From positions 480,001-544,000 of the IMG/VR virus record IMGVR_UViG_3300020045_008999: a stretch of 64,000 nucleotides of DNA. One strand, 5' to 3'. Every line of letters starts with the position of its first letter. Position 1 is the stretch's first letter. The notes below the pieces were generated by a model, which made no database searches, had not been told where the DNA came from, and saw only the letters and a program-made list of their open reading frames with translations. A program made the position numbers and the translations under genes. The stretch comes from a virus (taxonomy: Duplodnaviria; Heunggongvirae; Uroviricota; Caudoviricetes). Below, piece after piece: positions 1-64,000 of the stretch.

Positions 1-1008
1 AGAGCATTTAAACACAATAGTTTCGAAATGACTGCGGAGGCCGGAATATTAGACCTACAATATACGATTTCAAAACAAGGTTTCTTAAAGCCTGTTATTT
101 ACATCACACCCACTAAATTAGATGGTGCTACTGTACGAAAAATTACTGGGAATAACGCACGCTTCATCAAACGGATGGGAATTGGAGTTGGTGGGAAAAT
201 ATTAGTAAAGCGCAGTGGTATGGTTATCCCATTAGTGGTTGCAGTTCTCGAAAGGAAAGAGTTTATATACCCATCAATAAATGGTGTCGAAATTGTATGG
301 AATGCATCCGGTGCCGAATTAATGACGTTGACTATAACTGACGATCAACGCTTCAAACAAGCGGTTTCATTTTTTGAAATTCTAAAAGCAGATAACTTCT
401 CAGAGGGTACAATTCGCCAACTTTGGGATAATGATTTCAATTCTATCCATAAAATTGCAAATATTACACAAGTCGAACTATCTAAATTGCCCGGTTTTGC
501 TGATAAAAAATCGGAAATTGTATTCAATTCGATAAAAAAATCATTAAATAACGTACCGCTATCCAAACTACAACATGCTTCTGGACTATTCAAACAGTTA
601 GGAAGTAAGAAACTATTATTACTTGAAGATTTCATTGAAATTCCAAAAGTTTCTGAGATCATACAAATCGAGGGATTTGCAGAAGTATCCGCCCACGCAT
701 ATTTAGAAGCCATCAACGAATTCAACGAATTTATAATAGGGCTACCGGTAACTATTAGCAAAAAAACCATCATTGAAAAAGTAAGCAATGATATGGATGG
801 TATGGTATTTGTATTCAGTGGGATCCGCTCCAATGAGATGGAAGATGTGATAGTATCTCGTGGTGGGAAAATTGCATCAGGCATTTCTAAGAATACTACA
901 CATTTAGTTATGAAAGCAAAAGGCAGCGGAAGCTCTAAAGAAAATAAGGCAATCGATTTAGGGGTTGTTATATTAACGTTAGATGAATTACAAAAATTAA
1001 TAGCATAA
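1..1008 (+). CDS. ligA: NAD-dependent DNA ligase, C-terminal part (OB, HhH, BRCT); 5'-truncated by window edge
   Basis: Frame open from base 1 (RAFKHNSFEM...). OB-fold motifs KPVIYITPTKLDGATVRKITGNN and KRSGMVIP, HhH LPGFADKKSE, C-terminal BRCT FVFSG...GGKIASGISKNTTHLV...SSKENKAIDLGV. Confidence 0.9.
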   Translation, partial: RAFKHNSFEMTAEAGILDLQYTISKQGFLKPVIYITPTKLDGATVRKITGNNARFIKRMGIGVGGKILVKRSGMVIPLVVAVLERKEFIYPSINGVEIVWNASGAELMTLTITDDQRFKQAVSFFEILKADNFSEGTIRQLWDNDFNSIHKIANITQVELSKLPGFADKKSEIVFNSIKKSLNNVPLSKLQHASGLFKQLGSKKLLLLEDFIEIPKVSEIIQIEGFAEVSAHAYLEAINEFNEFIIGLPVTISKKTIIEKVSNDMDGMVFVFSGIRSNEMEDVIVSRGGKIASGISKNTTHLVMKAKGSGSSKENKAIDLGVVILTLDELQKLIA

Positions 1009-1012
1009 AGCT

Positions 1013-1387
1013 ATGGATATTATTATAAACATACTAGCCCTATTGTGCGGCATCGGAATTGGTTGGCGTACCCATGTTCTACACCTGAGACATAAAGAGC
1101 CGGTTATAATATATCCCAGAGGGGTGATTGGCCAAACACTTTCTACTAGTGATACTAAGGAATTCGATATTCAACTTGAAATTAAGGCCATAGAGTCTAC
1201 TTCGGATTCAGTCAAGATCTCACTCACCAATGTAATAATTATGCAAAGTCACTATGATACTCATATTATTCGTGCAAAAATAAAAGCATTGTATGAAGGC
1301 AGGTGGGTGATGAAAGATAGTATTGTATGGATTATAGAACCAACAGTAACAAATCGCATAAATACGATCAACAGTATTTTGAAATAA
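1013..1387 (+). CDS. hypothetical membrane-anchored protein with C-terminal RxxxIxxIL motif
   Basis: N-terminal hydrophobic helix; ends RINTINSILK. Confidence 0.6.
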   Translation: MDIIINILALLCGIGIGWRTHVLHLRHKEPVIIYPRGVIGQTLSTSDTKEFDIQLEIKAIESTSDSVKISLTNVIIMQSHYDTHIIRAKIKALYEGRWVMKDSIVWIIEPTVTNRINTINSILK

Positions 1388-1469
1388 ACTATTATGAACC
1401 TAAAAAATAATTGATTGTCAAGTAGTTGTAAAATAATTAAAAATATTCTTTTTATTTCTGAAAAGGACT

Positions 1470-1496
1470 AAACTTTTTACAATATATATGGTATAA
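1470..1496 (+). promoter_or_regulatory. putative phage ECF-sigma promoter AAACTT-N15-GTATAA
   Basis: The same bipartite motif with identical 15-nt spacing recurs upstream of the gp46-like, thyA, exonuclease, clpC and ssb genes. Confidence 0.65.
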
Positions 1497-1556
1497 GATA
1501 AACATCTATCAATGATAGACAACTAAAACCAATAAAAAAAAAATAACGGCAATCAA

Positions 1557-2144
1557 ATGACAACTACTATCGAAAATTTCAAAGAACATGAAGACCTTTT
1601 CAAAAAACAAACTGGGTTAGATTTCAATTATGCATATAATAAGTATTACACAAAATTAGTTTATTATATCAGTAAAAGATGTCCTGATATACAACAGGCG
1701 GAAGATTTATCAACAAAATCATTTATACGATCAATTGAAAAAATCGACCAATTTGACAAAACAAAGGCACAGTTTTCAACTTGGTTATTTAGAATCGGTA
1801 GAAATATTGCATACAAAGAAATGGATGACAATAAACACATTTCATCTATTGACGTTGAATATGATAAGCAAGGAACTACTATGAAAGAGTTTATTCCAAA
1901 TTCGGAAGAAGACGAAGTAGAAGACCTAATTATCAAAAAAGGTAGAATTATGCTAGAACATATTTCTAAATTAAGAGAACCGTACAGAAGAGTTATTGAA
2001 ATGAGGGAATTAGATAACTTATCTTATCAAGAAATTTCTGAAATTTTAGGCGAAAACCTAAACACAATCAAAAGTCGCATAAAAAACGGCCGAATACTTT
2101 TAATAAATTCCACTAAAAAAGAATTTAAATTACTAGACAAATAA
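1557..2144 (+). CDS. ECF-type sigma-70 family RNA polymerase sigma factor
   Basis: Region 2 (AEDLSTKSFI...FDKTKAQFSTWLFRIGRN) and region 4 HTH (LSYQEISEILGENLNTIKSRIKNGR); 195 aa, no region 3. Confidence 0.92.
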   Translation: MTTTIENFKEHEDLFKKQTGLDFNYAYNKYYTKLVYYISKRCPDIQQAEDLSTKSFIRSIEKIDQFDKTKAQFSTWLFRIGRNIAYKEMDDNKHISSIDVEYDKQGTTMKEFIPNSEEDEVEDLIIKKGRIMLEHISKLREPYRRVIEMRELDNLSYQEISEILGENLNTIKSRIKNGRILLINSTKKEFKLLDK

Positions 2145-2155
2145 AAAAAATAAAT

Positions 2156-2476
2156 ATGACAAACCTTACTATAATAAATCCCGAAAATATTCAACAATTC
2201 ACAGAATCCGGAGTAGTAATAATTGACGTATGGTCACCAACTTGCGGACCTTGTCTTCAATTATTACCAATTTTCGAACAAATTGCTAATGATTTAACGG
2301 ATGTTGCATCCTTTGGGAAATTAAATGCACAGGACCACCGAGATGTTGCAGTCGATCTCAATGTACGATCAATCCCAACCTTACTATTTTATAAAGATGG
2401 GGTGGTTGTAAATCGCACAGTAGGATTGAAAAGCCCTGAGGAAATCAAAACAATCATATTGGAAATTTCAAACTAA
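2156..2476 (+). CDS. trxA: thioredoxin
   Basis: WSPTCGPC active site, VRSIPTLLFYKDG, 106 aa. Confidence 0.92.
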   Translation: MTNLTIINPENIQQFTESGVVIIDVWSPTCGPCLQLLPIFEQIANDLTDVASFGKLNAQDHRDVAVDLNVRSIPTLLFYKDGVVVNRTVGLKSPEEIKTIILEISN

Positions 2477-2484
2477 TTAAAATT

Positions 2485-2510
2485 AAAAACCTGTTTTTTA
2501 CAGGTTTTTT
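2485..2510 (+). terminator. intrinsic terminator
   Basis: AAAAACCTG/CAGGTTTTT inverted repeat with T tract after trxA. Confidence 0.65.
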
Positions 2511-2522
2511 ACATTTCAATAT

Positions 2523-2945
2523 ATGATACCTTCCGACATAAATTGTGCCGAACACCACAGTATAGTTATAAAAATATTAAATAGTAAAATTACTATAAAT
2601 AATATAATATCATTTGTAGAGAAAATCACTTTGACAGACAAATCGAATTTTTATTATGTAAATTCAATTGATTCATATACAACTGACTTTAAAGGATTAT
2701 TACGCCAAATTAAAATTCGTGAAATTTTGGAAAATACTAATACATCCATTTTAGTATTACATAATATGCATCATTATTCTGCGGATTTCAAGTTAAGGAA
2801 TTTCATTTCTGAAAATAAAAAACAAATGAAAATTATACTAATTGAACAGAATACTATTAATTTTAAGGACTTACTAATTTCAGACTTAGTGATCGGTCTT
2901 AAATCATCTAATAATTTTAGTATAATCAAAAACCGATTCATATAA
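2523..2945 (+). CDS. hypothetical protein (possible degenerate RecA/DnaB-fold fragment)
   Basis: C-terminus SDLVIGLK...IIKNRF; internal RQIKIREIL motif. Confidence 0.5.
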   Translation: MIPSDINCAEHHSIVIKILNSKITINNIISFVEKITLTDKSNFYYVNSIDSYTTDFKGLLRQIKIREILENTNTSILVLHNMHHYSADFKLRNFISENKKQMKIILIEQNTINFKDLLISDLVIGLKSSNNFSIIKNRFI

Positions 2946-2956
2946 ATGTTTACAAT

Positions 2957-3358
2957 ATGGTTCCAGAATTCAATTCACTACATCGATGCACGACGTACTA
3001 CTTCGATAATAATTCGCAAAATATTGAAGAAGAGTTTTCATTAAATATAAATATTTTTAGGCCACATATCACAGAAACTTCACAAAGAAATGATATACTA
3101 CGTCAATTACACATACACAACATCCTAAATAACTCAAATTGTGCTATTGTATATTTTGATAGTAATAATTTTAATAATACGAGACATTTATTTATGTTGG
3201 TATCTGAGTTTAATATATTATTTGATAAAATTCGAATTCTTGTTAAGATAAACAAAGTGACACACGATCAAATATACCATTCACTGGTAGCTTGGTCCAC
3301 TTTAGTAGTCAGCGTTATAGAAAATAAAGAAATAATTCTCAAAAATTGTAGCGCATAA
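2957..3358 (+). CDS. hypothetical protein, probable paralog of 2523..2945
   Basis: LRQLHIHNILNN; C-terminus STLVVSV...IILKN. Confidence 0.5.
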   Translation: MVPEFNSLHRCTTYYFDNNSQNIEEEFSLNINIFRPHITETSQRNDILRQLHIHNILNNSNCAIVYFDSNNFNNTRHLFMLVSEFNILFDKIRILVKINKVTHDQIYHSLVAWSTLVVSVIENKEIILKNCSA

Positions 3359-3410
3359 ACCAATACATTTTCTTAAATTTGCATAAAAATAAAACAAAAA
3401 CAAAAAAAAC

Positions 3411-4514
3411 ATGATCATAAATTTAAAGTCCGAAACTAACCTATCTGGGTTTTACATTGTTTATAAAGGATCTACGAATCTAGAAAAAAAAGGATGGCGC
3501 GGCATTTCACACCTAATGGAACATTTAGTATTCAAAAGTGTAGATCACCTACAAGAAGATTTCGATAGAGATGGCTTAGAATACAATGCATATACAAGTG
3601 GCAATGAAATTGTATTCTATTTGACCGGATTAGATAGTCGAGTTAATAAATGGAAAAGTACTTTCTTAAATTTGTTACTACAATTTCAAATTACCGAAGA
3701 GGAATTCCACAACGAACGAAAAATTGTACTGGAGGAATACATGGATTGCTTCAATGACCAATCACAAGTACATGCACTGAATCTAAGTAGAAAACTTCTT
3801 AATGATTTCGACGCAATTGGTTCCCGCCAAGATTTAGAAAATCTGACATATCAGGATATAATCGATTTTTTCGATTTACAATATTCAAAGCCTAGTAAAA
3901 TTATTAACGTTTCAAAGGATTCAAATTATTACAATGATTCAATTCAGTTCAGCGATATTGTAATAGACAAAACGTTCGAAATTAAATCGTACGATGTCGA
4001 TTTTGAGTTAAGAAATGAATTCAAAGATAAGACTTCCATAATTGCACTATCACCACTTATTAACGAAGACTTTGGTTATGTAAAATTCATAAACAGCATG
4101 TTATCCATGGGACTAATTTCACCACTATATGATGAAATTCGAGAAAAGAGAGGGTTGGTATACTATGTTCATTGCTATATGTCAATTGTGAATAAACAAG
4201 CGGCTACAATTATAGCAACCGTAACTTCAAATGAAAATACACAAACGGTAACTGATTGCATTGAAGAAATTTTATCAAATCCAGATAAATACATCACCCA
4301 AGAACGACTGGAAGTTGTAAAGGATTACTACATGGCCAGAAAAGAAATCAATGAAATACTAAGGTATAAAAATGTGGATAAATACATTTCAGATATGGAA
4401 ACAATTTATGATATTTTAGATTCCGTTAATTTAGAAAAAATTATTCAGGTCTATAAAAAATATTTTAATTACAGCACATTCCACATATCAAATGATAAAA
4501 CGGAATTTGTTTAA
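3411..4514 (+). CDS. M16 family (insulinase/pitrilysin-like) zinc peptidase
   Basis: Inverted zinc motif GISHLMEH, NAYTS, ERKIVLEE, LYDEIREKRGLVY. Confidence 0.92.
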   Translation: MIINLKSETNLSGFYIVYKGSTNLEKKGWRGISHLMEHLVFKSVDHLQEDFDRDGLEYNAYTSGNEIVFYLTGLDSRVNKWKSTFLNLLLQFQITEEEFHNERKIVLEEYMDCFNDQSQVHALNLSRKLLNDFDAIGSRQDLENLTYQDIIDFFDLQYSKPSKIINVSKDSNYYNDSIQFSDIVIDKTFEIKSYDVDFELRNEFKDKTSIIALSPLINEDFGYVKFINSMLSMGLISPLYDEIREKRGLVYYVHCYMSIVNKQAATIIATVTSNENTQTVTDCIEEILSNPDKYITQERLEVVKDYYMARKEINEILRYKNVDKYISDMETIYDILDSVNLEKIIQVYKKYFNYSTFHISNDKTEFV

Positions 4515-4515
4515 C

Positions 4516-4547
4516 AAAAAGGTTGGTATATTTATGCCAACCTTTTT
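4516..4547 (+). terminator. intrinsic terminator
   Basis: AAAAAGGTTGGTATA/TATGCCAACCTTTTT hairpin. Confidence 0.65.
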
Positions 4548-4561
4548 ATATTTTATTTATT

Positions 4562-5107
4562 ATGCAAAATTTATTAGATAAATATGGGATAAATGTAAGA
4601 TACTGCACCCTCCGTAATATGTGGAATCGTGACGTCCATACATACCACAACACAACACATCTTCTGGACCTATACCACCAAATTCATGATAGATACCCAA
4701 ATAGTTGTGATGAACGTGACCTACTTTTATTGGCCGCAATTTTCCATGACATTATATACATCCCTGGTAATACAGACAACGAAGAAAAGTCAGTTGAATA
4801 TTTACAATCGTTATGCGAAGTCATTTCTAGTGATATTTTGACGGTTTGTATTATAATATCTGATACCAAATCACATATACCATCAAATGCTATATCTTCG
4901 GTATTCTGTGATATGGACATGGATATATTATCCAGAAGTTATGATGAATTGATAATATATGAAAATAGAATTTACCAAGAATACAAACACTTATCGGGAT
5001 ATAGAGAGGGTAGGATTGCTTTCATAAATTCCATACTGGTAGAAAATTCAAAAAATTCAATTAACCTACATATGTTAATAGATTATATCACATTTATGTA
5101 TCATTAA
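4562..5107 (+). CDS. HD-superfamily metal-dependent phosphohydrolase
   Basis: YHNTTH, AAIFHDIIY, DNEEKS, FCDMDMDIL. ATG at 4562 is preferred over TTG 4523, which lies inside the terminator. Confidence 0.8.
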   Translation: MQNLLDKYGINVRYCTLRNMWNRDVHTYHNTTHLLDLYHQIHDRYPNSCDERDLLLLAAIFHDIIYIPGNTDNEEKSVEYLQSLCEVISSDILTVCIIISDTKSHIPSNAISSVFCDMDMDILSRSYDELIIYENRIYQEYKHLSGYREGRIAFINSILVENSKNSINLHMLIDYITFMYH

Positions 5108-5152
5108 ATAAACAAATATGTGTTTTTTATATATAAATAAAAAACACATATT

Positions 5153-5533
5153 ATGGAAGATGCTTTTAACACACAAGATAAATTAGTTGACTATGTAAAT
5201 TATGATTTGGACTCAGTACCAACAGGATATAATTGTTTACCACTTACTGGGACTGGGACTAGTACATCATCTGGGTATATTACAATAGGCAATAATACCA
5301 TCAATTCCGCAGGGATATTATCGAATATTAACTCCATTAATGCTACGGGGGGATATTATTATACATCAGGTGGAGGACTGTTCACACCAACTGAATCCGA
5401 AGAAACTAAATATACAGACTTCATGTTTAAACTTCTTGGTATTGATATGGATTATATAAAATTTATCAACATGACCGAATCTGAAAGAACTGCATTCATA
5501 AGAACTTATGTAATAGCAAATATTGTGAAATAG
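5153..5533 (+). CDS. hypothetical protein with C-terminal RxxxIxxIV motif
   Basis: T/G/S-rich linker; ends RTYVIANIVK. Confidence 0.55.
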   Translation: MEDAFNTQDKLVDYVNYDLDSVPTGYNCLPLTGTGTSTSSGYITIGNNTINSAGILSNINSINATGGYYYTSGGGLFTPTESEETKYTDFMFKLLGIDMDYIKFINMTESERTAFIRTYVIANIVK

Positions 5534-5534
5534 A

Positions 5535-6254
5535 ATGAATTTAAATAAAAATTATTATTCAATTTTAAATATTCCTAAAAATTCCGACAAAAAAGAAATA
5601 AAAAAGGGATATTTCGCCTTATCGAAAAAACACCACCCGGATAAAGGTGGGGATGAAGATTTTTTCAAAGAAATTTCAGAATCTTACACCATATTATTCA
5701 ATGAAGTTACCCGGACCGATTATGATAAACGAAGTCGGTTCGGAAATGAATATGATGAATTAAGCGAATTATTGAACTATGAGCAAGACATTACGTGGGA
5801 TGAAAGTAAATATAATAAGTTTAAGAAAGATGACCTCCTAAACATTATTATCGAAGTTCCATCACCATTTATTGGTGTTGTGGAGTACCAAAGATGGGTA
5901 ATTTGTAAAAAATGCAGTGGGAATGGTAAAGATTTGAATTCGAAAATTGTAATAAAGGATCGTAATGGTGATGTAATACGAATGTTTGAGGGTGATGGCG
6001 GTTGTGATTTCTGCGAAGGAAGCGGCAAAGACTGGAAAGGAAATGATTGCTCATTTTGCTTTGGGGCTGGGAAAATTGGTTCTTCCAATTGTAAAACATG
6101 CGATGGTAAAAAACGAATTTTAGGAAATCAAAAATTATCCGGAATATCAATTCCAGATAATTTCGACGATCCTATAAAAGTTCCCAATATGGGTAATATG
6201 TCAAAAGATATCCCTGGGAAATCCGGGCATCTTTTTATTCGCGTACTTATTTAA
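5535..6254 (+). CDS. dnaJ: DnaJ-like co-chaperone (J domain plus Zn finger)
   Basis: NYYSILNI...HHPDKGG J domain; four CxxCxGxG-like repeats (CKKCSGNG, CDFCEGSG, CSFCFGAG, CKTCDGKK). Confidence 0.88.
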   Translation: MNLNKNYYSILNIPKNSDKKEIKKGYFALSKKHHPDKGGDEDFFKEISESYTILFNEVTRTDYDKRSRFGNEYDELSELLNYEQDITWDESKYNKFKKDDLLNIIIEVPSPFIGVVEYQRWVICKKCSGNGKDLNSKIVIKDRNGDVIRMFEGDGGCDFCEGSGKDWKGNDCSFCFGAGKIGSSNCKTCDGKKRILGNQKLSGISIPDNFDDPIKVPNMGNMSKDIPGKSGHLFIRVLI

Positions 6255-9200
6255 CTTTGAATTCCGAAGGGTGGTGTGGTAGTATAGCCAAATGCTGTAC
6301 TCAAATCAGATACATTACCCAACGAATCCATTGTTTTTATTCTATAATACCTGGTTTTATTAAAACCGACTACATCATAATACGCCACAACAAGTCCAAC
6401 ATCTGCAATTTTCAAATATTGTCCATAAGCTGTTGTTGATCTCCATACTTCATATCCAGCCACCGTATTATCACTACTTCCCACGGACCATTCAACCTGG
6501 ATACCAGTATCATCACTATATGCATATACATCAGATGGCGCAGTTACACTGCTAGGATCTGGAATAACAATCGGTGGACTAATTGTAAAACTTTTAGTGT
6601 AGGTATTAGAATATCTACCATCAATTTTGCCTATTGATCTAATTCTAATATAATATAATTCCCCACTTACCAATCCATTATATACCTGTGTATAATTCCC
6701 AGTAATATTTATCAAATGTTCAATTGGATCACTATATGGAAATGCAGTTCCATATGAAATTTCATATCCTCTTATATTTTGAATATAACTAGGATCATCC
6801 CAACTGATACTAACACTTAGTGAATCAAAGTCAACAATCGGACTCCAAACCAATGGACCCAATATTTCATCACTATTCGTAGTATATGCTGGTATATTTA
6901 ACGATGTGATTCCAATAGTAGAAGTAATGTTATCGATGAAATCATAATCATCACTATATTTAATTTCCGGTGCTGGAATATACTTAGGGGCCTTTGCACT
7001 ATCATCAATGCGCATATTTGAATCATCTTCACCAAAATAATCAAAGAAAGGTATCATGTCTAATTCATTGAAATTTATACTCTTAAATTCGAAGGATGAA
7101 TTAGTCGCATTACTCAACATATATAAATCCAGACTCTTTTTGTTGAAAAAATATTCGCGTCGTATTTTACCTGGTTTATTTTCGGTTAAATGGTTCTCAA
7201 TTGCTTTATTAATCGAATAGTATTGTGGGGTATTGTCAAAATACAAACTTGGGGTATCATTATCATATAACACCGAACCACTAAAACTACGCAAATTGAA
7301 TTCTATAACGGAATATCTACCAGAATCTATTGATTGATACTTTTCATTGTATAAATTAGTCGGACCACTATTATTCAAAACAAACGATGCCCCACTATTT
7401 ACAGAAACAAACATAATATTAGAATTACTTACATCACCCTCTAAATAATTAGCACTCAATGTTGGTAAATCGCTACCACTAATTGTTTTATAATTCCATC
7501 CATTAGTGGTAAACTCACCAATGCTGTTGTTAGTCGCACCAACTTGAAATGGATACGTAAACAAACCATTTTGTGGCAGAAAAGAATTATATGCCGTTTT
7601 CTTAACACCCAAGTCATACGTTTTGAAGTCAATATTATTTAAATTCATAAACCTAGCCCTTGATGATAGTACATCATTAGTGGACCTACCAGAGTGATTC
7701 ATCACCGGAATGTTACGTTGCCATTTATTTGAAAATATGGTATCATCCGAATAAATATTTACTCGATCATTCTCATTATTGTAACGAAATGCTGCCCATG
7801 AACGATAATATCGATCACTTGAATTCACAATTGGACTGGTTATCGGTTGTTTATTTACGTGAAAATTTCGCTTAATTACTACATTATCATAAAAAATAAA
7901 ATTCTGAACCATCGACTCATTACCAATTTTACCACCATCAAATATACCATCAATCATATGCGTTTTATTAAGAACTGTTATATATGGATAACCAGAAACA
8001 ATTCCATAATTCATAATACCATTATAAACACCATTTAGGAACACCCCAGACAACCAAACATTTGAACTCATTTTTATATCATGCATATCAGAGTCTTTAC
8101 GAATTAATCGCAATTGTGAATTTGAAATAACCTCTAACACTACTGTATTTCTACCAGATGTAACCACGGTAGGAATTGACCGAATAACCATATGTCCTTT
8201 CAACAATTTACGATTATCATTATAGTCAATTCCAATAATATTGGAAATTGATATTTTATCACTTTTATTAAATTTCAAAAGTTGAGCATAGTTATCGGTG
8301 GTTGGTTTAATTTCCACTTCAATGGTATAGACAAATTCACTGACTTGGATAAATTCGACAACATCACTTATTAAACAAATACTATCATCAGATCTATATC
8401 CATTTGACCACACCCCATTCTCCCATACCCCATGGGTGAATAATCCATTACCATATTTGAAATGAATCGTGTTTCCATTTTCAACAAATATAGGTGATAC
8501 AATATTTGGCATAGAAATTCCATTAAAATCCGCTAAATTAATCAATTCATTATTCCCGGACTTATAAATTGTTTTTATTCTACTCACTGTTATACTTGGA
8601 ATTAATGCCGTGGCAGCAACACTCCCCTCATTTGATATTCTATATGTGAGTGATTTATTCAAATCATTCTGACTTGGGAAATATTTTATCGGTTGGCTAA
8701 ATGAAATATTTGATAAGCGTATTACCGGTTTACCAGCATCATCAAACCCAACATTACCCGGTAAAATACTAGTCCTATAGCTTGGATTAACATCACCAGT
8801 TAAATCACCAATGTTCAAATACATAAACATATCATCATTCGATGCGCCAAAATTAAAAATAACTTCATAACCATAAAACGGATCTAGAAATACATCTGCA
8901 TCATCATAACATTTAGTATCATCACAATACGACATAGTTAGTCGATATTCATCACTTGATGTAGATGGTTCTTTAGTATATGCGGTTGGTGGTTGTTCAC
9001 CATTCACCGAAACCCAACTATTTGGAAATGCTAAGAAATCACCACTATCTTGAATTGTTTCATAACCACAATAATTTGTTATATGTATTTTATTCTTCAC
9101 ACTAACATCATCAATGCCAGAATCAACAAAATCAATTAGTTTTTTAGAAAAGTCATTAGCAAGAATGCCACTGGTCACATCCAGACCTTCATATGGACTA

Positions 9201-12200
9201 CCATCCCAATTTCCATTTCGCCATCGACCACCTTTCCACAAAACACCGTTCGCTAAACCATAATTCCACACACCATTTTCCCAAATTGATCCCCACATCT
9301 CCCCATTATTGAATGTACCATCAAGCCAATTGGTGTGGTACATCTTACCACTATTGAAGGTACCACCAAGCCAGGTCGTATCTGAAAATTCAGCCACGCC
9401 CCCAAACGTTCTACTTGTATATGGATTGAAAAATCCCCCGTTAAAAAAACCCTTACTGAATGAACCACCAAACCAAATAGAATTGTTGAAATATGCATTA
9501 CTGTGTGTAAAATTTCCACTTTTCCATAACATATTTTTAAATTCAACAAAATTGATATTTTTAACCGCGTCACGCACTCTTTTACCAATATCATAAGTTG
9601 TTTGGTCCACCAAAACTTCAAACTTATTATTAACAACGCTTCCATTTTTCCATATACCATATTGAGCACTCGAAATATCTAAATATTCATTTACTACTTC
9701 GGACACATCAGATGATTCCCACCCACCACCGTTAAAAATACCGTTGGTGAACACCCCATTATTCCAAAAATATCCTTGAAATACACCACCTTGAAATACA
9801 CCATCAAACCAAGTTGGATTTAACCCAAAACCTTTCTTATTTCCAAATTCACCACCATTAAATTCACCACCTTGCCAGGTATAATCCGATTTATTAATAG
9901 AATTTATATTGTTCGCACTATCAGTTGATGTAAATTTACCACCATTAAAGCTACCACCAGTCCACACACCCCCGGAAAAGCTACCACCATTAAAGCTACC
10001 ACCATTCCAGGTCCCACCAATAAATTGACCACCATTAAATGCCCCATTATTCCAAACTAATGTACCACCGAACACTGCGCTCACTACTGTTGTAAATGTA
10101 ACCTGAGTTATACCAGATACTGTAGTTGATTCTGCCGGATATGACATATCACCAAATAATCCACCACTTATAACACCACCTAGCCAGGTTGAATTATAAA
10201 ATTCACCGGATACAAAAGTACCACTATTCCAAATTGATTTATTACGAAACGTTCCATTATTAAAGGTACCACTTAGCCACTCAGAATTAGAAAATATACC
10301 ATTCGAAAATATACCATTCAACCACTTAGAGTGAATGAATGTACCACCATCGAATACATTTGTCAAATTTCCGAACCAAGTTGAATTAGAAAGTATACCA
10401 CCGAGTACTTTCACACCACTACGGAAATAACATTTACTAAATATACCACTTTTTACTGTATTATAATTACTAGTTGAATCGAAACTAGTTTCGATAATTC
10501 GCAACCTATTTATATCACTTAATACCAGGGAAATTGGATTATCAACCGTCTCGGCCTCTATTATATTTCCACTAAGTAGTCCTCGGATAAAAATACCACC
10601 TTTTATTTTAGAATTTGTAATTTTAATTTTAGACAACAGACTAGGAAATTCACTTCGTATAGTAACATTATCAAACACATTACCATCTATAGAACCAAGC
10701 TGAACTTGATCCCCAGTTATACTAACTACTATAAACTCATCGTTAATTATCTCACCATCTTCATAACCACCATCTAACCACACATTTTCACCAACAACAA
10801 GTGGTTTAGTAATCAACTGGGTCAATGCGGGTATTACCACGTACACAATTCCTAAATTTGCATAAATTTGACTTATTGTCAATTCTTTAGGACTCACAAG
10901 TGATCCACTAACCCATTCTGAATCATCTACCAAGCCAGAACTTATACTAAAGTTACTCAATTGAGACCCACTGAACAATAAATTAATATCCAATGCGTTC
11001 ATTATATTATTATTAGTAATGACATTACCAATATGATCTGTATAAAAAGCAAAAGTACTACCACTAACTGGATTTGGTTTCATAACCAAATCAATAGAAT
11101 ATGAATACACATCACGGACTACCACACTTCTAATAAAATTGGGTCCAACTACACTAACAACTGATTTGAATTTATTCTCATCCTTGGTTTTCACCACACA
11201 GATCATTTGATCATTTCCTAAATCAGAATTGTAGAAGTTATCTAAAACTATTTTGGTTTCAATAGGTAGTTTTATTTTTTCATCATCAGCCAATCCAGAT
11301 ATAAAATATGATTTATTTAATTTGGTCACAAATAGACTTTCTAGCGAATCAATTTTATTATAATCCTCTTCGGTAATCCACATTTTTAAAGTTGAATAGA
11401 TATCATTAAATTTATTACTAACAATTGGGATGGCGGCCACACCCGGTGCCAAATCGGACACAATCTCAGCACCCACTACTACAATACCCACATTCGCAAT
11501 TAAACTACTATTCGAAACAAAGCTCGCGTCAATCTGAGAATCAATAACCCTTGAATTTACAATAGTGGATTCACGTACATTTGAATTTGATAAAGTGGAT
11601 TCACTAACTGAAACACTTGTAACATCACACAATTCGTAATTACCACCATAAAGATGTAAATCGAACCCACTCGTATCAATATCCGAATATTTACCAGAAT
11701 TTGACGCGGTTGTAGAAATATTACAGTTTATAAAGTTTCCATTTTTAATAACCCCACCACTAACATTTGAATCAATTACATAATTATATCCAAATCCACC
11801 ATTATTAGTTGGATCAGACACTTGTACAACAACCCCATTTTCCATATGAGCAAATGTAGTTTCCTCACCAATATTAAATATAGAATCCATTTCACCACTA
11901 CTCCAGTCGGAATTTATAAAAAAACCACCATTCCAGTTACCGGTAGATTGCCATTTATTAGGCTCGTGATAAGTACCAAATATACCATCGTTATAATTAC
12001 CCGAAAATACACCACCTCTAAAATTTAATTTAGAAATAATTGGTTGCTTATATACAATGTCTATAAGATACTCGCCGGTATTTCCTTCATACGAATATAC
12101 TGACCTCTGTTTTAATACTATACCATCCACAGTAACGATGTCTTCACCTATTATGAATAATTTACCATTATTACTAAGCCTATCAATACCTGATGAATAC

Positions 12201-12805
12201 TGAATATCGAAAAAATCATCCCCGAACGTATTATAATTCACTCGAACACTGTCATTGACCCACACACCTTCGACAAATCCAAAAAAACTTCCGCGGGGAT
12301 CTGACATAGGTACCGAAGTCATAATACCATTTACATCCACTTCTGTAGTAAATGTACCAAAGGGTACCCCGGACAAATCGAATGAATGGTCTATGAATAT
12401 CATATCGTTCGTTTTACGGTATGCATAGCGGTTTACTTGCACATTATACAAATCAACATAAATATTTTGACAATACTCTAATTCTCTCTGGCTCCTAACA
12501 TTCCAAATTTTTATAAATTTAGACAATTCCAACGCTTCATATGCACCCATACCAAAATTCCAATCAATATCCAATGTTATCTTACATCGATCGATTGCAA
12601 GTACTTTATACCCATCAACATATTTGCTATTCCTAGCATATTTATAAATAAATGAATCACTATCAAAATTTCCATTCAATATGAATAATTTATCACCTAC
12701 CACAGCATTTGTACTATGCTCACTATAAAAAATTGTCTTCTCGACACCATTGATCACTACGCGCTCAGTATGGTTCAATAGTCTAGCAGATTTGGATTTA
12801 CCCAT
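6251..12805 (-). CDS. 2184-aa probable virion protein with [WF]xxGx pentapeptide repeats and two C-terminal FN3-like domains
   Basis: Runs such as WLNGIFSNGIFSNSEWLSGTFNNGTF; FN3-like ISWDDP...GYEISYG...LVSGELYYIRIRS and VEWS...GYEVWRS...YYRIKT; late-type TATATA motif upstream. Confidence 0.7.
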   Translation of the reverse strand: MGKSKSARLLNHTERVVINGVEKTIFYSEHSTNAVVGDKLFILNGNFDSDSFIYKYARNSKYVDGYKVLAIDRCKITLDIDWNFGMGAYEALELSKFIKIWNVRSQRELEYCQNIYVDLYNVQVNRYAYRKTNDMIFIDHSFDLSGVPFGTFTTEVDVNGIMTSVPMSDPRGSFFGFVEGVWVNDSVRVNYNTFGDDFFDIQYSSGIDRLSNNGKLFIIGEDIVTVDGIVLKQRSVYSYEGNTGEYLIDIVYKQPIISKLNFRGGVFSGNYNDGIFGTYHEPNKWQSTGNWNGGFFINSDWSSGEMDSIFNIGEETTFAHMENGVVVQVSDPTNNGGFGYNYVIDSNVSGGVIKNGNFINCNISTTASNSGKYSDIDTSGFDLHLYGGNYELCDVTSVSVSESTLSNSNVRESTIVNSRVIDSQIDASFVSNSSLIANVGIVVVGAEIVSDLAPGVAAIPIVSNKFNDIYSTLKMWITEEDYNKIDSLESLFVTKLNKSYFISGLADDEKIKLPIETKIVLDNFYNSDLGNDQMICVVKTKDENKFKSVVSVVGPNFIRSVVVRDVYSYSIDLVMKPNPVSGSTFAFYTDHIGNVITNNNIMNALDINLLFSGSQLSNFSISSGLVDDSEWVSGSLVSPKELTISQIYANLGIVYVVIPALTQLITKPLVVGENVWLDGGYEDGEIINDEFIVVSITGDQVQLGSIDGNVFDNVTIRSEFPSLLSKIKITNSKIKGGIFIRGLLSGNIIEAETVDNPISLVLSDINRLRIIETSFDSTSNYNTVKSGIFSKCYFRSGVKVLGGILSNSTWFGNLTNVFDGGTFIHSKWLNGIFSNGIFSNSEWLSGTFNNGTFRNKSIWNSGTFVSGEFYNSTWLGGVISGGLFGDMSYPAESTTVSGITQVTFTTVVSAVFGGTLVWNNGAFNGGQFIGGTWNGGSFNGGSFSGGVWTGGSFNGGKFTSTDSANNINSINKSDYTWQGGEFNGGEFGNKKGFGLNPTWFDGVFQGGVFQGYFWNNGVFTNGIFNGGGWESSDVSEVVNEYLDISSAQYGIWKNGSVVNNKFEVLVDQTTYDIGKRVRDAVKNINFVEFKNMLWKSGNFTHSNAYFNNSIWFGGSFSKGFFNGGFFNPYTSRTFGGVAEFSDTTWLGGTFNSGKMYHTNWLDGTFNNGEMWGSIWENGVWNYGLANGVLWKGGRWRNGNWDGSPYEGLDVTSGILANDFSKKLIDFVDSGIDDVSVKNKIHITNYCGYETIQDSGDFLAFPNSWVSVNGEQPPTAYTKEPSTSSDEYRLTMSYCDDTKCYDDADVFLDPFYGYEVIFNFGASNDDMFMYLNIGDLTGDVNPSYRTSILPGNVGFDDAGKPVIRLSNISFSQPIKYFPSQNDLNKSLTYRISNEGSVAATALIPSITVSRIKTIYKSGNNELINLADFNGISMPNIVSPIFVENGNTIHFKYGNGLFTHGVWENGVWSNGYRSDDSICLISDVVEFIQVSEFVYTIEVEIKPTTDNYAQLLKFNKSDKISISNIIGIDYNDNRKLLKGHMVIRSIPTVVTSGRNTVVLEVISNSQLRLIRKDSDMHDIKMSSNVWLSGVFLNGVYNGIMNYGIVSGYPYITVLNKTHMIDGIFDGGKIGNESMVQNFIFYDNVVIKRNFHVNKQPITSPIVNSSDRYYRSWAAFRYNNENDRVNIYSDDTIFSNKWQRNIPVMNHSGRSTNDVLSSRARFMNLNNIDFKTYDLGVKKTAYNSFLPQNGLFTYPFQVGATNNSIGEFTTNGWNYKTISGSDLPTLSANYLEGDVSNSNIMFVSVNSGASFVLNNSGPTNLYNEKYQSIDSGRYSVIEFNLRSFSGSVLYDNDTPSLYFDNTPQYYSINKAIENHLTENKPGKIRREYFFNKKSLDLYMLSNATNSSFEFKSINFNELDMIPFFDYFGEDDSNMRIDDSAKAPKYIPAPEIKYSDDYDFIDNITSTIGITSLNIPAYTTNSDEILGPLVWSPIVDFDSLSVSISWDDPSYIQNIRGYEISYGTAFPYSDPIEHLINITGNYTQVYNGLVSGELYYIRIRSIGKIDGRYSNTYTKSFTISPPIVIPDPSSVTAPSDVYAYSDDTGIQVEWSVGSSDNTVAGYEVWRSTTAYGQYLKIADVGLVVAYYDVVGFNKTRYYRIKTMDSLGNVSDLSTAFGYTTTPPFGIQS

Positions 12806-12898
12806 TTTAAAAAATATGTTTACCTATATATAAAAAAGTATAAAGTTTCTATAGAATTTAATATATTTTCAGTACTTTTGTAAAATATATTAAATTAC

Positions 12899-13411
12899 AT
12901 GGTACAAACACTATTATTCACACACTCTATCAATTATGAGGTAGAACTAAAAACTATGCTTAGGCTAATAAAGATTGAGTATTTGATCGCGAAGAATATT
13001 GACATCATCCCTAAGCGAATAATAAATTGTAAAATATATAACGCATTAATACAATTGCCATGTGACGTAATAGTGTCTGGTTCATATGCATTATATATAT
13101 TTGGGTTAATTGATAGAGCTCCAACAGATCTCGATATTGTGGTCAGTTCTGATTCATTATTATCAATGAAAGGCAATTATCTATTTACCACACATTCCAA
13201 ATATAACCAAGGAATTAATGAATCTTGCTTAGTAGGTGGTAAATATTTAGTGGATGTTTTTGTTGAAGACACCCCAAAGTACACTACTTACATGGGAATT
13301 AATATACAAGATCCAATGGATATATTAGATCATAAGTCCCGTCTAGCCCGTATAAAAGATTACGATGATTTTGAACATATAAAAAATAAATTGAATGGAA
13401 ATATTAAATAG
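12899..13411 (+). CDS. nucleotidyltransferase-superfamily protein
   Basis: Pol-beta-type GS...DxD signature: VSGSYAL...PTDLDIVV, later VDVF. Confidence 0.65.
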   Translation: MVQTLLFTHSINYEVELKTMLRLIKIEYLIAKNIDIIPKRIINCKIYNALIQLPCDVIVSGSYALYIFGLIDRAPTDLDIVVSSDSLLSMKGNYLFTTHSKYNQGINESCLVGGKYLVDVFVEDTPKYTTYMGINIQDPMDILDHKSRLARIKDYDDFEHIKNKLNGNIK

Positions 13412-13823
13412 AAAAGCTAAATTCGAATATGAATTTTTAGAGAAATTCCAATGTGGAATTGTTTTATTCGGATCAGAGGTCAAGTCAATAAATGTCGGCA
13501 AAGCTAGTATTGCGGAAGCTTATGTCTATGTAAAGGACGGTGAAGTGTTTATCAGAAATATGCACATCGCCAAATATGAATTATCCACATATAACAACCA
13601 CGAAGAAAAGAGAGAACGCAAACTATTATTGAACAAAAGTGAAATTTTGAAAATTACTAAAGAGGTTAAAAATGTTGGAATTACGATCATTCCACTCAAA
13701 ATTTCGAAAGTAGGTAAAAATTACAAACTTAGTATTGCACTGGCTAAAGGTAAAAAAATATACGACAAAAAACAGGCAATCAAAGAACGTGACATTAAAC
13801 GCGATACTGAACGCAATGAATAG
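13395..13823 (+). CDS. smpB: SsrA (tmRNA)-binding protein SmpB
   Basis: NRKAKFEY, GIVLFGSEVKSI, RERKLLLNKSEI, ALAKGKKIYDKK...IKERD. Confidence 0.95.
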   Translation: MEILNRKAKFEYEFLEKFQCGIVLFGSEVKSINVGKASIAEAYVYVKDGEVFIRNMHIAKYELSTYNNHEEKRERKLLLNKSEILKITKEVKNVGITIIPLKISKVGKNYKLSIALAKGKKIYDKKQAIKERDIKRDTERNE

Positions 13824-14262
13824 AAATGAATACAAGGTATATTATATCAATCAAGATGATATTGATTACTATAACGCCGTTATAAATCAAACAAACTATT
13901 CACTGATTACAAAATCACTAGAAGGTGAATACGTATCATACGCTTTACCGCCGATCAGTGCTGGCCAAAATTACATAACTCAGGTAGAACGTATGAATAT
14001 AATATTACGCACTCACACTAGTGATAATAATAAATATCTATACGCAGAAGCCTTCAATCCATTAGTTGGTGGTAAATACGTTGCCATATATTTAAAATTT
14101 ATTAATTTTAAACATACCAATTTTATGATTATGGAAGCACTTAAACTCGCAAAGATGGTAAAAATCTATCCATTTTCATATACATTAGAAGGCATAACAC
14201 CAGTAATGTCTCAGGAATCCATAAGAAACCGAGGAATACAAAATTTATTACAAGATGAATGA
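13816..14262 (+). CDS. hypothetical protein with C-terminal RxxxIxxLL motif
   Basis: ATG at 13816 overlaps the smpB end; ends RNRGIQNLLQDE. Confidence 0.55.
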   Translation: MNRNEYKVYYINQDDIDYYNAVINQTNYSLITKSLEGEYVSYALPPISAGQNYITQVERMNIILRTHTSDNNKYLYAEAFNPLVGGKYVAIYLKFINFKHTNFMIMEALKLAKMVKIYPFSYTLEGITPVMSQESIRNRGIQNLLQDE

Positions 14263-14527
14263 AAATATAAGTTACAATATATCAAAATCAACAGTGAATA
14301 ATTGTATAATAACCAATGACCAAAATATATACATCTTTACAGGTGAATTATTATGCGCAAAGTCATATTTACGTGAGGTATTCGAAAGTTACATCGATAC
14401 TGCCAACGATTATGGTGATGACACCGATGAGTACATAACGACGTTGCGTGTTATGGAAACCGTTGACTTTTCAAATATAGAAAATGTTCAACAATTTCTA
14501 ATTTCAATAAATCTACAACTTATATAA
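14255..14527 (+). CDS. hypothetical protein
   Basis: Overlaps the upstream gene end; followed by a terminator. Confidence 0.5.
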   Translation: MNENISYNISKSTVNNCIITNDQNIYIFTGELLCAKSYLREVFESYIDTANDYGDDTDEYITTLRVMETVDFSNIENVQQFLISINLQLI

Positions 14528-14559
14528 AAAAAGAGTAAATGTATATTTACTCTCTTTTT
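14526..14559. terminator. bidirectional intrinsic terminator
   Basis: AGAGTAAAT/ATTTACTCT stem with A and T tracts, between convergent genes. Confidence 0.65.
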
Positions 14560-15023
14560 ATAATTTTAATATTATCTATCGAAAATACCCCAATCGACAA
14601 TATTTCAGATTCCAATTCTTCTTGTATAAATATGGAATCAAATCCATTTCCTAGAGCAGCATAAAATGCATCAACACAAGTCCAATAAGGCAATCCTTTG
14701 AAAATTTGATCATCCAATATATTTTGAATTTCATCTTGATCGCTATAATAATATTGCAAAGACTGCATGAATAATTCATAATGATTTGGATTTTCTAAGT
14801 CAAATGTATTTTTCAAATCAAGTTCAACACTATATAAATATTTACCATATTTCTTAGCATAATCAATGTTTTGAGTGAAGAACCAGGTAGGTATATCATT
14901 TTCAACATATCCCTTATTATTACACAAGCTAAATTCATCAAAAATATTATCGGAACCATGATAATATACATTAGATTTCAAAAATACATTAGCATACTCA
15001 TTAAACGTAGTTAAAATAAACAT
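14547..15023 (-). CDS. ADP-ribosyltransferase-fold protein (ART-PolyVal-like)
   Basis: YYHGS..IFDEF, WFFTQNIDYAKKYG, LYSVEL, GFDSIFIQE, VFSIDNIKI; N-terminal MFILTTFNEY. Confidence 0.6.
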   Translation of the reverse strand: MFILTTFNEYANVFLKSNVYYHGSDNIFDEFSLCNNKGYVENDIPTWFFTQNIDYAKKYGKYLYSVELDLKNTFDLENPNHYELFMQSLQYYYSDQDEIQNILDDQIFKGLPYWTCVDAFYAALGNGFDSIFIQEELESEILSIGVFSIDNIKIIKRE

Positions 15024-15067
15024 TTATTGACTTTTATTTATCTATATATTAATTACACAATATATAA

Positions 15068-15886
15068 TTAATAAACAAAATAAATATTTTCATTATTACA
15101 TTGCGGACATTTTATAATTGCGGAGTAATCTTCGGTTTCCGACAAATGAATCAATTCCGATTTCATAAACCCATCACATCGACATGATAAATTATTACAC
15201 TCAGCTTCAACAGGGTAACCACTTCGGGTGGTCTTTACAATTTCCACATTCGGATTTATTATTGCAACACTATCCCACTTTGAATAATCATGTGACCACC
15301 CTATTATTTTATGCCTAGGTTGCGCTAATTTAGTTAGTTTCTCAAACCATTCCAAACTACTAAATGTTGTAGAGAATGTTATATAATCCGCATGATTGAA
15401 ATATTCCAATATTACATCTTCCGATTTCAAATCAAAAAAATTGATAGTTACAATCTTTTTATTAGGAAATCGTCGTTTCAATGATTGGACCCATTTATAT
15501 TCCGCTTTTGAATCGTTCTCACAAATAACAACTTCGCCATATTCATCTATTGGGAAATGTGAATCGTATTTCTCAGCAATTATTTCATTATGCACAAGTA
15601 ACATGTAGGATCCGGATGGTCTTATTAGTATAGACTTATTATATTTTTCTACTATTTTCTCATAGTCAAGTTCTTGTGTACCCAACATAATCATTCGATG
15701 GCGTAGATCTTGTTTATCTGGTTGGTCCACTTTGTGTAATTGACTTATTTCACTTCTGATCATAATTTCCACCATATCAGAGGAAAGATTTTCAGGTTCT
15801 TTTACATTTGGTTCTAATACCAAAAACCAATTAGAATGTCCAACAACTTTCACATACTTATTCATTATTGATAATTTTCCCATCAT
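15068..15886 (-). CDS. hypothetical protein with C-terminal Zn ribbon
   Basis: CNNLSCRC...CPQC; host-type TATATTTG motif at 15980-15987. Confidence 0.55.
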   Translation of the reverse strand: MMGKLSIMNKYVKVVGHSNWFLVLEPNVKEPENLSSDMVEIMIRSEISQLHKVDQPDKQDLRHRMIMLGTQELDYEKIVEKYNKSILIRPSGSYMLLVHNEIIAEKYDSHFPIDEYGEVVICENDSKAEYKWVQSLKRRFPNKKIVTINFFDLKSEDVILEYFNHADYITFSTTFSSLEWFEKLTKLAQPRHKIIGWSHDYSKWDSVAIINPNVEIVKTTRSGYPVEAECNNLSCRCDGFMKSELIHLSETEDYSAIIKCPQCNNENIYFVY

Positions 15887-16020
15887 AATTTGTTTAAAAA
15901 TTTAACTTATTTTCTCAATTTAATCACGACATCCGTTATCTGATTATGTAAATAAATATGGATTCGCGATTAATTTAAACAAATATATGTATAAAAATCC
16001 AGAAAACCTAACAATTTATA

Positions 16021-17721
16021 TCATAATGAAATCTCAGACATTATAGTGAACGTGTTTTTCCTAAGTTCAATAATTCTATCGAAAAAATTACGTTCCAAAA
16101 CTGCGTGGTGTACTACAAAAACATTTATGTTATATGAATTTGCAAAGTCCCGCAATAGTGATAAAATGACTTCAATCCAATCAGAATCAACCGATGAAAA
16201 CATTTCATCGAGAAATAAAACGTTTAATGAATTACTCCCTCTTATCAACTTCAAATAAGCGACTAATATTGCAATGTTCACCAGACGACTTTCACCGGTA
16301 CTCAATGAATCATGATCCACCTTCTCAAACCCTTGGAAAATGTCAACATTGAAATCATTATCGATGACAATATTAAAAGGTAAATCCATTTTATTTTTGT
16401 TTTCCAAGATGTATTGATTCAATGGTCCTACTATACTCGCAATTATTGTTCGTCTAATACCTTGGTCACCAAGTATTTTTGTCAGCTCAGCATAATACAC
16501 ATCCCTTTTCGTATTTTGGGTTAAATTTATTTCACATTTATCTTTTCGTGCATTTAAATCATCTATTGATTTCTCAAACTCACTCACGTCAAATGTAGGC
16601 TCTGTATCAATATTTTGTTTTTTTAACAAGTCAGTTATTTTACTTTTATAACTACCCATCAAATAACGCAAATCATTAAACGACTTTGTGGTATTAGCCG
16701 ATATATTATTTAATTTATTCCTCTGTGTACCAAGCGCGGTGAGGTTCGCTTCGATTTCAGTTCTTATCTCAACTAATTTTACCATTTTTAAATCCAATAT
16801 CTGAATAAGTTCTTCATAATGATTGTTCGTAAAATCAGTTGAACATGTTGGACATTTTCCAGAGTTATATAAATCAATTTCAGTTTTGAGTTTACTAATA
16901 TCATGCCTAATTGTCGAATACGATTCTTTCTCGGTTTCAATTTCCAAATACAAACTATTAATTTTGACATTCACGAAATTCACCTTAGTTTGAAGTACAT
17001 CATATTCACTACGCATAGAATTAAATTTGCCTTTCAAATCTAAAATTTCATCAGAAATATTTTGTTGATCATTTACAGTCGCATTATTAATCGATCGCGT
17101 TATAGATGTTTGTATGGTTATTATCGAATCAATAAGAGTATTAATTTCAGAATCTAACTTCAACATATCGGTTTTATTGAACCGGTTCAAATCTTTCAAT
17201 ATAGTATTCATCATAGTAATTGTTTCCAAATTAAAAAGCTTGTCCAATAATAGTTTCTTTTCATCCGGTGTCAGTGCCATGAAGTTTTTGAAATCATTAA
17301 CTGATAGAGATATGAATGAATTGAACGTTTCTAAATTAATACCAACGTAACTTTCTATAAGAGCTTCTAAATTTGTTTTACTAAGTTTAGTATTCTTCAC
17401 ACCATCTTCATAAAGTTCAAGTATATCAGGATTAATGCCGCGAACCACTTCTATTTTCGTACCCTTTGATTCAAATTTAATGCGATTTAATAATTCTCTA
17501 TTGATGCGATTTGGTAAGGATGACAATGGTGCCCATTTGCGAGATCTACCCCGACATTTACCATATAATGTATATTCGAATGAATTTATTAGTGCGGATT
17601 TACCATTACCTATTTTCCCTACTAACAAACACAACTCACCACTCTCGGTATTCAATTGTAATGTTTGTGGATTATTACCATATGATTTGAATCCCTTTAT
17701 AATTAATTCACTTATTGTCAT
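16021..17721 (-). CDS. gp46/SbcC/Rad50-like recombination nuclease ATPase subunit
   Basis: Walker A GKIGNGKS, Zn hook CPTC within coiled coil, signature LSTGE, Walker B LFLDE, H-loop VVHH. Confidence 0.92.
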   Translation of the reverse strand: MTISELIIKGFKSYGNNPQTLQLNTESGELCLLVGKIGNGKSALINSFEYTLYGKCRGRSRKWAPLSSLPNRINRELLNRIKFESKGTKIEVVRGINPDILELYEDGVKNTKLSKTNLEALIESYVGINLETFNSFISLSVNDFKNFMALTPDEKKLLLDKLFNLETITMMNTILKDLNRFNKTDMLKLDSEINTLIDSIITIQTSITRSINNATVNDQQNISDEILDLKGKFNSMRSEYDVLQTKVNFVNVKINSLYLEIETEKESYSTIRHDISKLKTEIDLYNSGKCPTCSTDFTNNHYEELIQILDLKMVKLVEIRTEIEANLTALGTQRNKLNNISANTTKSFNDLRYLMGSYKSKITDLLKKQNIDTEPTFDVSEFEKSIDDLNARKDKCEINLTQNTKRDVYYAELTKILGDQGIRRTIIASIVGPLNQYILENKNKMDLPFNIVIDNDFNVDIFQGFEKVDHDSLSTGESRLVNIAILVAYLKLIRGSNSLNVLFLDEMFSSVDSDWIEVILSLLRDFANSYNINVFVVHHAVLERNFFDRIIELRKNTFTIMSEISL

Positions 17722-17740
17722 TTTGATACACTATTTAGAA

Positions 17741-17767
17741 TTATACCGAATGTGATCAAATTAGTTT
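17741..17767 (-). promoter_or_regulatory. putative ECF-type promoter AAACTA-N15-GTATAA
   Basis: Matches the recurrent motif; about 20 nt upstream of the gp46-like ATG. Confidence 0.6.
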
Positions 17768-18209
17768 ATAGTTCGTTTAAATATAACAACCTTTCTTCTA
17801 TTATCATCAGCGTAGATTCAAATCCATCAATGATTGTTAGACTGATAATTGCATCATACCTATCATGAATAACACTAAACATATAAACGTAATCCCCCAA
17901 ATAATGTACATTGTAATATAAATTAGATTGTCCTGGTCCATAAATCGTAATACATCCATATTCCATCCCAACTGTTATGACTTCGAATTGTTTAAATTTA
18001 TTTAGAATTAAATCCGCTTCACTTTGATCAAATATTTCATATTCTAATATTAAGGCATCGTAAACTGAGTTAATATCATCATCAACTTCACCAAAATTAT
18101 ATTTATCATAACGTTCATTTATCTCAAGTAATGCACTTTCAACATAATTAGTACCGAATTGTATATTTGTAATTTTATTAAAATCTTTAAAAAATTTCAC
18201 GTACCTCAA
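17766..18209 (-). CDS. array-A paralog (1 GDYxY domain)
   Basis: MRYVKFFKDF...INERYDKYNFG...YLGDYVY...IIDGFES. Confidence 0.75.
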   Translation of the reverse strand: MRYVKFFKDFNKITNIQFGTNYVESALLEINERYDKYNFGEVDDDINSVYDALILEYEIFDQSEADLILNKFKQFEVITVGMEYGCITIYGPGQSNLYYNVHYLGDYVYMFSVIHDRYDAIISLTIIDGFESTLMIIEERLLYLNEL

Positions 18210-18215
18210 TTTAAT

Positions 18216-18578
18216 TTATAATATTTTTATAGCATTAAGCAATGAATCAAATCCATCAATTATATCAATAGATACGACATGACTCGCCCTATGTTCACAA
18301 ATACAATAACAATAATCACCCAGGTGGAAAATCTCGTAAGTAACTCGATCATCTGTATTCACAATTCTAATAAATGCTATCAATGATGGTGTATTAAATA
18401 TGTCAATTGTAAATCTATCATCATCAATACTAATAATTTCATTTTGTTCGTCATCAGAGAATGAAGTACCGTAGTTATAAAATATCTCTATATAGTCAGA
18501 ATGTAGTGACATATCATTTGTAATTTTTTTACCGAATTCATATCTATCAAATCCTTCAAAAATTCTATAATATCTCAT
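18216..18578 (-). CDS. array-A paralog (1 domain)
   Basis: MRYYRIFEGFDRYEFG...HLGDYCY...IIDGFDS. Confidence 0.75.
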   Translation of the reverse strand: MRYYRIFEGFDRYEFGKKITNDMSLHSDYIEIFYNYGTSFSDDEQNEIISIDDDRFTIDIFNTPSLIAFIRIVNTDDRVTYEIFHLGDYCYCICEHRASHVVSIDIIDGFDSLLNAIKIL

Positions 18579-19336
18579 TAGTTAATTTTTATTTTCAAAT
18601 TCTCTATTACATCATCAATGTTATCAATTAACTCCGCGCACACTACCAAATCATATCGATCCATTGTTAATATTGAATAACAATAATCGTCTAAATAAAA
18701 TACATTATAATATTTAGCAGCACCACTATTATAATGTAATGATATAAAAGAATGGTTGGCGACATGTTCAACCAATCTAACATCAGTATCTATCTCATTT
18801 TCAATCAGACTAAACTCATTCACATCAAACATAATTCGATTACCCATTATCTGATTACAAATCGTATCTATATCGCTTCCATTTTCATATTTACCAAAAT
18901 CATATTTATCAAGTCCTTCACTCACTCTCAACCGGTTGGCAGCCGATTCATATCTATGAATAATTTCATCAATTGCATCATATACATTATCAAAAACTTC
19001 AACATCTACACCTCTACCGGCATATAAATTATATTCCGCAACACCAAATGAATAATCACCAAAATAATATAATTCAATCCCATTACCATGTTCTTCGATC
19101 GCAAGGGAACCTTTACTAATCACAATATAATCATAACTATCATTGGTTTCGGATGAGTCGTAATATGTCACATTTATACTCCTAACAGTTAATTCATTTA
19201 TAACAATTTCAACATCGGCAGCTTCAAATACTATCGCAATACTTCTCATATCTCGATAATTATTACCATTATCATCATTAGAATATTTTTTAACATCATA
19301 TTGATCGAAATCTTCAAATATTTTTATATATTTCAT
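18578..19336 (-). CDS. array-A paralog (2 domains)
   Basis: MKYIKIFEDFDQYD...YFGDYSF; second unit starts VSEGLDKYDFG...YLDDYCY. Confidence 0.75.
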   Translation of the reverse strand: MKYIKIFEDFDQYDVKKYSNDDNGNNYRDMRSIAIVFEAADVEIVINELTVRSINVTYYDSSETNDSYDYIVISKGSLAIEEHGNGIELYYFGDYSFGVAEYNLYAGRGVDVEVFDNVYDAIDEIIHRYESAANRLRVSEGLDKYDFGKYENGSDIDTICNQIMGNRIMFDVNEFSLIENEIDTDVRLVEHVANHSFISLHYNSGAAKYYNVFYLDDYCYSILTMDRYDLVVCAELIDNIDDVIENLKIKIN

Positions 19337-20073
19337 GTGTTAAGTTTATTTTTAAGACTGGATATTAATGCATCTAGACCATCAAAGTTTTCCAGTTCAA
19401 TAACAGTGCGTGCACTACCAACCATGGTAGTTAGGTTATAGCAGTAATCACCCAAATAGCATATCATAAACCCATTACTGATAGATATATGATCCACTTC
19501 ACCACTATTATTAGGAACCCGATAAATATGACACAAGCCAGTTAACTCAGATTTTATTAAGTCGATATCCTCTTGTTCAAAGTTATTTCGTTGTCCCATC
19601 ATCAAATCCCATTCGGTTTCTAAATCAGCACCTGATATTTTAGTAAAGTCATATTTGTCAAAACTTTCATTTATATCTTCATCTGGATCCTCACCATCTT
19701 CATGTTCTATTATTTCAATAATATGCGATATGATACTATCTAAGCCATCAAATGGAATTATAGCCATAACATCATCTGAACTATCATCCATAACAGCTAA
19801 ACAATAACAATAGTCACCCAAAGAATATACGTAATAATACTCCCCCTCATCAACCAACACATCAATGAACATCGATCCAACATTTTTATAGTAATTCTCC
19901 ACCACATCTACATCATCATAGTTTATCGCAGCCTTTATATAAGTTATTTCATCATCAGATAAGTCAATTGCCAATTTAAGCATTTCCAGATATTGCTCTT
20001 CTAAGTCAGTATAGATTGGAACGCCAAAATTATATTGGTCAAAGTTTTCGAATAATTTTATATATTTTCCCAT
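19333..20073 (-). CDS. array-A paralog (2 domains)
   Basis: MGKYIKLFENFDQYNFG...SLGDYCY...FDGLDS; second unit INESFDKYDF...YLGDYCY...FDGLDA. Confidence 0.75.
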   Translation of the reverse strand: MGKYIKLFENFDQYNFGVPIYTDLEEQYLEMLKLAIDLSDDEITYIKAAINYDDVDVVENYYKNVGSMFIDVLVDEGEYYYVYSLGDYCYCLAVMDDSSDDVMAIIPFDGLDSIISHIIEIIEHEDGEDPDEDINESFDKYDFTKISGADLETEWDLMMGQRNNFEQEDIDLIKSELTGLCHIYRVPNNSGEVDHISISNGFMICYLGDYCYNLTTMVGSARTVIELENFDGLDALISSLKNKLNT

Positions 20074-21264
20074 TTATCGTTTAATATTACTTTTGTGTAT
20101 ATACCCATTATCCCACTTTTCCAATAATTCAATAAGTATCTCAACAGTAGATTCGAATGTATCAACTGTATATATAGCAATGATATCCGCTGGTTTGCGA
20201 TCCATAACTACCAAACTATAGCAATAATCGCCATGATAATGCATTGAAACACTCAATGGGTAGCTATGATTCAGTCTAATTGTTATGGAATTGGTCAAGG
20301 ATAAATTCGGATATTCTTTAATCACATATTTTTCTTCAAATAATTCATAGATCGATTGTATATCAGCAGCATCCAAATCCTCTATACACTCATATAAACT
20401 TAAATACTCGTGTGTTAAATCACCCTCACGAACACCGAAATCATACTGGTCGAAGTTTTCAAATAATTTCATATCAGTTTTACGAATATCACCACAGTTC
20501 TCTACTATTCCACCATGTGTTTTATCCCATTTTTCCAATATTTCTCTAATAATTTCAACAGTAGATTCAAAAGTATCAACTGTGTGTATAGCAATAATAT
20601 CATTTGACAGATTATTCCAAACCATTAAGCTATAGCAATAATCACCATGATAATACATAGAAACACTAGCTGCGTTATTATATTTCAACTCAAATGAAAT
20701 TGATCTAGTTTGAGCGGCCTTAGGGTACTCTTTAATCAAATATTTTTCACCAAATAATTCATACAAAGATTTAATATCATCATTTTCTAAAAGTACACTA
20801 GAGTCATATAGACCAGAAAATTCAAAAGACAAATCGCCCTCTCTAAGGCCGAAATCATATTGGTCGAATTTTTCAAACATTTTTATATTTTCCCATTTTA
20901 TCATTATTTGTTTAATTAATTCGATTGCATCATCTAAGGTATTCAACTTATGAATAACTAATGCTTCATAATTTTGCTCATCAATTTCAGATACCGAATA
21001 ACAATAATCACCATGATAATAAAGTGTCAAACTTAGGTGATCAATCATGGCAGATGCAATCACCATAGTAGATGTTGGTGTTTTTGTAGGATATTCACTA
21101 ATTACATAATTTCCTAACTCAGAATACACCAAGTGTTTAGCATCTTCGTCAAATGGAATTGATGCATGATATGCATGCATGTATTCCGAGTCATCACCAT
21201 TTACAAAAACAGTTCTTCCAAAATCATATGGGTCAAAGTTTTCAAATAATTTTATATGTTTCAT
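20074..21264 (-). CDS. array-A paralog (3 domains)
   Basis: Three units starting KLFENFDPYDFG / KMFEKFDQYDFG / KLFENFDQYDFG, each with YHGDYCYS. Confidence 0.78.
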   Translation of the reverse strand: MKHIKLFENFDPYDFGRTVFVNGDDSEYMHAYHASIPFDEDAKHLVYSELGNYVISEYPTKTPTSTMVIASAMIDHLSLTLYYHGDYCYSVSEIDEQNYEALVIHKLNTLDDAIELIKQIMIKWENIKMFEKFDQYDFGLREGDLSFEFSGLYDSSVLLENDDIKSLYELFGEKYLIKEYPKAAQTRSISFELKYNNAASVSMYYHGDYCYSLMVWNNLSNDIIAIHTVDTFESTVEIIREILEKWDKTHGGIVENCGDIRKTDMKLFENFDQYDFGVREGDLTHEYLSLYECIEDLDAADIQSIYELFEEKYVIKEYPNLSLTNSITIRLNHSYPLSVSMHYHGDYCYSLVVMDRKPADIIAIYTVDTFESTVEILIELLEKWDNGYIHKSNIKR

Positions 21265-21632
21265 AATTCTATTTTTTTCAATGCTTCTATAACAGACTCA
21301 ATACCATCTACTATTGTCATTTTAACCGGCCTAGTATGTAACCACTCTTTATATACAACAGCATACACATAATCTCCTAAATAATAAACCGTCACGAAAT
21401 TTTCATGGTTTGTTAGTTTCTCTATTTTAACGCACACTTCACCATTATATGTATTCTTGGTATATACAAATATAGATTTCGTTTCGATATGGGTTTCAAT
21501 TTCCCGATATTCAGCAGTATCAAAATCTTGTACGTTTTTAATCATTTCAGCATATGATGCTGAAATATCATCACCATCATATGTTATAAATTCGTATCGG
21601 TCAAAGTTTTCAAATAATTTTATATGTTCCAT
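21261..21632 (-). CDS. array-A paralog (1 domain)
   Basis: MEHIKLFENFDRYEF...YLGDYVY...IVDGIES. Confidence 0.75.
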   Translation of the reverse strand: MEHIKLFENFDRYEFITYDGDDISASYAEMIKNVQDFDTAEYREIETHIETKSIFVYTKNTYNGEVCVKIEKLTNHENFVTVYYLGDYVYAVVYKEWLHTRPVKMTIVDGIESVIEALKKIEL

Positions 21633-21636
21633 AATT

Positions 21637-22050
21637 CTATTTTTTTCCCCATAAATTTTCGTGCAAACATTTTATTACATCATCAATACCATCACACACA
21701 AACAGTTTAACTATATTCTCACTAATTCGGCGAATACTTTCGGCTTTCTCATTATACATTACACCATATGTATAATCCCCCATATACAAAATATAGACAC
21801 AATTCATAATCCGTGGGCTTATACTTGGTGCAACTATGACACCGGTTATTTCGTTACCCCCAACACACAATATTCTCCGAGGACTTACATAATATTCATC
21901 GCCAAAATCTGCTTTAATAAGATCTATATCATCATAAGATATGTCTATAGCCAATTTACGCATGTCGTCGTATATTACTTCGAGATCTTTATATATTCTA
22001 CCAAAATCATATCTATCAAAGCTTTCATACATTTTTACATACCTACCCAT
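21637..22050 (-). CDS. array-A paralog (1 domain), first gene of the array
   Basis: MGRYVKMYESFDRYDFG...YMGDYTY...VCDGIDD; TTTAATATATA 4 nt upstream. Confidence 0.75.
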   Translation of the reverse strand: MGRYVKMYESFDRYDFGRIYKDLEVIYDDMRKLAIDISYDDIDLIKADFGDEYYVSPRRILCVGGNEITGVIVAPSISPRIMNCVYILYMGDYTYGVMYNEKAESIRRISENIVKLFVCDGIDDVIKCLHENLWGKK

Positions 22051-22054
22051 GTTC

Positions 22055-22122
22055 TATATATTAAAAAAGATTTGGTATATTACATCCAATGCAGTATCTT
22101 TGTATTTGTAATTTAATATATA
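22055..22122. promoter_or_regulatory. back-to-back late-type promoters TTTAATATATA
   Basis: Motif at 22055-22065 (-) and 22112-22122 (+), each 4 nt from an ATG. Confidence 0.6.
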
Positions 22123-22126
22123 TCAC

Positions 22127-22507
22127 ATGGATTTAGATAAACAATATTCTGAGATTAAAATTAAATTTGATAATGCGCGCAACAAATTGGCTGAGCTCGA
22201 AAATTCGATAAATTTAAAGGATTCCGACTACTTACTGATACGATCCAAAGATTCGGATAACTATTATATATTAGCTCACGCAAAAGACAAATCAACTATG
22301 AAATCCGGAACGAAATCAGTAGTTGCGGATTATATACGAAAATCTGGCATTGACCTTGATAGGATCAACGGCATAGAATTAATTATGCATTACCAACGAC
22401 CAAGAATTAAAAAATACGATCAATTTATAGATACTATAAATGATGCGGTGGATTCATTGGATGATAAGATAAATGACCTAGGATTCGCATTAAAAAATAA
22501 AAAATAA
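22127..22507 (+). CDS. hypothetical protein, paralog of the two units in 22512..23081
   Basis: DSDYLLI...KSGTKSVVADYIRKSGID; RIKKYDQF near the C-terminus. Confidence 0.6.
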   Translation: MDLDKQYSEIKIKFDNARNKLAELENSINLKDSDYLLIRSKDSDNYYILAHAKDKSTMKSGTKSVVADYIRKSGIDLDRINGIELIMHYQRPRIKKYDQFIDTINDAVDSLDDKINDLGFALKNKK

Positions 22508-22511
22508 CACA

Positions 22512-23081
22512 ATGGACCATTTAAAAAAATTTGATGAACTAATTGAGCTTGGCGATAAAAGACACCGTTTAGCAAAAGAATTGAAGAAATCGGTTGAATA
22601 TGAAAAATGTGATTATAGCATTGCTAAAGTGGACTCGATGGCCTATGAAGTAAGGTTTGTGTTAATCCGCAAAAGTGACAAAAAACAATTAACACACGGA
22701 TCTGCTACCGAGGTTAAGAGATACATTGAAAGAATAGGAATCGATCATAATAATATATTTAACATAGACCTAATCGGTATTATAATAGATAAAGTAGAAC
22801 TAGAACCATATAAAAAATTTATAGAATTAGCTGACGAGGGCGCAAAGAAATTTCGCGAACTCAAAGATTCTAAAATGTTTCATGATGCCGATTATGTAGT
22901 AATCAAGGACGGCCTACCTGGTCATTTCAAATTGATTGATACCAAAACCAGTACTATTAAAACATCCGGTACCCCATCTCGTATTCGAAGTTACCTGAAT
23001 CTGAGAAAAATAGACAAATCAGCAGTTTTTAAATACGAATTAATTGAAATTCAAGCTAAGAAACCTAATCAAAACGGTTAG
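22512..23081 (+). CDS. hypothetical two-repeat protein
   Basis: MDHLKKFDELIEL...HGSATEVKRYIERIGID; YKKFIELADE...SGTPSRIRSYLNLRKID. Confidence 0.6.
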   Translation: MDHLKKFDELIELGDKRHRLAKELKKSVEYEKCDYSIAKVDSMAYEVRFVLIRKSDKKQLTHGSATEVKRYIERIGIDHNNIFNIDLIGIIIDKVELEPYKKFIELADEGAKKFRELKDSKMFHDADYVVIKDGLPGHFKLIDTKTSTIKTSGTPSRIRSYLNLRKIDKSAVFKYELIEIQAKKPNQNG

Positions 23082-23090
23082 ATAACAAAA

Positions 23091-23123
23091 GAAAAAAGAA
23101 GAGTAATATACTCTTCTTTTTTC
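23091..23123. terminator. bidirectional intrinsic terminator
   Basis: GAAAAAAGAAGAGTA/TACTCTTCTTTTTTC inverted repeat between convergent genes. Confidence 0.7.
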
Positions 23124-23137
23124 GTTTATATTAATGA

Positions 23138-24346
23138 TTAAAATAAATCATCTGCATCGAAATCATCTTCGAATCCGTTGTCATCACCATTTATGGCATC
23201 GAATTCATCTTCTACTGCTTCCATTTCATCAATTGATTTGTATCTAAAATATTCGTTAATAAAAGGTTCCATTTTTTGTAATACATCATCAGTCCATATT
23301 TCTTTAGTGAATAGCTGCTTTAAATAAAATGATTTATCCAAATGTCTAACATACCACTTAATTCCACCCGGAACAAATTTCATCTCACCACTACTAGTAT
23401 CCACCGAATATTTTCCCTTTGCGATACCGATTTCTCGGAAGTACTCTGGGCGAGCAAATGCCTCTAAACCACGATATCGGTTCATACCACGTTCGAATGA
23501 TATTTCAAATTTAACTTGCTTAGGCTTAACCTGACGGTTCTTAACGCACTTCGCAGTTACTACAATACCAGAAGAACTTCCGATATCCATATCATCCCCA
23601 TCTTCTTTCAATTTAGCTTTTGTTAAAAAGGTGATATTATTTGCAGAATAGTAAAGTTGACGACCGCCCTTCATCACCATTTGAGAATACGTTTCTAAAG
23701 TTTCGTAAATTTGATTGTTTACCAAAAATGGTATTTCCAAATAGTTGATATCCTCGGTAATAGAAACGAACATCGAACCAATCGCTTTGGCTTTATTACC
23801 TACTTCAGCTTTAATATCACCTTTCATCAAATCATCTTTCATCTTTCTAGAGGACATCTGTCCTAATGAATCAAGTGCCCAAATTTGTTTTGGCATTTCA
23901 CACCCACTCATTTTCGCTTCTTTCATTTCACCAATAAGTGTAGTCAATGTAATATTAAGTTCCTCAACCTGATTACCACGGATTATTATAAATTTATCAG
24001 GTGAATTATCAATACCATATTTAGGCAATTCCGATCGATTAATGGCATGTTCGGTATCAATATATATAACCGAGTAACCCATTTTCTGTGCTTCTCTAAT
24101 GATATTCAATACTAAAAATGTTTTACCGGTTGCCTCTGCTCCACCGAATACTGAAATACCACGAGATCCTACACCACCAAATAATGAACCGGATAAACAG
24201 GCATTCAATATATACGACCCGGTTGGAATATAACTACGAGTACCCATTGATTTATCAATATGGATCGGCACCGTTTTGGCGATGTTGTCTAAAATTGTTG
24301 CTACTTTACTAAATTCGAATTTCTTTGCTTCTACTTTTTTTGCCAT
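23138..24346 (-). CDS. uvsX: UvsX/RecA-like recombinase
   Basis: IPTGSYILNACLSG, Walker A GAEATGKT, YIDTEHA, LDSLG, KGGRQLYYSA, KNR, acidic tail. Confidence 0.88.
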   Translation of the reverse strand: MAKKVEAKKFEFSKVATILDNIAKTVPIHIDKSMGTRSYIPTGSYILNACLSGSLFGGVGSRGISVFGGAEATGKTFLVLNIIREAQKMGYSVIYIDTEHAINRSELPKYGIDNSPDKFIIIRGNQVEELNITLTTLIGEMKEAKMSGCEMPKQIWALDSLGQMSSRKMKDDLMKGDIKAEVGNKAKAIGSMFVSITEDINYLEIPFLVNNQIYETLETYSQMVMKGGRQLYYSANNITFLTKAKLKEDGDDMDIGSSSGIVVTAKCVKNRQVKPKQVKFEISFERGMNRYRGLEAFARPEYFREIGIAKGKYSVDTSSGEMKFVPGGIKWYVRHLDKSFYLKQLFTKEIWTDDVLQKMEPFINEYFRYKSIDEMEAVEDEFDAINGDDNGFEDDFDADDLF

Positions 24347-24479
24347 TTTTAATTTACTTTTTTATACAGTATATATAAATTTCACGCACCCCCTTTTCAT
24401 CTTTTTCAAAAAAAGATAATAAGACCATCAAACAATGTGAAATAATTAATATATACATATTAAAAAATAATAATCACAC

Positions 24480-25328
24480 ATGACCAAATCAACTTTCCTT
24501 GAAAAGTCCCGATCAATACATGGATATAAGTACACCTATAAAATTGAAACAGATGATATAAAATTCACCGACATAATAACCGTCATATTAGACGAAATTG
24601 AGTATGAACAGCGATGTATCAACCATTTACAGGGAAAATGTCCAGAAAAACTGAACGCTACTAAGACAACGGATCAATTTATTTCGGAATCTAAGGCGGT
24701 GTGGGGACATACTCGCTTTGATTATACTCACACAATTTATACAAATGCGAAAACGCCGGTTAAATTATTAGATACACTTACCGGCCTTACAGTTGAACAA
24801 ATACCAATTATTCATTTGAAGAAAAATATACCGGTGACCATAAATCAATATGATTTCATGGAAATGTCTAAACGAGTTGCTGATTATTCATTAGAATATG
24901 ATCAGTGTATTTATATTAACAAAACCCACAAAGTCAATTTAAAATGTCCAGAACACGGATTATTCTCAGTTGTCCCATTTAATCACCTTAATTATGGATC
25001 TTCTTGCCCACAATGCACTTATAGTGCTGTTTTAAAGGCAATCAAGAAGCCACTTAATAAATTATACATTCAATATATAACACAAAAGAAGTTTATTGGA
25101 TGTGTAGATGAATACCAACTTCCATTTGATATATACATCCCTAGTATTTTATTAGCAATTGATATACAAACTATAAAATCATCTGAGGTAAATCAAATGA
25201 ATATTGTGAAGAATGAATATTGTGAGGAAAATTTCATAGAATATATCCCAATTGACGAAACCACTAATATAAATGATGTACTGAGTGACTATATATTACC
25301 CAAACTCAAATTAATTCATCACATTTAA
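24480..25328 (+). mobile_element. free-standing homing-endonuclease-like gene (repeated Zn-binding modules plus PD-(D/E)xK-like domain), possibly degenerate
   Basis: Repeats FLEKSRSIHGYKYTY and FISESKAVWGHTRFDY; CPEHGLF..NHL..CPQC; C-terminal LPFDIYIP..LAIDIQ. Confidence 0.65.
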
Positions 25329-25343
25329 TATATAATAAAAGTT

Positions 25344-25754
25344 ATGTATGAAAAAATGAAACATTTGAAACGGTTCAATGAAAATTTAGTAATTATTTTG
25401 CCCGAAGATGGTTCATATACCAAAATAAATAACGATCAATTTATTCAATTTAATAAAAATTATAAAAAAACTACAGATTGCGATATTGTAATTCAAACAG
25501 AAATTAATCGTTTTTTTAAAGCAGCTTCATCTAATGCAATGATGACTTATTCCAAAACAACTGATCCCAATAGAATACGTTTAGGTAATCCAGATGTGTC
25601 GGTAATTAATATAGATTTATACGATGATAACTGGATAATTATTTACTATTATAGAATAGATGGTTTATTAATGGAATTTTATCTATGTGATGGCGAATAT
25701 GGTATAATCCAGTTCACCAATGACTATATTGAAAATAAAAATATTATTATATAA
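25344..25754 (+). CDS. array-B paralog (1 DxW...CD[GQ] domain)
   Basis: MKHLKRFNEN (ATG 25356), LPEDGSYTKI, DDNW, YLCDGEYG. Confidence 0.75.
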   Translation: MYEKMKHLKRFNENLVIILPEDGSYTKINNDQFIQFNKNYKKTTDCDIVIQTEINRFFKAASSNAMMTYSKTTDPNRIRLGNPDVSVINIDLYDDNWIIIYYYRIDGLLMEFYLCDGEYGIIQFTNDYIENKNIII

Positions 25755-25842
25755 AAAAACACATCACAATTATTATAACTATATATTACCAAAACCTAAA
25801 CTGATTAAACATATTTAATATATAACAAAAGCTAAATATGGG

Positions 25843-26580
25843 ATGATATATTTAAAAGGATTCAATGAAAGTTTAGAAAATTTACCACCTGATGGTGGAT
25901 ATTTAAAGTTAAGTTCAAATGAAATGAAAAGTTTCAGAGAACACTACAAAGTGGTAGAATATAATACTACTACTTATGCATATGCGTATAGTATGTTTGA
26001 AGAAAAATGGTTTAAAAAAATTAACCACGAAGACATTTGGTTGGATATTGATCTATTGAGTGATAATTGGATAGATGTCGAAATACAAATACAGTCGGAA
26101 CTAATGTTTTTTTTATGTGATGGTAGTGATGGATTGGAGAAATTATGTGATGACTTTGCTAAATTTATACCAGGAAAATCAATAACATCAGAAATAAACG
26201 AAAATACAACATACTCATTTCCAAATACCGGAAACTATACTAAGTTAAACCCTGATCAATTTGTGGATTTTTCAGACACATACAAACGGATTCATCATTA
26301 TGCGAATAATGTATATCATCCATTAATTGATATTTTTTTCGAAAAAGTAGTAAACGAATTACCCACTAATTCAGTATTAGTAAAAACACCAACTATGGTA
26401 AAATTTAAACAACGAAATCATACTGTAGTCAGTGTGGATTTTTATGAAGATGATTGGGTAGTGTTTAACTATTACAACTTCTTACTAGATAGTGCAATAA
26501 ACTACTATCTATGTGATGGTGAGGACGGTATAATTAAATTTTCAGCAGACTGGGATAAAAATAAACATGACATCAAATGA
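25843..26580 (+). CDS. array-B paralog (2 domains)
   Basis: MIYLKGFNES..LPPDGGY..DNW..FLCDGSDG; INENTTYSFPNTGNY..DDW..YLCDGEDG. Confidence 0.75.
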   Translation: MIYLKGFNESLENLPPDGGYLKLSSNEMKSFREHYKVVEYNTTTYAYAYSMFEEKWFKKINHEDIWLDIDLLSDNWIDVEIQIQSELMFFLCDGSDGLEKLCDDFAKFIPGKSITSEINENTTYSFPNTGNYTKLNPDQFVDFSDTYKRIHHYANNVYHPLIDIFFEKVVNELPTNSVLVKTPTMVKFKQRNHTVVSVDFYEDDWVVFNYYNFLLDSAINYYLCDGEDGIIKFSADWDKNKHDIK

Positions 26581-27392
26581 AGCATATAATATCATTCGGA
26601 AAATTAAACGAATCCAATCACATTTATTTGCCGGCTGATGGTGATTATAAAGAATTAAATCAATCTGAGTACAATTCTTTTTTAACACAATACCCTACAT
26701 GTAAATTAGATATTACGAACTCTGCTATACTTTTAGATACTTTACAGGCATTAGCTGAAAAATGTGTTGGTGCAGCAATCAGCAATAGAGGTGGTAGTTT
26801 ATCATATAGAATCCAATCTATTACACATTGGATTGACATCGATATGCGAACAGATAACTGGTTTGCAATTGACGCTCAAGTATTATCTGATACATATAAA
26901 TACATATGTGACGGGGAAGACGGGCTTAATAAATTTATTGAAGATTTTACTGGCATTATGCCAATGGTTAAATCAATGCCTATAAAAGAATCATTGAATA
27001 ATGTCTGGCCAGCAGATGGCAAATATTCTAAATTGACCGGTGCCCAATATATTGAATTCAAAGGGTTATGTACTTACCAGTATGAAAAAGATTCAAATAA
27101 ATTAATAGTTGATTCTATTAGTTTCATTTCTAAATTGTTTTCAGATGAAAATTGTAGAATTAACCCAACAAGAAGAAGCATTGTTTTTGATACACAATAC
27201 AAATCAATGAAAATATATGGTGTGCCACATGTGGATTCTTGGTTCATATTTAGGATCATGACATTTGACACCAACCACCCAGGTAATATAGGGGCAGGTC
27301 AACCCACATCCATAGACTTATACCTATGTGATGGTGAAGACGGTGTAACTGAATTTTTGAAAGATTGTAGAGAAATAATAGAAAATACATAA
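26577..27392 (+). CDS. array-B paralog (2 domains)
   Basis: MKHIISFGKLNES..LPADGDY..DNW..ICDGEDG; IKESLNNVWPADGKY..DSW..LCDGEDG. Confidence 0.75.
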   Translation: MKHIISFGKLNESNHIYLPADGDYKELNQSEYNSFLTQYPTCKLDITNSAILLDTLQALAEKCVGAAISNRGGSLSYRIQSITHWIDIDMRTDNWFAIDAQVLSDTYKYICDGEDGLNKFIEDFTGIMPMVKSMPIKESLNNVWPADGKYSKLTGAQYIEFKGLCTYQYEKDSNKLIVDSISFISKLFSDENCRINPTRRSIVFDTQYKSMKIYGVPHVDSWFIFRIMTFDTNHPGNIGAGQPTSIDLYLCDGEDGVTEFLKDCREIIENT

Positions 27393-29194
27393 TGAAGTAT
27401 ATTAAAAAATTTATTAAAATCAATGAGTCTATTGATCATTTATTACCAGAAGAGGGTGGATATGCTAAACTAGGCTATCAAGAACACGGTTTATTCAGCA
27501 TCAGTTACCCAATTGATTACCAATACGATCTTCGTAGTGATATTTTAATGGATTCAATCAAAACCATGGCCGCGTTATGTGGTGATCCAGATTACCAATC
27601 AAGGACACATCTACCTCGCTTGGTATACAAGATTAATCATGATGAATCCTATGTAGATTTAAAGATGCATATGGATAATTGGATCGTTGTGACCAATCAA
27701 TATAGGGATGAGAATCATTATTTTATATGCGATGGTGAAGAAGGACTGAGTAAATTCATCAAACATTGGAATTATAATATTAGAAATAATAAAAACAATT
27801 TAACAATTTTAGAATCAGTTGACTACTTATTACCACCGGACAACAGTTACACCAGAGTAGGTGATACCAGATTTGCTGAATTTGTAAAAGAATACCCTTA
27901 TATAGAAGACGATACGTTAACACCAGAATTGAAAGATGTGATGCGAGTAATATATGAAAAATGTAGTGATGAAAATGCACATCTATCAAAGCGTGAAGCA
28001 TTATGTTCATATGTGACACCAAGTGAAAATCTATGGATTACTGCAACCGCCTCTGCACATACTGATAACTGGTATTCAATTAAATTTAAACTCGATAGTA
28101 TATATGTAAATCATGCGGCATATTACATTTGTGATGGTATTTCGGGTCTGGAAGAATTCTCACAGGACTGGACCGGATCACACCTTATACAAATTGACGA
28201 AAGTGTCTCTTATCTACCAGAAGGATCTTATTCGAAACTAGATGAAACCGACTTATTAAATTTCATAAATACCTATGGGAAACCACGTATCAATTTAGAG
28301 CTAATGGCGGAATTCAAATCTTATCTAAATACTAATGATATTATAATTATAGACCAAATATCTAGGAATGAGATTATCATAGTAGTACATGGTATGAAAA
28401 TAGCAACTAGTATTTCAGAACATACTGATATGTGGATTTCCATCGTTTATGGTAAAGATTTTTATATTTGTGATCAAGAAGCGGGAATGTATGAGTTATT
28501 CGATATGTTATTCAATAATCGTGTTTTAGAAAACGCTTCTTATTTACCAACCGGATTGTACTCAGAAATTAATGCAGATGATTGGACTAATTTCTTACTA
28601 ACATTTGGTACTGGTGACGTTGATAAACATACGATCGATACATTACTAGTTTATGCTAAAAGTATTGACATAGAACCAACTATTAAAAGCTATAATTATG
28701 GTTTCACACGACCAAATGGCGAACAGTTTTACGCAAGCGTATACAAACATGATGATCACTGGATAAGTGTACTAACATCCGATCGTGGCTTATTTTTATG
28801 TGACCAAGAAGATGGAATGATTGCTCTTTTCAGAGATGTTTTAATGCCAAATGAAAAAAATAACGAAACAATGATAACAGAAAGTATAGAAGACGACGTA
28901 GAAGATGGTAGCTATTTAGAAATTGATAGCGACGATGTTTTAAAAATATGGAAAGATTATGGACCATCGTCTTTTGATATAACTGAAATTGAACAATTAG
29001 CAGATACACTTGGTAAGGAATATTCAATCAATCGTTTTGAAAAAGGTAATATAATAACAATATATAGTCATTCACGACACGAGTCCTCACAGGTGTGTAA
29101 ATTCGATGATGGTTGGTTCATTTGTAATAATGAACCAGATGCAAATTTCCTTTGTGATCAAATTGCGGGTGTGATTCAATTTATTAAATTATAA
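27392..29194 (+). CDS. array-B paralog (5 domains)
   Basis: Units begin INES, ILES, IDES, VLEN, ITES; each has DxW and CD[GQ]xxG. Confidence 0.78.
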   Translation: MKYIKKFIKINESIDHLLPEEGGYAKLGYQEHGLFSISYPIDYQYDLRSDILMDSIKTMAALCGDPDYQSRTHLPRLVYKINHDESYVDLKMHMDNWIVVTNQYRDENHYFICDGEEGLSKFIKHWNYNIRNNKNNLTILESVDYLLPPDNSYTRVGDTRFAEFVKEYPYIEDDTLTPELKDVMRVIYEKCSDENAHLSKREALCSYVTPSENLWITATASAHTDNWYSIKFKLDSIYVNHAAYYICDGISGLEEFSQDWTGSHLIQIDESVSYLPEGSYSKLDETDLLNFINTYGKPRINLELMAEFKSYLNTNDIIIIDQISRNEIIIVVHGMKIATSISEHTDMWISIVYGKDFYICDQEAGMYELFDMLFNNRVLENASYLPTGLYSEINADDWTNFLLTFGTGDVDKHTIDTLLVYAKSIDIEPTIKSYNYGFTRPNGEQFYASVYKHDDHWISVLTSDRGLFLCDQEDGMIALFRDVLMPNEKNNETMITESIEDDVEDGSYLEIDSDDVLKIWKDYGPSSFDITEIEQLADTLGKEYSINRFEKGNIITIYSHSRHESSQVCKFDDGWFICNNEPDANFLCDQIAGVIQFIKL

Positions 29195-29195
29195 T

Positions 29196-29226
29196 AAAAA
29201 GAGAGAAACCTTCGGTTTCTCTCTTT
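29196..29226. terminator. bidirectional intrinsic terminator
   Basis: AAAGAGAGAAACC-TTC-GGTTTCTCTCTTT between array B and the convergent tRNA. Confidence 0.8.
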
Positions 29227-29230
29227 CTAG

Positions 29231-29302
29231 TTACGATACTAGGGCTCAAACCTAGGATGAGTGCGCCAAAAGCACTTGTGTTATCAACTACACCATATCG
29301 CA
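29231..29302 (-). tRNA. tRNA-Gln (anticodon UUG), CCA not encoded
   Basis: Cloverleaf TGCGATA-TG-GTGT AGTTGATA ACAC-A-AGTGC TTTTGGC GCACT-CATC-CTAGG TTTGAGC CCTAG-TATCGTA-A; U1-A72 pair. Confidence 0.88.
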
Positions 29303-29304
29303 AT

Positions 29305-29337
29305 AAAAAACCAGCCAATTCAAGTGAACTAGCTGGT
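29305..29337 (-). terminator. attenuator-type intrinsic terminator immediately upstream of tRNA-Gln
   Basis: Minus strand CCAGCTAGTTC-ACTT-GAATTGGCTGG-TTTTTT, ending 2 nt before tRNA position 1. Confidence 0.7.
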
Positions 29338-29365
29338 AAAAAAGTAAATTAGTTTATAAATAATA

Positions 29366-29446
29366 CTAATACATATAACAGACTAGATCAGATTGTACAA
29401 TCTGTCTACTCTGGATCGATAATAATATATTATTAATATTTTTCAT
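29366..29446 (-). CDS. putative 26-aa leader peptide MKNINNILLSIQSRQIVQSDLVCYMY
   Basis: ATG 4 nt after TTTTATATATA; Gln codons CAG, CAG, CAA at codons 12, 15, 18; not in the supplied ORF track. Confidence 0.6.
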   Translation of the reverse strand: MKNINNILLSIQSRQIVQSDLVCYMY

Positions 29447-29494
29447 AATGTATATATAAAATTTCACAGCTTCCTATTTGATTATTTACGATTT

Positions 29495-29704
29495 TTACAG
29501 TTCATTTATGGATATTTCCATAACATATTCGTATTTATCTTCAATCACAACACCGGAAACCAGATTATAATAGAATACTTTAAATTCTTCCCCATTTCTG
29601 ATAAAAGTAAAACCGGTATACTCACCAACACTGGTACTAATTATCCCCACATCAGTAGTGCATGTGAAAAGTTGCTTAGATTTTTTATAAAAATTGTAGA
29701 TCAT
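29495..29704 (-). CDS. hypothetical protein
   Basis: 69-aa ORF collinear with neighbours. Confidence 0.5.
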   Translation of the reverse strand: MIYNFYKKSKQLFTCTTDVGIISTSVGEYTGFTFIRNGEEFKVFYYNLVSGVVIEDKYEYVMEISINEL

Positions 29705-29741
29705 TTTGTTATATTAAGATTAATTCTTGATTATTATTGTA

Positions 29742-30665
29742 TTAAATAATAACAGGAAATTCATCTTTTATACGGATACCGCCTTTAACAGTAATGTTCT
29801 TTCTATACTTGTTCCAGCCCGCAATGGTAAGTCTGATTTTATCAGCATGCGTGATTGAACGACCTTTATCCATTTTAGCATTAGATAACCTATTTCTCAC
29901 TGCTAAAATTGGGGACCCACTTGCCAAACCATCACCAACCATTAATTTGGTCAAAAAAACTTCGGCCATTACTGGATCTTTTTCTGAAAACAAATAATGT
30001 AAACCAGCAACAATACCATTTTCCAATATTGCAACCTGGTTGTTTTTAGGTAAATTGGTCTGGAAATCAACACTATCAAACAATTTAGGAATTTGTTTAA
30101 TATACCCCGCGATGTTGTGGTTCTTTAAGGTAACATGCCCCGATGTAGCAGACTTTGAATTGTTCAACGAATTGTTTTTATACTTAAAGATAAAATTGGC
30201 AGTATTACTTACCAATCTAGGGGTACTGTGTCCCGCAATTTCAGTCACATCAACAAGCGTTCGTATTTTTCCTTGGTCCATATCGTCACATGTTGCCGGA
30301 TCATAACCAATAGAAACTCGGAATGTACTAGTTACCCCAGACATTATAATTGCTCTCAATCGATGTTGGCCATTATTCATGAATCCATCCCAATCAAAAT
30401 GTATTGGATCATTGTAAAATCGCCAAGTACCGTTAAGCATAGCTGCGGCAAATTGTTTAACAAATTGGTTGTTCAGTTTACGATTGTTCTTGATATTACT
30501 CCCTATTAAGGTTTGTGCCAATTCAGGTGTGATTGAAATTGTCATTGAAGTAATTGTAACACCACCAATTACTTCAATACTTGTTGAACATCCCTGTGCC
30601 AAATGTCCCGATAACAAAGTTGTCAATTCTAACATTTTGTTGCCATTTAAATTTGTATTACTCAT
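29742..30665 (-). CDS. ParB/sulfiredoxin-like N-terminal domain protein
   Basis: NNRKL...AMLNGTW..DPIHFD..G..NGQHRLRAI...MDQGKIRT. Confidence 0.65.
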   Translation of the reverse strand: MSNTNLNGNKMLELTTLLSGHLAQGCSTSIEVIGGVTITSMTISITPELAQTLIGSNIKNNRKLNNQFVKQFAAAMLNGTWRFYNDPIHFDWDGFMNNGQHRLRAIIMSGVTSTFRVSIGYDPATCDDMDQGKIRTLVDVTEIAGHSTPRLVSNTANFIFKYKNNSLNNSKSATSGHVTLKNHNIAGYIKQIPKLFDSVDFQTNLPKNNQVAILENGIVAGLHYLFSEKDPVMAEVFLTKLMVGDGLASGSPILAVRNRLSNAKMDKGRSITHADKIRLTIAGWNKYRKNITVKGGIRIKDEFPVII

Positions 30666-30753
30666 ATTTATAAATGTTTGTTTTTAGCAATATTGCTAAG
30701 TTAAGATTACAAAAATAGTTAATTTTATTCATATAATTATTTTTATTTATAAA

Positions 30754-31005
30754 TTAATATGTTAAAATTTCTTCAATGATAATTTTTCGATAATACATTT
30801 TAAAATCCGGTGATATATCCCTGAATTCACGCAGTATTAATAGAATAAATTCTGTATCATTTTCAGAACTTGTATAATTCATACATAGTGTTAGATATTT
30901 ATTAAGATTATCGTTGCTAATTCCAATTATTGAATAATAAATAGATTTGACAAGTAATTCATCTTTTATTACCTCATACATTTTAGTAATTTCCGCTGAC
31001 GTCAT
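30754..31005 (-). CDS. DIPxFK-RxxxIxxIL family small protein
   Basis: FRDISPDFKMYYRKIIIEEIL. Confidence 0.6.
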   Translation of the reverse strand: MTSAEITKMYEVIKDELLVKSIYYSIIGISNDNLNKYLTLCMNYTSSENDTEFILLILREFRDISPDFKMYYRKIIIEEILTY

Positions 31006-31013
31006 TAGATTCT

Positions 31014-31379
31014 CTATTTTAAAATATCATTAATTACTGAGTATCGATGTATATTGCGTAAGGTTGATATATCTTTCATGTACAACAATATAATTTCATC
31101 AATATGAGTTTTTAAATATCTATACTTAGCCATTTGTTCCCAACTATTATCAGTCAGTACCCATGCTCTGAATATATAGTATTTTATAAAACGATCGTGA
31201 TTCGAAAAATTATTATTATTATTTTCATAAGTATTTACTAGATCAGAAATAGTGTCACATCTTTCAAAACATAAAAGAATTTTAACACGATGTGTTTTTG
31301 ATATACAACGCCATCTGAGATAATTAATTGACTGTCTAAATAAATCATGTACCATTATTTTTAATGCTATTATTTTCAT
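31014..31379 (-). CDS. DIPxFK-RxxxIxxIL family small protein (divergent)
   Basis: YMKDISTLRNIHRYSVINDILK. Confidence 0.55.
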   Translation of the reverse strand: MKIIALKIMVHDLFRQSINYLRWRCISKTHRVKILLCFERCDTISDLVNTYENNNNNFSNHDRFIKYYIFRAWVLTDNSWEQMAKYRYLKTHIDEIILLYMKDISTLRNIHRYSVINDILK

Positions 31380-31615
31380 TTTATTATTTTAGCAATAAGC
31401 ATACTTCTCAACAAAATTTTAAATTCCGGTATATCCTCCTTGAAAGCTATCAGCATAAATTCGATGTAGAAGCGTAATTTTTCATCATCTTTACTATTGA
31501 TGAGTAAAGATGATGAAAAATTATCCCATCTGGTGTTACCAACCTCGTAAGTATGATTACTATAATATTCAAATATTATTTTAGTTATATGTGCTTGTGT
31601 TGTTCCTAAACCCAT
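31376..31615 (-). CDS. DIPxFK-RxxxIxxIL family small protein
   Basis: IIFEYY...FKEDIPEFKILLRSMLIAKIIK. Confidence 0.6.
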   Translation of the reverse strand: MGLGTTQAHITKIIFEYYSNHTYEVGNTRWDNFSSSLLINSKDDEKLRFYIEFMLIAFKEDIPEFKILLRSMLIAKIIK

Positions 31616-31947
31616 TATCCTAATAATGTAGTAATTGCTTCATTTCGTTTTTTATTCTTAAACTCCGGTATGTCATGTTTGTATAATTCCATTATGTGTG
31701 AAGTTGTATGTACATATTGAGCATAATCAAATTTACCACATGGTAAGCTATTAAGATATTCAATAAAGATTTCCCGACGAGTTAAATCATTTGATAGTGG
31801 TACGACTTTATAATATTCAAATACCACAGAAACCACATGATTATACTCACTAAGTACTTTTGATACATCCCTCCTTTGTGATCTAGTTTTAAAATTTATA
31901 AAAAGAATTATAATATTTATAGCTATTATTATACCGTAAACAATCAT
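31615..31947 (-). CDS. DIPxFK-RxxxIxxIL family, N-terminal TM helix
   Basis: VVFEYY...YKHDIPEFKNKKRNEAITTLLG. Confidence 0.6.
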   Translation of the reverse strand: MIVYGIIIAINIIILFINFKTRSQRRDVSKVLSEYNHVVSVVFEYYKVVPLSNDLTRREIFIEYLNSLPCGKFDYAQYVHTTSHIMELYKHDIPEFKNKKRNEAITTLLG

Positions 31948-32273
31948 TTATTACCTATGATTTCATTAATAATTCGTTCTCTGTGAGCTTCTTTAAATTT
32001 TGGAATTAAATCCTGATATAATTCATATATTTCATTTGTCAATATGGTATATCCATGTGAACTAACATTCGAATAACCCTTTTTTATTATCTTAGTGAAT
32101 TTATGATACTCATCACCATATAGATTATATTTTGCCTCATATTTAAATACTAATAGAACGACTTTTATATACAAATCCCGTACTTTCTTGTGTTGTATTT
32201 GTCTCCTAAACTGGTCATAAAAAGCGTAAATGGTTATTAATAATATAATTATTGGGATATAAATGTACCACAT
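31944..32273 (-). CDS. DIPxFK-RxxxIxxIL family, N-terminal TM helix
   Basis: LVFKYE...YQDLIPKFKEAHRERIINEIIG; host-type TATATTTG at 32286-32293. Confidence 0.6.
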   Translation of the reverse strand: MWYIYIPIIILLITIYAFYDQFRRQIQHKKVRDLYIKVVLLVFKYEAKYNLYGDEYHKFTKIIKKGYSNVSSHGYTILTNEIYELYQDLIPKFKEAHRERIINEIIGNK

Positions 32274-32318
32274 ATACTTTTTTCACAAATATAGTAAAAT
32301 ATTAAAACAATACTACAT

Positions 32319-33179
32319 TTATTTCTTATTTTCATCGTAATACTTTTGCATACATTTTTTAGCATCATCAGATACTAAGTTCATGGTTTTTTCAATTTCA
32401 CGAAATAACATTTGTCCGCTTTCATACATATCATCATACATACATTCCAATACATCCAACCAACATTCTTTACCATGTAATACGCCAAATGGATCACCTT
32501 TACCGATTAGTTCTGGATATTTATGAGAAGCTATGAACCAATTACCATCATATTTATGAGTATATTTGATTTTATTATATTGATCATCCTTGGGCATTAT
32601 CCTAAATAGAATTGCTTGTTGATTCCAATTAGAGAAACCAGAAAAATTTTTAGAACACCAAGCAGTATTTGCAGCAGTTTCTCTTGCAGATGTAAAATTA
32701 AGAGGTACATAAATGTCGATTTCATTATCGGAATATACAATGTCAAATTTTGCATTTTCCGTGTCTTGTAAATATTCATCATATAATGGCATCATCTTAT
32801 TAACAAACATATGTAATGAATATTTATTGATATCTTTCTCTATTAAATTACGAATCACTCCACCAATCGCATATTGATTTTCTTTGAACTTATTTCTAAA
32901 CCAATTAGTAGAGAATATGAATAAATAAGTGCTCAAATTATCAATATACTTTTCATCACCCAATAGATCATTGGTAAGTTGTGCATTTTTATACGTCTGA
33001 ATTAACCACTTTGAATATTTACCTGGTTTAGAAAAGTCTTTTTTCCTAACCGTGGTTGGATCTATGTTTATAATTTTATAAAATATCTTTTTATCAATAT
33101 TAGAATAATATTTAGAATGGATTGTTTCGGTCCCTAAAGTCGCTTCGTTGATAAAATCATAATATTTTTTAAGCCCCAT
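32319..33179 (-). CDS. hypothetical protein with capsid-targeting-like N-terminus
   Basis: MGLKKYYDFINEA; late-type motif at 33198-33208; GKYSKWLI and VPLNFTSARETAANTAWC. Confidence 0.6.
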   Translation of the reverse strand: MGLKKYYDFINEATLGTETIHSKYYSNIDKKIFYKIINIDPTTVRKKDFSKPGKYSKWLIQTYKNAQLTNDLLGDEKYIDNLSTYLFIFSTNWFRNKFKENQYAIGGVIRNLIEKDINKYSLHMFVNKMMPLYDEYLQDTENAKFDIVYSDNEIDIYVPLNFTSARETAANTAWCSKNFSGFSNWNQQAILFRIMPKDDQYNKIKYTHKYDGNWFIASHKYPELIGKGDPFGVLHGKECWLDVLECMYDDMYESGQMLFREIEKTMNLVSDDAKKCMQKYYDENKK

Positions 33180-33259
33180 GTTTAAAATTCTTTAGGGTAT
33201 ATATTAAAAAGGAAGCATGTACATTTCTATATATATATCACAAAAATAACACACCAATT

Positions 33260-33958
33260 ATGGAAATGAATATCATTGGTATTGATCCCAGTTTAATATC
33301 AACAGCAGTCGTAATAAATGGTGTATTGTATAATTATTGTAGAGAAAAAGATGCCACAATTAAAAATGGATTAGCTAAATGGTTCAGAATGTGCGAAGAA
33401 TATATGAATCTGAGATATATTAGTTACCGAACATTTGAGGGATATTCAAATGGGGAATTAATAAAATTAAAGGATTATGATGCGATAACCGATATGATTA
33501 TCCATGACATCGAAAAGGCTATAGATAAAACGAAGCCAACCAGAATTGGGATAGAGGGCTACAGTTATTCGAGTGATGCTGGGGCCATAATTGATTTGGT
33601 CACGTTTTCCACATTATTGCGTAAAAAATTATTTGATCATATCAGCGAAGACATATTAGTATTATCACCAACATCACTTAAATTGGAGTCTTGTAAACTA
33701 ACCTATCCGGTAAAAGATGTTGGTAAAAAGAAACCAAAGTTAGAGTGGCGAAATTACCAAGGTATAGCCGGTGGTAAATTTTTAAAGAATGATATGTACA
33801 TGGCCCTGGTCGAAAATCAAAATCTAAATAGTGATTGGGTAAAACACCTACGCGATATCAAAGACGAAATGTTTGAAGGGAAAACTATCAAGAAACCGTA
33901 TGAAGATATGAATGATGCATTTTTGATATACACATTAATTCATGAAAAAAAGATATAA
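33260..33958 (+). CDS. RuvC-like Holliday junction resolvase
   Basis: RNase H-fold acidic motifs IIGIDPSLISTA, IGIEGYSY, EDMNDAF. Confidence 0.75.
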   Translation: MEMNIIGIDPSLISTAVVINGVLYNYCREKDATIKNGLAKWFRMCEEYMNLRYISYRTFEGYSNGELIKLKDYDAITDMIIHDIEKAIDKTKPTRIGIEGYSYSSDAGAIIDLVTFSTLLRKKLFDHISEDILVLSPTSLKLESCKLTYPVKDVGKKKPKLEWRNYQGIAGGKFLKNDMYMALVENQNLNSDWVKHLRDIKDEMFEGKTIKKPYEDMNDAFLIYTLIHEKKI

Positions 33959-33980
33959 TCATTTAGATTATATCTTTTTT
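33945..33980. terminator. bidirectional intrinsic terminator
   Basis: AAAAAAAGATATAATC/GATTATATCTTTTTT inverted repeat. Confidence 0.65.
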
Positions 33981-33985
33981 CATAA

Positions 33986-36016
33986 TTAATTATAAACTCG
34001 TACCTCAACTGAGGCCGATGCTAGAACCCCATCAACAGCCCCACCAGAGTGGTTCGCTGTAGTAACCATAATCGTATTATCAGAAATTCTGGCAATTTTC
34101 ACTATATCGGCACCAATTCCAAGTCCACCCGAAATAGTGAGATACGTTTTACCATCCGTAAATGCCCCTGTTCGATTACCATAGTAATATCCAACCCCAC
34201 CATATGTCCATGTAATTGGTGCCGATAAGGTACTTTCCAATACCGTAGGTGATGGTGCTGATGTACCAGACTGACTTACCAATGCTACATAAATTTTATA
34301 AGGTCTAATAGCAGCAACATCTTCCACTAATGCAACAACACCATCTTTATCCGGAAATGAAAAAGTTTTAGGAACCGAAGTTGATATTAATTTAGTATCT
34401 AATCTAGCAAAACCAGACAATGTAGTGGAAGCAATTCCAATATGATCACCTGATCTTTTTAAAATTGGCGAACTACCACCACTAGTAAAACCATTATCTA
34501 CTGAAAATTGAATATAATCACTGAATGTTTTAGTGCCGGCTATGGACTGACCACCGGTAATTTTAACAGTTGTTGCCAAATCAGTATCATCCAGTAAAAT
34601 ACCATTTCTATTTTGTAAACTATAAACTCGGTTAGCAGTATTTACATTAGTAAAATATGATGAGAATGTATCGCCGACGTTTCTTAATAATAATTTACCA
34701 TCCAAAAATGTTTTATCACCAGTCACCGTCTGTACGGTGGCAAGTAACATATCACCAGATCCACCACCGCTAACAATATTACCAGTACCTATTACACTCT
34801 CACCATTAATGGTTTTAAAATCACTTGTGGTTGCCAGTGTATAATCACCAGCAAGCGGCATTGCCGGTACAAAAATATTTGTAAACGCAACTGGGTTTAT
34901 AAATTTAAGACGGGTGTCAAAAGTAGCATTTCCTTGTAATATATCAGTTTCGCCATTAGTTACACTGAAATATCCTTGTTTCAAAACATCACCACCACCA
35001 TCTGCCAATACACTACCAACAGTTACAAAGTTATGTCTAGCAAAAATTTCTGAATATTTAGTCTCATCTGAATTCAATATTACCGATTTAAATTCGCGAT
35101 CACCTGGTAAACCAGTAAGAATATTAAATGAATCAGTACCTAATACAACACCACCACCGGTTTCTATAACACTTTGTAAATCCTGAGGGGTGCCACCGGT
35201 TACTATAGTTATCTCACCCTGAGCATTTGCAACCTGACCATTAATCTTAATTGGTAAATTATAAACACCAGGGGATGTGGGTGCGGGGAATGAAATTGTA
35301 CCCGTCTCAACTGGTAGATTAAAATTTACAGTTGTGTCTTTATTTAAGGTTTCATTTTTTTGATAAAAATAAAAATCACCATTATTAACATTAATTCCAC
35401 CTTCTTTAAATGGACTATGATTATAAAAATTAATACTATTAGGATTAAAATATAACTCGGTATGATTAGTTCCAATAGCGTCTGCATAAACACCTACATT
35501 AAAATTCCTATAATTCACCTCCCCACCTAAAATACTAACAAATGATACACCAGCGTCTTTAGATGCAGATTGACCGTTATCCAATACACTTTGTAAATCA
35601 GGTGCACTACCATTAGATTCAACACTATTGATTAAGATTAAATCAGTACTAGTAATATTTATTAGTCCAGATGATTTTTCGCGCAATATAAATAGCTTTC
35701 GTTCATCAACTGGACCACTTACCTCAAAATAATATAATTGCCCCTTAGAAACCGTAATGAGAAGTGTGTTGATGTATTGAGCTATGATTGTAGAGGTAAG
35801 ATCTTCATAGTTTGAAACTCCGGTATCAGTATACGAAAATTGAACCAATAAATTTTCAATTTCCATTCCACCAATTTGCCAGACTATTCCATCACTATCT
35901 TTTACGCTTAATTCATTGTATTGATTGAATCCTAATGCTAATTGTCCACTTAATGGAATATCAACATCATTCCCATCCCCATTGAAAATATGTGTTCCTA
36001 ATATAACTATACTCAT
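33986..36016 (-). CDS. tail fibre / receptor-binding-like protein
   Basis: G/S/T-rich; repeats PDLQSVLDNG and QDLQSVIETG, QTVTGDKTF and QSIAGTKTF, KTINGESVIGTGNI; late-type motif upstream. Confidence 0.7.
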   Translation of the reverse strand: MSIVILGTHIFNGDGNDVDIPLSGQLALGFNQYNELSVKDSDGIVWQIGGMEIENLLVQFSYTDTGVSNYEDLTSTIIAQYINTLLITVSKGQLYYFEVSGPVDERKLFILREKSSGLINITSTDLILINSVESNGSAPDLQSVLDNGQSASKDAGVSFVSILGGEVNYRNFNVGVYADAIGTNHTELYFNPNSINFYNHSPFKEGGINVNNGDFYFYQKNETLNKDTTVNFNLPVETGTISFPAPTSPGVYNLPIKINGQVANAQGEITIVTGGTPQDLQSVIETGGGVVLGTDSFNILTGLPGDREFKSVILNSDETKYSEIFARHNFVTVGSVLADGGGDVLKQGYFSVTNGETDILQGNATFDTRLKFINPVAFTNIFVPAMPLAGDYTLATTSDFKTINGESVIGTGNIVSGGGSGDMLLATVQTVTGDKTFLDGKLLLRNVGDTFSSYFTNVNTANRVYSLQNRNGILLDDTDLATTVKITGGQSIAGTKTFSDYIQFSVDNGFTSGGSSPILKRSGDHIGIASTTLSGFARLDTKLISTSVPKTFSFPDKDGVVALVEDVAAIRPYKIYVALVSQSGTSAPSPTVLESTLSAPITWTYGGVGYYYGNRTGAFTDGKTYLTISGGLGIGADIVKIARISDNTIMVTTANHSGGAVDGVLASASVEVRVYN

Positions 36017-36060
36017 AATGTAAATTACTTTACACTATATATTAAAAACTGAATAAGATT

Positions 36061-36288
36061 TTACTTTAATATGTCTCTAATATTATTATTTCGAGTCCGC
36101 ACTTTCTCATATTCATCCGGCTCCATTATATCATCATCCGTAATTAGTTCATGTACAAATTTATTAGATTCATTATAATATGACACAACATACTTATCAT
36201 TATCTTCTCGAATTTTAACAATAGTAGCTATTTTCAAATTTTTAGATAATAAGACCCGATCACCTATATAATGATTCATCTTTTTCAT
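36061..36288 (-). CDS. small SH3/KOW-like protein with C-terminal RxxxIxxIL
   Basis: IGDRVLL..IATIVKI; ends RNNNIRDILK. Confidence 0.55.
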   Translation of the reverse strand: MKKMNHYIGDRVLLSKNLKIATIVKIREDNDKYVVSYYNESNKFVHELITDDDIMEPDEYEKVRTRNNNIRDILK

Positions 36289-36585
36289 AATGATAATCCT
36301 AATTAATTTATTTTACTTACCAGATATATATAAATATTATAATATTATTTATATTATATATCATGATGTTGCACCTTTTTTTAAAATATAACTAACTTTT
36401 CTTACAAAAAAACCTCATTTAAATTCTTTAATAATTAAAATTTTATCTAGATACCCAGATTGTCCCATTATGCCATACAGGTGTCACTACAAGTATCACT
36501 ACAGGTGAATTAATTACCAAATACAATATTATGAATCGCTAAATTAGAAAACGCACTTAGTGAAAAGTTATCCATCTTGAAATTA

Positions 36586-38574
36586 TTATGAAATCCAATT
36601 CGTTCCATTCCAAAAAACAGGACATTTTACCGTTCCGCCTCCTGTTAATGTTCCTAAGTAAGTAGGTGCATTTGCGTCAGTTACATATAAAGTTTGTCCA
36701 AATTCTTTAGTACCAGTTGGCAATGTAGCAACTGTAAATCTATTAAATGAAATACTAGATAATATACTTAAATCATTATATTGGAAAAGATTACCTATAT
36801 TATTATAATTAAAAAAGAATCCTATATTATTATAACTAAAACCACCACCTACTGAATTTGATTGGAAATTATTATCTATTGTATTTGAAGTAAAATTATG
36901 TTTAATGTGGTTCCTTCTGAAATCATCACTTATAGTATTTAAAGCAAAGAAGTCTCCTACAGTATTAGAGTAAAAACCATTACCTATAGTATTGTCTTGG
37001 AAGTCGTTGCCTATTAAATTATCGTGACATGAATTACCTATAACTGTATTGAATAGTTGGTATGTTTTTATAAAGTTATTATAAACATTATTATAATCTT
37101 CAAATAATAAAAAATCCGTACCACTTCTATCGTACTTTACATGCCTCCAGTCTGTCCCTATATCATTATTTTGTTTAGTATCTATTCTACGATAAATTTT
37201 ACCTTTTGTAAATCCTTCACTTCCATATCCATTTCCTATATCCCCAGTAACTTCATAATAAATTATATCTTGAGGGTATAATTTAGAGTAAGATATATTA
37301 CTAATTTTATTAATATCCAATGCGGTGAGATATAAAGGTTCTATGATTTCACTAGATTTTAACACTCCTGTTTGTGGCTGAGTGTAAACGGTCATATAAT
37401 CGTTTAATAAATAAGTATCTCCTTTAACCAAACCATTATTAGCTATAAGTGTGGTTAATTCTAAATATGTTACACTTTGTAAATTTTGGGTACCTGATAA
37501 AGTAACATTACCATTGACATCAGCTTGAATACCATTAACTGATGTAGCCAAAATATAGGCTCCGGTTGTGTTAGGTGCTGGAAAATTTATTGTTGTATTT
37601 GCAACAACAGGTGTTGTAATACCTATAGTTGATGAAAACAAACCCAGTTGAGTACTAATGCCAAGTACACCATTATCTATTCTTATCTGAGAAATGTTTT
37701 CAGTTGAAAAAGGATTTAAAATATTTGAACCCTTTCCTACAATTATAACATAGCCGCTATTCAAAGTCAATTGTGTTTCTGATGAAGAATCTTCGCTATA
37801 AATTGATACATCGAATTTAGTATTAGCAGCATCACCTGATTCTACACCAAAGTAAGCATTACCACTACCAAAATCAGCATAGCTTTGGGCTCCACCAGCA
37901 TCTATTACATTTTGTAAAGTAGGTACATTAGCTTGAAACCATTCTTTAGTAGTAAGAATTTTACCTGTAACATCTTCATTAATTAATGCTGTAGTTAAAC
38001 TCGGTGCTTCTATAGACCCATTCAATCTTACAATAAGTGCATCGCTTCTTGTAAGTACATTATAATCACTATCATTATTTGCAATCGTACCGTTACCTAC
38101 CACAAATAATGGTTTATTTGTAGAGTTGAAATCTATTATACCCTCTAGTATAATATTGGATGCTTGCCCCACTACGGTAGTATTCATACTGGTAACATCG
38201 TGACCAATGCCAAATAATGAGTTAGTATAACCAGCATCTCTTAAATTTATCCCGGCATCAAAACTACCAATTCCATTGTTTATGATATCATTTCCAAATA
38301 CAATAGAACTATAATTGCCAGCTCTGACATAATTACCAACTGCGAATGAAGATGTACCCACCGCACCGAAAGTATCCCCCACGGTATCACTCCAGCTAAA
38401 ATCAACAGCATCCATACCGACATTGCCATATACCAGAGGATTTCGATCGGTTAGTATATAACCAAATCCATTACCCTCATCTATTTTTAACAGCCCCGAA
38501 CTAATTACTAGTTCAATATTACCATTTGAATCCCCTTCAATTCCATTAAAACTACGTAAAAATGATTTATTCAT
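36586..38574 (-). CDS. tail fibre-like protein with Asn-rich beta-helix repeats
   Basis: SFAVG / LFVVGNG...RSDALIV, PTLQNVIDAG, NxIGNxFxx repeats, C-terminal TVATLPTG...VFWNGTNW. Confidence 0.7.
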   Translation of the reverse strand: MNKSFLRSFNGIEGDSNGNIELVISSGLLKIDEGNGFGYILTDRNPLVYGNVGMDAVDFSWSDTVGDTFGAVGTSSFAVGNYVRAGNYSSIVFGNDIINNGIGSFDAGINLRDAGYTNSLFGIGHDVTSMNTTVVGQASNIILEGIIDFNSTNKPLFVVGNGTIANNDSDYNVLTRSDALIVRLNGSIEAPSLTTALINEDVTGKILTTKEWFQANVPTLQNVIDAGGAQSYADFGSGNAYFGVESGDAANTKFDVSIYSEDSSSETQLTLNSGYVIIVGKGSNILNPFSTENISQIRIDNGVLGISTQLGLFSSTIGITTPVVANTTINFPAPNTTGAYILATSVNGIQADVNGNVTLSGTQNLQSVTYLELTTLIANNGLVKGDTYLLNDYMTVYTQPQTGVLKSSEIIEPLYLTALDINKISNISYSKLYPQDIIYYEVTGDIGNGYGSEGFTKGKIYRRIDTKQNNDIGTDWRHVKYDRSGTDFLLFEDYNNVYNNFIKTYQLFNTVIGNSCHDNLIGNDFQDNTIGNGFYSNTVGDFFALNTISDDFRRNHIKHNFTSNTIDNNFQSNSVGGGFSYNNIGFFFNYNNIGNLFQYNDLSILSSISFNRFTVATLPTGTKEFGQTLYVTDANAPTYLGTLTGGGTVKCPVFWNGTNWIS

Positions 38575-38591
38575 CTATTCATTATTTATTT

Positions 38592-40313
38592 TTAGTCAAG
38601 TATATCAGCAATGATTAATAAATCATTGTTATTATAATATCTTATTTTAGTTGTACCATCCGGTTTCCCATATACAGTTTTATGATAGTTGGAAAATAAT
38701 ATAGTAGCAGCCGTTATGTCACCGATGACAATACCACCCTCAAATGTGATCAAGGAAATTGTTTTTGATAATATATCTATACCAGTACCAATGGACAAAA
38801 CCCCGTCATTTAACATATTAAATTGAATAAGACTGGTAGTTAATGAATTATTTAGAATTTTACTATTGTGATTCAAAATATTCATGTAAATTTTACTAGT
38901 ATTAACAACCGTATTATTTTCTATAAATGATAAAGTGTTACATGTGTTACCCTCTATTAAAGCATCACTCATTACATTATTTAAAATAGTAGCGTTGTTC
39001 AAATTATTTTTTAAAATATTACTAAAATTAATTATATTATTGTCGGCAATGTAGCTATTGACTAATTTATTTTTTTCAATCACACTTTGTGTAGATACAC
39101 TATTCCCACTAATAACTGAATTACTTTCCAAAATGTTATTTACGATATTACCAGAATCTGATACATTTAACAGTATTTGACTGGTATGTAAAATATTGTT
39201 ATATATACCCCCTGCCGAAAATGAATTATGTGATATTTCACCACCATCATACAACTGATTGTTTGTTATGTTCGAATCCAGTAATAGGTTATGACCAATA
39301 TAGCTATTTGTCAGATTGTTATAATCAATAATACTACTACCACCCATTATTATATTGTTGAAAATAGCACTATTATTACTAAGAACATTATTAGATATTC
39401 GATTGCCCATAAAATTAATACATTCTAAATATGAATTGGATACATTATTATTGAATAAATTCGAATTTCCAAACATAAACGAAGCTATACTACTAGCCAA
39501 CCCTTCATCTTGATTGTAATCCTGAAAATTATCATAAGTATTTATCACATTATTATTGAGCAATGGATCAAATCTTCTGTATATAAAATCGTTTTCATTA
39601 TCATATTCAATAATATGGATTGATTTATTATAATCATCTAAACTATATGTATCCTTAAGCCAATCGACACTTAAATTCAAAACATCAACATTTGATCCCA
39701 AATTTCCGGATATATTAGTCCATGAGTATCCACCCCATATTATTTTTTCATCAGTATATGAAGTTTTTCTACTAATTTGAGCAATTAATAATGTTGCCCC
39801 CGAAGTGTTTCCCGTTATACTTGATACACTGCTCCAATCCCCAATCAAATTACTAAGTATGACTATGTGATTTCGATCACCTAATATAAACGGAATTCCA
39901 ATCATCGTAGCCGTGGCCCCATTATTTGAAGTTATATTTTCATTATTTGTAAAATTACCTACCGGTTGGGCGGAAATACTACTTACTAAAGTACTTTTAT
40001 CATCCCATATTGAGGTTGATCCATATAAAGGATCCCAAAATTCCCCGTATCCAATTGCGGATAATGTATCGTCACTTAATGCTTCTAAGAATATGGTAGT
40101 CCCGGATTCAGTACCATCATTATACAATGATTTATGTACTCCTGTTATTTTATATATTGTTCCGCGCACAAGACTCTTTGTTAAAATCAACGAACTTATT
40201 TGTTCTCTGGTTCTCTCAACAATTGTAGAGGTTTCGTCATTTATCAATAATAAATTTTCCGGCACTATTGAACTTATCAGACCCTTTCCTACATTTACTA
40301 TTTCGTATATCAT
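38592..40313 (-). CDS. tail fibre-like protein with long Asn/Ile-rich beta-helix
   Basis: Periodic IxxNxLxxS repeats; shares SLVRGTIYKI and IYRRFD modules with 36586..38574. Confidence 0.65.
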   Translation of the reverse strand: MIYEIVNVGKGLISSIVPENLLLINDETSTIVERTREQISSLILTKSLVRGTIYKITGVHKSLYNDGTESGTTIFLEALSDDTLSAIGYGEFWDPLYGSTSIWDDKSTLVSSISAQPVGNFTNNENITSNNGATATMIGIPFILGDRNHIVILSNLIGDWSSVSSITGNTSGATLLIAQISRKTSYTDEKIIWGGYSWTNISGNLGSNVDVLNLSVDWLKDTYSLDDYNKSIHIIEYDNENDFIYRRFDPLLNNNVINTYDNFQDYNQDEGLASSIASFMFGNSNLFNNNVSNSYLECINFMGNRISNNVLSNNSAIFNNIIMGGSSIIDYNNLTNSYIGHNLLLDSNITNNQLYDGGEISHNSFSAGGIYNNILHTSQILLNVSDSGNIVNNILESNSVISGNSVSTQSVIEKNKLVNSYIADNNIINFSNILKNNLNNATILNNVMSDALIEGNTCNTLSFIENNTVVNTSKIYMNILNHNSKILNNSLTTSLIQFNMLNDGVLSIGTGIDILSKTISLITFEGGIVIGDITAATILFSNYHKTVYGKPDGTTKIRYYNNNDLLIIADILD

Positions 40314-40337
40314 ATCTTAATTGATTTTATTTTATTG

Positions 40338-41312
40338 TTATAGAACTGAACAAGTATATTCAGTAACTGCACCGTTTACGATATAAAGATTTCCGGTGTT
40401 TTTCCAATATCTACCGTTTGGTAGTAATTCAATACCCTCTGAATCTATGTAAATTAAATCACCGACCTGAAAATTGGTTGGGTCAGCACTAGTATATACG
40501 GTTTGAGTTGGGAAGAATTGTGGGGTGGGATCGCATAAAGATATTGCATTATTCACACCTATTGAAAACGATTCATATACAGTCAATGGTGAATTAGATA
40601 CAACAATATTCCACTTACTATCTGTATCCGCAATGGTTCTTTCTTCTTCTGGTAATGCTAATATGTAATTACAAATACTTTGTTCATAACTAATCACTTC
40701 GTTAAAACTCAAATCTGCTTTATTTATATACAATGTCCGCACATAATTATCTTGTTCACCACCACCGGCCCCACTTGAAATTGAAGAAATTCCATATGTA
40801 TTACCAATTACTGGGGCAGTATTTGAACCAGTACTGGTTAATCTAACGCTTATTGTAAAGGTTGGTCCATTGTCGGTAACATCTTGAATGGTGAAAAATG
40901 CAAAATTTGTAGAATTACCAACCTCTTCAATTTTTAATATAGAGGTATCTGGCGTAGTAACTGATGAATCCAGAACACTTAGCCAGTTGTAGCTATTGAC
41001 TGAATTTACGGATATAGAGTTTAGCGTCAGAGTATAAATATCACCCACATTACCCCACACCACATTACTGTAAGTAAATTGTCCATTATTAGCATTCGAA
41101 CTAAAATCCCATCGAGTAGTATTACCCCCGTCGATACCACTAATACCAGTGGCACCTGTTTCCCCAGAATCTATGTTAGAAACAATACCAAAACTATCTT
41201 TCTTTTTTAAATTTCCATCCAGACCTATTCCGATCAATACAGTACCAGTTTCCGGGATTGGTGCAATACTATTATTGTATATATCTTCCTTTTCTAACTT
41301 AATGTTACTCAT
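40338..41312 (-). CDS. virion fibre-like protein
   Basis: Short Gly-X-Y stretch GETGATGISGIDG; N-terminus resembles that of 33986..36016; late-type motif at 41332-41342. Confidence 0.55.
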   Translation of the reverse strand: MSNIKLEKEDIYNNSIAPIPETGTVLIGIGLDGNLKKKDSFGIVSNIDSGETGATGISGIDGGNTTRWDFSSNANNGQFTYSNVVWGNVGDIYTLTLNSISVNSVNSYNWLSVLDSSVTTPDTSILKIEEVGNSTNFAFFTIQDVTDNGPTFTISVRLTSTGSNTAPVIGNTYGISSISSGAGGGEQDNYVRTLYINKADLSFNEVISYEQSICNYILALPEEERTIADTDSKWNIVVSNSPLTVYESFSIGVNNAISLCDPTPQFFPTQTVYTSADPTNFQVGDLIYIDSEGIELLPNGRYWKNTGNLYIVNGAVTEYTCSVL

Positions 41313-41364
41313 GGTAATAATTCCTTTTTAGTATATATTAAGTTCAAAAACTTATATATAATAC

Positions 41365-41811
41365 ATGGTGAAATTATTTAAATTATCATTTGTTGAAAGT
41401 ACAGAAAAAGTACATGACTTACACAACGGACTATCGGAATATGATAAAACCACAATTGCAAAACTTAGTGTAATAGCTACATATGAATATTACACAGACG
41501 GTGTATATTTAATATTTTTACTAATGAAAGAAAATGAAATAGAAACATATGAAAATATTTTGGAAGTCAATAATATTTCCTATATTTGCAAAGACATTTC
41601 AATGGATGTCATATATAATACTTTTGATATTGAGTCTTTTTTGAAAAATACATATGAATCCGTAAATTTTCGAGATTATTATATATTTATAGAAGACGTG
41701 AAACGATGGATTATATCGGAACTGAATGTTAATTTAATTCTAGATCGTATTAATCTTTATGGCATGAGTAATTTAAGAGAACTTGATTATACAATTTTAA
41801 ATAATTATTAA
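41365..41811 (+). CDS. hypothetical protein
   Basis: 148-aa ORF; C-terminal LNVNLILDRINLYGMSNL. Confidence 0.55.
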   Translation: MVKLFKLSFVESTEKVHDLHNGLSEYDKTTIAKLSVIATYEYYTDGVYLIFLLMKENEIETYENILEVNNISYICKDISMDVIYNTFDIESFLKNTYESVNFRDYYIFIEDVKRWIISELNVNLILDRINLYGMSNLRELDYTILNNY

Positions 41812-42221
41812 TGGAATATATTAGTTTATTCATCTATTTATTAGCAGTCGATATATCTATATTAGTCACGTACATTTTTTGGAATCGCGACCAAAGTCAA
41901 ATTACCACACATCAATTTGACTTATCTAAAGAAATGGAAAAGCTTAATTATGATAATGAGGTAATGAAAAAATTACAATTGTTGTACGTTGAAGTGGAAA
42001 AATATTACTGTAACAATTTTGCCCCAGTGGTGAAGTTTGCCGATTTTAAAAATGGCATTACCGAATTATCACTTAGTAATTATGAAGGTAGTGATTTCAT
42101 TGCTTCGTGTGTATTACAAATCGAATATATCGAAGATTTGTTTCAGGACGAAATACCTAGACTTAAATCTGAAAAATTATGTAAACATCGCAAAATGATC
42201 ATTAATCAAATTTTAAATTAA
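41811..42221 (+). CDS. DIPxFK-RxxxIxxIL family, N-terminal TM helix
   Basis: EVEKYY...FQDEIPRLK...HRKMIINQILN. Confidence 0.6.
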   Translation: MEYISLFIYLLAVDISILVTYIFWNRDQSQITTHQFDLSKEMEKLNYDNEVMKKLQLLYVEVEKYYCNNFAPVVKFADFKNGITELSLSNYEGSDFIASCVLQIEYIEDLFQDEIPRLKSEKLCKHRKMIINQILN

Positions 42222-42460
42222 TGACTGACGAACAGAGATATTCTGATTTAATTCTAGAAATTCATGAATATTACCAAAGTGTTAAACATCCAATATTCAC
42301 GTTGAGTAGTTATGTAAGGTTAAGAGCTATAATGTATAAGTCGATACCACCTAGTAATTATTTCCATAAGATAGAAATTCTTGAACATATGTTATATTCT
42401 GATTTACCTAGATTAAAACAACAACGACGAAAAGAAACAATAGATAACATTTTTAAATAA
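42221..42460 (+). CDS. DIPxFK-RxxxIxxIL family small protein
   Basis: EIHEYY...YSDLPRLKQQRRKETIDNIFK. Confidence 0.6.
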   Translation: MTDEQRYSDLILEIHEYYQSVKHPIFTLSSYVRLRAIMYKSIPPSNYFHKIEILEHMLYSDLPRLKQQRRKETIDNIFK

Positions 42461-42466
42461 GTAAAT

Positions 42467-42985
42467 ATGGAAATAAGTAGAGAGCGAAAATACGAAGGGT
42501 ATTTTTCAGTTGATGCACTAAAAGTGGAAACCAATAGTGGTAAAGTAGTGACCCGAGAGGTTATGAATCGTAAAGATGGTACATGTGCGATTGTATATGA
42601 CACAAGCACTAAACATTTTATCTTCGTAGAACAATACCGACCAGGGACCGGTCAGAAGTTGGTTGAAGTACCAGCCGGGACACTTGACATACCAGGGGAG
42701 GATCCATGTGATGGAATTATTCGAGAAATCGATGAAGAAATTGGCTATAGTGTCGATGAAATTGAATACATAACCGAGTGTTACATGAGCCCTGGTGGTT
42801 CTACTGAGAAGATTTTCATTTACCATGCCCAAGTATCAACTCAATTACACGAGGGTGGTGGGACTGAAAATGAAGATATTAACATTGTACGCATTCATAG
42901 AGACAATTTAGTACGCTATAACTTTGATGATGCTAAAACAATTATCGCGGTTAGATTTGTAATAGATAAATACAATTTGAAGTAA
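42467..42985 (+). CDS. Nudix hydrolase, ADP-ribose pyrophosphatase (NudF)-like
   Basis: VEQYRPG, Nudix box PAGTLDIPGEDPCDGIIREIDEEIGY, SPGGSTE, DAKT. Confidence 0.88.
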   Translation: MEISRERKYEGYFSVDALKVETNSGKVVTREVMNRKDGTCAIVYDTSTKHFIFVEQYRPGTGQKLVEVPAGTLDIPGEDPCDGIIREIDEEIGYSVDEIEYITECYMSPGGSTEKIFIYHAQVSTQLHEGGGTENEDINIVRIHRDNLVRYNFDDAKTIIAVRFVIDKYNLK

Positions 42986-42991
42986 TTCTAT

Positions 42992-43034
42992 AAAAAAAAA
43001 CAATACGGATTAATATAATCTGTATTGTTTTTTT
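42992..43034 (+). terminator. intrinsic terminator
   Basis: AAAAACAATACGGATTA/TAATCTGTATTGTTTTT hairpin. Confidence 0.6.
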
Positions 43035-43059
43035 ATATATAAGTAAAAATATATTTAAA

Positions 43060-44256
43060 TTGAAATTATTTGAAAAACTTGGAATCCCTGAAAACATATA
43101 CGAGGTTACCGAACATTTATTTAAAGAAATACTTATTGGAATACCTAGCATAAAAAAAGTAAATTCAACCAACCAACTAGAAATAGTGATTGATGATAAA
43201 ATAGCAGATTTGCATTTGAAAAAATGTAATATTTCTATAAAAATTAAAGCAGTTGAACTTTCTGACATAAGTGATACTACCGAACAAAAATTCAAAAATG
43301 GTGATTTAGTGCTTTATGGAATGGCAGTTAGTCATCACGCAGAAAAGGAAATTAAAAGCAATAAATACATAGTAACACCTAGTGATGTATTAGAACTATT
43401 TATAAATATTATTTCAATTGGTGGATTACCATCTAATTTAGATTTAGAATTATTTTTTTTAAATAATTCCACGGATATAATTAAATCATTGGGACATGAA
43501 ATCAAACACAAGTTTGATAATCATAAAAATCGAACAACTAAAATCATCCCACATTTACAATATAATGCATACCAAAGCATTCATATACCCATCAAAGCAG
43601 TTAGCAACTTTTTACACAATTTATATTATACCACCACTATTGAAAATTTAGTACGCACTAGTGAAGTATATTCTAAAATGAGATCTGTGAATGTTAATAA
43701 GGATAATTTTAAAGAATTTTTGTCAGCAGAATCTACCTACCAACGACTCACCCAAATTAATAATTTCACAGTAGATAAATTAAAATCCGATATTAAATTA
43801 GAAATGCAGGTAGTTAATGAGATAATTAACGAAAATTGCCCAGATGATGTTTTTATTGATGATGATGCTAAAGTCGATCGCATATTAGAATTTATATACA
43901 TAGGGTTATGTAATACTCAAATACGAGAATATCGAGATTTCTTAACTTCCAGCTACTTAGAAACAATATTTGGAATTGTAGATGGTAAAAAGAAGCAAAT
44001 GTTTGATCAAATGTCTAAGGAAATTAATAAATATGAAAATAATATTAGTAAATTTTACACTGATATAGAAAAAATGTTTATCTTTGTATCCAATAAGTAT
44101 ATGAAGAAAATTTCTAAACTTTACGACATGATAAAAAGCGATCAAAAATCAATCAACAACTGGGAATTGCACCAACGCATAAATTTGGGAAAACCCACTC
44201 GTAAAATGGAATCCAAAATCATTGATTATGAAACTTTTTTACGAAAGAAAAAATAG
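43060..44256 (+). CDS. putative zincin (HExxH) metalloprotein with capsid-targeting-like N-terminus
   Basis: TTG start giving MKLFEKLG; SLGHEIKHKFD with a downstream Glu (TTIENLVR); late-type motif at 43031-43041. Confidence 0.55.
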   Translation: MKLFEKLGIPENIYEVTEHLFKEILIGIPSIKKVNSTNQLEIVIDDKIADLHLKKCNISIKIKAVELSDISDTTEQKFKNGDLVLYGMAVSHHAEKEIKSNKYIVTPSDVLELFINIISIGGLPSNLDLELFFLNNSTDIIKSLGHEIKHKFDNHKNRTTKIIPHLQYNAYQSIHIPIKAVSNFLHNLYYTTTIENLVRTSEVYSKMRSVNVNKDNFKEFLSAESTYQRLTQINNFTVDKLKSDIKLEMQVVNEIINENCPDDVFIDDDAKVDRILEFIYIGLCNTQIREYRDFLTSSYLETIFGIVDGKKKQMFDQMSKEINKYENNISKFYTDIEKMFIFVSNKYMKKISKLYDMIKSDQKSINNWELHQRINLGKPTRKMESKIIDYETFLRKKK

Positions 44257-44273
44257 TACAATAAACATAAATT

Positions 44274-44305
44274 AGAAAGGTAAGAATTTGAATTCTTACC
44301 TTTTC
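44274..44305 (+). terminator. intrinsic terminator
   Basis: AAAGGTAAGAATT/AATTCTTACCTTT hairpin. Confidence 0.65.
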
Positions 44306-44318
44306 GCAATATAATTAA

Positions 44319-44561
44319 TTGATGAAAACTAACATACTCTATTTAATATTGGGAATATTTATTACTACTTCCCTTGCCTTCACTGCTAATTCAACCGGTC
44401 TTATTACCTTAAAACCAGCGATGCCTATTCAAACCATTTCACATTTTTCACATGATGGTGAGAACATCAATCGGTTCATTAAGACTAATAGTAAAAAATA
44501 CACTGTACATAAAATGGAATCCTCCGAAAATGGTTATATTGTAGTCATGGTTAGATATTAA
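44319..44561 (+). CDS. small exported/membrane protein
   Basis: Signal-peptide-like MKTNILYLILGIFITTSLA. Confidence 0.55.
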   Translation: MMKTNILYLILGIFITTSLAFTANSTGLITLKPAMPIQTISHFSHDGENINRFIKTNSKKYTVHKMESSENGYIVVMVRY

Positions 44562-44569
44562 TATTTTAC

Positions 44570-44596
44570 AAACTATTTAATAAATTTTCCATATAA
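44570..44596 (+). promoter_or_regulatory. putative ECF-type promoter AAACTA-N15-ATATAA
   Basis: Recurrent motif, 5 nt upstream of the thyA ATG. Confidence 0.55.
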
Positions 44597-44601
44597 GTAA
44601 T

Positions 44602-45450
44602 ATGGAAAATAAAAATATAAGCAAAGCAGATTTTTACGTAAAAGAAAATCTTAAAAAAATTTTGGAAAATGGTAATCATGATGAAAATCCACGACCAAAA
44701 TACAAAGATGGAACTCCAGCTCATAGTATATTCGTGAATCAAATATTCGAGGAATACGATATTATGAATGGTGAATTTCCAATACCAACCCTTCGTAATA
44801 CGGCAATCAAGACCGGAATTAAAGAAATATTATGGATATACCAAGATCAGACATCTTCTCTTATAGAAGCACGTAAGAGAGGCATAAAATGGTGGGATGA
44901 ATGGTGTATAGGAAGCGATAATATCGGGATGAGATATGGTGCCACTGTTAACAAATGGGACTTGGTCAATAAATTATTGAAAGGTTTAGAAGAAAACCCG
45001 TTTGGTAGACGTCATATCATGAATTTATATCAAGAATCGGATTTACAAGAAACCGATGGATTATACCCATGTGCATATGAAACATTATGGAGTGTCTATA
45101 AAAAAAATGGGGAAACTATTTTAGATATGACATTAATTCAACGCTCAAACGATATGATCATGGCTGGTGCCATAAATAAAATACAATATGTCGCGTTAAT
45201 GATGATGATTGCATCACATTTGGGATATAAAGTTGGTAAATTTTGTCACCTTGTTCAAAACTTACACATCTATGATAGGCATGTAGCAGCAGCTCATGAA
45301 ATATTGGCAAAGGAGCCAATCTTAGACATAAACCCTAGAATTGAATTGAATGTAAAAAAGAATTTTTATGACATTCGTATCGAGGACTTCGAAATTTTTG
45401 ATATAAATGAAATCACTAAAATAACCAGCGAATTAGAAATTGCAATTTAA
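44602..45450 (+). CDS. thyA: thymidylate synthase
   Basis: EILW, IGMRYG, NPFGRRH, catalytic LYPCA, QRSND, NLHIYDRH. Confidence 0.95.
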   Translation: MENKNISKADFYVKENLKKILENGNHDENPRPKYKDGTPAHSIFVNQIFEEYDIMNGEFPIPTLRNTAIKTGIKEILWIYQDQTSSLIEARKRGIKWWDEWCIGSDNIGMRYGATVNKWDLVNKLLKGLEENPFGRRHIMNLYQESDLQETDGLYPCAYETLWSVYKKNGETILDMTLIQRSNDMIMAGAINKIQYVALMMMIASHLGYKVGKFCHLVQNLHIYDRHVAAAHEILAKEPILDINPRIELNVKKNFYDIRIEDFEIFDINEITKITSELEIAI

Positions 45451-45458
45451 ATTTTAAA

Positions 45459-45965
45459 ATGGACTTATCCAACATAAAACAACCATTCACTATTACATTA
45501 GTGGGCCCGCCTCTTGTTGGTAAGACAACATTTATAAAAACATTACATGGTGCCGAATTTGAAGTCATTTCATCAGATAGTATATTAATCGAGCTACATG
45601 GAAGTGATGATTATGGGATGGCTTTTACATCAGTGGATAAAACAACGCATGATTTAGAACTAAGTCGGAGAATTATTGAGAGTATAAAACTCAAAAAAAA
45701 CATAATTTTCGACTTAACTAATCTAAGAATTATACGACGACGAAGAAATTTAGGCCAATGTAGTAGAAAAATATATACCAATATTGCAATTATTTTTCCT
45801 AATATATCAGAAGAAACTTGCATTAAGCGTAATGAGAGTCGACGATTGACAGAATCAAAATATATAAATCCAAATTTGATTAGCCAAATGATCGCAGAAT
45901 ATCAACCAGTTGACTACTCTGAGGGCTTTTCCGAAATAATTTATTTAAAAAACACTACTAAATAG
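45459..45965 (+). CDS. P-loop kinase (polynucleotide-kinase-like)
   Basis: LVGPPLVGKTTF, ISSD, IIFDLTNL...RRR, CIKRNESR. Confidence 0.75.
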   Translation: MDLSNIKQPFTITLVGPPLVGKTTFIKTLHGAEFEVISSDSILIELHGSDDYGMAFTSVDKTTHDLELSRRIIESIKLKKNIIFDLTNLRIIRRRRNLGQCSRKIYTNIAIIFPNISEETCIKRNESRRLTESKYINPNLISQMIAEYQPVDYSEGFSEIIYLKNTTK

Positions 45966-45978
45966 TAGTGTTTTTTTT
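45947..45978 (+). terminator. intrinsic terminator
   Basis: AAAACACTACTA/TAGTAGTGTTTT; near-identical copy at 49315-49343. Confidence 0.7.
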
Positions 45979-46028
45979 GTATATTTGGGTTTTTATCGAT
46001 ATATTTGTAATACTAAAAAAATGAAATC

Positions 46029-46649
46029 ATGGGGAAGTTTGAAAAAATGAAAATATCGCTTAAATATTGGCTACTTGGGATGAGTAATTTTGATAAAAAT
46101 TATTTAAAATGTGTTGATGCTCTCGAATTTGCAGCATTACACCATACTGGTCTTCGCAAAGATGGCAAAACTCATGAATTTGAGCATCAAATTACCATAG
46201 CAATGTACATTAGATCAATTTCTCAAAATTTGATCAATCCATGGGTTGCAATTTGTGTTGCATTATTACATGATACTGCAGAAGATTATGATGTTACATA
46301 CGAAGAAATTGAATTTAAATTTGGTAGGGAAGTACGCGTATCAGTGGAAGCAATGACTAAAGAATACCGAGGGATTAAAAAAACGAACGATGTGTATTTC
46401 ACTGATATTTCACAAGACCCACATGCATCTGTAAATAAAGGGGCCGATAGAATTCATAATTTACAATCAATGGCCGGGGCTTTTACGAAAGACAAACAAA
46501 GAGAATACATCAAAGAAGCGGAAGATCATATTTTACCGGCAATTAAAAAAGCAAAACGATTATTCCCGGCTCAGGAAATGGCATATGAAAATATTAAATT
46601 GGTAATGGAATCTCAGATTCAACTAATTAAATTATCTCTAAATGAGTAA
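46029..46649 (+). CDS. stand-alone SpoT/Mesh1-type HD hydrolase (small alarmone hydrolase-like)
   Basis: AALHHTGLRKDG..EFEH, ALLHDTAED, FGREV..VEAMTK, KGADRIHNL. Confidence 0.8.
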   Translation: MGKFEKMKISLKYWLLGMSNFDKNYLKCVDALEFAALHHTGLRKDGKTHEFEHQITIAMYIRSISQNLINPWVAICVALLHDTAEDYDVTYEEIEFKFGREVRVSVEAMTKEYRGIKKTNDVYFTDISQDPHASVNKGADRIHNLQSMAGAFTKDKQREYIKEAEDHILPAIKKAKRLFPAQEMAYENIKLVMESQIQLIKLSLNE

Positions 46650-47352
46650 GACAATCATAACTAATATAACATTCGAGAGCCGAACTAAAAAAACGGTTCT
46701 CGAAATATTAAAGAAAACTAAATCCACAAATCAAGTAATTGACCTAAATAATATAATTCCAATGCCATCGGCACTAAAGGGATTTCCAATTGATACTATT
46801 TCTTATTTTCAATTAGCGTTACACAAATATGAATTGGGTGATACCAAAGATTTAATAGACTTACATTCCGAAAAAAACGACAAAATTTCAATCGATCAGT
46901 ATATTAACTACTATAATAATAAAGTAGTCGATAAATCCATTGGAAAAAGAATGTATGAAAATATATTAAATCATGGTGTGGCATCCTGGAGAGAATTTAA
47001 TAAAAAAGAGTGGGGACTTGGGAATAACTGTGTATATGGTAGTACCATGTTTAATAATACCACTGTGTCTATAAACACACTAGACCAATACCCAAAACCA
47101 ATCGTCGTGAAATTGTCTAAAATGTTCCCAGAGGACATATTATTCGTAAAATACGCAAGCGATTGTCCAGGTAAATATTCAAAATGCTTTCGAATTAAAA
47201 ATGGTATAATATTTGAAATGGTTCGTGTTAGTGATAAACGTATCACTTATTGTGAACTGTTTAAAAAAAACCCACATATTTTTAAAGATATACACCGCAA
47301 AGACACTATTAATTCTATTTTAGTATCTGCTGATATTATATCAATTCAGTAA
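46642..47352 (+). CDS. hypothetical protein (DUF1281/YubB-like) with RxxxIxxIL near the C-terminus
   Basis: DLNNIIPMP, WREFNKKEWG, PKPIVVKLSKMFP; RKDTINSIL. Confidence 0.55.
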   Translation: MSKTIITNITFESRTKKTVLEILKKTKSTNQVIDLNNIIPMPSALKGFPIDTISYFQLALHKYELGDTKDLIDLHSEKNDKISIDQYINYYNNKVVDKSIGKRMYENILNHGVASWREFNKKEWGLGNNCVYGSTMFNNTTVSINTLDQYPKPIVVKLSKMFPEDILFVKYASDCPGKYSKCFRIKNGIIFEMVRVSDKRITYCELFKKNPHIFKDIHRKDTINSILVSADIISIQ

Positions 47353-47390
47353 ACTTTTAGTTGAAAATGCAATACAAATAGTAAATTTAA

Positions 47391-47630
47391 ATGTTTATGT
47401 TTGATCTTATTTTAAAAGAGTTGTTCAATTTGGATAACCTATCTATAATTTATTCCAATACCAAATCTACTGCAACTGTTTGGCATAATGACGAAAAACT
47501 ATACACTATATCAATAATAGATGATTTAGTAAAGTTTGAAGATAATCTATCTATACACTATTGTAACACATTAACAGACGTTCTTGATAAAATACATTTA
47601 ATATATAACGTAAAAATTTCAAAATTATGA
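47391..47630 (+). CDS. hypothetical protein
   Basis: Preceded by AAACTT-N15-ATACAA (47351-47377). Confidence 0.5.
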   Translation: MFMFDLILKELFNLDNLSIIYSNTKSTATVWHNDEKLYTISIIDDLVKFEDNLSIHYCNTLTDVLDKIHLIYNVKISKL

Positions 47631-48094
47631 ATATTATTAAACGGTTAATCAAATATATCTGTGAATTATTACAAATTAGTGATGGGATTGTGACAAAAAA
47701 TAATGCGTATGAAAATATTGAAAGATACACAATAACCCATTATGATTCAACTATTGTTGAAATTATAAACGAACACCGAAAATCGATACAACTTATAGAA
47801 TTACAACTTGATGGACATTTAAGCGATGTATCTTTTACACACACCAAATATATGTGTGAAAAAATGAAAGCGAGTCATGATGGTGCCGTAAATAGGCAAA
47901 ATGAATATAGCGGTAAAATGGTTTTAGAAATTGTTGGCTTTGGGTTTTCAACACCGAATGGTGTTTTTAATGCTTGGATGGCATCTGAATTACACAAACG
48001 AGCAATTAATGACATTGGATCTAGATATATAGGGATTTCATCAACCGTTGATACCGCAGGTAAAATATACGTGACTGTATTATTCTTAAACTAA
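47627..48094 (+). CDS. CAP (SCP/PR-1) domain protein
   Basis: INEHRKSI, HTKYM..SHDG, EIVG, AWMASELHKRAI, IGIS. Confidence 0.8.
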   Translation: MNIIKRLIKYICELLQISDGIVTKNNAYENIERYTITHYDSTIVEIINEHRKSIQLIELQLDGHLSDVSFTHTKYMCEKMKASHDGAVNRQNEYSGKMVLEIVGFGFSTPNGVFNAWMASELHKRAINDIGSRYIGISSTVDTAGKIYVTVLFLN

Positions 48095-48149
48095 TATTAG
48101 GAATATTGGATTTTATGATATATATTTGTGTAATATAAATATAAATATT

Positions 48150-48692
48150 ATGAAAAAAACATCTGAAATATTTGTTGAAATGGACAAAGGGATATTCAAA
48201 TGTAACATACTGAATGTACCATACACATACAATTCAATCCTCAGAAAGCTTTATACAACACAATTTAACATTGCATTACTTCGGGACAATGACATTAATT
48301 ATGAAATTGCAAACAATTATGCTTCTTTTCTAAATCGTTCAAGTTATGTAAGAAATACTTACATAACACTATCCGAGGCTATCGAAATTACACAAAATAT
48401 TCAGAAGTTGGTTGAAGTTGATAGAATAAACATGTTTAAATTTGGGATACCCGAATATCCACAAATATGTGTTCAACTTGATGCTGCTACCAAAAAAATT
48501 CATGGTGGTAATATTTCACAAATATGGGCAATTGATCTAAAAACACTAAAGCTAGTGGAAAATGAAGAACAACGTAAAGATGTGATCAATAGTGTTTTTG
48601 ATACTATTAATAAAAATAGTCTAGAACCATATGAATATTCATTAAGCGAAATGGTAATGCGCCCTAATAAAAAATGTAAAATCTGGAATTAG
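48150..48692 (+). CDS. hypothetical protein
   Basis: ATG at 48150 follows host-type TATATTTG (48121-48128). Confidence 0.55.
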   Translation: MKKTSEIFVEMDKGIFKCNILNVPYTYNSILRKLYTTQFNIALLRDNDINYEIANNYASFLNRSSYVRNTYITLSEAIEITQNIQKLVEVDRINMFKFGIPEYPQICVQLDAATKKIHGGNISQIWAIDLKTLKLVENEEQRKDVINSVFDTINKNSLEPYEYSLSEMVMRPNKKCKIWN

Positions 48693-48741
48693 TAATTTTA
48701 GCGTTAAAATACTTTTTAATCATAAAAAAATTTACAAAAAT

Positions 48742-49047
48742 ATGAAAATTATTTATTTAGGAAATGAAATTGATCATACGATAGAACATGAAATATTCTC
48801 GAATTCAGAATTTGGATTTGATATCCAAATTACTCATACACCAGAGAGTTGGTATACCAATAAAAAAATTATAGCAAACAACTGTACCGAATTTCATTGG
48901 AAATATGATGACCTGAGTAGAAATACCAACTTAGGCGACCAAGTTGCATTTGAAAGTGATATCCACGGCAGCGGTTTTACCAGAAAATGTAATACAATTG
49001 AATCGGTTGTAATTGATTTAGCAACGGTAGAACATGAAGAATTCTAA
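48742..49047 (+). CDS. hypothetical protein
   Basis: 101-aa ORF with A-rich leader. Confidence 0.55.
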   Translation: MKIIYLGNEIDHTIEHEIFSNSEFGFDIQITHTPESWYTNKKIIANNCTEFHWKYDDLSRNTNLGDQVAFESDIHGSGFTRKCNTIESVVIDLATVEHEEF

Positions 49048-49062
49048 TTAAATATCACTACA

Positions 49063-49329
49063 ATGAATGATCCGTACAAAAAACACACCACTAACGGTAT
49101 GGTGCACGAGAGAATGAATATTAAGTCCGGATTTAGTTTTACCACTATAATAGCAACTGGAATTGCTGGTGAAACAACATCATTATGTATATATGATGGT
49201 AGGTGTAGGCCGGAATCAATGGATGGACAGGTACGGGAATATATCATCCCACTCAGCGTAGAGGAGTTGGAACAATTAGGTGAAATGATTAAGAAATCCA
49301 TAAACAAACGCAACAAAACACTACTATAA
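49063..49329 (+). CDS. hypothetical protein
   Basis: 88-aa ORF followed by a terminator (49315-49343). Confidence 0.5.
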   Translation: MNDPYKKHTTNGMVHERMNIKSGFSFTTIIATGIAGETTSLCIYDGRCRPESMDGQVREYIIPLSVEELEQLGEMIKKSINKRNKTLL

Positions 49330-49386
49330 GTAGTGTTTTTTTATGTTAGATACACAACTTCTATCTAAAAATTCCATATACTGGGT

Positions 49387-50058
49387 ATGGAAGATAAAAA
49401 TACCCCTATTAAATTTGAGCACCTAATGCTTGATATAGAAACAATGAGTAGTCATTCTTATGCTGCAATATTATGTATTGCAGCTATTGAATTTGACATA
49501 ACGACTGGCAAAACAGGTAAAACATTTTACCAGACAATATCATTACAATCCTCTATGGATTCTGGATTATTAGTAGATCCGGACACTATAGAATGGTGGA
49601 TGACACAAACTGATCAGTCAAAATCCGATGTATTCAAAGATACTAAACCCTTGCGAGAAACATTGAATAAATTCAGCGAATTTGTTATCCAGGGTGATTA
49701 TCAAATCTGGGGCAACTCAGCTCGTTTTGATTTAGGAATTTTACAAAATGCCTATGACAAATTATTCATTAAAATTCCTTGGGATTTCCGAAAAGAGCGA
49801 TGTCTGCGTACATTAGTATCCTTTAATCCAGAAATTAAAGAAACTCACACATATGTAGGAATTCGCCACAACGCTCTATATGACTGTTATAATCAAATTT
49901 CATATGGGTCTAGGATATGGATGATATTGAATGGTTTAACAATACCAGAGGCCATAACTTCACCACGCATAAAATGTACTTGCTCATGTCATCACCAAAA
50001 TGGAATTACTCACGTATACGCCTGTTGTGATAATGGGTATATAAAAACATATATTTAA
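49387..50058 (+). CDS. DEDDh 3'-5' exonuclease
   Basis: LMLDIETM, TIEWW, WGNSARFDLGIL, HNALYD; CAACTT-N15-ATATAC upstream. Confidence 0.85.
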   Translation: MEDKNTPIKFEHLMLDIETMSSHSYAAILCIAAIEFDITTGKTGKTFYQTISLQSSMDSGLLVDPDTIEWWMTQTDQSKSDVFKDTKPLRETLNKFSEFVIQGDYQIWGNSARFDLGILQNAYDKLFIKIPWDFRKERCLRTLVSFNPEIKETHTYVGIRHNALYDCYNQISYGSRIWMILNGLTIPEAITSPRIKCTCSCHHQNGITHVYACCDNGYIKTYI

Positions 50059-50131
50059 CACTTTTGCTATTGCTTGATTAATATATTATTCCTATATTTG
50101 CATAGTAGTACTAATTTAAATCTGTCAAATA

Positions 50132-50971
50132 ATGGGAAAAATTAAAGAAGCGTTAATTAGTGATTTTTTAAAAAAACCAATTAAGATAGGTGATTCGGTA
50201 TATGTCCGTGGATTGGGAAGACAAGATAAGAATTCTATGGGTAATTCTGCCGAAGTGATTGACATCATAACAAATACCGATGGTAGTATTTCGGTATCCA
50301 TTATGGAGCACGGTAGTGTTATAAAAATTAATCCGGATGATTACGAAAGAGTCACTAATACAATTGGTGTTAATGTCTTCACCACTAAAGATATGCGTAT
50401 ACGAAATTTTTATTTTGATCTACGTGGTATAATGTCCTTTTTATCAATTGGTACTGAAAAAACTGATACTTATAATATTAAGGGTGTTGATGTGGATCCA
50501 GTGAATTGGAACCCATATGTCGTATCAAAAAATGGTACTAATGAATACTACCAACGTGAATTTGTTTGGTCTTTGAAAGATAAGCAAAATTTAATTGATA
50601 GTATCTACAATTACATAAACTGTGGTTCGATTTTGGTTAGAAAACGTTCATGGCAAGAAATTGAGAAGTTAATTGAAAATGGACAGAGCGATGTTGCGTT
50701 TATTGACATAGTAGATGGTAAACAGCGAATGAATGCGATATCCGAATTCACAACAGACCAATTTCCAGACTCATATGGAAATTTTTTCTCAGATTTATCT
50801 AAACGGTCTCATGGTATTTTTTACACATCTCAACTATTTTCATTTGGTGTTATGGATGAAGATATCGATGACCAGATGATAATAAAACAGTTTTTGAAAT
50901 TAAATTTTACCGGGGTACCACAATCAAGTGAGCATTTAGAATTTGTAAAATCAATAAATAACCGAATGTAA
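50132..50971 (+). CDS. DUF262 (GmrS/ParB-like) domain protein with N-terminal KOW-like domain
   Basis: YQREFVWS..KQNLIDSI, IVDGKQRMNAI, FLKLN. Confidence 0.78.
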   Translation: MGKIKEALISDFLKKPIKIGDSVYVRGLGRQDKNSMGNSAEVIDIITNTDGSISVSIMEHGSVIKINPDDYERVTNTIGVNVFTTKDMRIRNFYFDLRGIMSFLSIGTEKTDTYNIKGVDVDPVNWNPYVVSKNGTNEYYQREFVWSLKDKQNLIDSIYNYINCGSILVRKRSWQEIEKLIENGQSDVAFIDIVDGKQRMNAISEFTTDQFPDSYGNFFSDLSKRSHGIFYTSQLFSFGVMDEDIDDQMIIKQFLKLNFTGVPQSSEHLEFVKSINNRM

Positions 50972-50976
50972 TTATT

Positions 50977-51489
50977 ATGAGTAATATTAAAAAATTAGAA
51001 TACAGAATGTATGGATTAGTTGCATATCAACTGAGTCCAATTCAAAAAGGAATCCAATTTATGCATGCCGCTACCCGTTACGGTGTACGATTTGGTGGGA
51101 AAGAAACGGAATATGATGATTGGGCTTTCTTACACGAGACCGTTGTTTTATTATGTGGCGGAACAACCAATAAAAAATTTGAGAAGTTGGGCACATTGAA
51201 TAAATATGCCAATCAACTAGATCAAATGAATGTCCTGACTGCACCATTTTATGAAGAAGATTTGGGCGATCAAATGACTGCTATTGCATTTTTACTAGAT
51301 GAGCGAGTATACGATCGAAAAAAATATCCAGATTTTGAATTTGTGATAAAAAATCAACCGGATCGATTAAACCCAATATTTGTTAATGATGTCGAAAACG
51401 AAAAATGGCTAACATGGGTTGATTCAAATGGTGGAATCCAAGTTAATACTTTGAGGGAATTTATTCGTCCATTAAAACTAGCAAGATAA
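50977..51489 (+). CDS. peptidyl-tRNA hydrolase type 2 (PTH2)-like protein
   Basis: RMYGLV..LSPIQKGIQFMHA, TVVLL, FYEEDLGDQMTAIAF. Confidence 0.55.
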   Translation: MSNIKKLEYRMYGLVAYQLSPIQKGIQFMHAATRYGVRFGGKETEYDDWAFLHETVVLLCGGTTNKKFEKLGTLNKYANQLDQMNVLTAPFYEEDLGDQMTAIAFLLDERVYDRKKYPDFEFVIKNQPDRLNPIFVNDVENEKWLTWVDSNGGIQVNTLREFIRPLKLAR

Positions 51490-51509
51490 AAATAAAAATA
51501 CCAAATAAA

Positions 51510-51536
51510 AAACTTTATAGGATCTTCTGACTATAA
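51510..51536 (+). promoter_or_regulatory. putative ECF-type promoter AAACTT-N15-CTATAA
   Basis: Recurrent motif upstream of the clpC-like gene. Confidence 0.55.
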
Positions 51537-51556
51537 TTACTAATTAATATAAACAT

Positions 51557-53656
51557 ATGAACCCAAAGAAAATCACAACATTAACTGATCGTAAAATCGA
51601 CGCAGAACAACTGAAAATCAATAATTCTATAGGTGATGATGACGACGATAACTCACCAAAGTACAAATCTAGCTATACACCAGATCCTAAATCTAAAACA
51701 CCGGTGATTGATCAATTCTGTAGAGACTTGTCCAAAATGGCCGAAGAAAAGAAGTTAGATACTGTAGTGGGCCGAAGCGAAGAAGTACATCGCGTATCCG
51801 TTATTTTATCACGACGTAAAAAAAATAACCCACTATTGATTGGTGAACCAGGGGTTGGTAAAACAAGTATCGCTGACCAGTTAGCTATGCAAATCGCCGA
51901 AAAGAAAGTGTCGCGCACATTATATGATAAAAGAATCGTATCCGTTGATTTGGGACAAATGGTTGCCGGTACTAAATACCGCGGTCAATTTGAAGAACGA
52001 ATCAAGGCATTGGTATTGGAACTTGAAAAAAATCCGCATATTATTCTTTTTATTGACGAAATCCACACAATCATAGGTGCGGGAGGTTCTGCCGGCTCTA
52101 TGGATGCTGCTAATATGTTAAAGCCAGCATTATCGCGTGGTGATATTCAGGTTATTGGTGCGACAACATTAGAGGAATATCGCAAACATATTGAAAAAGA
52201 CGGGGCTTTAGATCGTCGATTTCAAAAAGTTACGATCAATCCACCAAGTGAGGAAGATTCAATTATTATTTTGAATAATATAAAAGGCATGTATGAGGCA
52301 CACCATAATGTTATTTATTCACCAGAAGCAATTGAAGCTTGTGTGCGTTTAACATCACGTTACATTACCGATCGAAACTTACCGGATAAAGCCATTGATG
52401 CTATGGACGAGGTCGGTTCTAATATTCGCATTGCAAACATCGTAGTCCCACAAGAAATCTTAGACATTGAAATAAAAATTGCAGAGACTATTGAAAATAA
52501 AAATTTGGTAGTGAAGCAACAAAAGTATGAAGATGCCGCTAAACTTAGGGATGTTGAGAAAAAATTAGAAGTCATCTTAGTAGATGCTACTAATAAGTGG
52601 GAGGAAGACCAAATCAATAACAAAAAGATAATCACCGAGGATAATGTTGCCGGTATTGTTTCTAGAATGAGCGGAATTCCGTTGCAAAAAATTAACCAAT
52701 CCGAAACTAAAAAATTATCTACAATGTTTGATGAATTATCAAGCAAGGTAATCGGTCAAGATTTTGCGGTTGATAAAGTCGTAAAGGCAATTCAACGTGG
52801 TAGAGTTGGTATGAAAGATCCAAACAAACCATTATTTTCTGGATTATTGATCGGTAATTCCGGAGTTGGTAAAAGTGAATTAGCTAAACAATTAGCCAGA
52901 CAGATGTTTGATAATGACAGCTCATTAATTCGCATTGATATGAGTGAATATAGTGAGAAAGTATCGGTGAATAAAATAATCGGATCACCTAGTGGGTATA
53001 TTGGTTATGACGATAGTAATATATTGGACAAAATCAAAAGAAATCCCTATAGTGTAATACTTTTCGATGAAATTGAAAAGGCACATCCTGAAGTGTTTAA
53101 TCTATTCCTACAGATGTTAGATGATGGTCACTTGACTAATTCACAAGGGGTTACGGTATCATTCAAAAATACCATAATTTTAATGACATCAAATGTTGGT
53201 ACACGAAAAGTAAAGGAATTTGGTAGTGGGTTAGGGTACGGAACATCAACCAAAGTTAATAATTCATCTGATTCAATCAGATCCATATTGGATAAAGAAC
53301 TTAAAGTAGTATTTGCCCCGGAATTCTTAAATAGAATTGATGAAATAATTTATTTCAAAGATTTGGACCGCGAAGATATTAGTAAAATTGTTATTTTAGA
53401 GACTAATAAGTCTTTGAAAAGAGCAAAAACATTAGGATTGGATGTATCAATAGATCAGAGTCTAATCGATCACATTGCTACGGTTGGATATGATAAGGAT
53501 TTTGGCGCAAGGCCCTTGAAAAGAGCTGTACAGAAATTTATCGATGATGCAATTACCGAATATATTATTAAGAACGAACCAATTAAGTGTACACTGGTGA
53601 TGAAATTGAGCGAATCACTAGAAACCGAGATCGAGGATGTTACCGAGAATATTTAA
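51557..53656 (+). CDS. clpC: ClpC-like Hsp100 AAA+ ATPase lacking the N-terminal Clp repeat domain
   Basis: GEPGVGKT, GTKYRGQFEER, LFIDEIH, UVR-type middle domain YEDAAKLRD, GNSGVGKS, RIDMSEY, putative ClpP loop GLGYG, PEFLNRID, GARPL. Confidence 0.88.
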   Translation: MNPKKITTLTDRKIDAEQLKINNSIGDDDDDNSPKYKSSYTPDPKSKTPVIDQFCRDLSKMAEEKKLDTVVGRSEEVHRVSVILSRRKKNNPLLIGEPGVGKTSIADQLAMQIAEKKVSRTLYDKRIVSVDLGQMVAGTKYRGQFEERIKALVLELEKNPHIILFIDEIHTIIGAGGSAGSMDAANMLKPALSRGDIQVIGATTLEEYRKHIEKDGALDRRFQKVTINPPSEEDSIIILNNIKGMYEAHHNVIYSPEAIEACVRLTSRYITDRNLPDKAIDAMDEVGSNIRIANIVVPQEILDIEIKIAETIENKNLVVKQQKYEDAAKLRDVEKKLEVILVDATNKWEEDQINNKKIITEDNVAGIVSRMSGIPLQKINQSETKKLSTMFDELSSKVIGQDFAVDKVVKAIQRGRVGMKDPNKPLFSGLLIGNSGVGKSELAKQLARQMFDNDSSLIRIDMSEYSEKVSVNKIIGSPSGYIGYDDSNILDKIKRNPYSVILFDEIEKAHPEVFNLFLQMLDDGHLTNSQGVTVSFKNTIILMTSNVGTRKVKEFGSGLGYGTSTKVNNSSDSIRSILDKELKVVFAPEFLNRIDEIIYFKDLDREDISKIVILETNKSLKRAKTLGLDVSIDQSLIDHIATVGYDKDFGARPLKRAVQKFIDDAITEYIIKNEPIKCTLVMKLSESLETEIEDVTENI

Positions 53657-53690
53657 AAAAAGAGGGAAGCTTAGCTTCCCTCTTTTTTTT
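53655..53690. terminator. bidirectional intrinsic terminator
   Basis: AAAAAAAGAGGGAAGC-TTA-GCTTCCCTCTTTTTTT. Confidence 0.85.
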
Positions 53691-54288
53691 AAAACTTTTG
53701 GATAATTTTTGGCACCCTACCAACCTCGAGTACTTTTGATTGATTCAACGCAAATTCGATGTCCATAAAATTAAAGCTAAATGTCATTGTAAATACTTTG
53801 GCATTTACTTTTTGACTAGCATAATCAAATGTATTATCACTCAGGTCCATCGCGATTATTTCGGTAAATTTCATTCGATAAATTTCATCACGATGAATAT
53901 CTAACACTGAAAGCATAAAAGGCTTGATGTATAAGTTTTCAACATCTAGGTAATTTTTGATAAATATATCAAGTAATAGCGTATAATTCAAATCGGAATC
54001 TACTGATCTAAAAGTAACTTGTAGATTGTGATTCGTAAATATGTCTTGTACATTGGTTGCTGGCTTATATGTACGCACTTTACCTCTCATCAATGTTTGT
54101 TCCGGACTACTAATACTAAGTCCTGGAAAAGTTATTGATTTTATAGTAGAATTTAAGTAATCTATTACATTTGAATACTGTACATGGTTTTTTTCCAATA
54201 GTGGGCTATACGTGTCTATAATTTCTGCCGGAATTAAATCACTCGGAAGATTAAATACAAATGCACTGGATTGACTGGATAATCTCAT
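53689..54288 (-). CDS. probable tail-tube-fold structural protein
   Basis: TIKSITFPGL...LQVTF...LSDNTFDY..FTMTFSFN pattern resembles T4-like tube/terminator proteins; late operon. Confidence 0.45.
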   Translation of the reverse strand: MRLSSQSSAFVFNLPSDLIPAEIIDTYSPLLEKNHVQYSNVIDYLNSTIKSITFPGLSISSPEQTLMRGKVRTYKPATNVQDIFTNHNLQVTFRSVDSDLNYTLLLDIFIKNYLDVENLYIKPFMLSVLDIHRDEIYRMKFTEIIAMDLSDNTFDYASQKVNAKVFTMTFSFNFMDIEFALNQSKVLEVGRVPKIIQKF

Positions 54289-54291
54289 TTT

Positions 54292-56076
54292 TTAAATATT
54301 ATTTGTGTTATCGATAGTAGTGGTTTCTATGGTACGAATAGTAACAACCGCTGTTTCCTGAATCGCGTTAGATTCTTCGGTGATGATAGTATCCTCAGCA
54401 ATTATTTGTTGTGCATTTATATCATTTAGATTATCATTATTATCCCATATTTTGAATAACCCAGAATAAATCGAGGTTGTCAAACTATCGCTGGTTGTGG
54501 TGATATAGAATGTATTATATCCACTGTTGTACATTTTTCGAATATCATTAATTTTAGAACTGGAAATTTTAAATACAACAGCACCGATCGTTAATGAAAC
54601 TTGACCACCCTCCATGTACAATGGAAAAGCATAGGTATTTTTATCACTTTTAAATACAATATTTATGTCCCCGGCAGCAGACAAATCTAAATAATTAATT
54701 ATTGAATTATCTATTCTGTCAGCAATGATCAATTTTACAATATTATCAAAGGGGAATAACATTATTTTACACTCACCCATTCCCCAGAATGTATCTTTCC
54801 CAACCCGAACACTATTACTCTTACACACAACACTGTTTTTATCAATTAGTACCGGAAATGGTACCTTAATAGGCTCTAGCTGGATACTAGTTGATCCAAC
54901 CCCGATACCAACCTCGCCAGACAATATCCCAGCACCCAATGGATTTTTGATGTTATATATTTTGGGTTTGTTTGCAGTGGCTAGATTAATTTTCATCATC
55001 TTTAGTGAGTATTTGGATACTTCATCCTGTAACATTCCATAAGATGCTCTTCGCTGCAATTGTGATCCATCGATTATATCAATCAAATTCATTTCAACAT
55101 CTATTATCGCAGTAGTGGTGGAGTATTTAATGATTGGCCTATACTCAATTTTTTCATTGAAATTATCCGCTACGTAAATGCTTATGGTTTTACCCCTAAT
55201 ATTTTGTTCGTATATGGTAATTTTATATTCAACGTTATATTTATGTCCTTGTGAAATAGCGTTTAGAATCATGCTTTTGAAATCAAAAAGAGAATTATTG
55301 AATGTCCCATATACCTCAAAGAAATCACCATTGGTAGAATGTTCTATCTTAACACCCATGTTTTCAAATTCTGGTGCTTGTGGTACACTGACCACCGATT
55401 TAGGACCAAGTGAATATGTAGTAATTCCACTTATGACATTTTTGGAAGTTACGAAACTGAATTCTAGAAAAATTGGTGACGACGAACTAAGTCCAACACC
55501 ATTGGTTAAATTATAGTTTATCGTGTTTTCTTTTGCCATATTACCATCCCGTTGTTTAGACAACGCAAATATTGATGGTACATTGAGATCAATACACTTT
55601 CCCCATAGAGTATCCTGGTATCGAAGTGGTGGTGATGTATATCCAATGATCCCTAATGTATTGACGTCAGACATGTCAATATAAAAATTAGATATATCAT
55701 ATTTGTTTCGCATATTGTTATCATATGTATATGCTTTAATATGAAAACCGATATAATTACCAAATGTATAGTTTATTGGCATGTGAACCTTGATAGTATC
55801 ATGGCGCACTGGCATGGAATTGATATAGTCTTTAGTTTGTAAAAAAAGGTAATTTGAAGTATCCACTTTCCCCCACTTTCCCCCAACGGCATCAATGGTG
55901 AACAATGTGTTTGATAACTTATTTATAGTTGATGATGAAGACCCAGCTGCATATGATTGCGTTGATTCTTTAGAATTTAGTATTATTGAATATGGATCAG
56001 ATATTAAATTACCATCATCATACACATATTGTAACATTATGTCTTTATCAACCTTAATAAATTTAGAAACTTTCAT
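54292..56076 (-). CDS. probable virion structural protein
   Basis: 594-aa beta-rich ORF; late-type motif at 56096-56106. Confidence 0.5.
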   Translation of the reverse strand: MKVSKFIKVDKDIMLQYVYDDGNLISDPYSIILNSKESTQSYAAGSSSSTINKLSNTLFTIDAVGGKWGKVDTSNYLFLQTKDYINSMPVRHDTIKVHMPINYTFGNYIGFHIKAYTYDNNMRNKYDISNFYIDMSDVNTLGIIGYTSPPLRYQDTLWGKCIDLNVPSIFALSKQRDGNMAKENTINYNLTNGVGLSSSSPIFLEFSFVTSKNVISGITTYSLGPKSVVSVPQAPEFENMGVKIEHSTNGDFFEVYGTFNNSLFDFKSMILNAISQGHKYNVEYKITIYEQNIRGKTISIYVADNFNEKIEYRPIIKYSTTTAIIDVEMNLIDIIDGSQLQRRASYGMLQDEVSKYSLKMMKINLATANKPKIYNIKNPLGAGILSGEVGIGVGSTSIQLEPIKVPFPVLIDKNSVVCKSNSVRVGKDTFWGMGECKIMLFPFDNIVKLIIADRIDNSIINYLDLSAAGDINIVFKSDKNTYAFPLYMEGGQVSLTIGAVVFKISSSKINDIRKMYNSGYNTFYITTTSDSLTTSIYSGLFKIWDNNDNLNDINAQQIIAEDTIITEESNAIQETAVVTIRTIETTTIDNTNNI

Positions 56077-56115
56077 CCAAAATATATATTTTTTTTATAT
56101 ATAAAAAAACCGATA

Positions 56116-56514
56116 CTATGTATCGGTTTTTTTCATTTTATCAAACAATGTTGAACGAATTTCATCATCACTCGAATTTGGATTGTGTTTTTTTATTTCT
56201 AGATAAAGTTCCTCTTCATCCCGCTTTAATCGTTCTATACTTACATTAATTGGATCTATTAATTTCGAAATTCGATCACTTTCAGTTTCCATTTCGGTCA
56301 TTTTATCCAGAATGTGTTTAGTTGCTTCGTTTATACTACTCACTTGTTTAATAGGTCCGGATATGTATTGCTCTAATTCACCGGTTATTTTTAATAAATA
56401 TTCCGTTAATAACTTCGCTTCCGATTCATAATTACCTAAATTTTGCTTAAGAATATTAAATTCATTTTTTATGCTGATTGCGCTATCAACCAAGGTGTCA
56501 TCAATATAAACCAT
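56116..56514 (-). CDS. hypothetical coiled-coil protein
   Basis: Heptad-rich 132-aa ORF coupled to the upstream gene. Confidence 0.55.
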   Translation of the reverse strand: MVYIDDTLVDSAISIKNEFNILKQNLGNYESEAKLLTEYLLKITGELEQYISGPIKQVSSINEATKHILDKMTEMETESDRISKLIDPINVSIERLKRDEEELYLEIKKHNPNSSDDEIRSTLFDKMKKTDT

Positions 56515-57371
56515 TATTGAGTTAATTTTTTTGTTGGTGTTGTTTTACTATTTGATCTAGGGGTTCTAGGTTTTTTATTTACCACAACAGTACTTTCAAC
56601 AATAGTTGGGTTTACAACCCCACCAAGTTTATTTTCAGAAACAATTTTATTAATCTCATCAATGATCAACTGTTTAATTGCGTTAGGATCTGCTAATAAT
56701 TTATTAGTAAACTCATCGGCAAGGTATTCGATAATAGACGTGTTATACGAATCTTCCATCATTTCTATAAAATCGATTCTTGGTATCATGCCAGCAATCT
56801 TGACATCTACACTAAACTCTTTACTACGTTTAACCCCTTTAAACATTACATAAATAGGATCCTCGGTGACCACTGCCGCAAAGGACGGTACGTTAGTGCT
56901 AATTGGTTGATGTACTTCAACCACACCGGAGTCGTCAATTATGGACTGCAACATATCGCTTTGTATTCTGGCTTGTTCTAATGAAGACGAACCATTGCTC
57001 ATTTGTGAAACTCGATCTTCTAACAGTCTACGCTCTTCCGAAGGATCAACATCAATGATTAATGATTCACCACCCGGATTAAAATTATTATACCCAGTAC
57101 TCAGTTCCACAATTCCAGCATCTTGTTGCATTTGTTCTAATACTTCATCCGGAACGGCTTTTATTTTCTCACTCAATAAATTATAAGCAGATTTTGTTAA
57201 AAATTCGGCCGGATCTATAAAATCATCATACGCGCTTTTATCCAATAGTTTTATTATTGAAACATTCATATTATCATCCAACAATGCAACATCACCATCC
57301 TGACTGATCACTGAACTAGTGACATTATTGGATAAATTAACATATTTCTTACCTACTAAATTTGGATACAT
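56514..57371 (-). CDS. hypothetical protein
   Basis: 285-aa ORF; CAACTT-N15-GTATAA at 57390-57416. Confidence 0.6.
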   Translation of the reverse strand: MYPNLVGKKYVNLSNNVTSSVISQDGDVALLDDNMNVSIIKLLDKSAYDDFIDPAEFLTKSAYNLLSEKIKAVPDEVLEQMQQDAGIVELSTGYNNFNPGGESLIIDVDPSEERRLLEDRVSQMSNGSSSLEQARIQSDMLQSIIDDSGVVEVHQPISTNVPSFAAVVTEDPIYVMFKGVKRSKEFSVDVKIAGMIPRIDFIEMMEDSYNTSIIEYLADEFTNKLLADPNAIKQLIIDEINKIVSENKLGGVVNPTIVESTVVVNKKPRTPRSNSKTTPTKKLTQ

Positions 57372-57442
57372 ACTAACTATTTTTTATTTTTATACTCATT
57401 ATATAGTAAAAAGTTGTATATTTGTTTGTAAATATTTAATAC

Positions 57443-57847
57443 TTGGAAAATATGAAAGCATTTTTAAATAAAGATAACCGAATTAAACGCGATGAAAATT
57501 ATGGTTTAATGAGCTCAATACGAACTATCATAGCCAATCGAATAAGGGATGAATATAATTCCGAGTTATCCGCACTGGCCACGGAGCAAGATAAGCTATT
57601 GAAAACTGAGTTTGCATTTTATGATTCGGTATGGGAAATTCTCAAAACAATTACACCAACAACCAAAGTGAAAATTATTACTCAGGTTGGTCCAGGTTCA
57701 TCAATTTCAAACGAACATATTGGCACAGTTACTGATTTCCCATTAGTTTGGAGTGGTCAGAAGCATTTCAACTTTATTTCTCACAATTTAGATAACGAGA
57801 AACGCACAATAGGTTTCAGTTGTCTTCAATCAATTGAAATTATTTAA
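57443..57847 (+). CDS. hypothetical protein
   Basis: Host-type TATATTTG at 57417-57424; alternative ATG at 57452. Confidence 0.55.
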   Translation: MENMKAFLNKDNRIKRDENYGLMSSIRTIIANRIRDEYNSELSALATEQDKLLKTEFAFYDSVWEILKTITPTTKVKIITQVGPGSSISNEHIGTVTDFPLVWSGQKHFNFISHNLDNEKRTIGFSCLQSIEII

Positions 57848-57848
57848 T

Positions 57849-58103
57849 ATGGTAAAGTATATAAGACTACTGAGTTACACCGGCGCGTTGACGGTTATCG
57901 ATTTCGTGGATAGTACCCAATCAAGTGATAATTATGCGAATATAACCCCTGGTGGGTTATGTGTGAATGTTAATGAAAAGGATTGGGAATTAGTACTCAA
58001 TTTTATTCAATCACTAAATACTAGATTTGAAGTGACTGATGAACATCCCATGGCGGTAGAGTCTCGCATCGTGAAAGACTATAAATTGAATAATTTGATA
58101 TAA
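57849..58103 (+). CDS. hypothetical protein
   Basis: ATG at 57849, directly after the upstream stop. Confidence 0.5.
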   Translation: MVKYIRLLSYTGALTVIDFVDSTQSSDNYANITPGGLCVNVNEKDWELVLNFIQSLNTRFEVTDEHPMAVESRIVKDYKLNNLI

Positions 58104-58134
58104 TCGTCTAAAAAATATAATTTACAAAAGAAGT

Positions 58135-58767
58135 ATGAAATATGGTGATTTACCAGTACCTATATGCGAATATCGCATAAAATGTGACGAGATGATGTTT
58201 TATCAATACTTACCAATCAAAATGGTATTATCTGATGAAATAAAATATGAGCCTAGATTAAACTGTTTTGATGCAATTATATCTAAAATCTGTGATGATT
58301 TTATAGAATTATTTGGAGAAAGTGCTTATCACAATCACTACATTTACCTAACCGCAAAACACCAATATCAAGTCGCCAACACCTCTTTTAATCGTTTAGG
58401 GTACCATTCCGATGGATTTATGACCGATGACATTAATTATATTTGGAGTGATGCAAACCCAACGATTTTCAATAATTCCGACTTTACTATAACACAAGAT
58501 GATCGAATTTCATTGAGTGAGATGGAAACACAAGCCCGTGCTGAAAATCAAATAGTATATAGAGATAACAACATACTTCGATTAAATCAATTTAATATTC
58601 ATAAAGTTAACGAGTGTGATTTCAGTGGCATGCGGACTTTTTTAAAAATATCATTCAGTGTTGATAAATATGACTTGATTGGAAATTCTCATAATTATTC
58701 ACTCGATTATAATTGGGAAATGAAATTGAGACAAACCGAGCGAAATATACCACAATCTAATAAATAA
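58135..58767 (+). CDS. 2OG-Fe(II) dioxygenase-like protein
   Basis: HxD (GYHSDG), distal His (IHKV) and Arg (RTFLKISF). Confidence 0.6.
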   Translation: MKYGDLPVPICEYRIKCDEMMFYQYLPIKMVLSDEIKYEPRLNCFDAIISKICDDFIELFGESAYHNHYIYLTAKHQYQVANTSFNRLGYHSDGFMTDDINYIWSDANPTIFNNSDFTITQDDRISLSEMETQARAENQIVYRDNNILRLNQFNIHKVNECDFSGMRTFLKISFSVDKYDLIGNSHNYSLDYNWEMKLRQTERNIPQSNK

Positions 58768-58775
58768 TATACATT

Positions 58776-58985
58776 ATGTGTAAAAATAAAGGGGAATATA
58801 ATGGTAAGTGTAATATTACTAGTTGCTCGACCGGCATACCAGCGTTATGGTTTAATCATAGCACTGAATTATATTATTGCGCTTCATGTGCCAATCGTTT
58901 AAATAGTGACCCATATAATAAACAGGATGCGCAGCGATTATTTGGTCATGATTTGTGTACTAAAACAATCCACTTAAATGAATAA
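58776..58985 (+). CDS. small Cys-rich (Zn-finger) protein
   Basis: CNITSC...YYCASCA. Confidence 0.55.
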   Translation: MCKNKGEYNGKCNITSCSTGIPALWFNHSTELYYCASCANRLNSDPYNKQDAQRLFGHDLCTKTIHLNE

Positions 58986-59331
58986 TGAATTGATCATATT
59001 GAAAAATATACTCAATGAATTCCTAACTATTAATACCGAACGGGCCTCAGTGGAGGTTGTTAATCAGGCAATGGGAATTATCGGGTTTATATCATTACCA
59101 TATCTTGAATATCTTGAGTGTTGGTATATTAGTACAGCACACACTATTTGTATTGACTTTACTGATGGACCGGCCACACTGTTTTTAGAAATTGGTAAAA
59201 CTAAATTGGGATATTTTACAGATGGTGAGTATAAAACATATCAGGATAAATTAGACATAGATTCTGTTGACAACACCCGGCTCGCAATTACACTTTTGAA
59301 TAATGATTTCAGTAAAGCATTTAAATCATAA
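58978..59331 (+). CDS. hypothetical protein
   Basis: 117-aa ORF in operon. Confidence 0.5.
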   Translation: MNNELIILKNILNEFLTINTERASVEVVNQAMGIIGFISLPYLEYLECWYISTAHTICIDFTDGPATLFLEIGKTKLGYFTDGEYKTYQDKLDIDSVDNTRLAITLLNNDFSKAFKS

Positions 59332-59335
59332 TAAT

Positions 59336-59755
59336 ATGAATAGACCATTATTCCGGGCAATTGCCAGTAAGACAGCAGCCAGCAGCATTTTTTGGGACGA
59401 AAAATTTGTCAATGGATGTGTGATACACAGTCCCGATAAAATAACATCACGCATAATAAATGATGAAACAGACGTTGAAGTGGATAGTGATACAATTGGC
59501 AGATTTACTAATCTCGAAAATAAAGATGGGCATGAATTATGTGCGGGTGATTTAATATTTCTATACGGTAAACTATACACAATTGTAGATCATGTTTGGA
59601 AATTTTCATTTGAACGCAATTTGGTTTATTTTGGTGAGAATAAGGAAATTGACTTAGACGAAGATACTGCATACGAAGCAGTCTTAGTGGGTAACATACA
59701 CCAAAACATTGATCTAGTAAAAAGTGAAAAAATAAAATATGAACAAATGTTATAA
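59336..59755 (+). CDS. YopX family protein
   Basis: LFRA, TIGRFTNLENKDGHELCAGDLI, VGNIHQN; ATG at 59336. Confidence 0.7.
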   Translation: MNRPLFRAIASKTAASSIFWDEKFVNGCVIHSPDKITSRIINDETDVEVDSDTIGRFTNLENKDGHELCAGDLIFLYGKLYTIVDHVWKFSFERNLVYFGENKEIDLDEDTAYEAVLVGNIHQNIDLVKSEKIKYEQML

Positions 59756-59780
59756 AAATCAAATTATTAACATTTTAGGT

Positions 59781-59815
59781 AAAAAAACCCCCCATTATAA
59801 ATAATGGGGGGTTTT
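59781..59815. terminator. bidirectional intrinsic terminator
   Basis: AAAACCCCCCATTAT/ATAATGGGGGGTTTT. Confidence 0.85.
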
Positions 59816-59830
59816 GTATATATAACTTAG

Positions 59831-60811
59831 TTACATATTTGCAAAGAAGTCTTCATCGCTGGTATCGGATACCGTTTGAAAAGAATTTTCTTCTGGTACC
59901 AAAGTTTCTTCTAAGTCAAAATCATTTGCGGATGGTTTAGTATTACCAAATCCACTTGGAACTGATCCTGTAAGAAATGCTTTAATTTCAATAATTTTGG
60001 TATTTTGCTCCGGTGTTAATTTTTTAGGTGCATAATCAGCCAATTCATGATCTCTGTCCAAAAGGAAATCTTTAACAATTTGGTGAAATTTAGGATTTAT
60101 CTTTTTCACAAATTTACCATCCACTTCAACCTCAGATAATGGAACGTTTCCAAAAACTGCCTTTTCTTTGTTATAAATTGGTAATGAAGAAGACTCTTGT
60201 CTAAACATAGCATTTTTATAATCTGGGTAAGTAATTTCGCCCGTTTGGATTTCTTTTGCGATTAATACGAAATCTTTACCATCAATCCAGTCAAAAACAT
60301 TGCATTCAACACCTGAAATCTCACCAGTTTTTTCTTGGATGATTTTGTCTTGGATGATTTTACCATATTGAAAAATCATAATTTTCCCAACTAATTCCGG
60401 TTGTTGCTCATCTTCCATGATCAATACATATGAATAGTATTTTCTTGAATATTGTAAGCATTTTGCTTTTTCCACCTGAACCGCATTTCCTGACTTTGTC
60501 ATTGTGTAGTACAAGCTACTTAATTCACAATCTTCATTGAAGTTTTTTGGTGAGTCAAAAAATCCAGATAATTCTTTAACGTTTTTGATGTTTACGTAAT
60601 GAGAAATTTTCTCAATTGCGGATTGACCAAATGTCAATTCTTTTGTCAAGTTTGGCAAAAATCTGATTACCGAACGGTAACCCCTTTTTTTGTCTTTTAC
60701 CTTACTCAAGTCAACTCTATACATTCCGTCCGAGTTTACTGTTTTCTTATCTTCTAAGAAATCCATTTTTGTGTTTAGATCTACGCTAAACAAGTCATCT
60801 AATTCTGCCAT
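59831..60811 (-). CDS. T4 gp32-like single-stranded DNA-binding protein
   Basis: SVIRFLP, YYSYVLIMED..PELVGKIMIFQYGK, FDW..GKDF, acidic tail DEDFFANM. Confidence 0.8.
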   Translation of the reverse strand: MAELDDLFSVDLNTKMDFLEDKKTVNSDGMYRVDLSKVKDKKRGYRSVIRFLPNLTKELTFGQSAIEKISHYVNIKNVKELSGFFDSPKNFNEDCELSSLYYTMTKSGNAVQVEKAKCLQYSRKYYSYVLIMEDEQQPELVGKIMIFQYGKIIQDKIIQEKTGEISGVECNVFDWIDGKDFVLIAKEIQTGEITYPDYKNAMFRQESSSLPIYNKEKAVFGNVPLSEVEVDGKFVKKINPKFHQIVKDFLLDRDHELADYAPKKLTPEQNTKIIEIKAFLTGSVPSGFGNTKPSANDFDLEETLVPEENSFQTVSDTSDEDFFANM

Positions 60812-60850
60812 AATTGCCGTTTTTAATTTTTTAATTGTTTTTATTTTAAG

Positions 60851-60877
60851 TTATACTCAGTTTTAATGAAAAAGTTT
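60851..60877 (-). promoter_or_regulatory. putative ECF-type promoter AAACTT-N15-GTATAA
   Basis: Both boxes and the spacing are identical to the site upstream of the sigma gene. Confidence 0.65.
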
Positions 60878-60980
60878 AGATTATTTGAATAATTTTATTT
60901 ATCTTTGTTCATTGAAACAATTGTTATACACACATTATATGTATAAGTTGTTTAAAATATCAAAATAAAAATATTAGCAT

Positions 60981-61169
60981 ATGAATGAATTCGTAAAGAA
61001 TATGGTCATATCAATGATTTCGTTGGGTTTGACACTGTATATACTATTTTGCATACCATGTAAAGTGGGTGATGTTATATGGTTATGCAGCCTCGTCCCA
61101 AACTTCGTATTCGGGATATATCTATCCAAAGCAATATACCCAATCCGTTCTAAGATCACACGTAATTAA
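60981..61169 (+). CDS. small two-TM membrane protein
   Basis: Two hydrophobic helices; host-type TATCTTTG at 60900-60907. Confidence 0.5.
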   Translation: MNEFVKNMVISMISLGLTLYILFCIPCKVGDVIWLCSLVPNFVFGIYLSKAIYPIRSKITRN

Positions 61170-61181
61170 ATTCGAAAAAAC

Positions 61182-61322
61182 ATGAAGGCAATAAAACAAT
61201 GGATATTGGATTTTTTAAATAAACAAGAGGAAAGACGCAACCGGGAACCAAACGCTAAAAGGGATCAGGCCAGTATATCTTCGGAGCTCTCTAATTTATC
61301 AAATATATTTAAACATAAATGA
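61182..61322 (+). CDS. 46-aa hypothetical protein (not in ORF track)
   Basis: MKAIKQWILDFLNKQEERR...; its TGA overlaps the next ATG (ATGA). Confidence 0.45.
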   Translation: MKAIKQWILDFLNKQEERRNREPNAKRDQASISSELSNLSNIFKHK

Positions 61323-61549
61323 ACATGAGCGAAATGAGCATGGATGAAACCTTGGCGTATATAATTAGTGATTTGAAAATTAAAAATCGCGTTATAGTAA
61401 TTGATAACATATTGAACAATCTAGATGCACCATTATTAACTATAAGAGATCATCCTAAATATATTCAAAAAATAAATTCTTTTAATAATTGTAGTAAATC
61501 TTACTTTAGTAGCAGTTCCGGACTTAGAAGGTTGCTTAAAAAATATTAA
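61319..61549 (+). CDS. hypothetical protein, paralog of 61968..62192
   Basis: DLKIKNRVIVIDNILNNLDAPLLTIRDHP. Confidence 0.55.
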   Translation: MNMSEMSMDETLAYIISDLKIKNRVIVIDNILNNLDAPLLTIRDHPKYIQKINSFNNCSKSYFSSSSGLRRLLKKY

Positions 61550-61569
61550 ATTTATAAAACTATGCCAAA

Positions 61570-61965
61570 ATGAGTGATCAGTCAATTTATGTTACCAAAC
61601 GACATACTATAGATCTAGTGAGTGAAAACTTGATTTATGTATTACAAGAAAAATTCAATTTTGACTATCAGGTGAATAGTGCATTTATTGAAATACAAAC
61701 TGTTTTCGGACAAGCTGATCTAGGTGGTCCAATACTAATTGAAGATTTGATCACTTTGTTGAAGAATTTGAAGGAAATGGGTAGCACCCATGTTGAAATT
61801 GACTACCATATTGATCACGGTGAGTACCTACTTAGTGGATACATTATAGAAGAGTCATCCGAAGAAGAAATAGCAAAGTGGAAAGTTAATAAAACCCAAA
61901 TGGATTTGAGGAACCTGAGAATTCGGGAACTACAAGAAGAAATAAATGAATTAAGACGTATATAA
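61570..61965 (+). CDS. hypothetical protein
   Basis: GSTHVEIDYHIDH; coiled-coil C-terminus. Confidence 0.55.
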   Translation: MSDQSIYVTKRHTIDLVSENLIYVLQEKFNFDYQVNSAFIEIQTVFGQADLGGPILIEDLITLLKNLKEMGSTHVEIDYHIDHGEYLLSGYIIEESSEEEIAKWKVNKTQMDLRNLRIRELQEEINELRRI

Positions 61966-61967
61966 AA

Positions 61968-62192
61968 ATGGAAAATGATACAACAATCACTCTGACTGAT
62001 GATAAAATCGCAGAGATTACCAGGGATATAAAAGCTAAAAATAGAATAATTACTACTTCCAACATCATAGATAATACGGATAAACCATTACTTAGTATAA
62101 TGGACCACCCCACATTCGCGGTCAAGTATCATTATGGACACATCGATGCCAATGGTGTGGATGTTCACTATTTAATTGAGTATTATAAATAG
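61968..62192 (+). CDS. hypothetical protein, paralog of 61319..61549
   Basis: DIKAKNRIITTSNIIDNTDKPLLSIMDHP. Confidence 0.55.
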   Translation: MENDTTITLTDDKIAEITRDIKAKNRIITTSNIIDNTDKPLLSIMDHPTFAVKYHYGHIDANGVDVHYLIEYYK

Positions 62193-62236
62193 CAAATCAC
62201 CATTTAATATATACTGCAAATAAAAAAATATTAGAA

Positions 62237-62479
62237 ATGGAAAATATTAAAAAATATGAAGACTTTGGTGCTGACGATAAGTATTCTGATAAACAATTTA
62301 GATTAGAAGATCGCCGTGGCAAGGGGCAGCGAGTTGTGCTTCCGCAAAAACACTTTTTAGACACATGGGATTTATACCAATTGAGCTACGATGAAGTTTC
62401 CTTACTCGATTTCCTTACCGAGAGTAATATAGGTGATTCGTGGGAGGATTCTAGTTATAAAATAACCTGTATTGGGTAA
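62237..62479 (+). CDS. small protein with capsid-targeting-like N-terminus
   Basis: MENIKKYEDF; TTTAATATATA at 62203-62213. Confidence 0.6.
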   Translation: MENIKKYEDFGADDKYSDKQFRLEDRRGKGQRVVLPQKHFLDTWDLYQLSYDEVSLLDFLTESNIGDSWEDSSYKITCIG

Positions 62480-62483
62480 AACC

Positions 62484-62515
62484 AAAAAGCAATGATTTAT
62501 ATCATTGCTTTTTTT
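62484..62515. terminator. bidirectional intrinsic terminator
   Basis: AAAAAGCAATGAT/ATCATTGCTTTTT. Confidence 0.75.
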
Positions 62516-62519
62516 ATTT

Positions 62520-62816
62520 CTATCCCATTGCATCAGACGAAAATGGATGATCATCATCTGAATTCCATGAATCTATATTGACTTTTCCATGAAATGCTTT
62601 CCACCTAGCATTGGCAGGGGAAATTCGAGTTGTGTTGTTGCGTTTGTTTGGAGTGACTGAATTCCAATACGCGTCTTTACACACCGTCCCCGGTTTGTTC
62701 TTACAAAATGCTTGTTGATGTTGCGTTTTGACAAAACACTCATTGCAGCTTGGACAAAAACATTTATCACCGATTACTAATTCCTTATTTAACTTATATC
62801 TTTCTACTTTTTTCAT
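62520..62816 (-). CDS. Zn-finger hypothetical protein
   Basis: CPSCNECF...QAFC...VCKD. Confidence 0.55.
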   Translation of the reverse strand: MKKVERYKLNKELVIGDKCFCPSCNECFVKTQHQQAFCKNKPGTVCKDAYWNSVTPNKRNNTTRISPANARWKAFHGKVNIDSWNSDDDHPFSSDAMG

Positions 62817-63467
62817 TTAGTTTAAATTCCATTTATATTCATAATCATCTCCTAAGTTTTCTTGCAAAGACCGTTCTACTAGCAACCGTAAATTATCCCA
62901 GAAACAATTATTATTTTTCAATATTGCTAAAATATCATCTCGGTTTATAACCCGTGCTTTATCCAATAATACTTCTTTCAATGTGTACCAATTTACCCCT
63001 GCACAATTCGTAACAATCACCATATTCCCCTTTACATCTTTATTAACACCATATTTAACGATTGATTGTCCCCAAAATTGTTTAATGTCTTTTGATATTA
63101 ATTCTGTTTCTATTTTCGACCTAAATTTAACCTGAACTGTCAATGGGTTACTTTTCAAACACAATCCAATTCCATCTACTCCATTATCATTCCCACTAAC
63201 AATTGGTTTGTATGTGGATATACACACACTACTGTGCGAACCACACAGATGGATCAATGCTTCGGTAAATATTTCAAATAAATCCCCTTTCATTTTATTA
63301 GTGCCACTTTTACCGGGATCATAACCAAAGTATTCAGCATGTTTTTTACTAATTTTCTGAATGCGATACTCCAGTGATCCGAATGAATTATTACCACTGA
63401 AAAGGGTTCTGTAAATATTTTCATCTTTAGAAAATAATGATATGAATTGCTCGTGTCTTATACGCAT
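62817..63467 (-). CDS. PD-(D/E)xK restriction-endonuclease-like protein (Mrr-like)
   Basis: KGDLFEIF, DNGVDGIG, VQVKFR, IVTN. Confidence 0.65.
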   Translation of the reverse strand: MRIRHEQFISLFSKDENIYRTLFSGNNSFGSLEYRIQKISKKHAEYFGYDPGKSGTNKMKGDLFEIFTEALIHLCGSHSSVCISTYKPIVSGNDNGVDGIGLCLKSNPLTVQVKFRSKIETELISKDIKQFWGQSIVKYGVNKDVKGNMVIVTNCAGVNWYTLKEVLLDKARVINRDDILAILKNNNCFWDNLRLLVERSLQENLGDDYEYKWNLN

Positions 63468-63549
63468 AAATTTTAATAAGATGTATTGATTCTAAGCAAT
63501 ACAAATGTTTATTTTTACAATTCTATTCCGATGTAAATAGGAATAGAAT

Positions 63550-64000
63550 TTAACCAATATTATTCACAATATTTTCTATGTATCGGATTTCAGCATTATT
63601 GAAATTAAAATATTTATATAGCTTATTATCGTCAAAATTGACATCAAGTGGAATTGCTGGAATATATTGATTAAACATTTTTTTAGATAATTCCTCAAAT
63701 GTATTATACTTTATAAAAACATATCTAAACCATGTAGATCTCCCAATATACCAAGCCAGCTTTTCATACTCTTCCCGATTAGTAACATACATATACATTA
63801 TTGACCGAGAAACTGCGATGTCACTGTCCATAAAATTACTATATATAAAATCTCGATCAAGCCTACGGTGGTTCTTCATACTATTGAAATTACCACTCGC
63901 CCTAGGCATCACAATCTTACATCCAGTTAATCCTTTATCATTATTGATGTAATGAAACTCTATTTTTTTACCACCACCCAAACGACTAAGCATTTTCACT
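63550..64000 (-). CDS. C-terminal part of a probable DNA methyltransferase / specificity domain (truncated by window edge)
   Basis: KIVMPRASG, IPAIPL..FDDNKLYKYFNFNNAEIRYIE, a typical adenine-MTase C-terminus; catalytic motifs are not in the window. Confidence 0.45.
   Translation of the reverse strand, partial: VKMLSRLGGGKKIEFHYINNDKGLTGCKIVMPRASGNFNSMKNHRRLDRDFIYSNFMDSDIAVSRSIMYMYVTNREEYEKLAWYIGRSTWFRYVFIKYNTFEELSKKMFNQYIPAIPLDVNFDDNKLYKYFNFNNAEIRYIENIVNNIG

Follow-up and report, generated by a model that had tools for sequence, protein, structure and literature searches.

A peptide shared by the N-termini of unrelated phage genes

Many genes of an uncultured T4-like megaphage open with nearly the same ten residues, and we asked what this shared peptide does. 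The window analysed here is a stretch of 64,000 nt from IMGVR_UViG_3300020045_008999 (record positions 480,001-544,000); its source genome of 596,785 bp is 98% complete and carries 875 ORFs, and the nearest GenBank record to it is LR745206.1. Phage G is the sole cultivated megaphage (PMC12484599), and the clade of the tagged phage has no cultured member. Our literature search found no paper on this N-terminal tag in megaphages.

The tag has the consensus M-K-[HY]-[IL]-K-x-[FY]-[EN]-[DEN]-[FY], or a longer variant with a terminal hydrophobic-x-Glu. A sequence-only reading of the window had reported the motif at the start of about 16 genes; we counted 17 (Table 1), comprising all of its examples, among them the two weak matches (MFILTTFNEY and the TTG-start MKLFEK), and two carriers that it had not listed, 21637-22050(-) and 41365-41811(+). 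Eleven of the 17 belong to two tandem paralogue arrays, A and B. Genome-wide, about 57 of the 875 genes (6.5%, approximately one gene in 15) carry the tag, and they are scattered across the whole genome. The genome-wide search proposed in the sequence-only reading found the motif concentrated at N-termini: a PSSM gave 23 matches within the first ~12 residues of the 875 ORFs versus 5 among 164,171 internal positions, three of the latter being mis-called starts and one an internal tag copy in 20074-21264. The core motif was present at 71 starts, compared with 13.5 expected from internal Met controls. The tag is strictly N-terminal. When 36 carriers were compared with the tag stripped, they fell into four paralogue families and about 24 singletons without mutual similarity; the tag is portable among unrelated proteins. 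Selection on the tag is, judging from codon usage, at the protein level: 90 distinct instances from IMG/VR use a mixture of synonymous codons (e.g. CAC 48 and CAT 42, TTA 37 and CTA 25); Phe7, Glu8 and Phe10 are kept while the synonymous codons vary freely.

The exact tag was found in at least 120 instances in IMG/VR, on very diverse proteins, and in 5 instances in 596 Gb of cellular genomes, four of them on Bacteroidota MAG contigs. The tag is phage-specific, and a capsid gene of the gp23 type is present in all four of the tag-bearing records that are near-complete. This form of the tag was scarce or absent in the nearest relatives with a 735-kb genome, in Lak phages and in Tenacibaculum phage PTm1. 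A different label, the C-terminal R-x3-[IL]-x2-[IL][ILV], was observed on 75 proteins and on no N-tagged protein.

The tagged genes or their operons had also been placed behind the motif TT[TA][AT]ATATATA, and this association held: [AT]ATATATA lies at most 100 nt upstream of 23 of 36 tagged genes versus 200 of 839 other genes (odds ratio 5.7, p = 8e-7). The family-A array forms a single operon headed by the strict motif at 22065(-). Copies of the late-type motif TT[TA]ATATATA stand in front of the capsid and protease-scaffold genes and of the large structural genes as well, and the tagged genes would be expressed late, together with the head genes.

Table 1. Tagged genes, domain joints and promoter motif in the window; a slash follows the Glu of a candidate cut site.
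Feature	Position	Strand	Start, joints and remarks
ADP-ribosyltransferase-like protein, 158 aa	14547..15023	-	weak tag MFILTTFNE/Y; late motif in front
Family-A gene, one unit	17766..18209	-	32-aa leader MRYVKFFKDF...YVE/S...INE/R in front (nt 18114-18122)
Family-A gene, one unit	18216..18578	-	MRYYRIFE/GFDRYEFG
Family-A gene, two units	18578..19336	-	MKYIKIFE/D; joint VSE/G, aa 138-140, nt 18917-18925
Family-A gene, two units	19333..20073	-	MGKYIKLFE/N; joint INE/S, aa 134-136, nt 19666-19674
Family-A gene, three units	20074..21264	-	MKHIKLFE/N
Joint in 20074..21264	20872..20880	-	IKMFE/K, aa 129-131
Joint in 20074..21264	20458..20466	-	MKLFE/N, aa 267-269
Family-A gene, one unit	21261..21632	-	MEHIKLFE/NFDRYEF
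First of seven family-A genes, one unit	21637..22050	-	MGRYVKMYE/SFDRYDFG; first in late operon, strict motif just upstream; overlapped by a + strand ORF
Late-type motif TT[TA][AT]ATATATA	22055..22065	-	heads family-A operon
Tagged singleton	22512..23081	+	MDHLKKFDELIE/L; second gene after late motif at 22112
Family-B gene, one unit	25356..25754	+	MKHLKRFNE/N; late motif 25324-25334; ORF opens at 25344, tag begins at Met5
Family-B gene, two units	25843..26580	+	MIYLKGFNE/S; joint INE/N, aa 118-120, nt 26194-26202
Family-B gene, two units	26577..27392	+	MKHIISFGKLNE/S; joint IKE/S, aa 136-138, nt 26982-26990
Family-B gene, five units	27392..29194	+	MKYIKKFIKINE/S; joints ILE/S 27806-27814, IDE/S 28193-28201, VLE/N 28523-28531, ITE/S 28874-28882
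Tagged singleton	32319..33179	-	MGLKKYYDFINE/A; late motif 33198-33208(-)
Tagged singleton	41365..41811	+	MVKLFKLSFVE/S
Weak candidate, TTG start	43060..44256	+	MKLFE/K; late motif at 43031; under PSSM threshold
Tagged singleton, 80 aa	62237..62479	+	MENIKKYEDF; late motif at 62203

The products of 22512..23081(+) and 32319..33179(-) matched no Pfam family. The product of 14547..15023 aligned with Pfam ART-PolyVal (E = 1.2e-6; 29.7 bits, which does not reach the cut-off of 31.2), and since the match covers aa 19-156, the tag lies outside the domain.

A hydrophobic-x-Glu site at the domain joints

The junction sites listed previously (VSE/G, INE/S, INE/N, IKE/S, ILE/S, IDE/S, VLE/N and ITE/S) were all located where they had been described, as were the internal tag copies KMFEKF and KLFENF. 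A hydrophobic-x-Glu is present at six of six family-B joints and four of four family-A joints in the window, the latter being three [ILV]-x-E and one MFE. In distant family-A homologues, whose units are only 25-35% identical, [ILV]-x-E occupies 13 of 13 joints; P3 and P1 stay the same throughout, whereas P2 and the length of the linker differ. A library-wide search with the 21261..21632(-) protein gave 29 representatives. The three-unit gene 20074..21264 corresponds, by alignment, to two separately tagged genes elsewhere: P0016 (126 aa, 58% identical) matches aa 1-127 and ends KWENI, and P0011 (275 aa, 79% identical) matches aa 127-392 and has a full tag at its start. P0002, a homologue of the 25843..26580 product, retains both tag and joint.

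The expectation that the sites fall in linkers agrees with the AF2 model of one family-B product, 25843..26580 (pLDDT 71), which places the joint (aa 112-122) in a coil between two folded domains, and the tag (aa 1-11) is coil too, both with pLDDT <50; for family A, the model of the 19333..20073 product (pLDDT 48) was of too low quality for its tag to be placed, with the joint in a low-confidence coil. It had also been considered that the motif might be an integral part of the domain fold, but in the single usable model the tag is disordered and outside the folded domain.

Among all proteins, [ILVFM]-x-E-[SN] was enriched at residues 5-12 (47 versus 22 expected), and the Asp, Gln and Lys controls were flat. 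About 40% of the IMG/VR tags have no hydrophobic-x-E at residues 10-17, and P3 of the Glu8 site is sometimes non-hydrophobic, as in T-F-E and K-F-E. Tagged proteins were not depleted of [ILV]-x-E; the ratio of 1.27 follows the greater Glu content of these proteins.

The head module carries the same site

The capsid gene is of the gp23 type (Gp23 Pfam match, E = 7e-25), and in its protein a conserved N-terminus of 44 aa is followed by an invariant ...HSINE/NAY. The adjoining ORF matches T4 gp21 (PDB 5JBL) by profile (E = 4e-6), with an invariant His and Ser aligned to the mutated catalytic positions. The gp21-like protease is fused to the scaffold in one 680-aa protein, which has a tag-like start, MKPVLIVE/N; T4 gp21 removes nine N-terminal residues by self-cleavage (PMC9958956). 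SSINE/S comes after the protease domain, and the scaffold part contains about ten NIxYSEY[IL]AE[NS] repeats that are kept in ~80 relatives. Hydrophobic-x-Glu is seen again and again: at the boundary of the capsid propeptide, at the start of the protease and behind its domain, in the repeats of the scaffold, where tags end and at each domain joint. In a 120-aa tagged protein, the 38 aa straight after INE/D share 45% identity with the part of the capsid protein straight after INE/N; this protein may be a capsid-protein mimic.

Discussion

The sequence-only reading held that the tagged proteins are packaged in the head and injected, and that the fused genes encode polyproteins released by the prohead protease. 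Our results support it in part: the tag is portable, N-terminal, phage-specific and behind a late-type promoter, protease and capsid homologies are present and the site recurs, but the cargo domains show no [ILV]-x-E depletion. By analogy with the capsid-targeting sequence of T4, the most likely role of the shared peptide is to direct proteins to the prohead. That the tag is a prohead-loading signal and the chains are cut into single domains by the prohead protease is plausible from the sequences, and our confidence in this combined reading is evenly balanced. The tag could load proteins into the head while the multi-unit proteins stay intact as tandem repeats, hydrophobic-x-Glu being a conserved N-terminal domain cap inherited on duplication and fusion of tagged genes. 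Homology among the units allows the site to be inherited; because the family-A Glu directly abuts the conserved [NS]-F-D-x-Y-D-F-G, joint conservation could come with the repeated domain; the internal tag copies in 20074-21264 resemble remnants of recent fusion, and the undepleted cargo domains agree with intact repeats. We nevertheless regard this as unlikely, if a serious contender, given the invariant P3 and P1 in such divergent units, the low-confidence coil outside both domains at the family-B joint, and the same rule at the capsid propeptide boundary, protease ends and scaffold repeats.

It is rather improbable that the tag labels proteins for a phage partner other than the head interior, be it a virion part, a chaperone or a Lon-like protease with the tag as a timing degron. 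The tag is like the capsid-targeting sequence of T4 at the two mapped positions, 4 and 7 (PMC9026906), ends in a site of the capsid-propeptide and scaffold-repeat type, is mirrored at the start of the protease-scaffold itself and is expressed late alongside head genes, as judged from the promoter motif; its virtual absence from cellular genomes also disfavours a host-read signal. Such a partner would nonetheless fit the Lon-like ATP-dependent protease encoded at window 51557-53656 and the C-terminal label, which suggests that several labels are in use in this phage; the link of tag to prohead is drawn from sequence. A leader recognized by a modifying enzyme is very doubtful: no Radical_SAM or SPASM match was obtained in the 98%-complete genome, while control genomes have them, and the tagged genes are spread genome-wide rather than clustered at one enzyme. 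The idea of a by-product without protein function (paralogue ancestry, translation-initiation preference in AT-rich mRNA, or chance) draws on the two paralogue arrays and on Met-Lys and A-rich codon starts being common in AT-rich genomes. It is largely refuted by the ~24 unrelated singletons, the residues kept while synonymous codons are free, the 5-fold to 80-fold N-terminal excess over controls, and the IMG/VR instances on unrelated proteins as against about five in a far larger cellular set, and we give it hardly any credence.

The T4 capsid-targeting sequence MKTYQEFIAE is carried by IPI, IPII, IPIII and Alt and is cut off by gp21, the prohead protease (Mullaney and Black 1996; PMC9026906, PMC9958956, PMC3012670); the targeting determinants of IPIII map to residues 4 and 7 (PMC9026906), which are the conserved hydrophobic positions of the megaphage tag. 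In both phages an M-K peptide of ~10 residues, with a hydrophobic or aromatic residue at 4 and 7 and a hydrophobic-x-Glu end, heads otherwise unrelated proteins, and a gp23-type capsid, a gp21-type protease and a scaffold rich in these sites are present; an ADP-ribosyltransferase-like protein is a carrier here, as Alt is in T4. The megaphage differs in its consensus (MKHIKLFE[DN]F, in many cases with [LIV]NE next; ten residues are too short a stretch for a homology test), in often having two candidate cut sites per tag, in its number of carriers compared with a handful in T4, in the protease-scaffold fusion and in its predicted chains of two to five units with a site at each joint. A gp21-related protease cuts the inner-body and ejection proteins of phiKZ, 201phi2-1 and SPN3US after [SAG]-x-Glu (PMC5694885, PMC10052503). 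These giant phages load many head proteins, as the megaphage probably does, and have a gp21 relative cutting after Glu, and their propeptides contain redundant sites; however, their propeptides mostly exceed 100 residues and share no short tag, P3 is small (Ala, Ser, Gly) rather than Ile, Leu or Val, and the capsid lineage differs. Encapsulin cargo-loading peptides sit at the C-terminus, make direct contact with the shell protein and stay on the cargo, and no protease or scaffold takes part. They too are short portable peptides that take unrelated cargo into an HK97-fold shell, as we propose here from sequence, whereas the tag is N-terminal and its system would include protease and scaffold. 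Polyvalent proteins of phages and conjugative elements, as summarized in PMC7824862 from Iyer et al. 2017 (PMC5512222), are multi-domain and thought to enter the host with DNA. As that summary describes them, they share with our set a multi-domain build and the ART-PolyVal family (window 14547-15023), but are very large with many different enzymatic domains, whereas the window chains repeat one small domain and the ART-like protein stands alone with its own tag.

In the proposed mechanism, the tag would be a short amphipathic stretch, with a hydrophobic residue at position 4 and Phe or Tyr at 7, that may bind the scaffolding core, here fused to the gp21-like protease, during late prohead assembly. 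The protease would cut after hydrophobic-x-Glu, at Glu8 in K-L-F-E/N tags and/or at Glu12-13 in ...[LIV]-N-E/S tags; FEN-type tags are likely cut after Glu8 (L-F-E/N), with a second site often at Glu13. Genes of two to five units have such a site in the linker ahead of every unit, which would allow a single tag to bring in a whole chain, to be cut afterwards into single domains. Cleavage would free the cargo within the head, and the cargo may be delivered to the host. Given that several tagged genes are domain chains with putative head-protease sites, the head of the phage is probably filled with dozens of proteins that are ready-made.

Results

An N-terminal tag on unrelated proteins

About 16 window genes had been singled out in the sequence-only reading for an N-terminus that is a variant of M-K-[HY]-[IL]-K-x-[FY]-[EN]-[DEN], hereafter the tag. 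A PSSM built from this motif matched 23 proteins in the N-terminal zone (the first ~12 residues) as against 5 matches among 164,171 internal positions, three of which were mis-called starts and one an internal copy in the window at 20074-21264. When the threshold was loosened and another rule added (the core motif followed by hydrophobic-x-Glu), the count came to ~57 carriers among the 875 ORFs of the genome, and the core motif was observed 71 times where internal Met controls predicted 13.5. With 17 carriers in the window the claim was borne out; the examples given for it were present, those at 14547-15023 and 43060-44256 being weak, and the tagged gene at 41365-41811(+) had been absent from them. 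The 17 also include a member of family A which, like family B, is a tandem paralogue array of tagged genes with one to five repeated units (see table). This member lies on the minus strand at window 21637-22050, and the longer plus-strand ORF that overlaps it (21661-22116) is probably spurious. The tag is almost certainly real and functional.

Once the first 14 residues were removed, the 36 PSSM-scored carriers consisted of four paralogue families and ~24 singletons with no detectable similarity, and a purely paralogous origin of the tag was rejected on account of these singletons. The pattern M-K-H-I-K-x-F-E-[DN]-F was found in at least 120 IMG/VR stretches on very diverse carriers, and 90 distinct IMG/VR tags mixed synonymous codons freely, which led us to reject an RNA-level motif. 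Leu occupies position 6 in 68 of these 90 tags (giving L-F-E at residues 6-8), and positions 11-13 tend to [LIV]-N-E, with Glu13 present in 47. Hydrophobic-x-E occurs within residues 10-17 in 51 of the 90 and is thus not universal; the second site is absent from ~40% of the tags, and P3 of the Glu8 site is non-hydrophobic in many. In this genome, tagged proteins exceed the remaining proteome in acidity (Glu 7.4% versus 5.8%) and likewise in [ILV]-x-D.

Bacterial and archaeal genomes amounting to 596 Gb contained the same peptide pattern only five times, four of them on Bacteroidota MAG contigs. Of 29 tag-bearing viral records, 16 contain a Gp23-type capsid gene, and the four records with a completeness of 90% or more are all among these 16. 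Loose matches are many in LR745206.1, the closest GenBank relative (39 versus 2 in the control), and few in the 735-kb phage, Lak-C1 and PTm1, from which it follows that this tag form is lineage-restricted; a tblastn search of GenBank phages with a 20-aa tag lacked sensitivity. At genome positions 236296-240506(-) we noticed one more tandem array, the third, in which some nine small paralogues start MIKKF[KI][LR]F[LTV]E/S (the slash marks a candidate cut after Glu). In Pfam and PHROGs scans of ~40 tagged proteins the only matches were to an HNH endonuclease, to ankyrin repeats and, below threshold, to ART-PolyVal; this last match (Pfam, in 14547-15023) begins at residue 19, past the tag.

Hydrophobic-x-Glu sites at tags and joints

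Across all proteins, [ILVFM]-x-E-[SN] occurred 47 times at residues 5-12 where 22 were expected, and [ILV]-N-E-[SN] was enriched ~9-fold in the same interval, with Asp, Gln and Lys controls remaining flat. We examined the joints, that is, the unit boundaries, of the two families, whose units start with [NS]-F-D-x-Y-D-F-G (family A) and L-P-x-D-G-x-Y (family B). All window joints, four of four in family A and six of six in family B, have a hydrophobic-x-E whose Glu aligns with that of the tag, and each junction site that had been named beforehand was found in its place. A search of 1.84 billion representatives yielded 29 family-A proteins with one to four units, among which every listed N-terminus is tagged; [ILV]-x-E is present at 13 of 13 distant joints, with P2 and the linkers being variable. 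One could envisage that this conservation was simply inherited together with the repeated domain, and [ILV]-x-E was not depleted when its avoidance in cargo domains was tested within the tagged proteins.

Two homologues from the protein collection match different parts of the three-unit window gene: P0016 (126 aa) covers residues 1-127 at 58% identity and ends KWENI, and P0011 (275 aa), which opens with a complete tag, covers residues 127-392 at 79% identity. The three-unit gene is thus a fusion whose point of joining is exactly a tag. Structure prediction of the sites, which had been expected to fall in linkers, agreed for family B, where the AF2 model of a two-unit protein (pLDDT 71) showed two folded domains, with residues 1-11 and 112-122 as coil of low confidence between them; the family-A model (pLDDT 48) was too poor to use. 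Foldseek matched the family-B model to nothing in the PDB at E <= 0.001, and family B had no relatives in IMG/VR and one homologue in the protein collection.

Association with a late-type promoter motif

The most enriched upstream word genome-wide, TT[TA]ATATATA (the late motif), ends ~18-31 nt upstream of where the capsid and protease-scaffold genes and a number of large structural ORFs start. Of the tagged genes 23 of 36 have it upstream, compared with 200 of the 839 remaining genes (odds ratio 5.7, p = 8e-7), and most of the other tagged genes are downstream operon members, as in the family-A array, where seven genes follow the motif at 22065(-). The proposal that carriers or their operons sit behind this motif thus held up in the genome-wide co-occurrence search. 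In relatives the link is weaker and still present (odds ratio 2.2, p = 0.009). Two promoter-like words are thus enriched upstream, the late motif within 60 nt of 208 genes and the Bacteroidota-type TAnnTTTG at 106, with 15 genes shared. A 2184-aa ORF at window 6251-12805(-), also behind the late motif, is probably a fibre or decoration protein; its one fn3 match is sub-threshold (22.4 bits against a 25-bit cut-off).

The prohead protease-scaffold and the capsid protein

The capsid protein matched Pfam Gp23 (E = 7e-25), and the gene next to it encodes a 680-aa protein whose first ~165 residues match T4 gp21. The match to Pfam S77 (PF03420) had E = 1e-5 and 23.4 bits, below the 27-bit cut-off; a clade profile aligned with PDB 5JBL at E = 4e-6, with invariant His and Ser at the catalytic positions. 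The scaffold-like remainder holds about ten 14-residue repeats (NIxYSEY[IL]AE[NS]LDx) as well as an acidic spacer, and its C-terminal domain is conserved. This architecture is kept in ~80 relatives, among them PTm1, whose counterpart is annotated 'prohead core scaffolding protein and protease'. The protein starts MKPVLIVE/N, and the protease domain is followed by SSINE/S. Activation of T4 gp21 involves the loss of nine N-terminal residues (PMC9958956).

The N-terminal 44 residues of the capsid protein are highly conserved, end in HSINE/NAY and are followed by a variable segment. HSINE/NAY is identical in nearly all of the ~45 distinct relatives listed, the exceptions being one HSLNE/NAY and a divergent locus, L098, and N43-E44-N45 is invariant in a nine-sequence alignment that includes PTm1. 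A single-sequence search of the PDB with the capsid protein found nothing; the capsid profile aligned with T4 gp23 over the C-terminal half only, so the position of INE/N relative to the T4 cut could not be read from the alignment. In a tagged protein, L016, the MKHIKGINE/D start runs directly into a 38-aa stretch with 45% identity to the part of the capsid protein that follows INE/N, and a basic tail comes next; on this similarity L016 appears to mimic the N-arm of the mature capsid as a protein of its own. Because hydrophobic-x-Glu followed by Asn or Ser recurs at the protease ends, in the scaffold repeats and at the capsid boundary, it is our best guess for the cut rule, which would match that of the T4 prohead protease in kind. 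Complex prediction for a tagged protein of 73 aa and the scaffold portion (aa 205-699) scored 0.00, which bears neither way.

Coordinates of tagged genes, C-terminal-motif genes and the protease-scaffold gene
Feature	Position	Strand	Remarks
Family-A member	window 21637-22050	-	Behind late motif; real gene of overlapping opposite-strand ORF pair
C-terminal-motif gene	window 1013-1387	+	
C-terminal-motif gene	window 5153-5533	+	
C-terminal-motif gene	window 13735-14262	+	
C-terminal-motif gene	window 41811-42221	+	
C-terminal-motif genes	window 30754-32273	-	Five genes
C-terminal-motif gene	window 36061-36288	-	
Prohead protease-scaffold fusion (L236)	genome 446370-448469	-	Adjoins capsid gene
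Tagged putative capsid-segment mimic (L016)	genome 288736-289098	-	120 aa; starts MKHIKGINE/D

Relatives and host

The window spans bases 480,001-544,000 of an IMG/VR virus record (596,785 bp, 31.9% G+C, standard genetic code) that is 98% complete by CheckV. By capsid-protein identity its closest relatives are unannotated huge-phage records, LR745206.1 (67%) followed by LR756502.1, LR756504.1 and LR756501.1 (735 kb); the Prevotella Lak phages (30%) and Tenacibaculum phage PTm1 (27%) are more remote. Blastn of the window DNA against GenBank phages gave no match, and the tag-bearing clade is without a cultured member (PMC12484599). We infer a Bacteroidota host, since Shine-Dalgarno sequences are not evident upstream of genes genome-wide, TAnnTTTG is enriched there, and four of the five cellular tag matches are on Bacteroidota contigs.

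Discussion

The capsid-targeting sequence of T4 has been known since 1996. It is a short N-terminal peptide on unrelated proteins, and the tag described here is likewise carried by 36 proteins (57 by the wider rule) from four families and ~24 singletons. The T4 peptide ends in a prohead-protease site; here L-F-E and the hydrophobic-x-E that follows it are frequent and not universal. The T4 head parts are also encoded here, namely a gp23-type capsid, a scaffolding core and a gp21-type protease with the peptidase S77 family match and the conserved catalytic His and Ser. With MKTYQEFIAE itself the tag has only M1, K2, hydrophobic 4 and F7 in common, and ten residues are too few for statistics. 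The targeting determinants of IPIII are hydrophobic or aromatic residues 4 and 7 (PMC9026906), and the consensus here has I or L at 4 and F or Y at 7. We found no paper that describes this tag or ties huge phages to capsid targeting. By analogy with T4, the tag is probably, if by no means securely, a head-targeting signal; the chances that it is trimmed by the prohead protease seem evenly balanced, and cleavage of the joints is somewhat more doubtful. Delivery of the tagged proteins to the host is a tentative extension of the analogy.

The tag could instead direct proteins to a destination other than the head. Of the 875 proteins, 75 end in the C-terminal motif R-x3-[IL]-x2-[IL][ILV] where ~2 were expected, and this motif is never found on an N-tagged protein (0 of 57, Fisher p = 0.011); it has the look of a second address label, with the two labels excluding each other. 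A different reader of protein tags is also possible, namely a Lon-like ATP-dependent protease; the gene in question, at window 51557-53656(+), matched phrog_4871 (E = 2e-222) and is without the late motif. That the tag might be a radical-SAM leader was rejected because no such enzyme is encoded, neither a Radical-SAM nor a SPASM family match being found in the genome.

Returning to head targeting, we would propose, as a possible though rather uncertain reading of these patterns as a whole, that a Bacteroidota T4-like jumbo/megaphage clade has a general plug-in capsid cargo system and a second label. One tag of 8-13 residues, MKHIKLFE[DN]F[LIV]NE, would load dozens of unrelated proteins, ~6% of the gene set, into the head; gene fusion at the tag would give rise to polyproteins, from which the head protease would release the single domains; and the C-terminal label, mutually exclusive with the tag, would sort another 75 proteins elsewhere. 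Polyvalent proteins are very large and hold many different effector domains, whereas the multi-unit genes here (245-600 aa) are repeats of one domain. The proposal makes a sharp prediction, that neo-N-termini occur after the named Glu residues, and a conserved, portable loading tag would help to pack foreign proteins into capsids. If the tag works as it does in T4, the injected proteome of uncultured giant phages would be readable directly from sequence, each genome would offer dozens of candidate host-takeover or anti-defence proteins, and gene fusion at a protease site would be a cheap route to extra cargo.

Follow-up and report, generated by a model that had tools for sequence, protein, structure and literature searches.

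We found that the tRNA-Gln(UUG) gene of an uncultured phage lies behind a unit that, with a probability of about 77%, is a trp/his-type ribosome-mediated (leader-peptide) transcription attenuator gating this tRNA gene. By computation, we observed the elements of such a device, their conservation and, across the units collected, a match between the codons of the leaders and the tRNAs behind them, as well as a match between each ORF and its own terminator arm. From these we infer translation of the ORF, ribosome stalling, read-through and a natural trigger. The first-pass annotation of this DNA had proposed the same interpretation, which drew support from an orthologous locus (L006), from sister blocks in the same genome, from further phage records including the cultured phage Gundel_1, and from a stall simulation. 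The window analysed here is a stretch of 64,000 nucleotides, bases 480001–544000 of the IMG/VR virus record IMGVR_UViG_3300020045_008999. The genome of this phage (G000) comprises 596,785 bp, is about 98% complete by estimate and has a GC content of 32%. The record contains 18 tRNA genes and a tmRNA; tRNA-Gln(UUG) is the only solitary tRNA, and the remaining tRNAs are arranged in four blocks. The parts of the Gln unit, in window coordinates, are as follows.

29470–29479, minus strand: upstream box 1 (AAATAGGAAG), a variant of AAAAGGAAG, which is common to the four tRNA leaders of G000; partly kept in L006.
29450–29461, minus strand: box 2 (TTTTATATATAC), presumed phage promoter or start context; conserved in L006, ends 3 nt before the ATG.
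29366–29446, minus strand: leader ORF of 26 codons plus UAG (MKNINNILLSIQSRQIVQSDLVCYMY); same length, start and stop in L006.
29393–29413, minus strand: putative regulatory Gln codons 12 (CAG, 29413–29411), 15 (CAG, 29404–29402) and 18 (CAA, 29395–29393); all three conserved in L006.
29379–29413, minus strand: hairpin 1:2, the putative anti-antiterminator and likely pause hairpin; −14.8 kcal/mol, z −3.8.
29378–29390, minus strand: segment 2, the 3′ arm of hairpin 1:2; assigned from its duplex with the terminator 5′ arm (−7.8 kcal/mol) and from the stall simulation.
29326–29337, minus strand: segment 3, the terminator 5′ arm (ACCAGCTAGTTC); assigned from folding and the duplex calculation.
29305–29337, minus strand: intrinsic terminator 3:4, with a 12-bp stem (29337–29310) and a U tract to 29305; assigned from folding, with one compensatory pair relative to L006.
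29230–29302, minus strand: tRNA-Gln(UUG), the putatively regulated gene; Rfam tRNA match of 53 bits, 2 nt after the U tract.
29188–29229, minus strand: second intrinsic terminator, closing the one-gene tRNA unit; −20.7 kcal/mol, z −6.7.

In the mechanism that we propose, transcription would start at or just before AAATAGGAAG..TTTTATATATAC, and the 26-codon ORF would be translated while the polymerase proceeds. Slow decoding of Gln codons 12 and 15 would leave a stalled ribosome holding the 5′ arm of hairpin 1:2. The freed segment 2 (29390–29378) could then pair with the terminator 5′ arm (29337–29326) and block the terminator, so that the polymerase would read into the tRNA gene 2 nt further on and RNase P would release the tRNA. 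During fast decoding, the ribosome would arrive at the UAG stop codon, which starts 10 nt after the end of segment 2, and would cover segment 2, allowing the terminator to form and the transcript to end. If the ORF were not translated, hairpin 1:2 would form and transcription would terminate too. As the product, tRNA-Gln, would itself relieve the stall, the unit would constitute a negative-feedback loop on Gln decoding capacity. The 597-kb genome would hold four such units, the window Gln unit among them, and each would be adjusted to the tRNA block behind it. A transcription start 3′ of the ATG would, if real, leave the leader ORF untranslated.

The elements described in the first-pass annotation were all found at the positions it gave. 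The motif TTTTATATATA is present at 29461–29451 (minus strand) and is followed 4 nt later by the ATG at 29446, and the ORF has the 26 codons and the three Gln codons that had been reported. Gln accounts for 3 of the 25 residues scored (P = 0.024 against a proteome frequency of 2.5%). The Gln codons are scattered, and two of the three are CAG, which the UUG anticodon reads through wobble only. They are located in the arms of hairpin 1:2, so their conservation could be structural. The hairpin had been recognized from its letters alone, and its predicted stability was matched by 0 of 200 shuffles. Folding also recovered the terminator, with a 12-bp stem (−16.9 to −17.4 kcal/mol, z −6.6) that is followed by U6 and, 2 nt on, by the tRNA. 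The proposed pairing between segments 2 and 3 exists, with 10 pairs, one bulge and one U-U, but is weak: as a duplex it reaches −7.8 kcal/mol, which 9% of shuffles equal, and when folded the 2:3 helix reaches about −10 kcal/mol. For the window locus alone, the hairpin and the terminators are thus clearly non-random, whereas the Gln enrichment and the 2:3 complementarity are marginal and only suggestive. An alternative GTG start (a 33-codon frame with AGGA 5 nt upstream) was ruled out by an in-frame TAG two codons upstream of the start in L006, which excludes the longer frame.

At equilibrium, the terminator (−16.9 kcal/mol) is favoured over the 2:3 pairing, as it is in the trp leader; like that of trp, the switch must therefore be kinetic. 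A kinetic simulation, in which folding stopped at the end of segment 3 and the ribosome footprint was masked, behaved in the way that the model requires. A ribosome placed at codon 12 or 15 yielded a 10-bp 2:3 helix before segment 4 was made. A ribosome at codon 18 covered segment 2. With the ribosome at the stop codon, or with no ribosome, segment 3 stayed essentially unpaired, forming no pairs with segment 2 and no more than 5 weak pairs in all. An Rfam scan of the window returned only the tRNA, with no leader family (His_leader, Trp_leader, Thr_leader, Leu_leader or Phe_leader) at E up to 1, and the T-box covariance model likewise gave no match on the window at E up to 1. A match to VrrA, a Vibrio sRNA, at window 29304–29416 (minus strand; 25 bits against a cut-off of 50, E 0.25) was rejected as chance, arising from the hairpin-plus-terminator shape of the leader.

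In G000, box 1 and box 2 are found together at the four tRNA leaders and, apart from these, only once. This additional site spans window 33209–33236 (plus strand; AAAAAGGAAG..TATATATATC) and precedes an ORF at 33260–33958, the 232-aa product of which matched no Pfam family. The box 2 pattern T[TA]ATATATAN is found 299 times in G000, mostly 3–5 nt or 16–23 nt before the ATGs of long ORFs. This bimodal spacing suggests that box 2 may be a phage promoter giving both leaderless and short-leader mRNAs. The late class to which the first-pass annotation assigned the motif is conjectural. Because box 2 usually precedes the ATG of long ORFs, the leader ORFs share the start context of real genes, and the 3-nt spacing at the Gln leader matches that of about 75 long ORFs of G000. 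In a genome-wide check, only the four tRNA leaders united box 2, a short ORF and a terminator; other short ORFs of G000 that follow box 2 had no terminator or tRNA behind them. A sigma-70 promoter scan found 34 sites against 34.1 expected in shuffles, with a model that is unsuited to a host with TAnnTTTG promoters. The first-pass annotation had noted that a separate promoter between the leader ORF and the tRNA would speak against gating, and we found no promoter-like site in that interval. The Met-Tyr block and the tmRNA of G000 have a TAnnTTTG box directly upstream, without a leader or a terminator. TAnnTTTG is the Bacteroidota promoter type, and the initiator/Met tRNAs and the tmRNA look constitutively expressed from such a host-type promoter. 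In these two cases the box reads TAC(A/C)TTTG and lies 12–16 nt upstream (G000 21222, minus strand, and 411350, plus strand).

We identified one ortholog of the window Gln unit, L006, on a 20.7-kb Logan contig; it was found through a 307-aa protein that is encoded two genes upstream of the leader and is 75% identical between the two loci. Gene order in L006 is that of the window: the 307-aa gene, a 69-aa gene, the leader, the terminator, tRNA-Gln and a convergent gene. The two sequences align without gaps from GAAA(T/A)TTTATATATA through the ORF, and DNA upstream of this motif could not be aligned. The leaders are 80–90% identical with the frame kept, and the L006 leader (complete peptide MKNIDNILSQQQSNQISQSVLAGYEY) has 26 codons with start and stop as in the window. 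Its Gln codons are CAA CAA CAG at positions 10–12 (QQQ), plus codons 15 and 18, amounting to 5 of 25 (P = 3 × 10^−4). Between the two ORFs, the ratio of substitutions at codon positions 1, 2 and 3 is 8:9:6. The peptide thus lacks conservation, in contrast to the frame, start, stop and Gln codons, as expected for a leader peptide. Compensatory changes are seen at two base pairs in hairpin 1:2 and at one in the terminator. Segment 2 of L006 (TTAGCTGGTT) directly repeats the terminator 3′ arm, and its 2:3 duplex (−12.3 kcal/mol; 0–0.2% of shuffles as good) is stronger than that of the window.

Other searches around this locus gave little. The two flanking proteins used as queries against IMG/VR had no relatives there, the 69-aa upstream protein, used as a query for homologs, matched only itself, and scans of IMG/VR and JGI metagenomes for exact tRNA 24-mers and 22-mers yielded nothing. 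Two more distant homologs of the 307-aa protein (L007 and L008) had no tRNA nearby. The sole match to the leader-start pattern (L009) was without a tRNA and was dismissed as chance.

Three of the four other tRNA blocks of G000, all outside the 64-kb window, are preceded by the same leader design: CAAAAGGAAG, 9–10 nt, TTAATATATAC, 4–6 nt, an ATG, a short ORF and a strong terminator 2–24 nt before the first tRNA. Their leaders are as follows.

G000 64147–63971, minus strand: leader MRTNTIHTTFKKSFKWFNHMFGCMTVVFSDIVLK (complete; begins MRTNTIHTTFKKSFKWFNHMF..) before Trp-Phe-His-Lys; cognate enrichment P = 1.4 × 10^−3.
G000 69791–69939, plus strand: leader MKTINNTSSSSRRSIPSEVHLCL (complete; begins MKTINNTSSSSRRS..) before Ser-Arg-Ser; cognate enrichment P = 1.6 × 10^−3.
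G000 423822–423645, minus strand: leader MKTMNLNTINNLNTLTVVNNTLCIRLTCYGGGIVV (complete; begins MKTMNLNTINNLNTLTVVNNTLCIRLTC..) before Val-Leu-Ile-Leu-Arg-Asn-Cys-Thr; cognate enrichment P = 2 × 10^−6.

Off-diagonal combinations of leaders and blocks in G000 were all non-significant for cognate enrichment. The 3′ part of each sister ORF is complementary to the 5′ arm of its own terminator (−10.0 to −10.3 kcal/mol; 0.8–2% of shuffles as good). These sister units were the decisive result for the attenuator reading. The cognate-codon enrichment and the leader conservation that the first-pass annotation had asked for at homologous loci were found in L006, in these three blocks and in further phages.

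We scanned IMG/VR for the bipartite motif and searched the matching records for tRNAs. This revealed three more huge-phage fragments (G001 to G003) with twelve further leaders, including the following.

Leader MKNLTLQQQQQMIKLD (complete): before three Gln tRNAs.
Leader MTTFTQQYQQQQIDREIDW (complete): before two Gln tRNAs.
Leader MKHFSSHKHSFKFWFS..: before His-His-Trp-Phe.
Leader MKTISSSSRSS..: before Ser-Arg-?-Ser.
Leader ..NPQPQVVIDQDP..: before Asp-Asp-Pro and three Gln tRNAs.
Leader MKNINLNMNLLNLME..: before Leu(tag), then Leu(aag), Leu(caa) and Met.

In the last of these, the codons CTA, CTT, TTG and ATG match Leu(tag), Leu(aag), Leu(caa) and Met codon by codon. Pooling cognate enrichment over 17 leaders from five phage records gave a Fisher combined P of 2 × 10^−28, a value that overstates independence, as the set includes homologous leaders. 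When the 17 leaders were permuted among tRNA blocks, 0 of 5,000 permutations scored as high as the real assignment, whether amino acids or codons were compared; this test addresses specificity and not independence, many of the leaders being homologous. A clear terminator lies 2–24 nt before the first tRNA in 15 of the 17. The ORF segment that pairs with the terminator 5′ arm is at or just before the stop codon in 14 of 15 cases and past it in one, and the match between ORF and terminator arm was better than 95% of shuffles in 11 of the 15 leaders. We also paired ORFs with mismatched arms across 20 leaders. Own ORF with own arm averaged −9.7 kcal/mol against −6.3 kcal/mol for mismatched pairs, a difference reached in 0 of 20,000 permutations, and the window pairing had rank 6 of 20 in this control. 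The terminators of homologous leaders are entirely different, and segment 2 follows them. A composition-blind pattern scan added six leaders on other contigs. A similar leader, L118, has three scattered Gln codons before a tRNA-Gln, and the Gln leaders of L006, G003 and G001 have 5–6 Gln codons each. Within the family collected, the window Gln unit is the weakest; of the Gln units it has the fewest regulatory codons and the weakest antiterminator, and it may therefore be less responsive than its relatives.

Several unusual tRNA genes were seen in these fragments. G003 (IMGVR_UViG_3300027749_000039) encodes a tRNA with anticodon CUA, of the amber suppressor type (L048, 2413, plus strand), and, inside its Ser-Arg-?-Ser block, a tRNA to which ARAGORN assigned a four-base anticodon (ctga; L049, about 6700, plus strand). 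In G002, a tRNA-like gene missed by ARAGORN directly follows the terminator (L046, about 3570–3650, minus strand).

The closest public match to the window tRNA was from Tenacibaculum phage Gundel_1 (MT732474), which is cultured with Tenacibaculum sp. AHE14PA, and the first tRNA block of this cultured phage has the same layout, with its leader at 72937–73060. A TAtgTTTG box is located 4 nt before the ATG of a 20-codon ORF (complete peptide MKTKLYSYSCFSSWFKNRAG), after which comes a terminator (−15.4 kcal/mol). The 5′ arm of this terminator pairs with a segment that overlaps the stop codon (−13.8 kcal/mol, 0 of 1,000 shuffles as good), forming a putative antiterminator. Behind the leader are tRNA-Phe, tRNA-Ser, tRNA-Ser and a tRNA match with the anticodon loop GCA (Cys). 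Two sub-threshold Rfam tRNA matches precede the Phe, Ser and Ser genes, and their anticodons are Tyr- and Trp-like by eye. Tyr and Trp codons in the leader peptides had led us to predict such tRNA-like genes in G002 and Gundel_1. Those of Gundel_1 (L161, 762–905, plus strand; 26–28 bits in Rfam) are absent from both the ARAGORN output and the GenBank annotation. The Rfam Phe_leader model matched Gundel_1 weakly, at 27.9 bits against a cut-off of 55.

For a host comparison, we inspected 20 tRNA loci in one complete Flavobacteriaceae genome, that of Flagellimonas sp. S174, and found a cognate leader ORF at none of the 20. Most of the loci listed had a TAnnTTTG box close to the tRNA. This single genome provides weak evidence that the device is specific to phages. 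Its Thr-Tyr-Gly-Thr block (L295, G005:C1:4007054–4007990) has a hairpin followed by U7 (−11.9 kcal/mol) without a leader ORF; the hairpin comes directly after a TAcaTTTG box and 26 nt before the first tRNA.

Two alternative explanations would dispense with the leader peptide altogether. One is that the locus is a plain leaky terminator of the upstream operon, with a chance ORF and unregulated read-through. A 26-codon open frame is not rare in AT-rich DNA (roughly 1 in 10, by estimate), and the single-locus statistics are marginal, but the leader stays 80–90% identical to that of L006 and in frame while DNA upstream of the motif is unalignable, and parallel units exist in G000 and other phages. 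We regard this explanation as scarcely credible. The other is antitermination by a phage protein or RNA bound to hairpin 1:2 or to the leader, the ORF being incidental. Phages commonly use antiterminators, and hairpin 1:2 is both stable and conserved. Such a factor, however, would leave unexplained why each ORF uses the codons of its own downstream tRNAs and why a terminator-matching segment lies inside each ORF near the stop, and the hairpins of different units have no sequence in common. These points make a factor-dependent mechanism very improbable.

The remaining alternatives accept the leader-peptide design and concern its present state or its signal. The window unit could have decayed into an idle attenuator that now acts mainly as a constitutive terminator, strong but letting a low level of unregulated transcription through to the tRNA. 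Its 2:3 pairing of only −7.8 kcal/mol (6 of 20 in rank) and its 3 Gln codons, compared with 5–6 elsewhere, would fit such a history. Against decay, the unit still has its start, stop, frame, hairpin 1:2, terminator and three Gln codons, and it shows compensatory changes relative to L006; the simulation still forms the 10-bp 2:3 helix; and the similar leader of L118 also has three scattered Gln codons. We consider decay improbable. It is also conceivable, though rather unlikely in our view, that the same device responds to Gln starvation or general translation stress and not to a shortage of tRNA. Leader-peptide attenuators sense charged tRNA, which also drops during amino-acid starvation, as established for trp and his, and sequence cannot separate the two signals. 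Extra uncharged tRNA would nevertheless be useless under starvation, and the genes regulated are tRNAs in every case, with codon-level matches, so that feedback on tRNA supply fits better.

Under the attenuator reading, cleavage of tRNA-Gln or a host anticodon nuclease is a possible, though unproven, trigger. A broader idea, which we put forward tentatively, is that the units together form a codon-by-codon tRNA homeostat, in which each block would be transcribed only when its own codons stall, so that the phage could detect selective loss of host tRNAs and repair it. If so, damage from anticodon-nuclease cleavage or from phage-induced decay of host tRNAs could be repaired without making unneeded tRNAs, and the Gln unit would be the single-tRNA form of a counter-defence sensor.

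The textbook cases of leader-peptide attenuation are amino-acid operons and a synthetase. Like trpL, hisL, leuL, thrL, ilvL and pheL of Proteobacteria, the units have a short ORF that carries putative regulatory codons, a 1:2 hairpin, a candidate 2:3 antiterminator (weak in the window unit) overlapping the ORF end and a 3:4 terminator directly before the regulated genes. The leaders of the sister units, which combine several amino acids, are similar to the multivalent leaders of thr and ilv. In contrast to trpL-type leaders, which regulate enzymes, the putative targets here are phage-owned tRNAs, so the product itself would relieve the stall. The window leader also falls below threshold for the Rfam leader families, and its Gln codons do not form a run. 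In the pheST (pheM) attenuator of E. coli phenylalanyl-tRNA synthetase, leader-peptide attenuation with cognate codons governs a translation gene. That system is bacterial and single-valued and regulates a synthetase protein, whereas the phage unit would regulate a tRNA gene. T-box riboswitches similarly control read-through into translation-related genes by a terminator/antiterminator choice that depends on the state of a specific tRNA. However, the T-box binds uncharged tRNA directly, through a specifier loop and the T-box sequence, without a ribosome or an ORF; the codons of the window unit belong to an ORF that has a start and a stop. Clustered tRNA genes processed from a shared transcript are also found in ordinary phage or host tRNA clusters, but these are promoter-driven, with neither a leader ORF nor a terminator between promoter and tRNA. 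The Met-Tyr block and the tmRNA of G000 follow this plain design, which was also the only one seen at the 20 Flagellimonas loci.

In the full-text literature that we searched, coverage of which is incomplete, we found no description of leader-peptide attenuation for tRNA genes. Such control would give a virus a simple means of adjusting its tRNA supply to codon demand, and perhaps of reacting to host defences that target tRNAs. It bears on the question of why and when phages express tRNAs, for which codon usage is usually the only factor discussed. Since several huge phages and a cultured Tenacibaculum phage share the design, it is testable at the bench. The leaders also serve as a sequence-based predictor of which tRNAs form one transcription unit and help to reveal unusual tRNAs that gene finders miss.

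The tRNA-Gln of the window (29230–29302, minus strand) has no encoded CCA end. Its D loop carries G18-A19 and its T loop U54-U55-U56, so that the usual G19:C56 pair of the elbow is apparently replaced by A19:U56, and the tRNA-Gln of L006 has the same apparent replacement.
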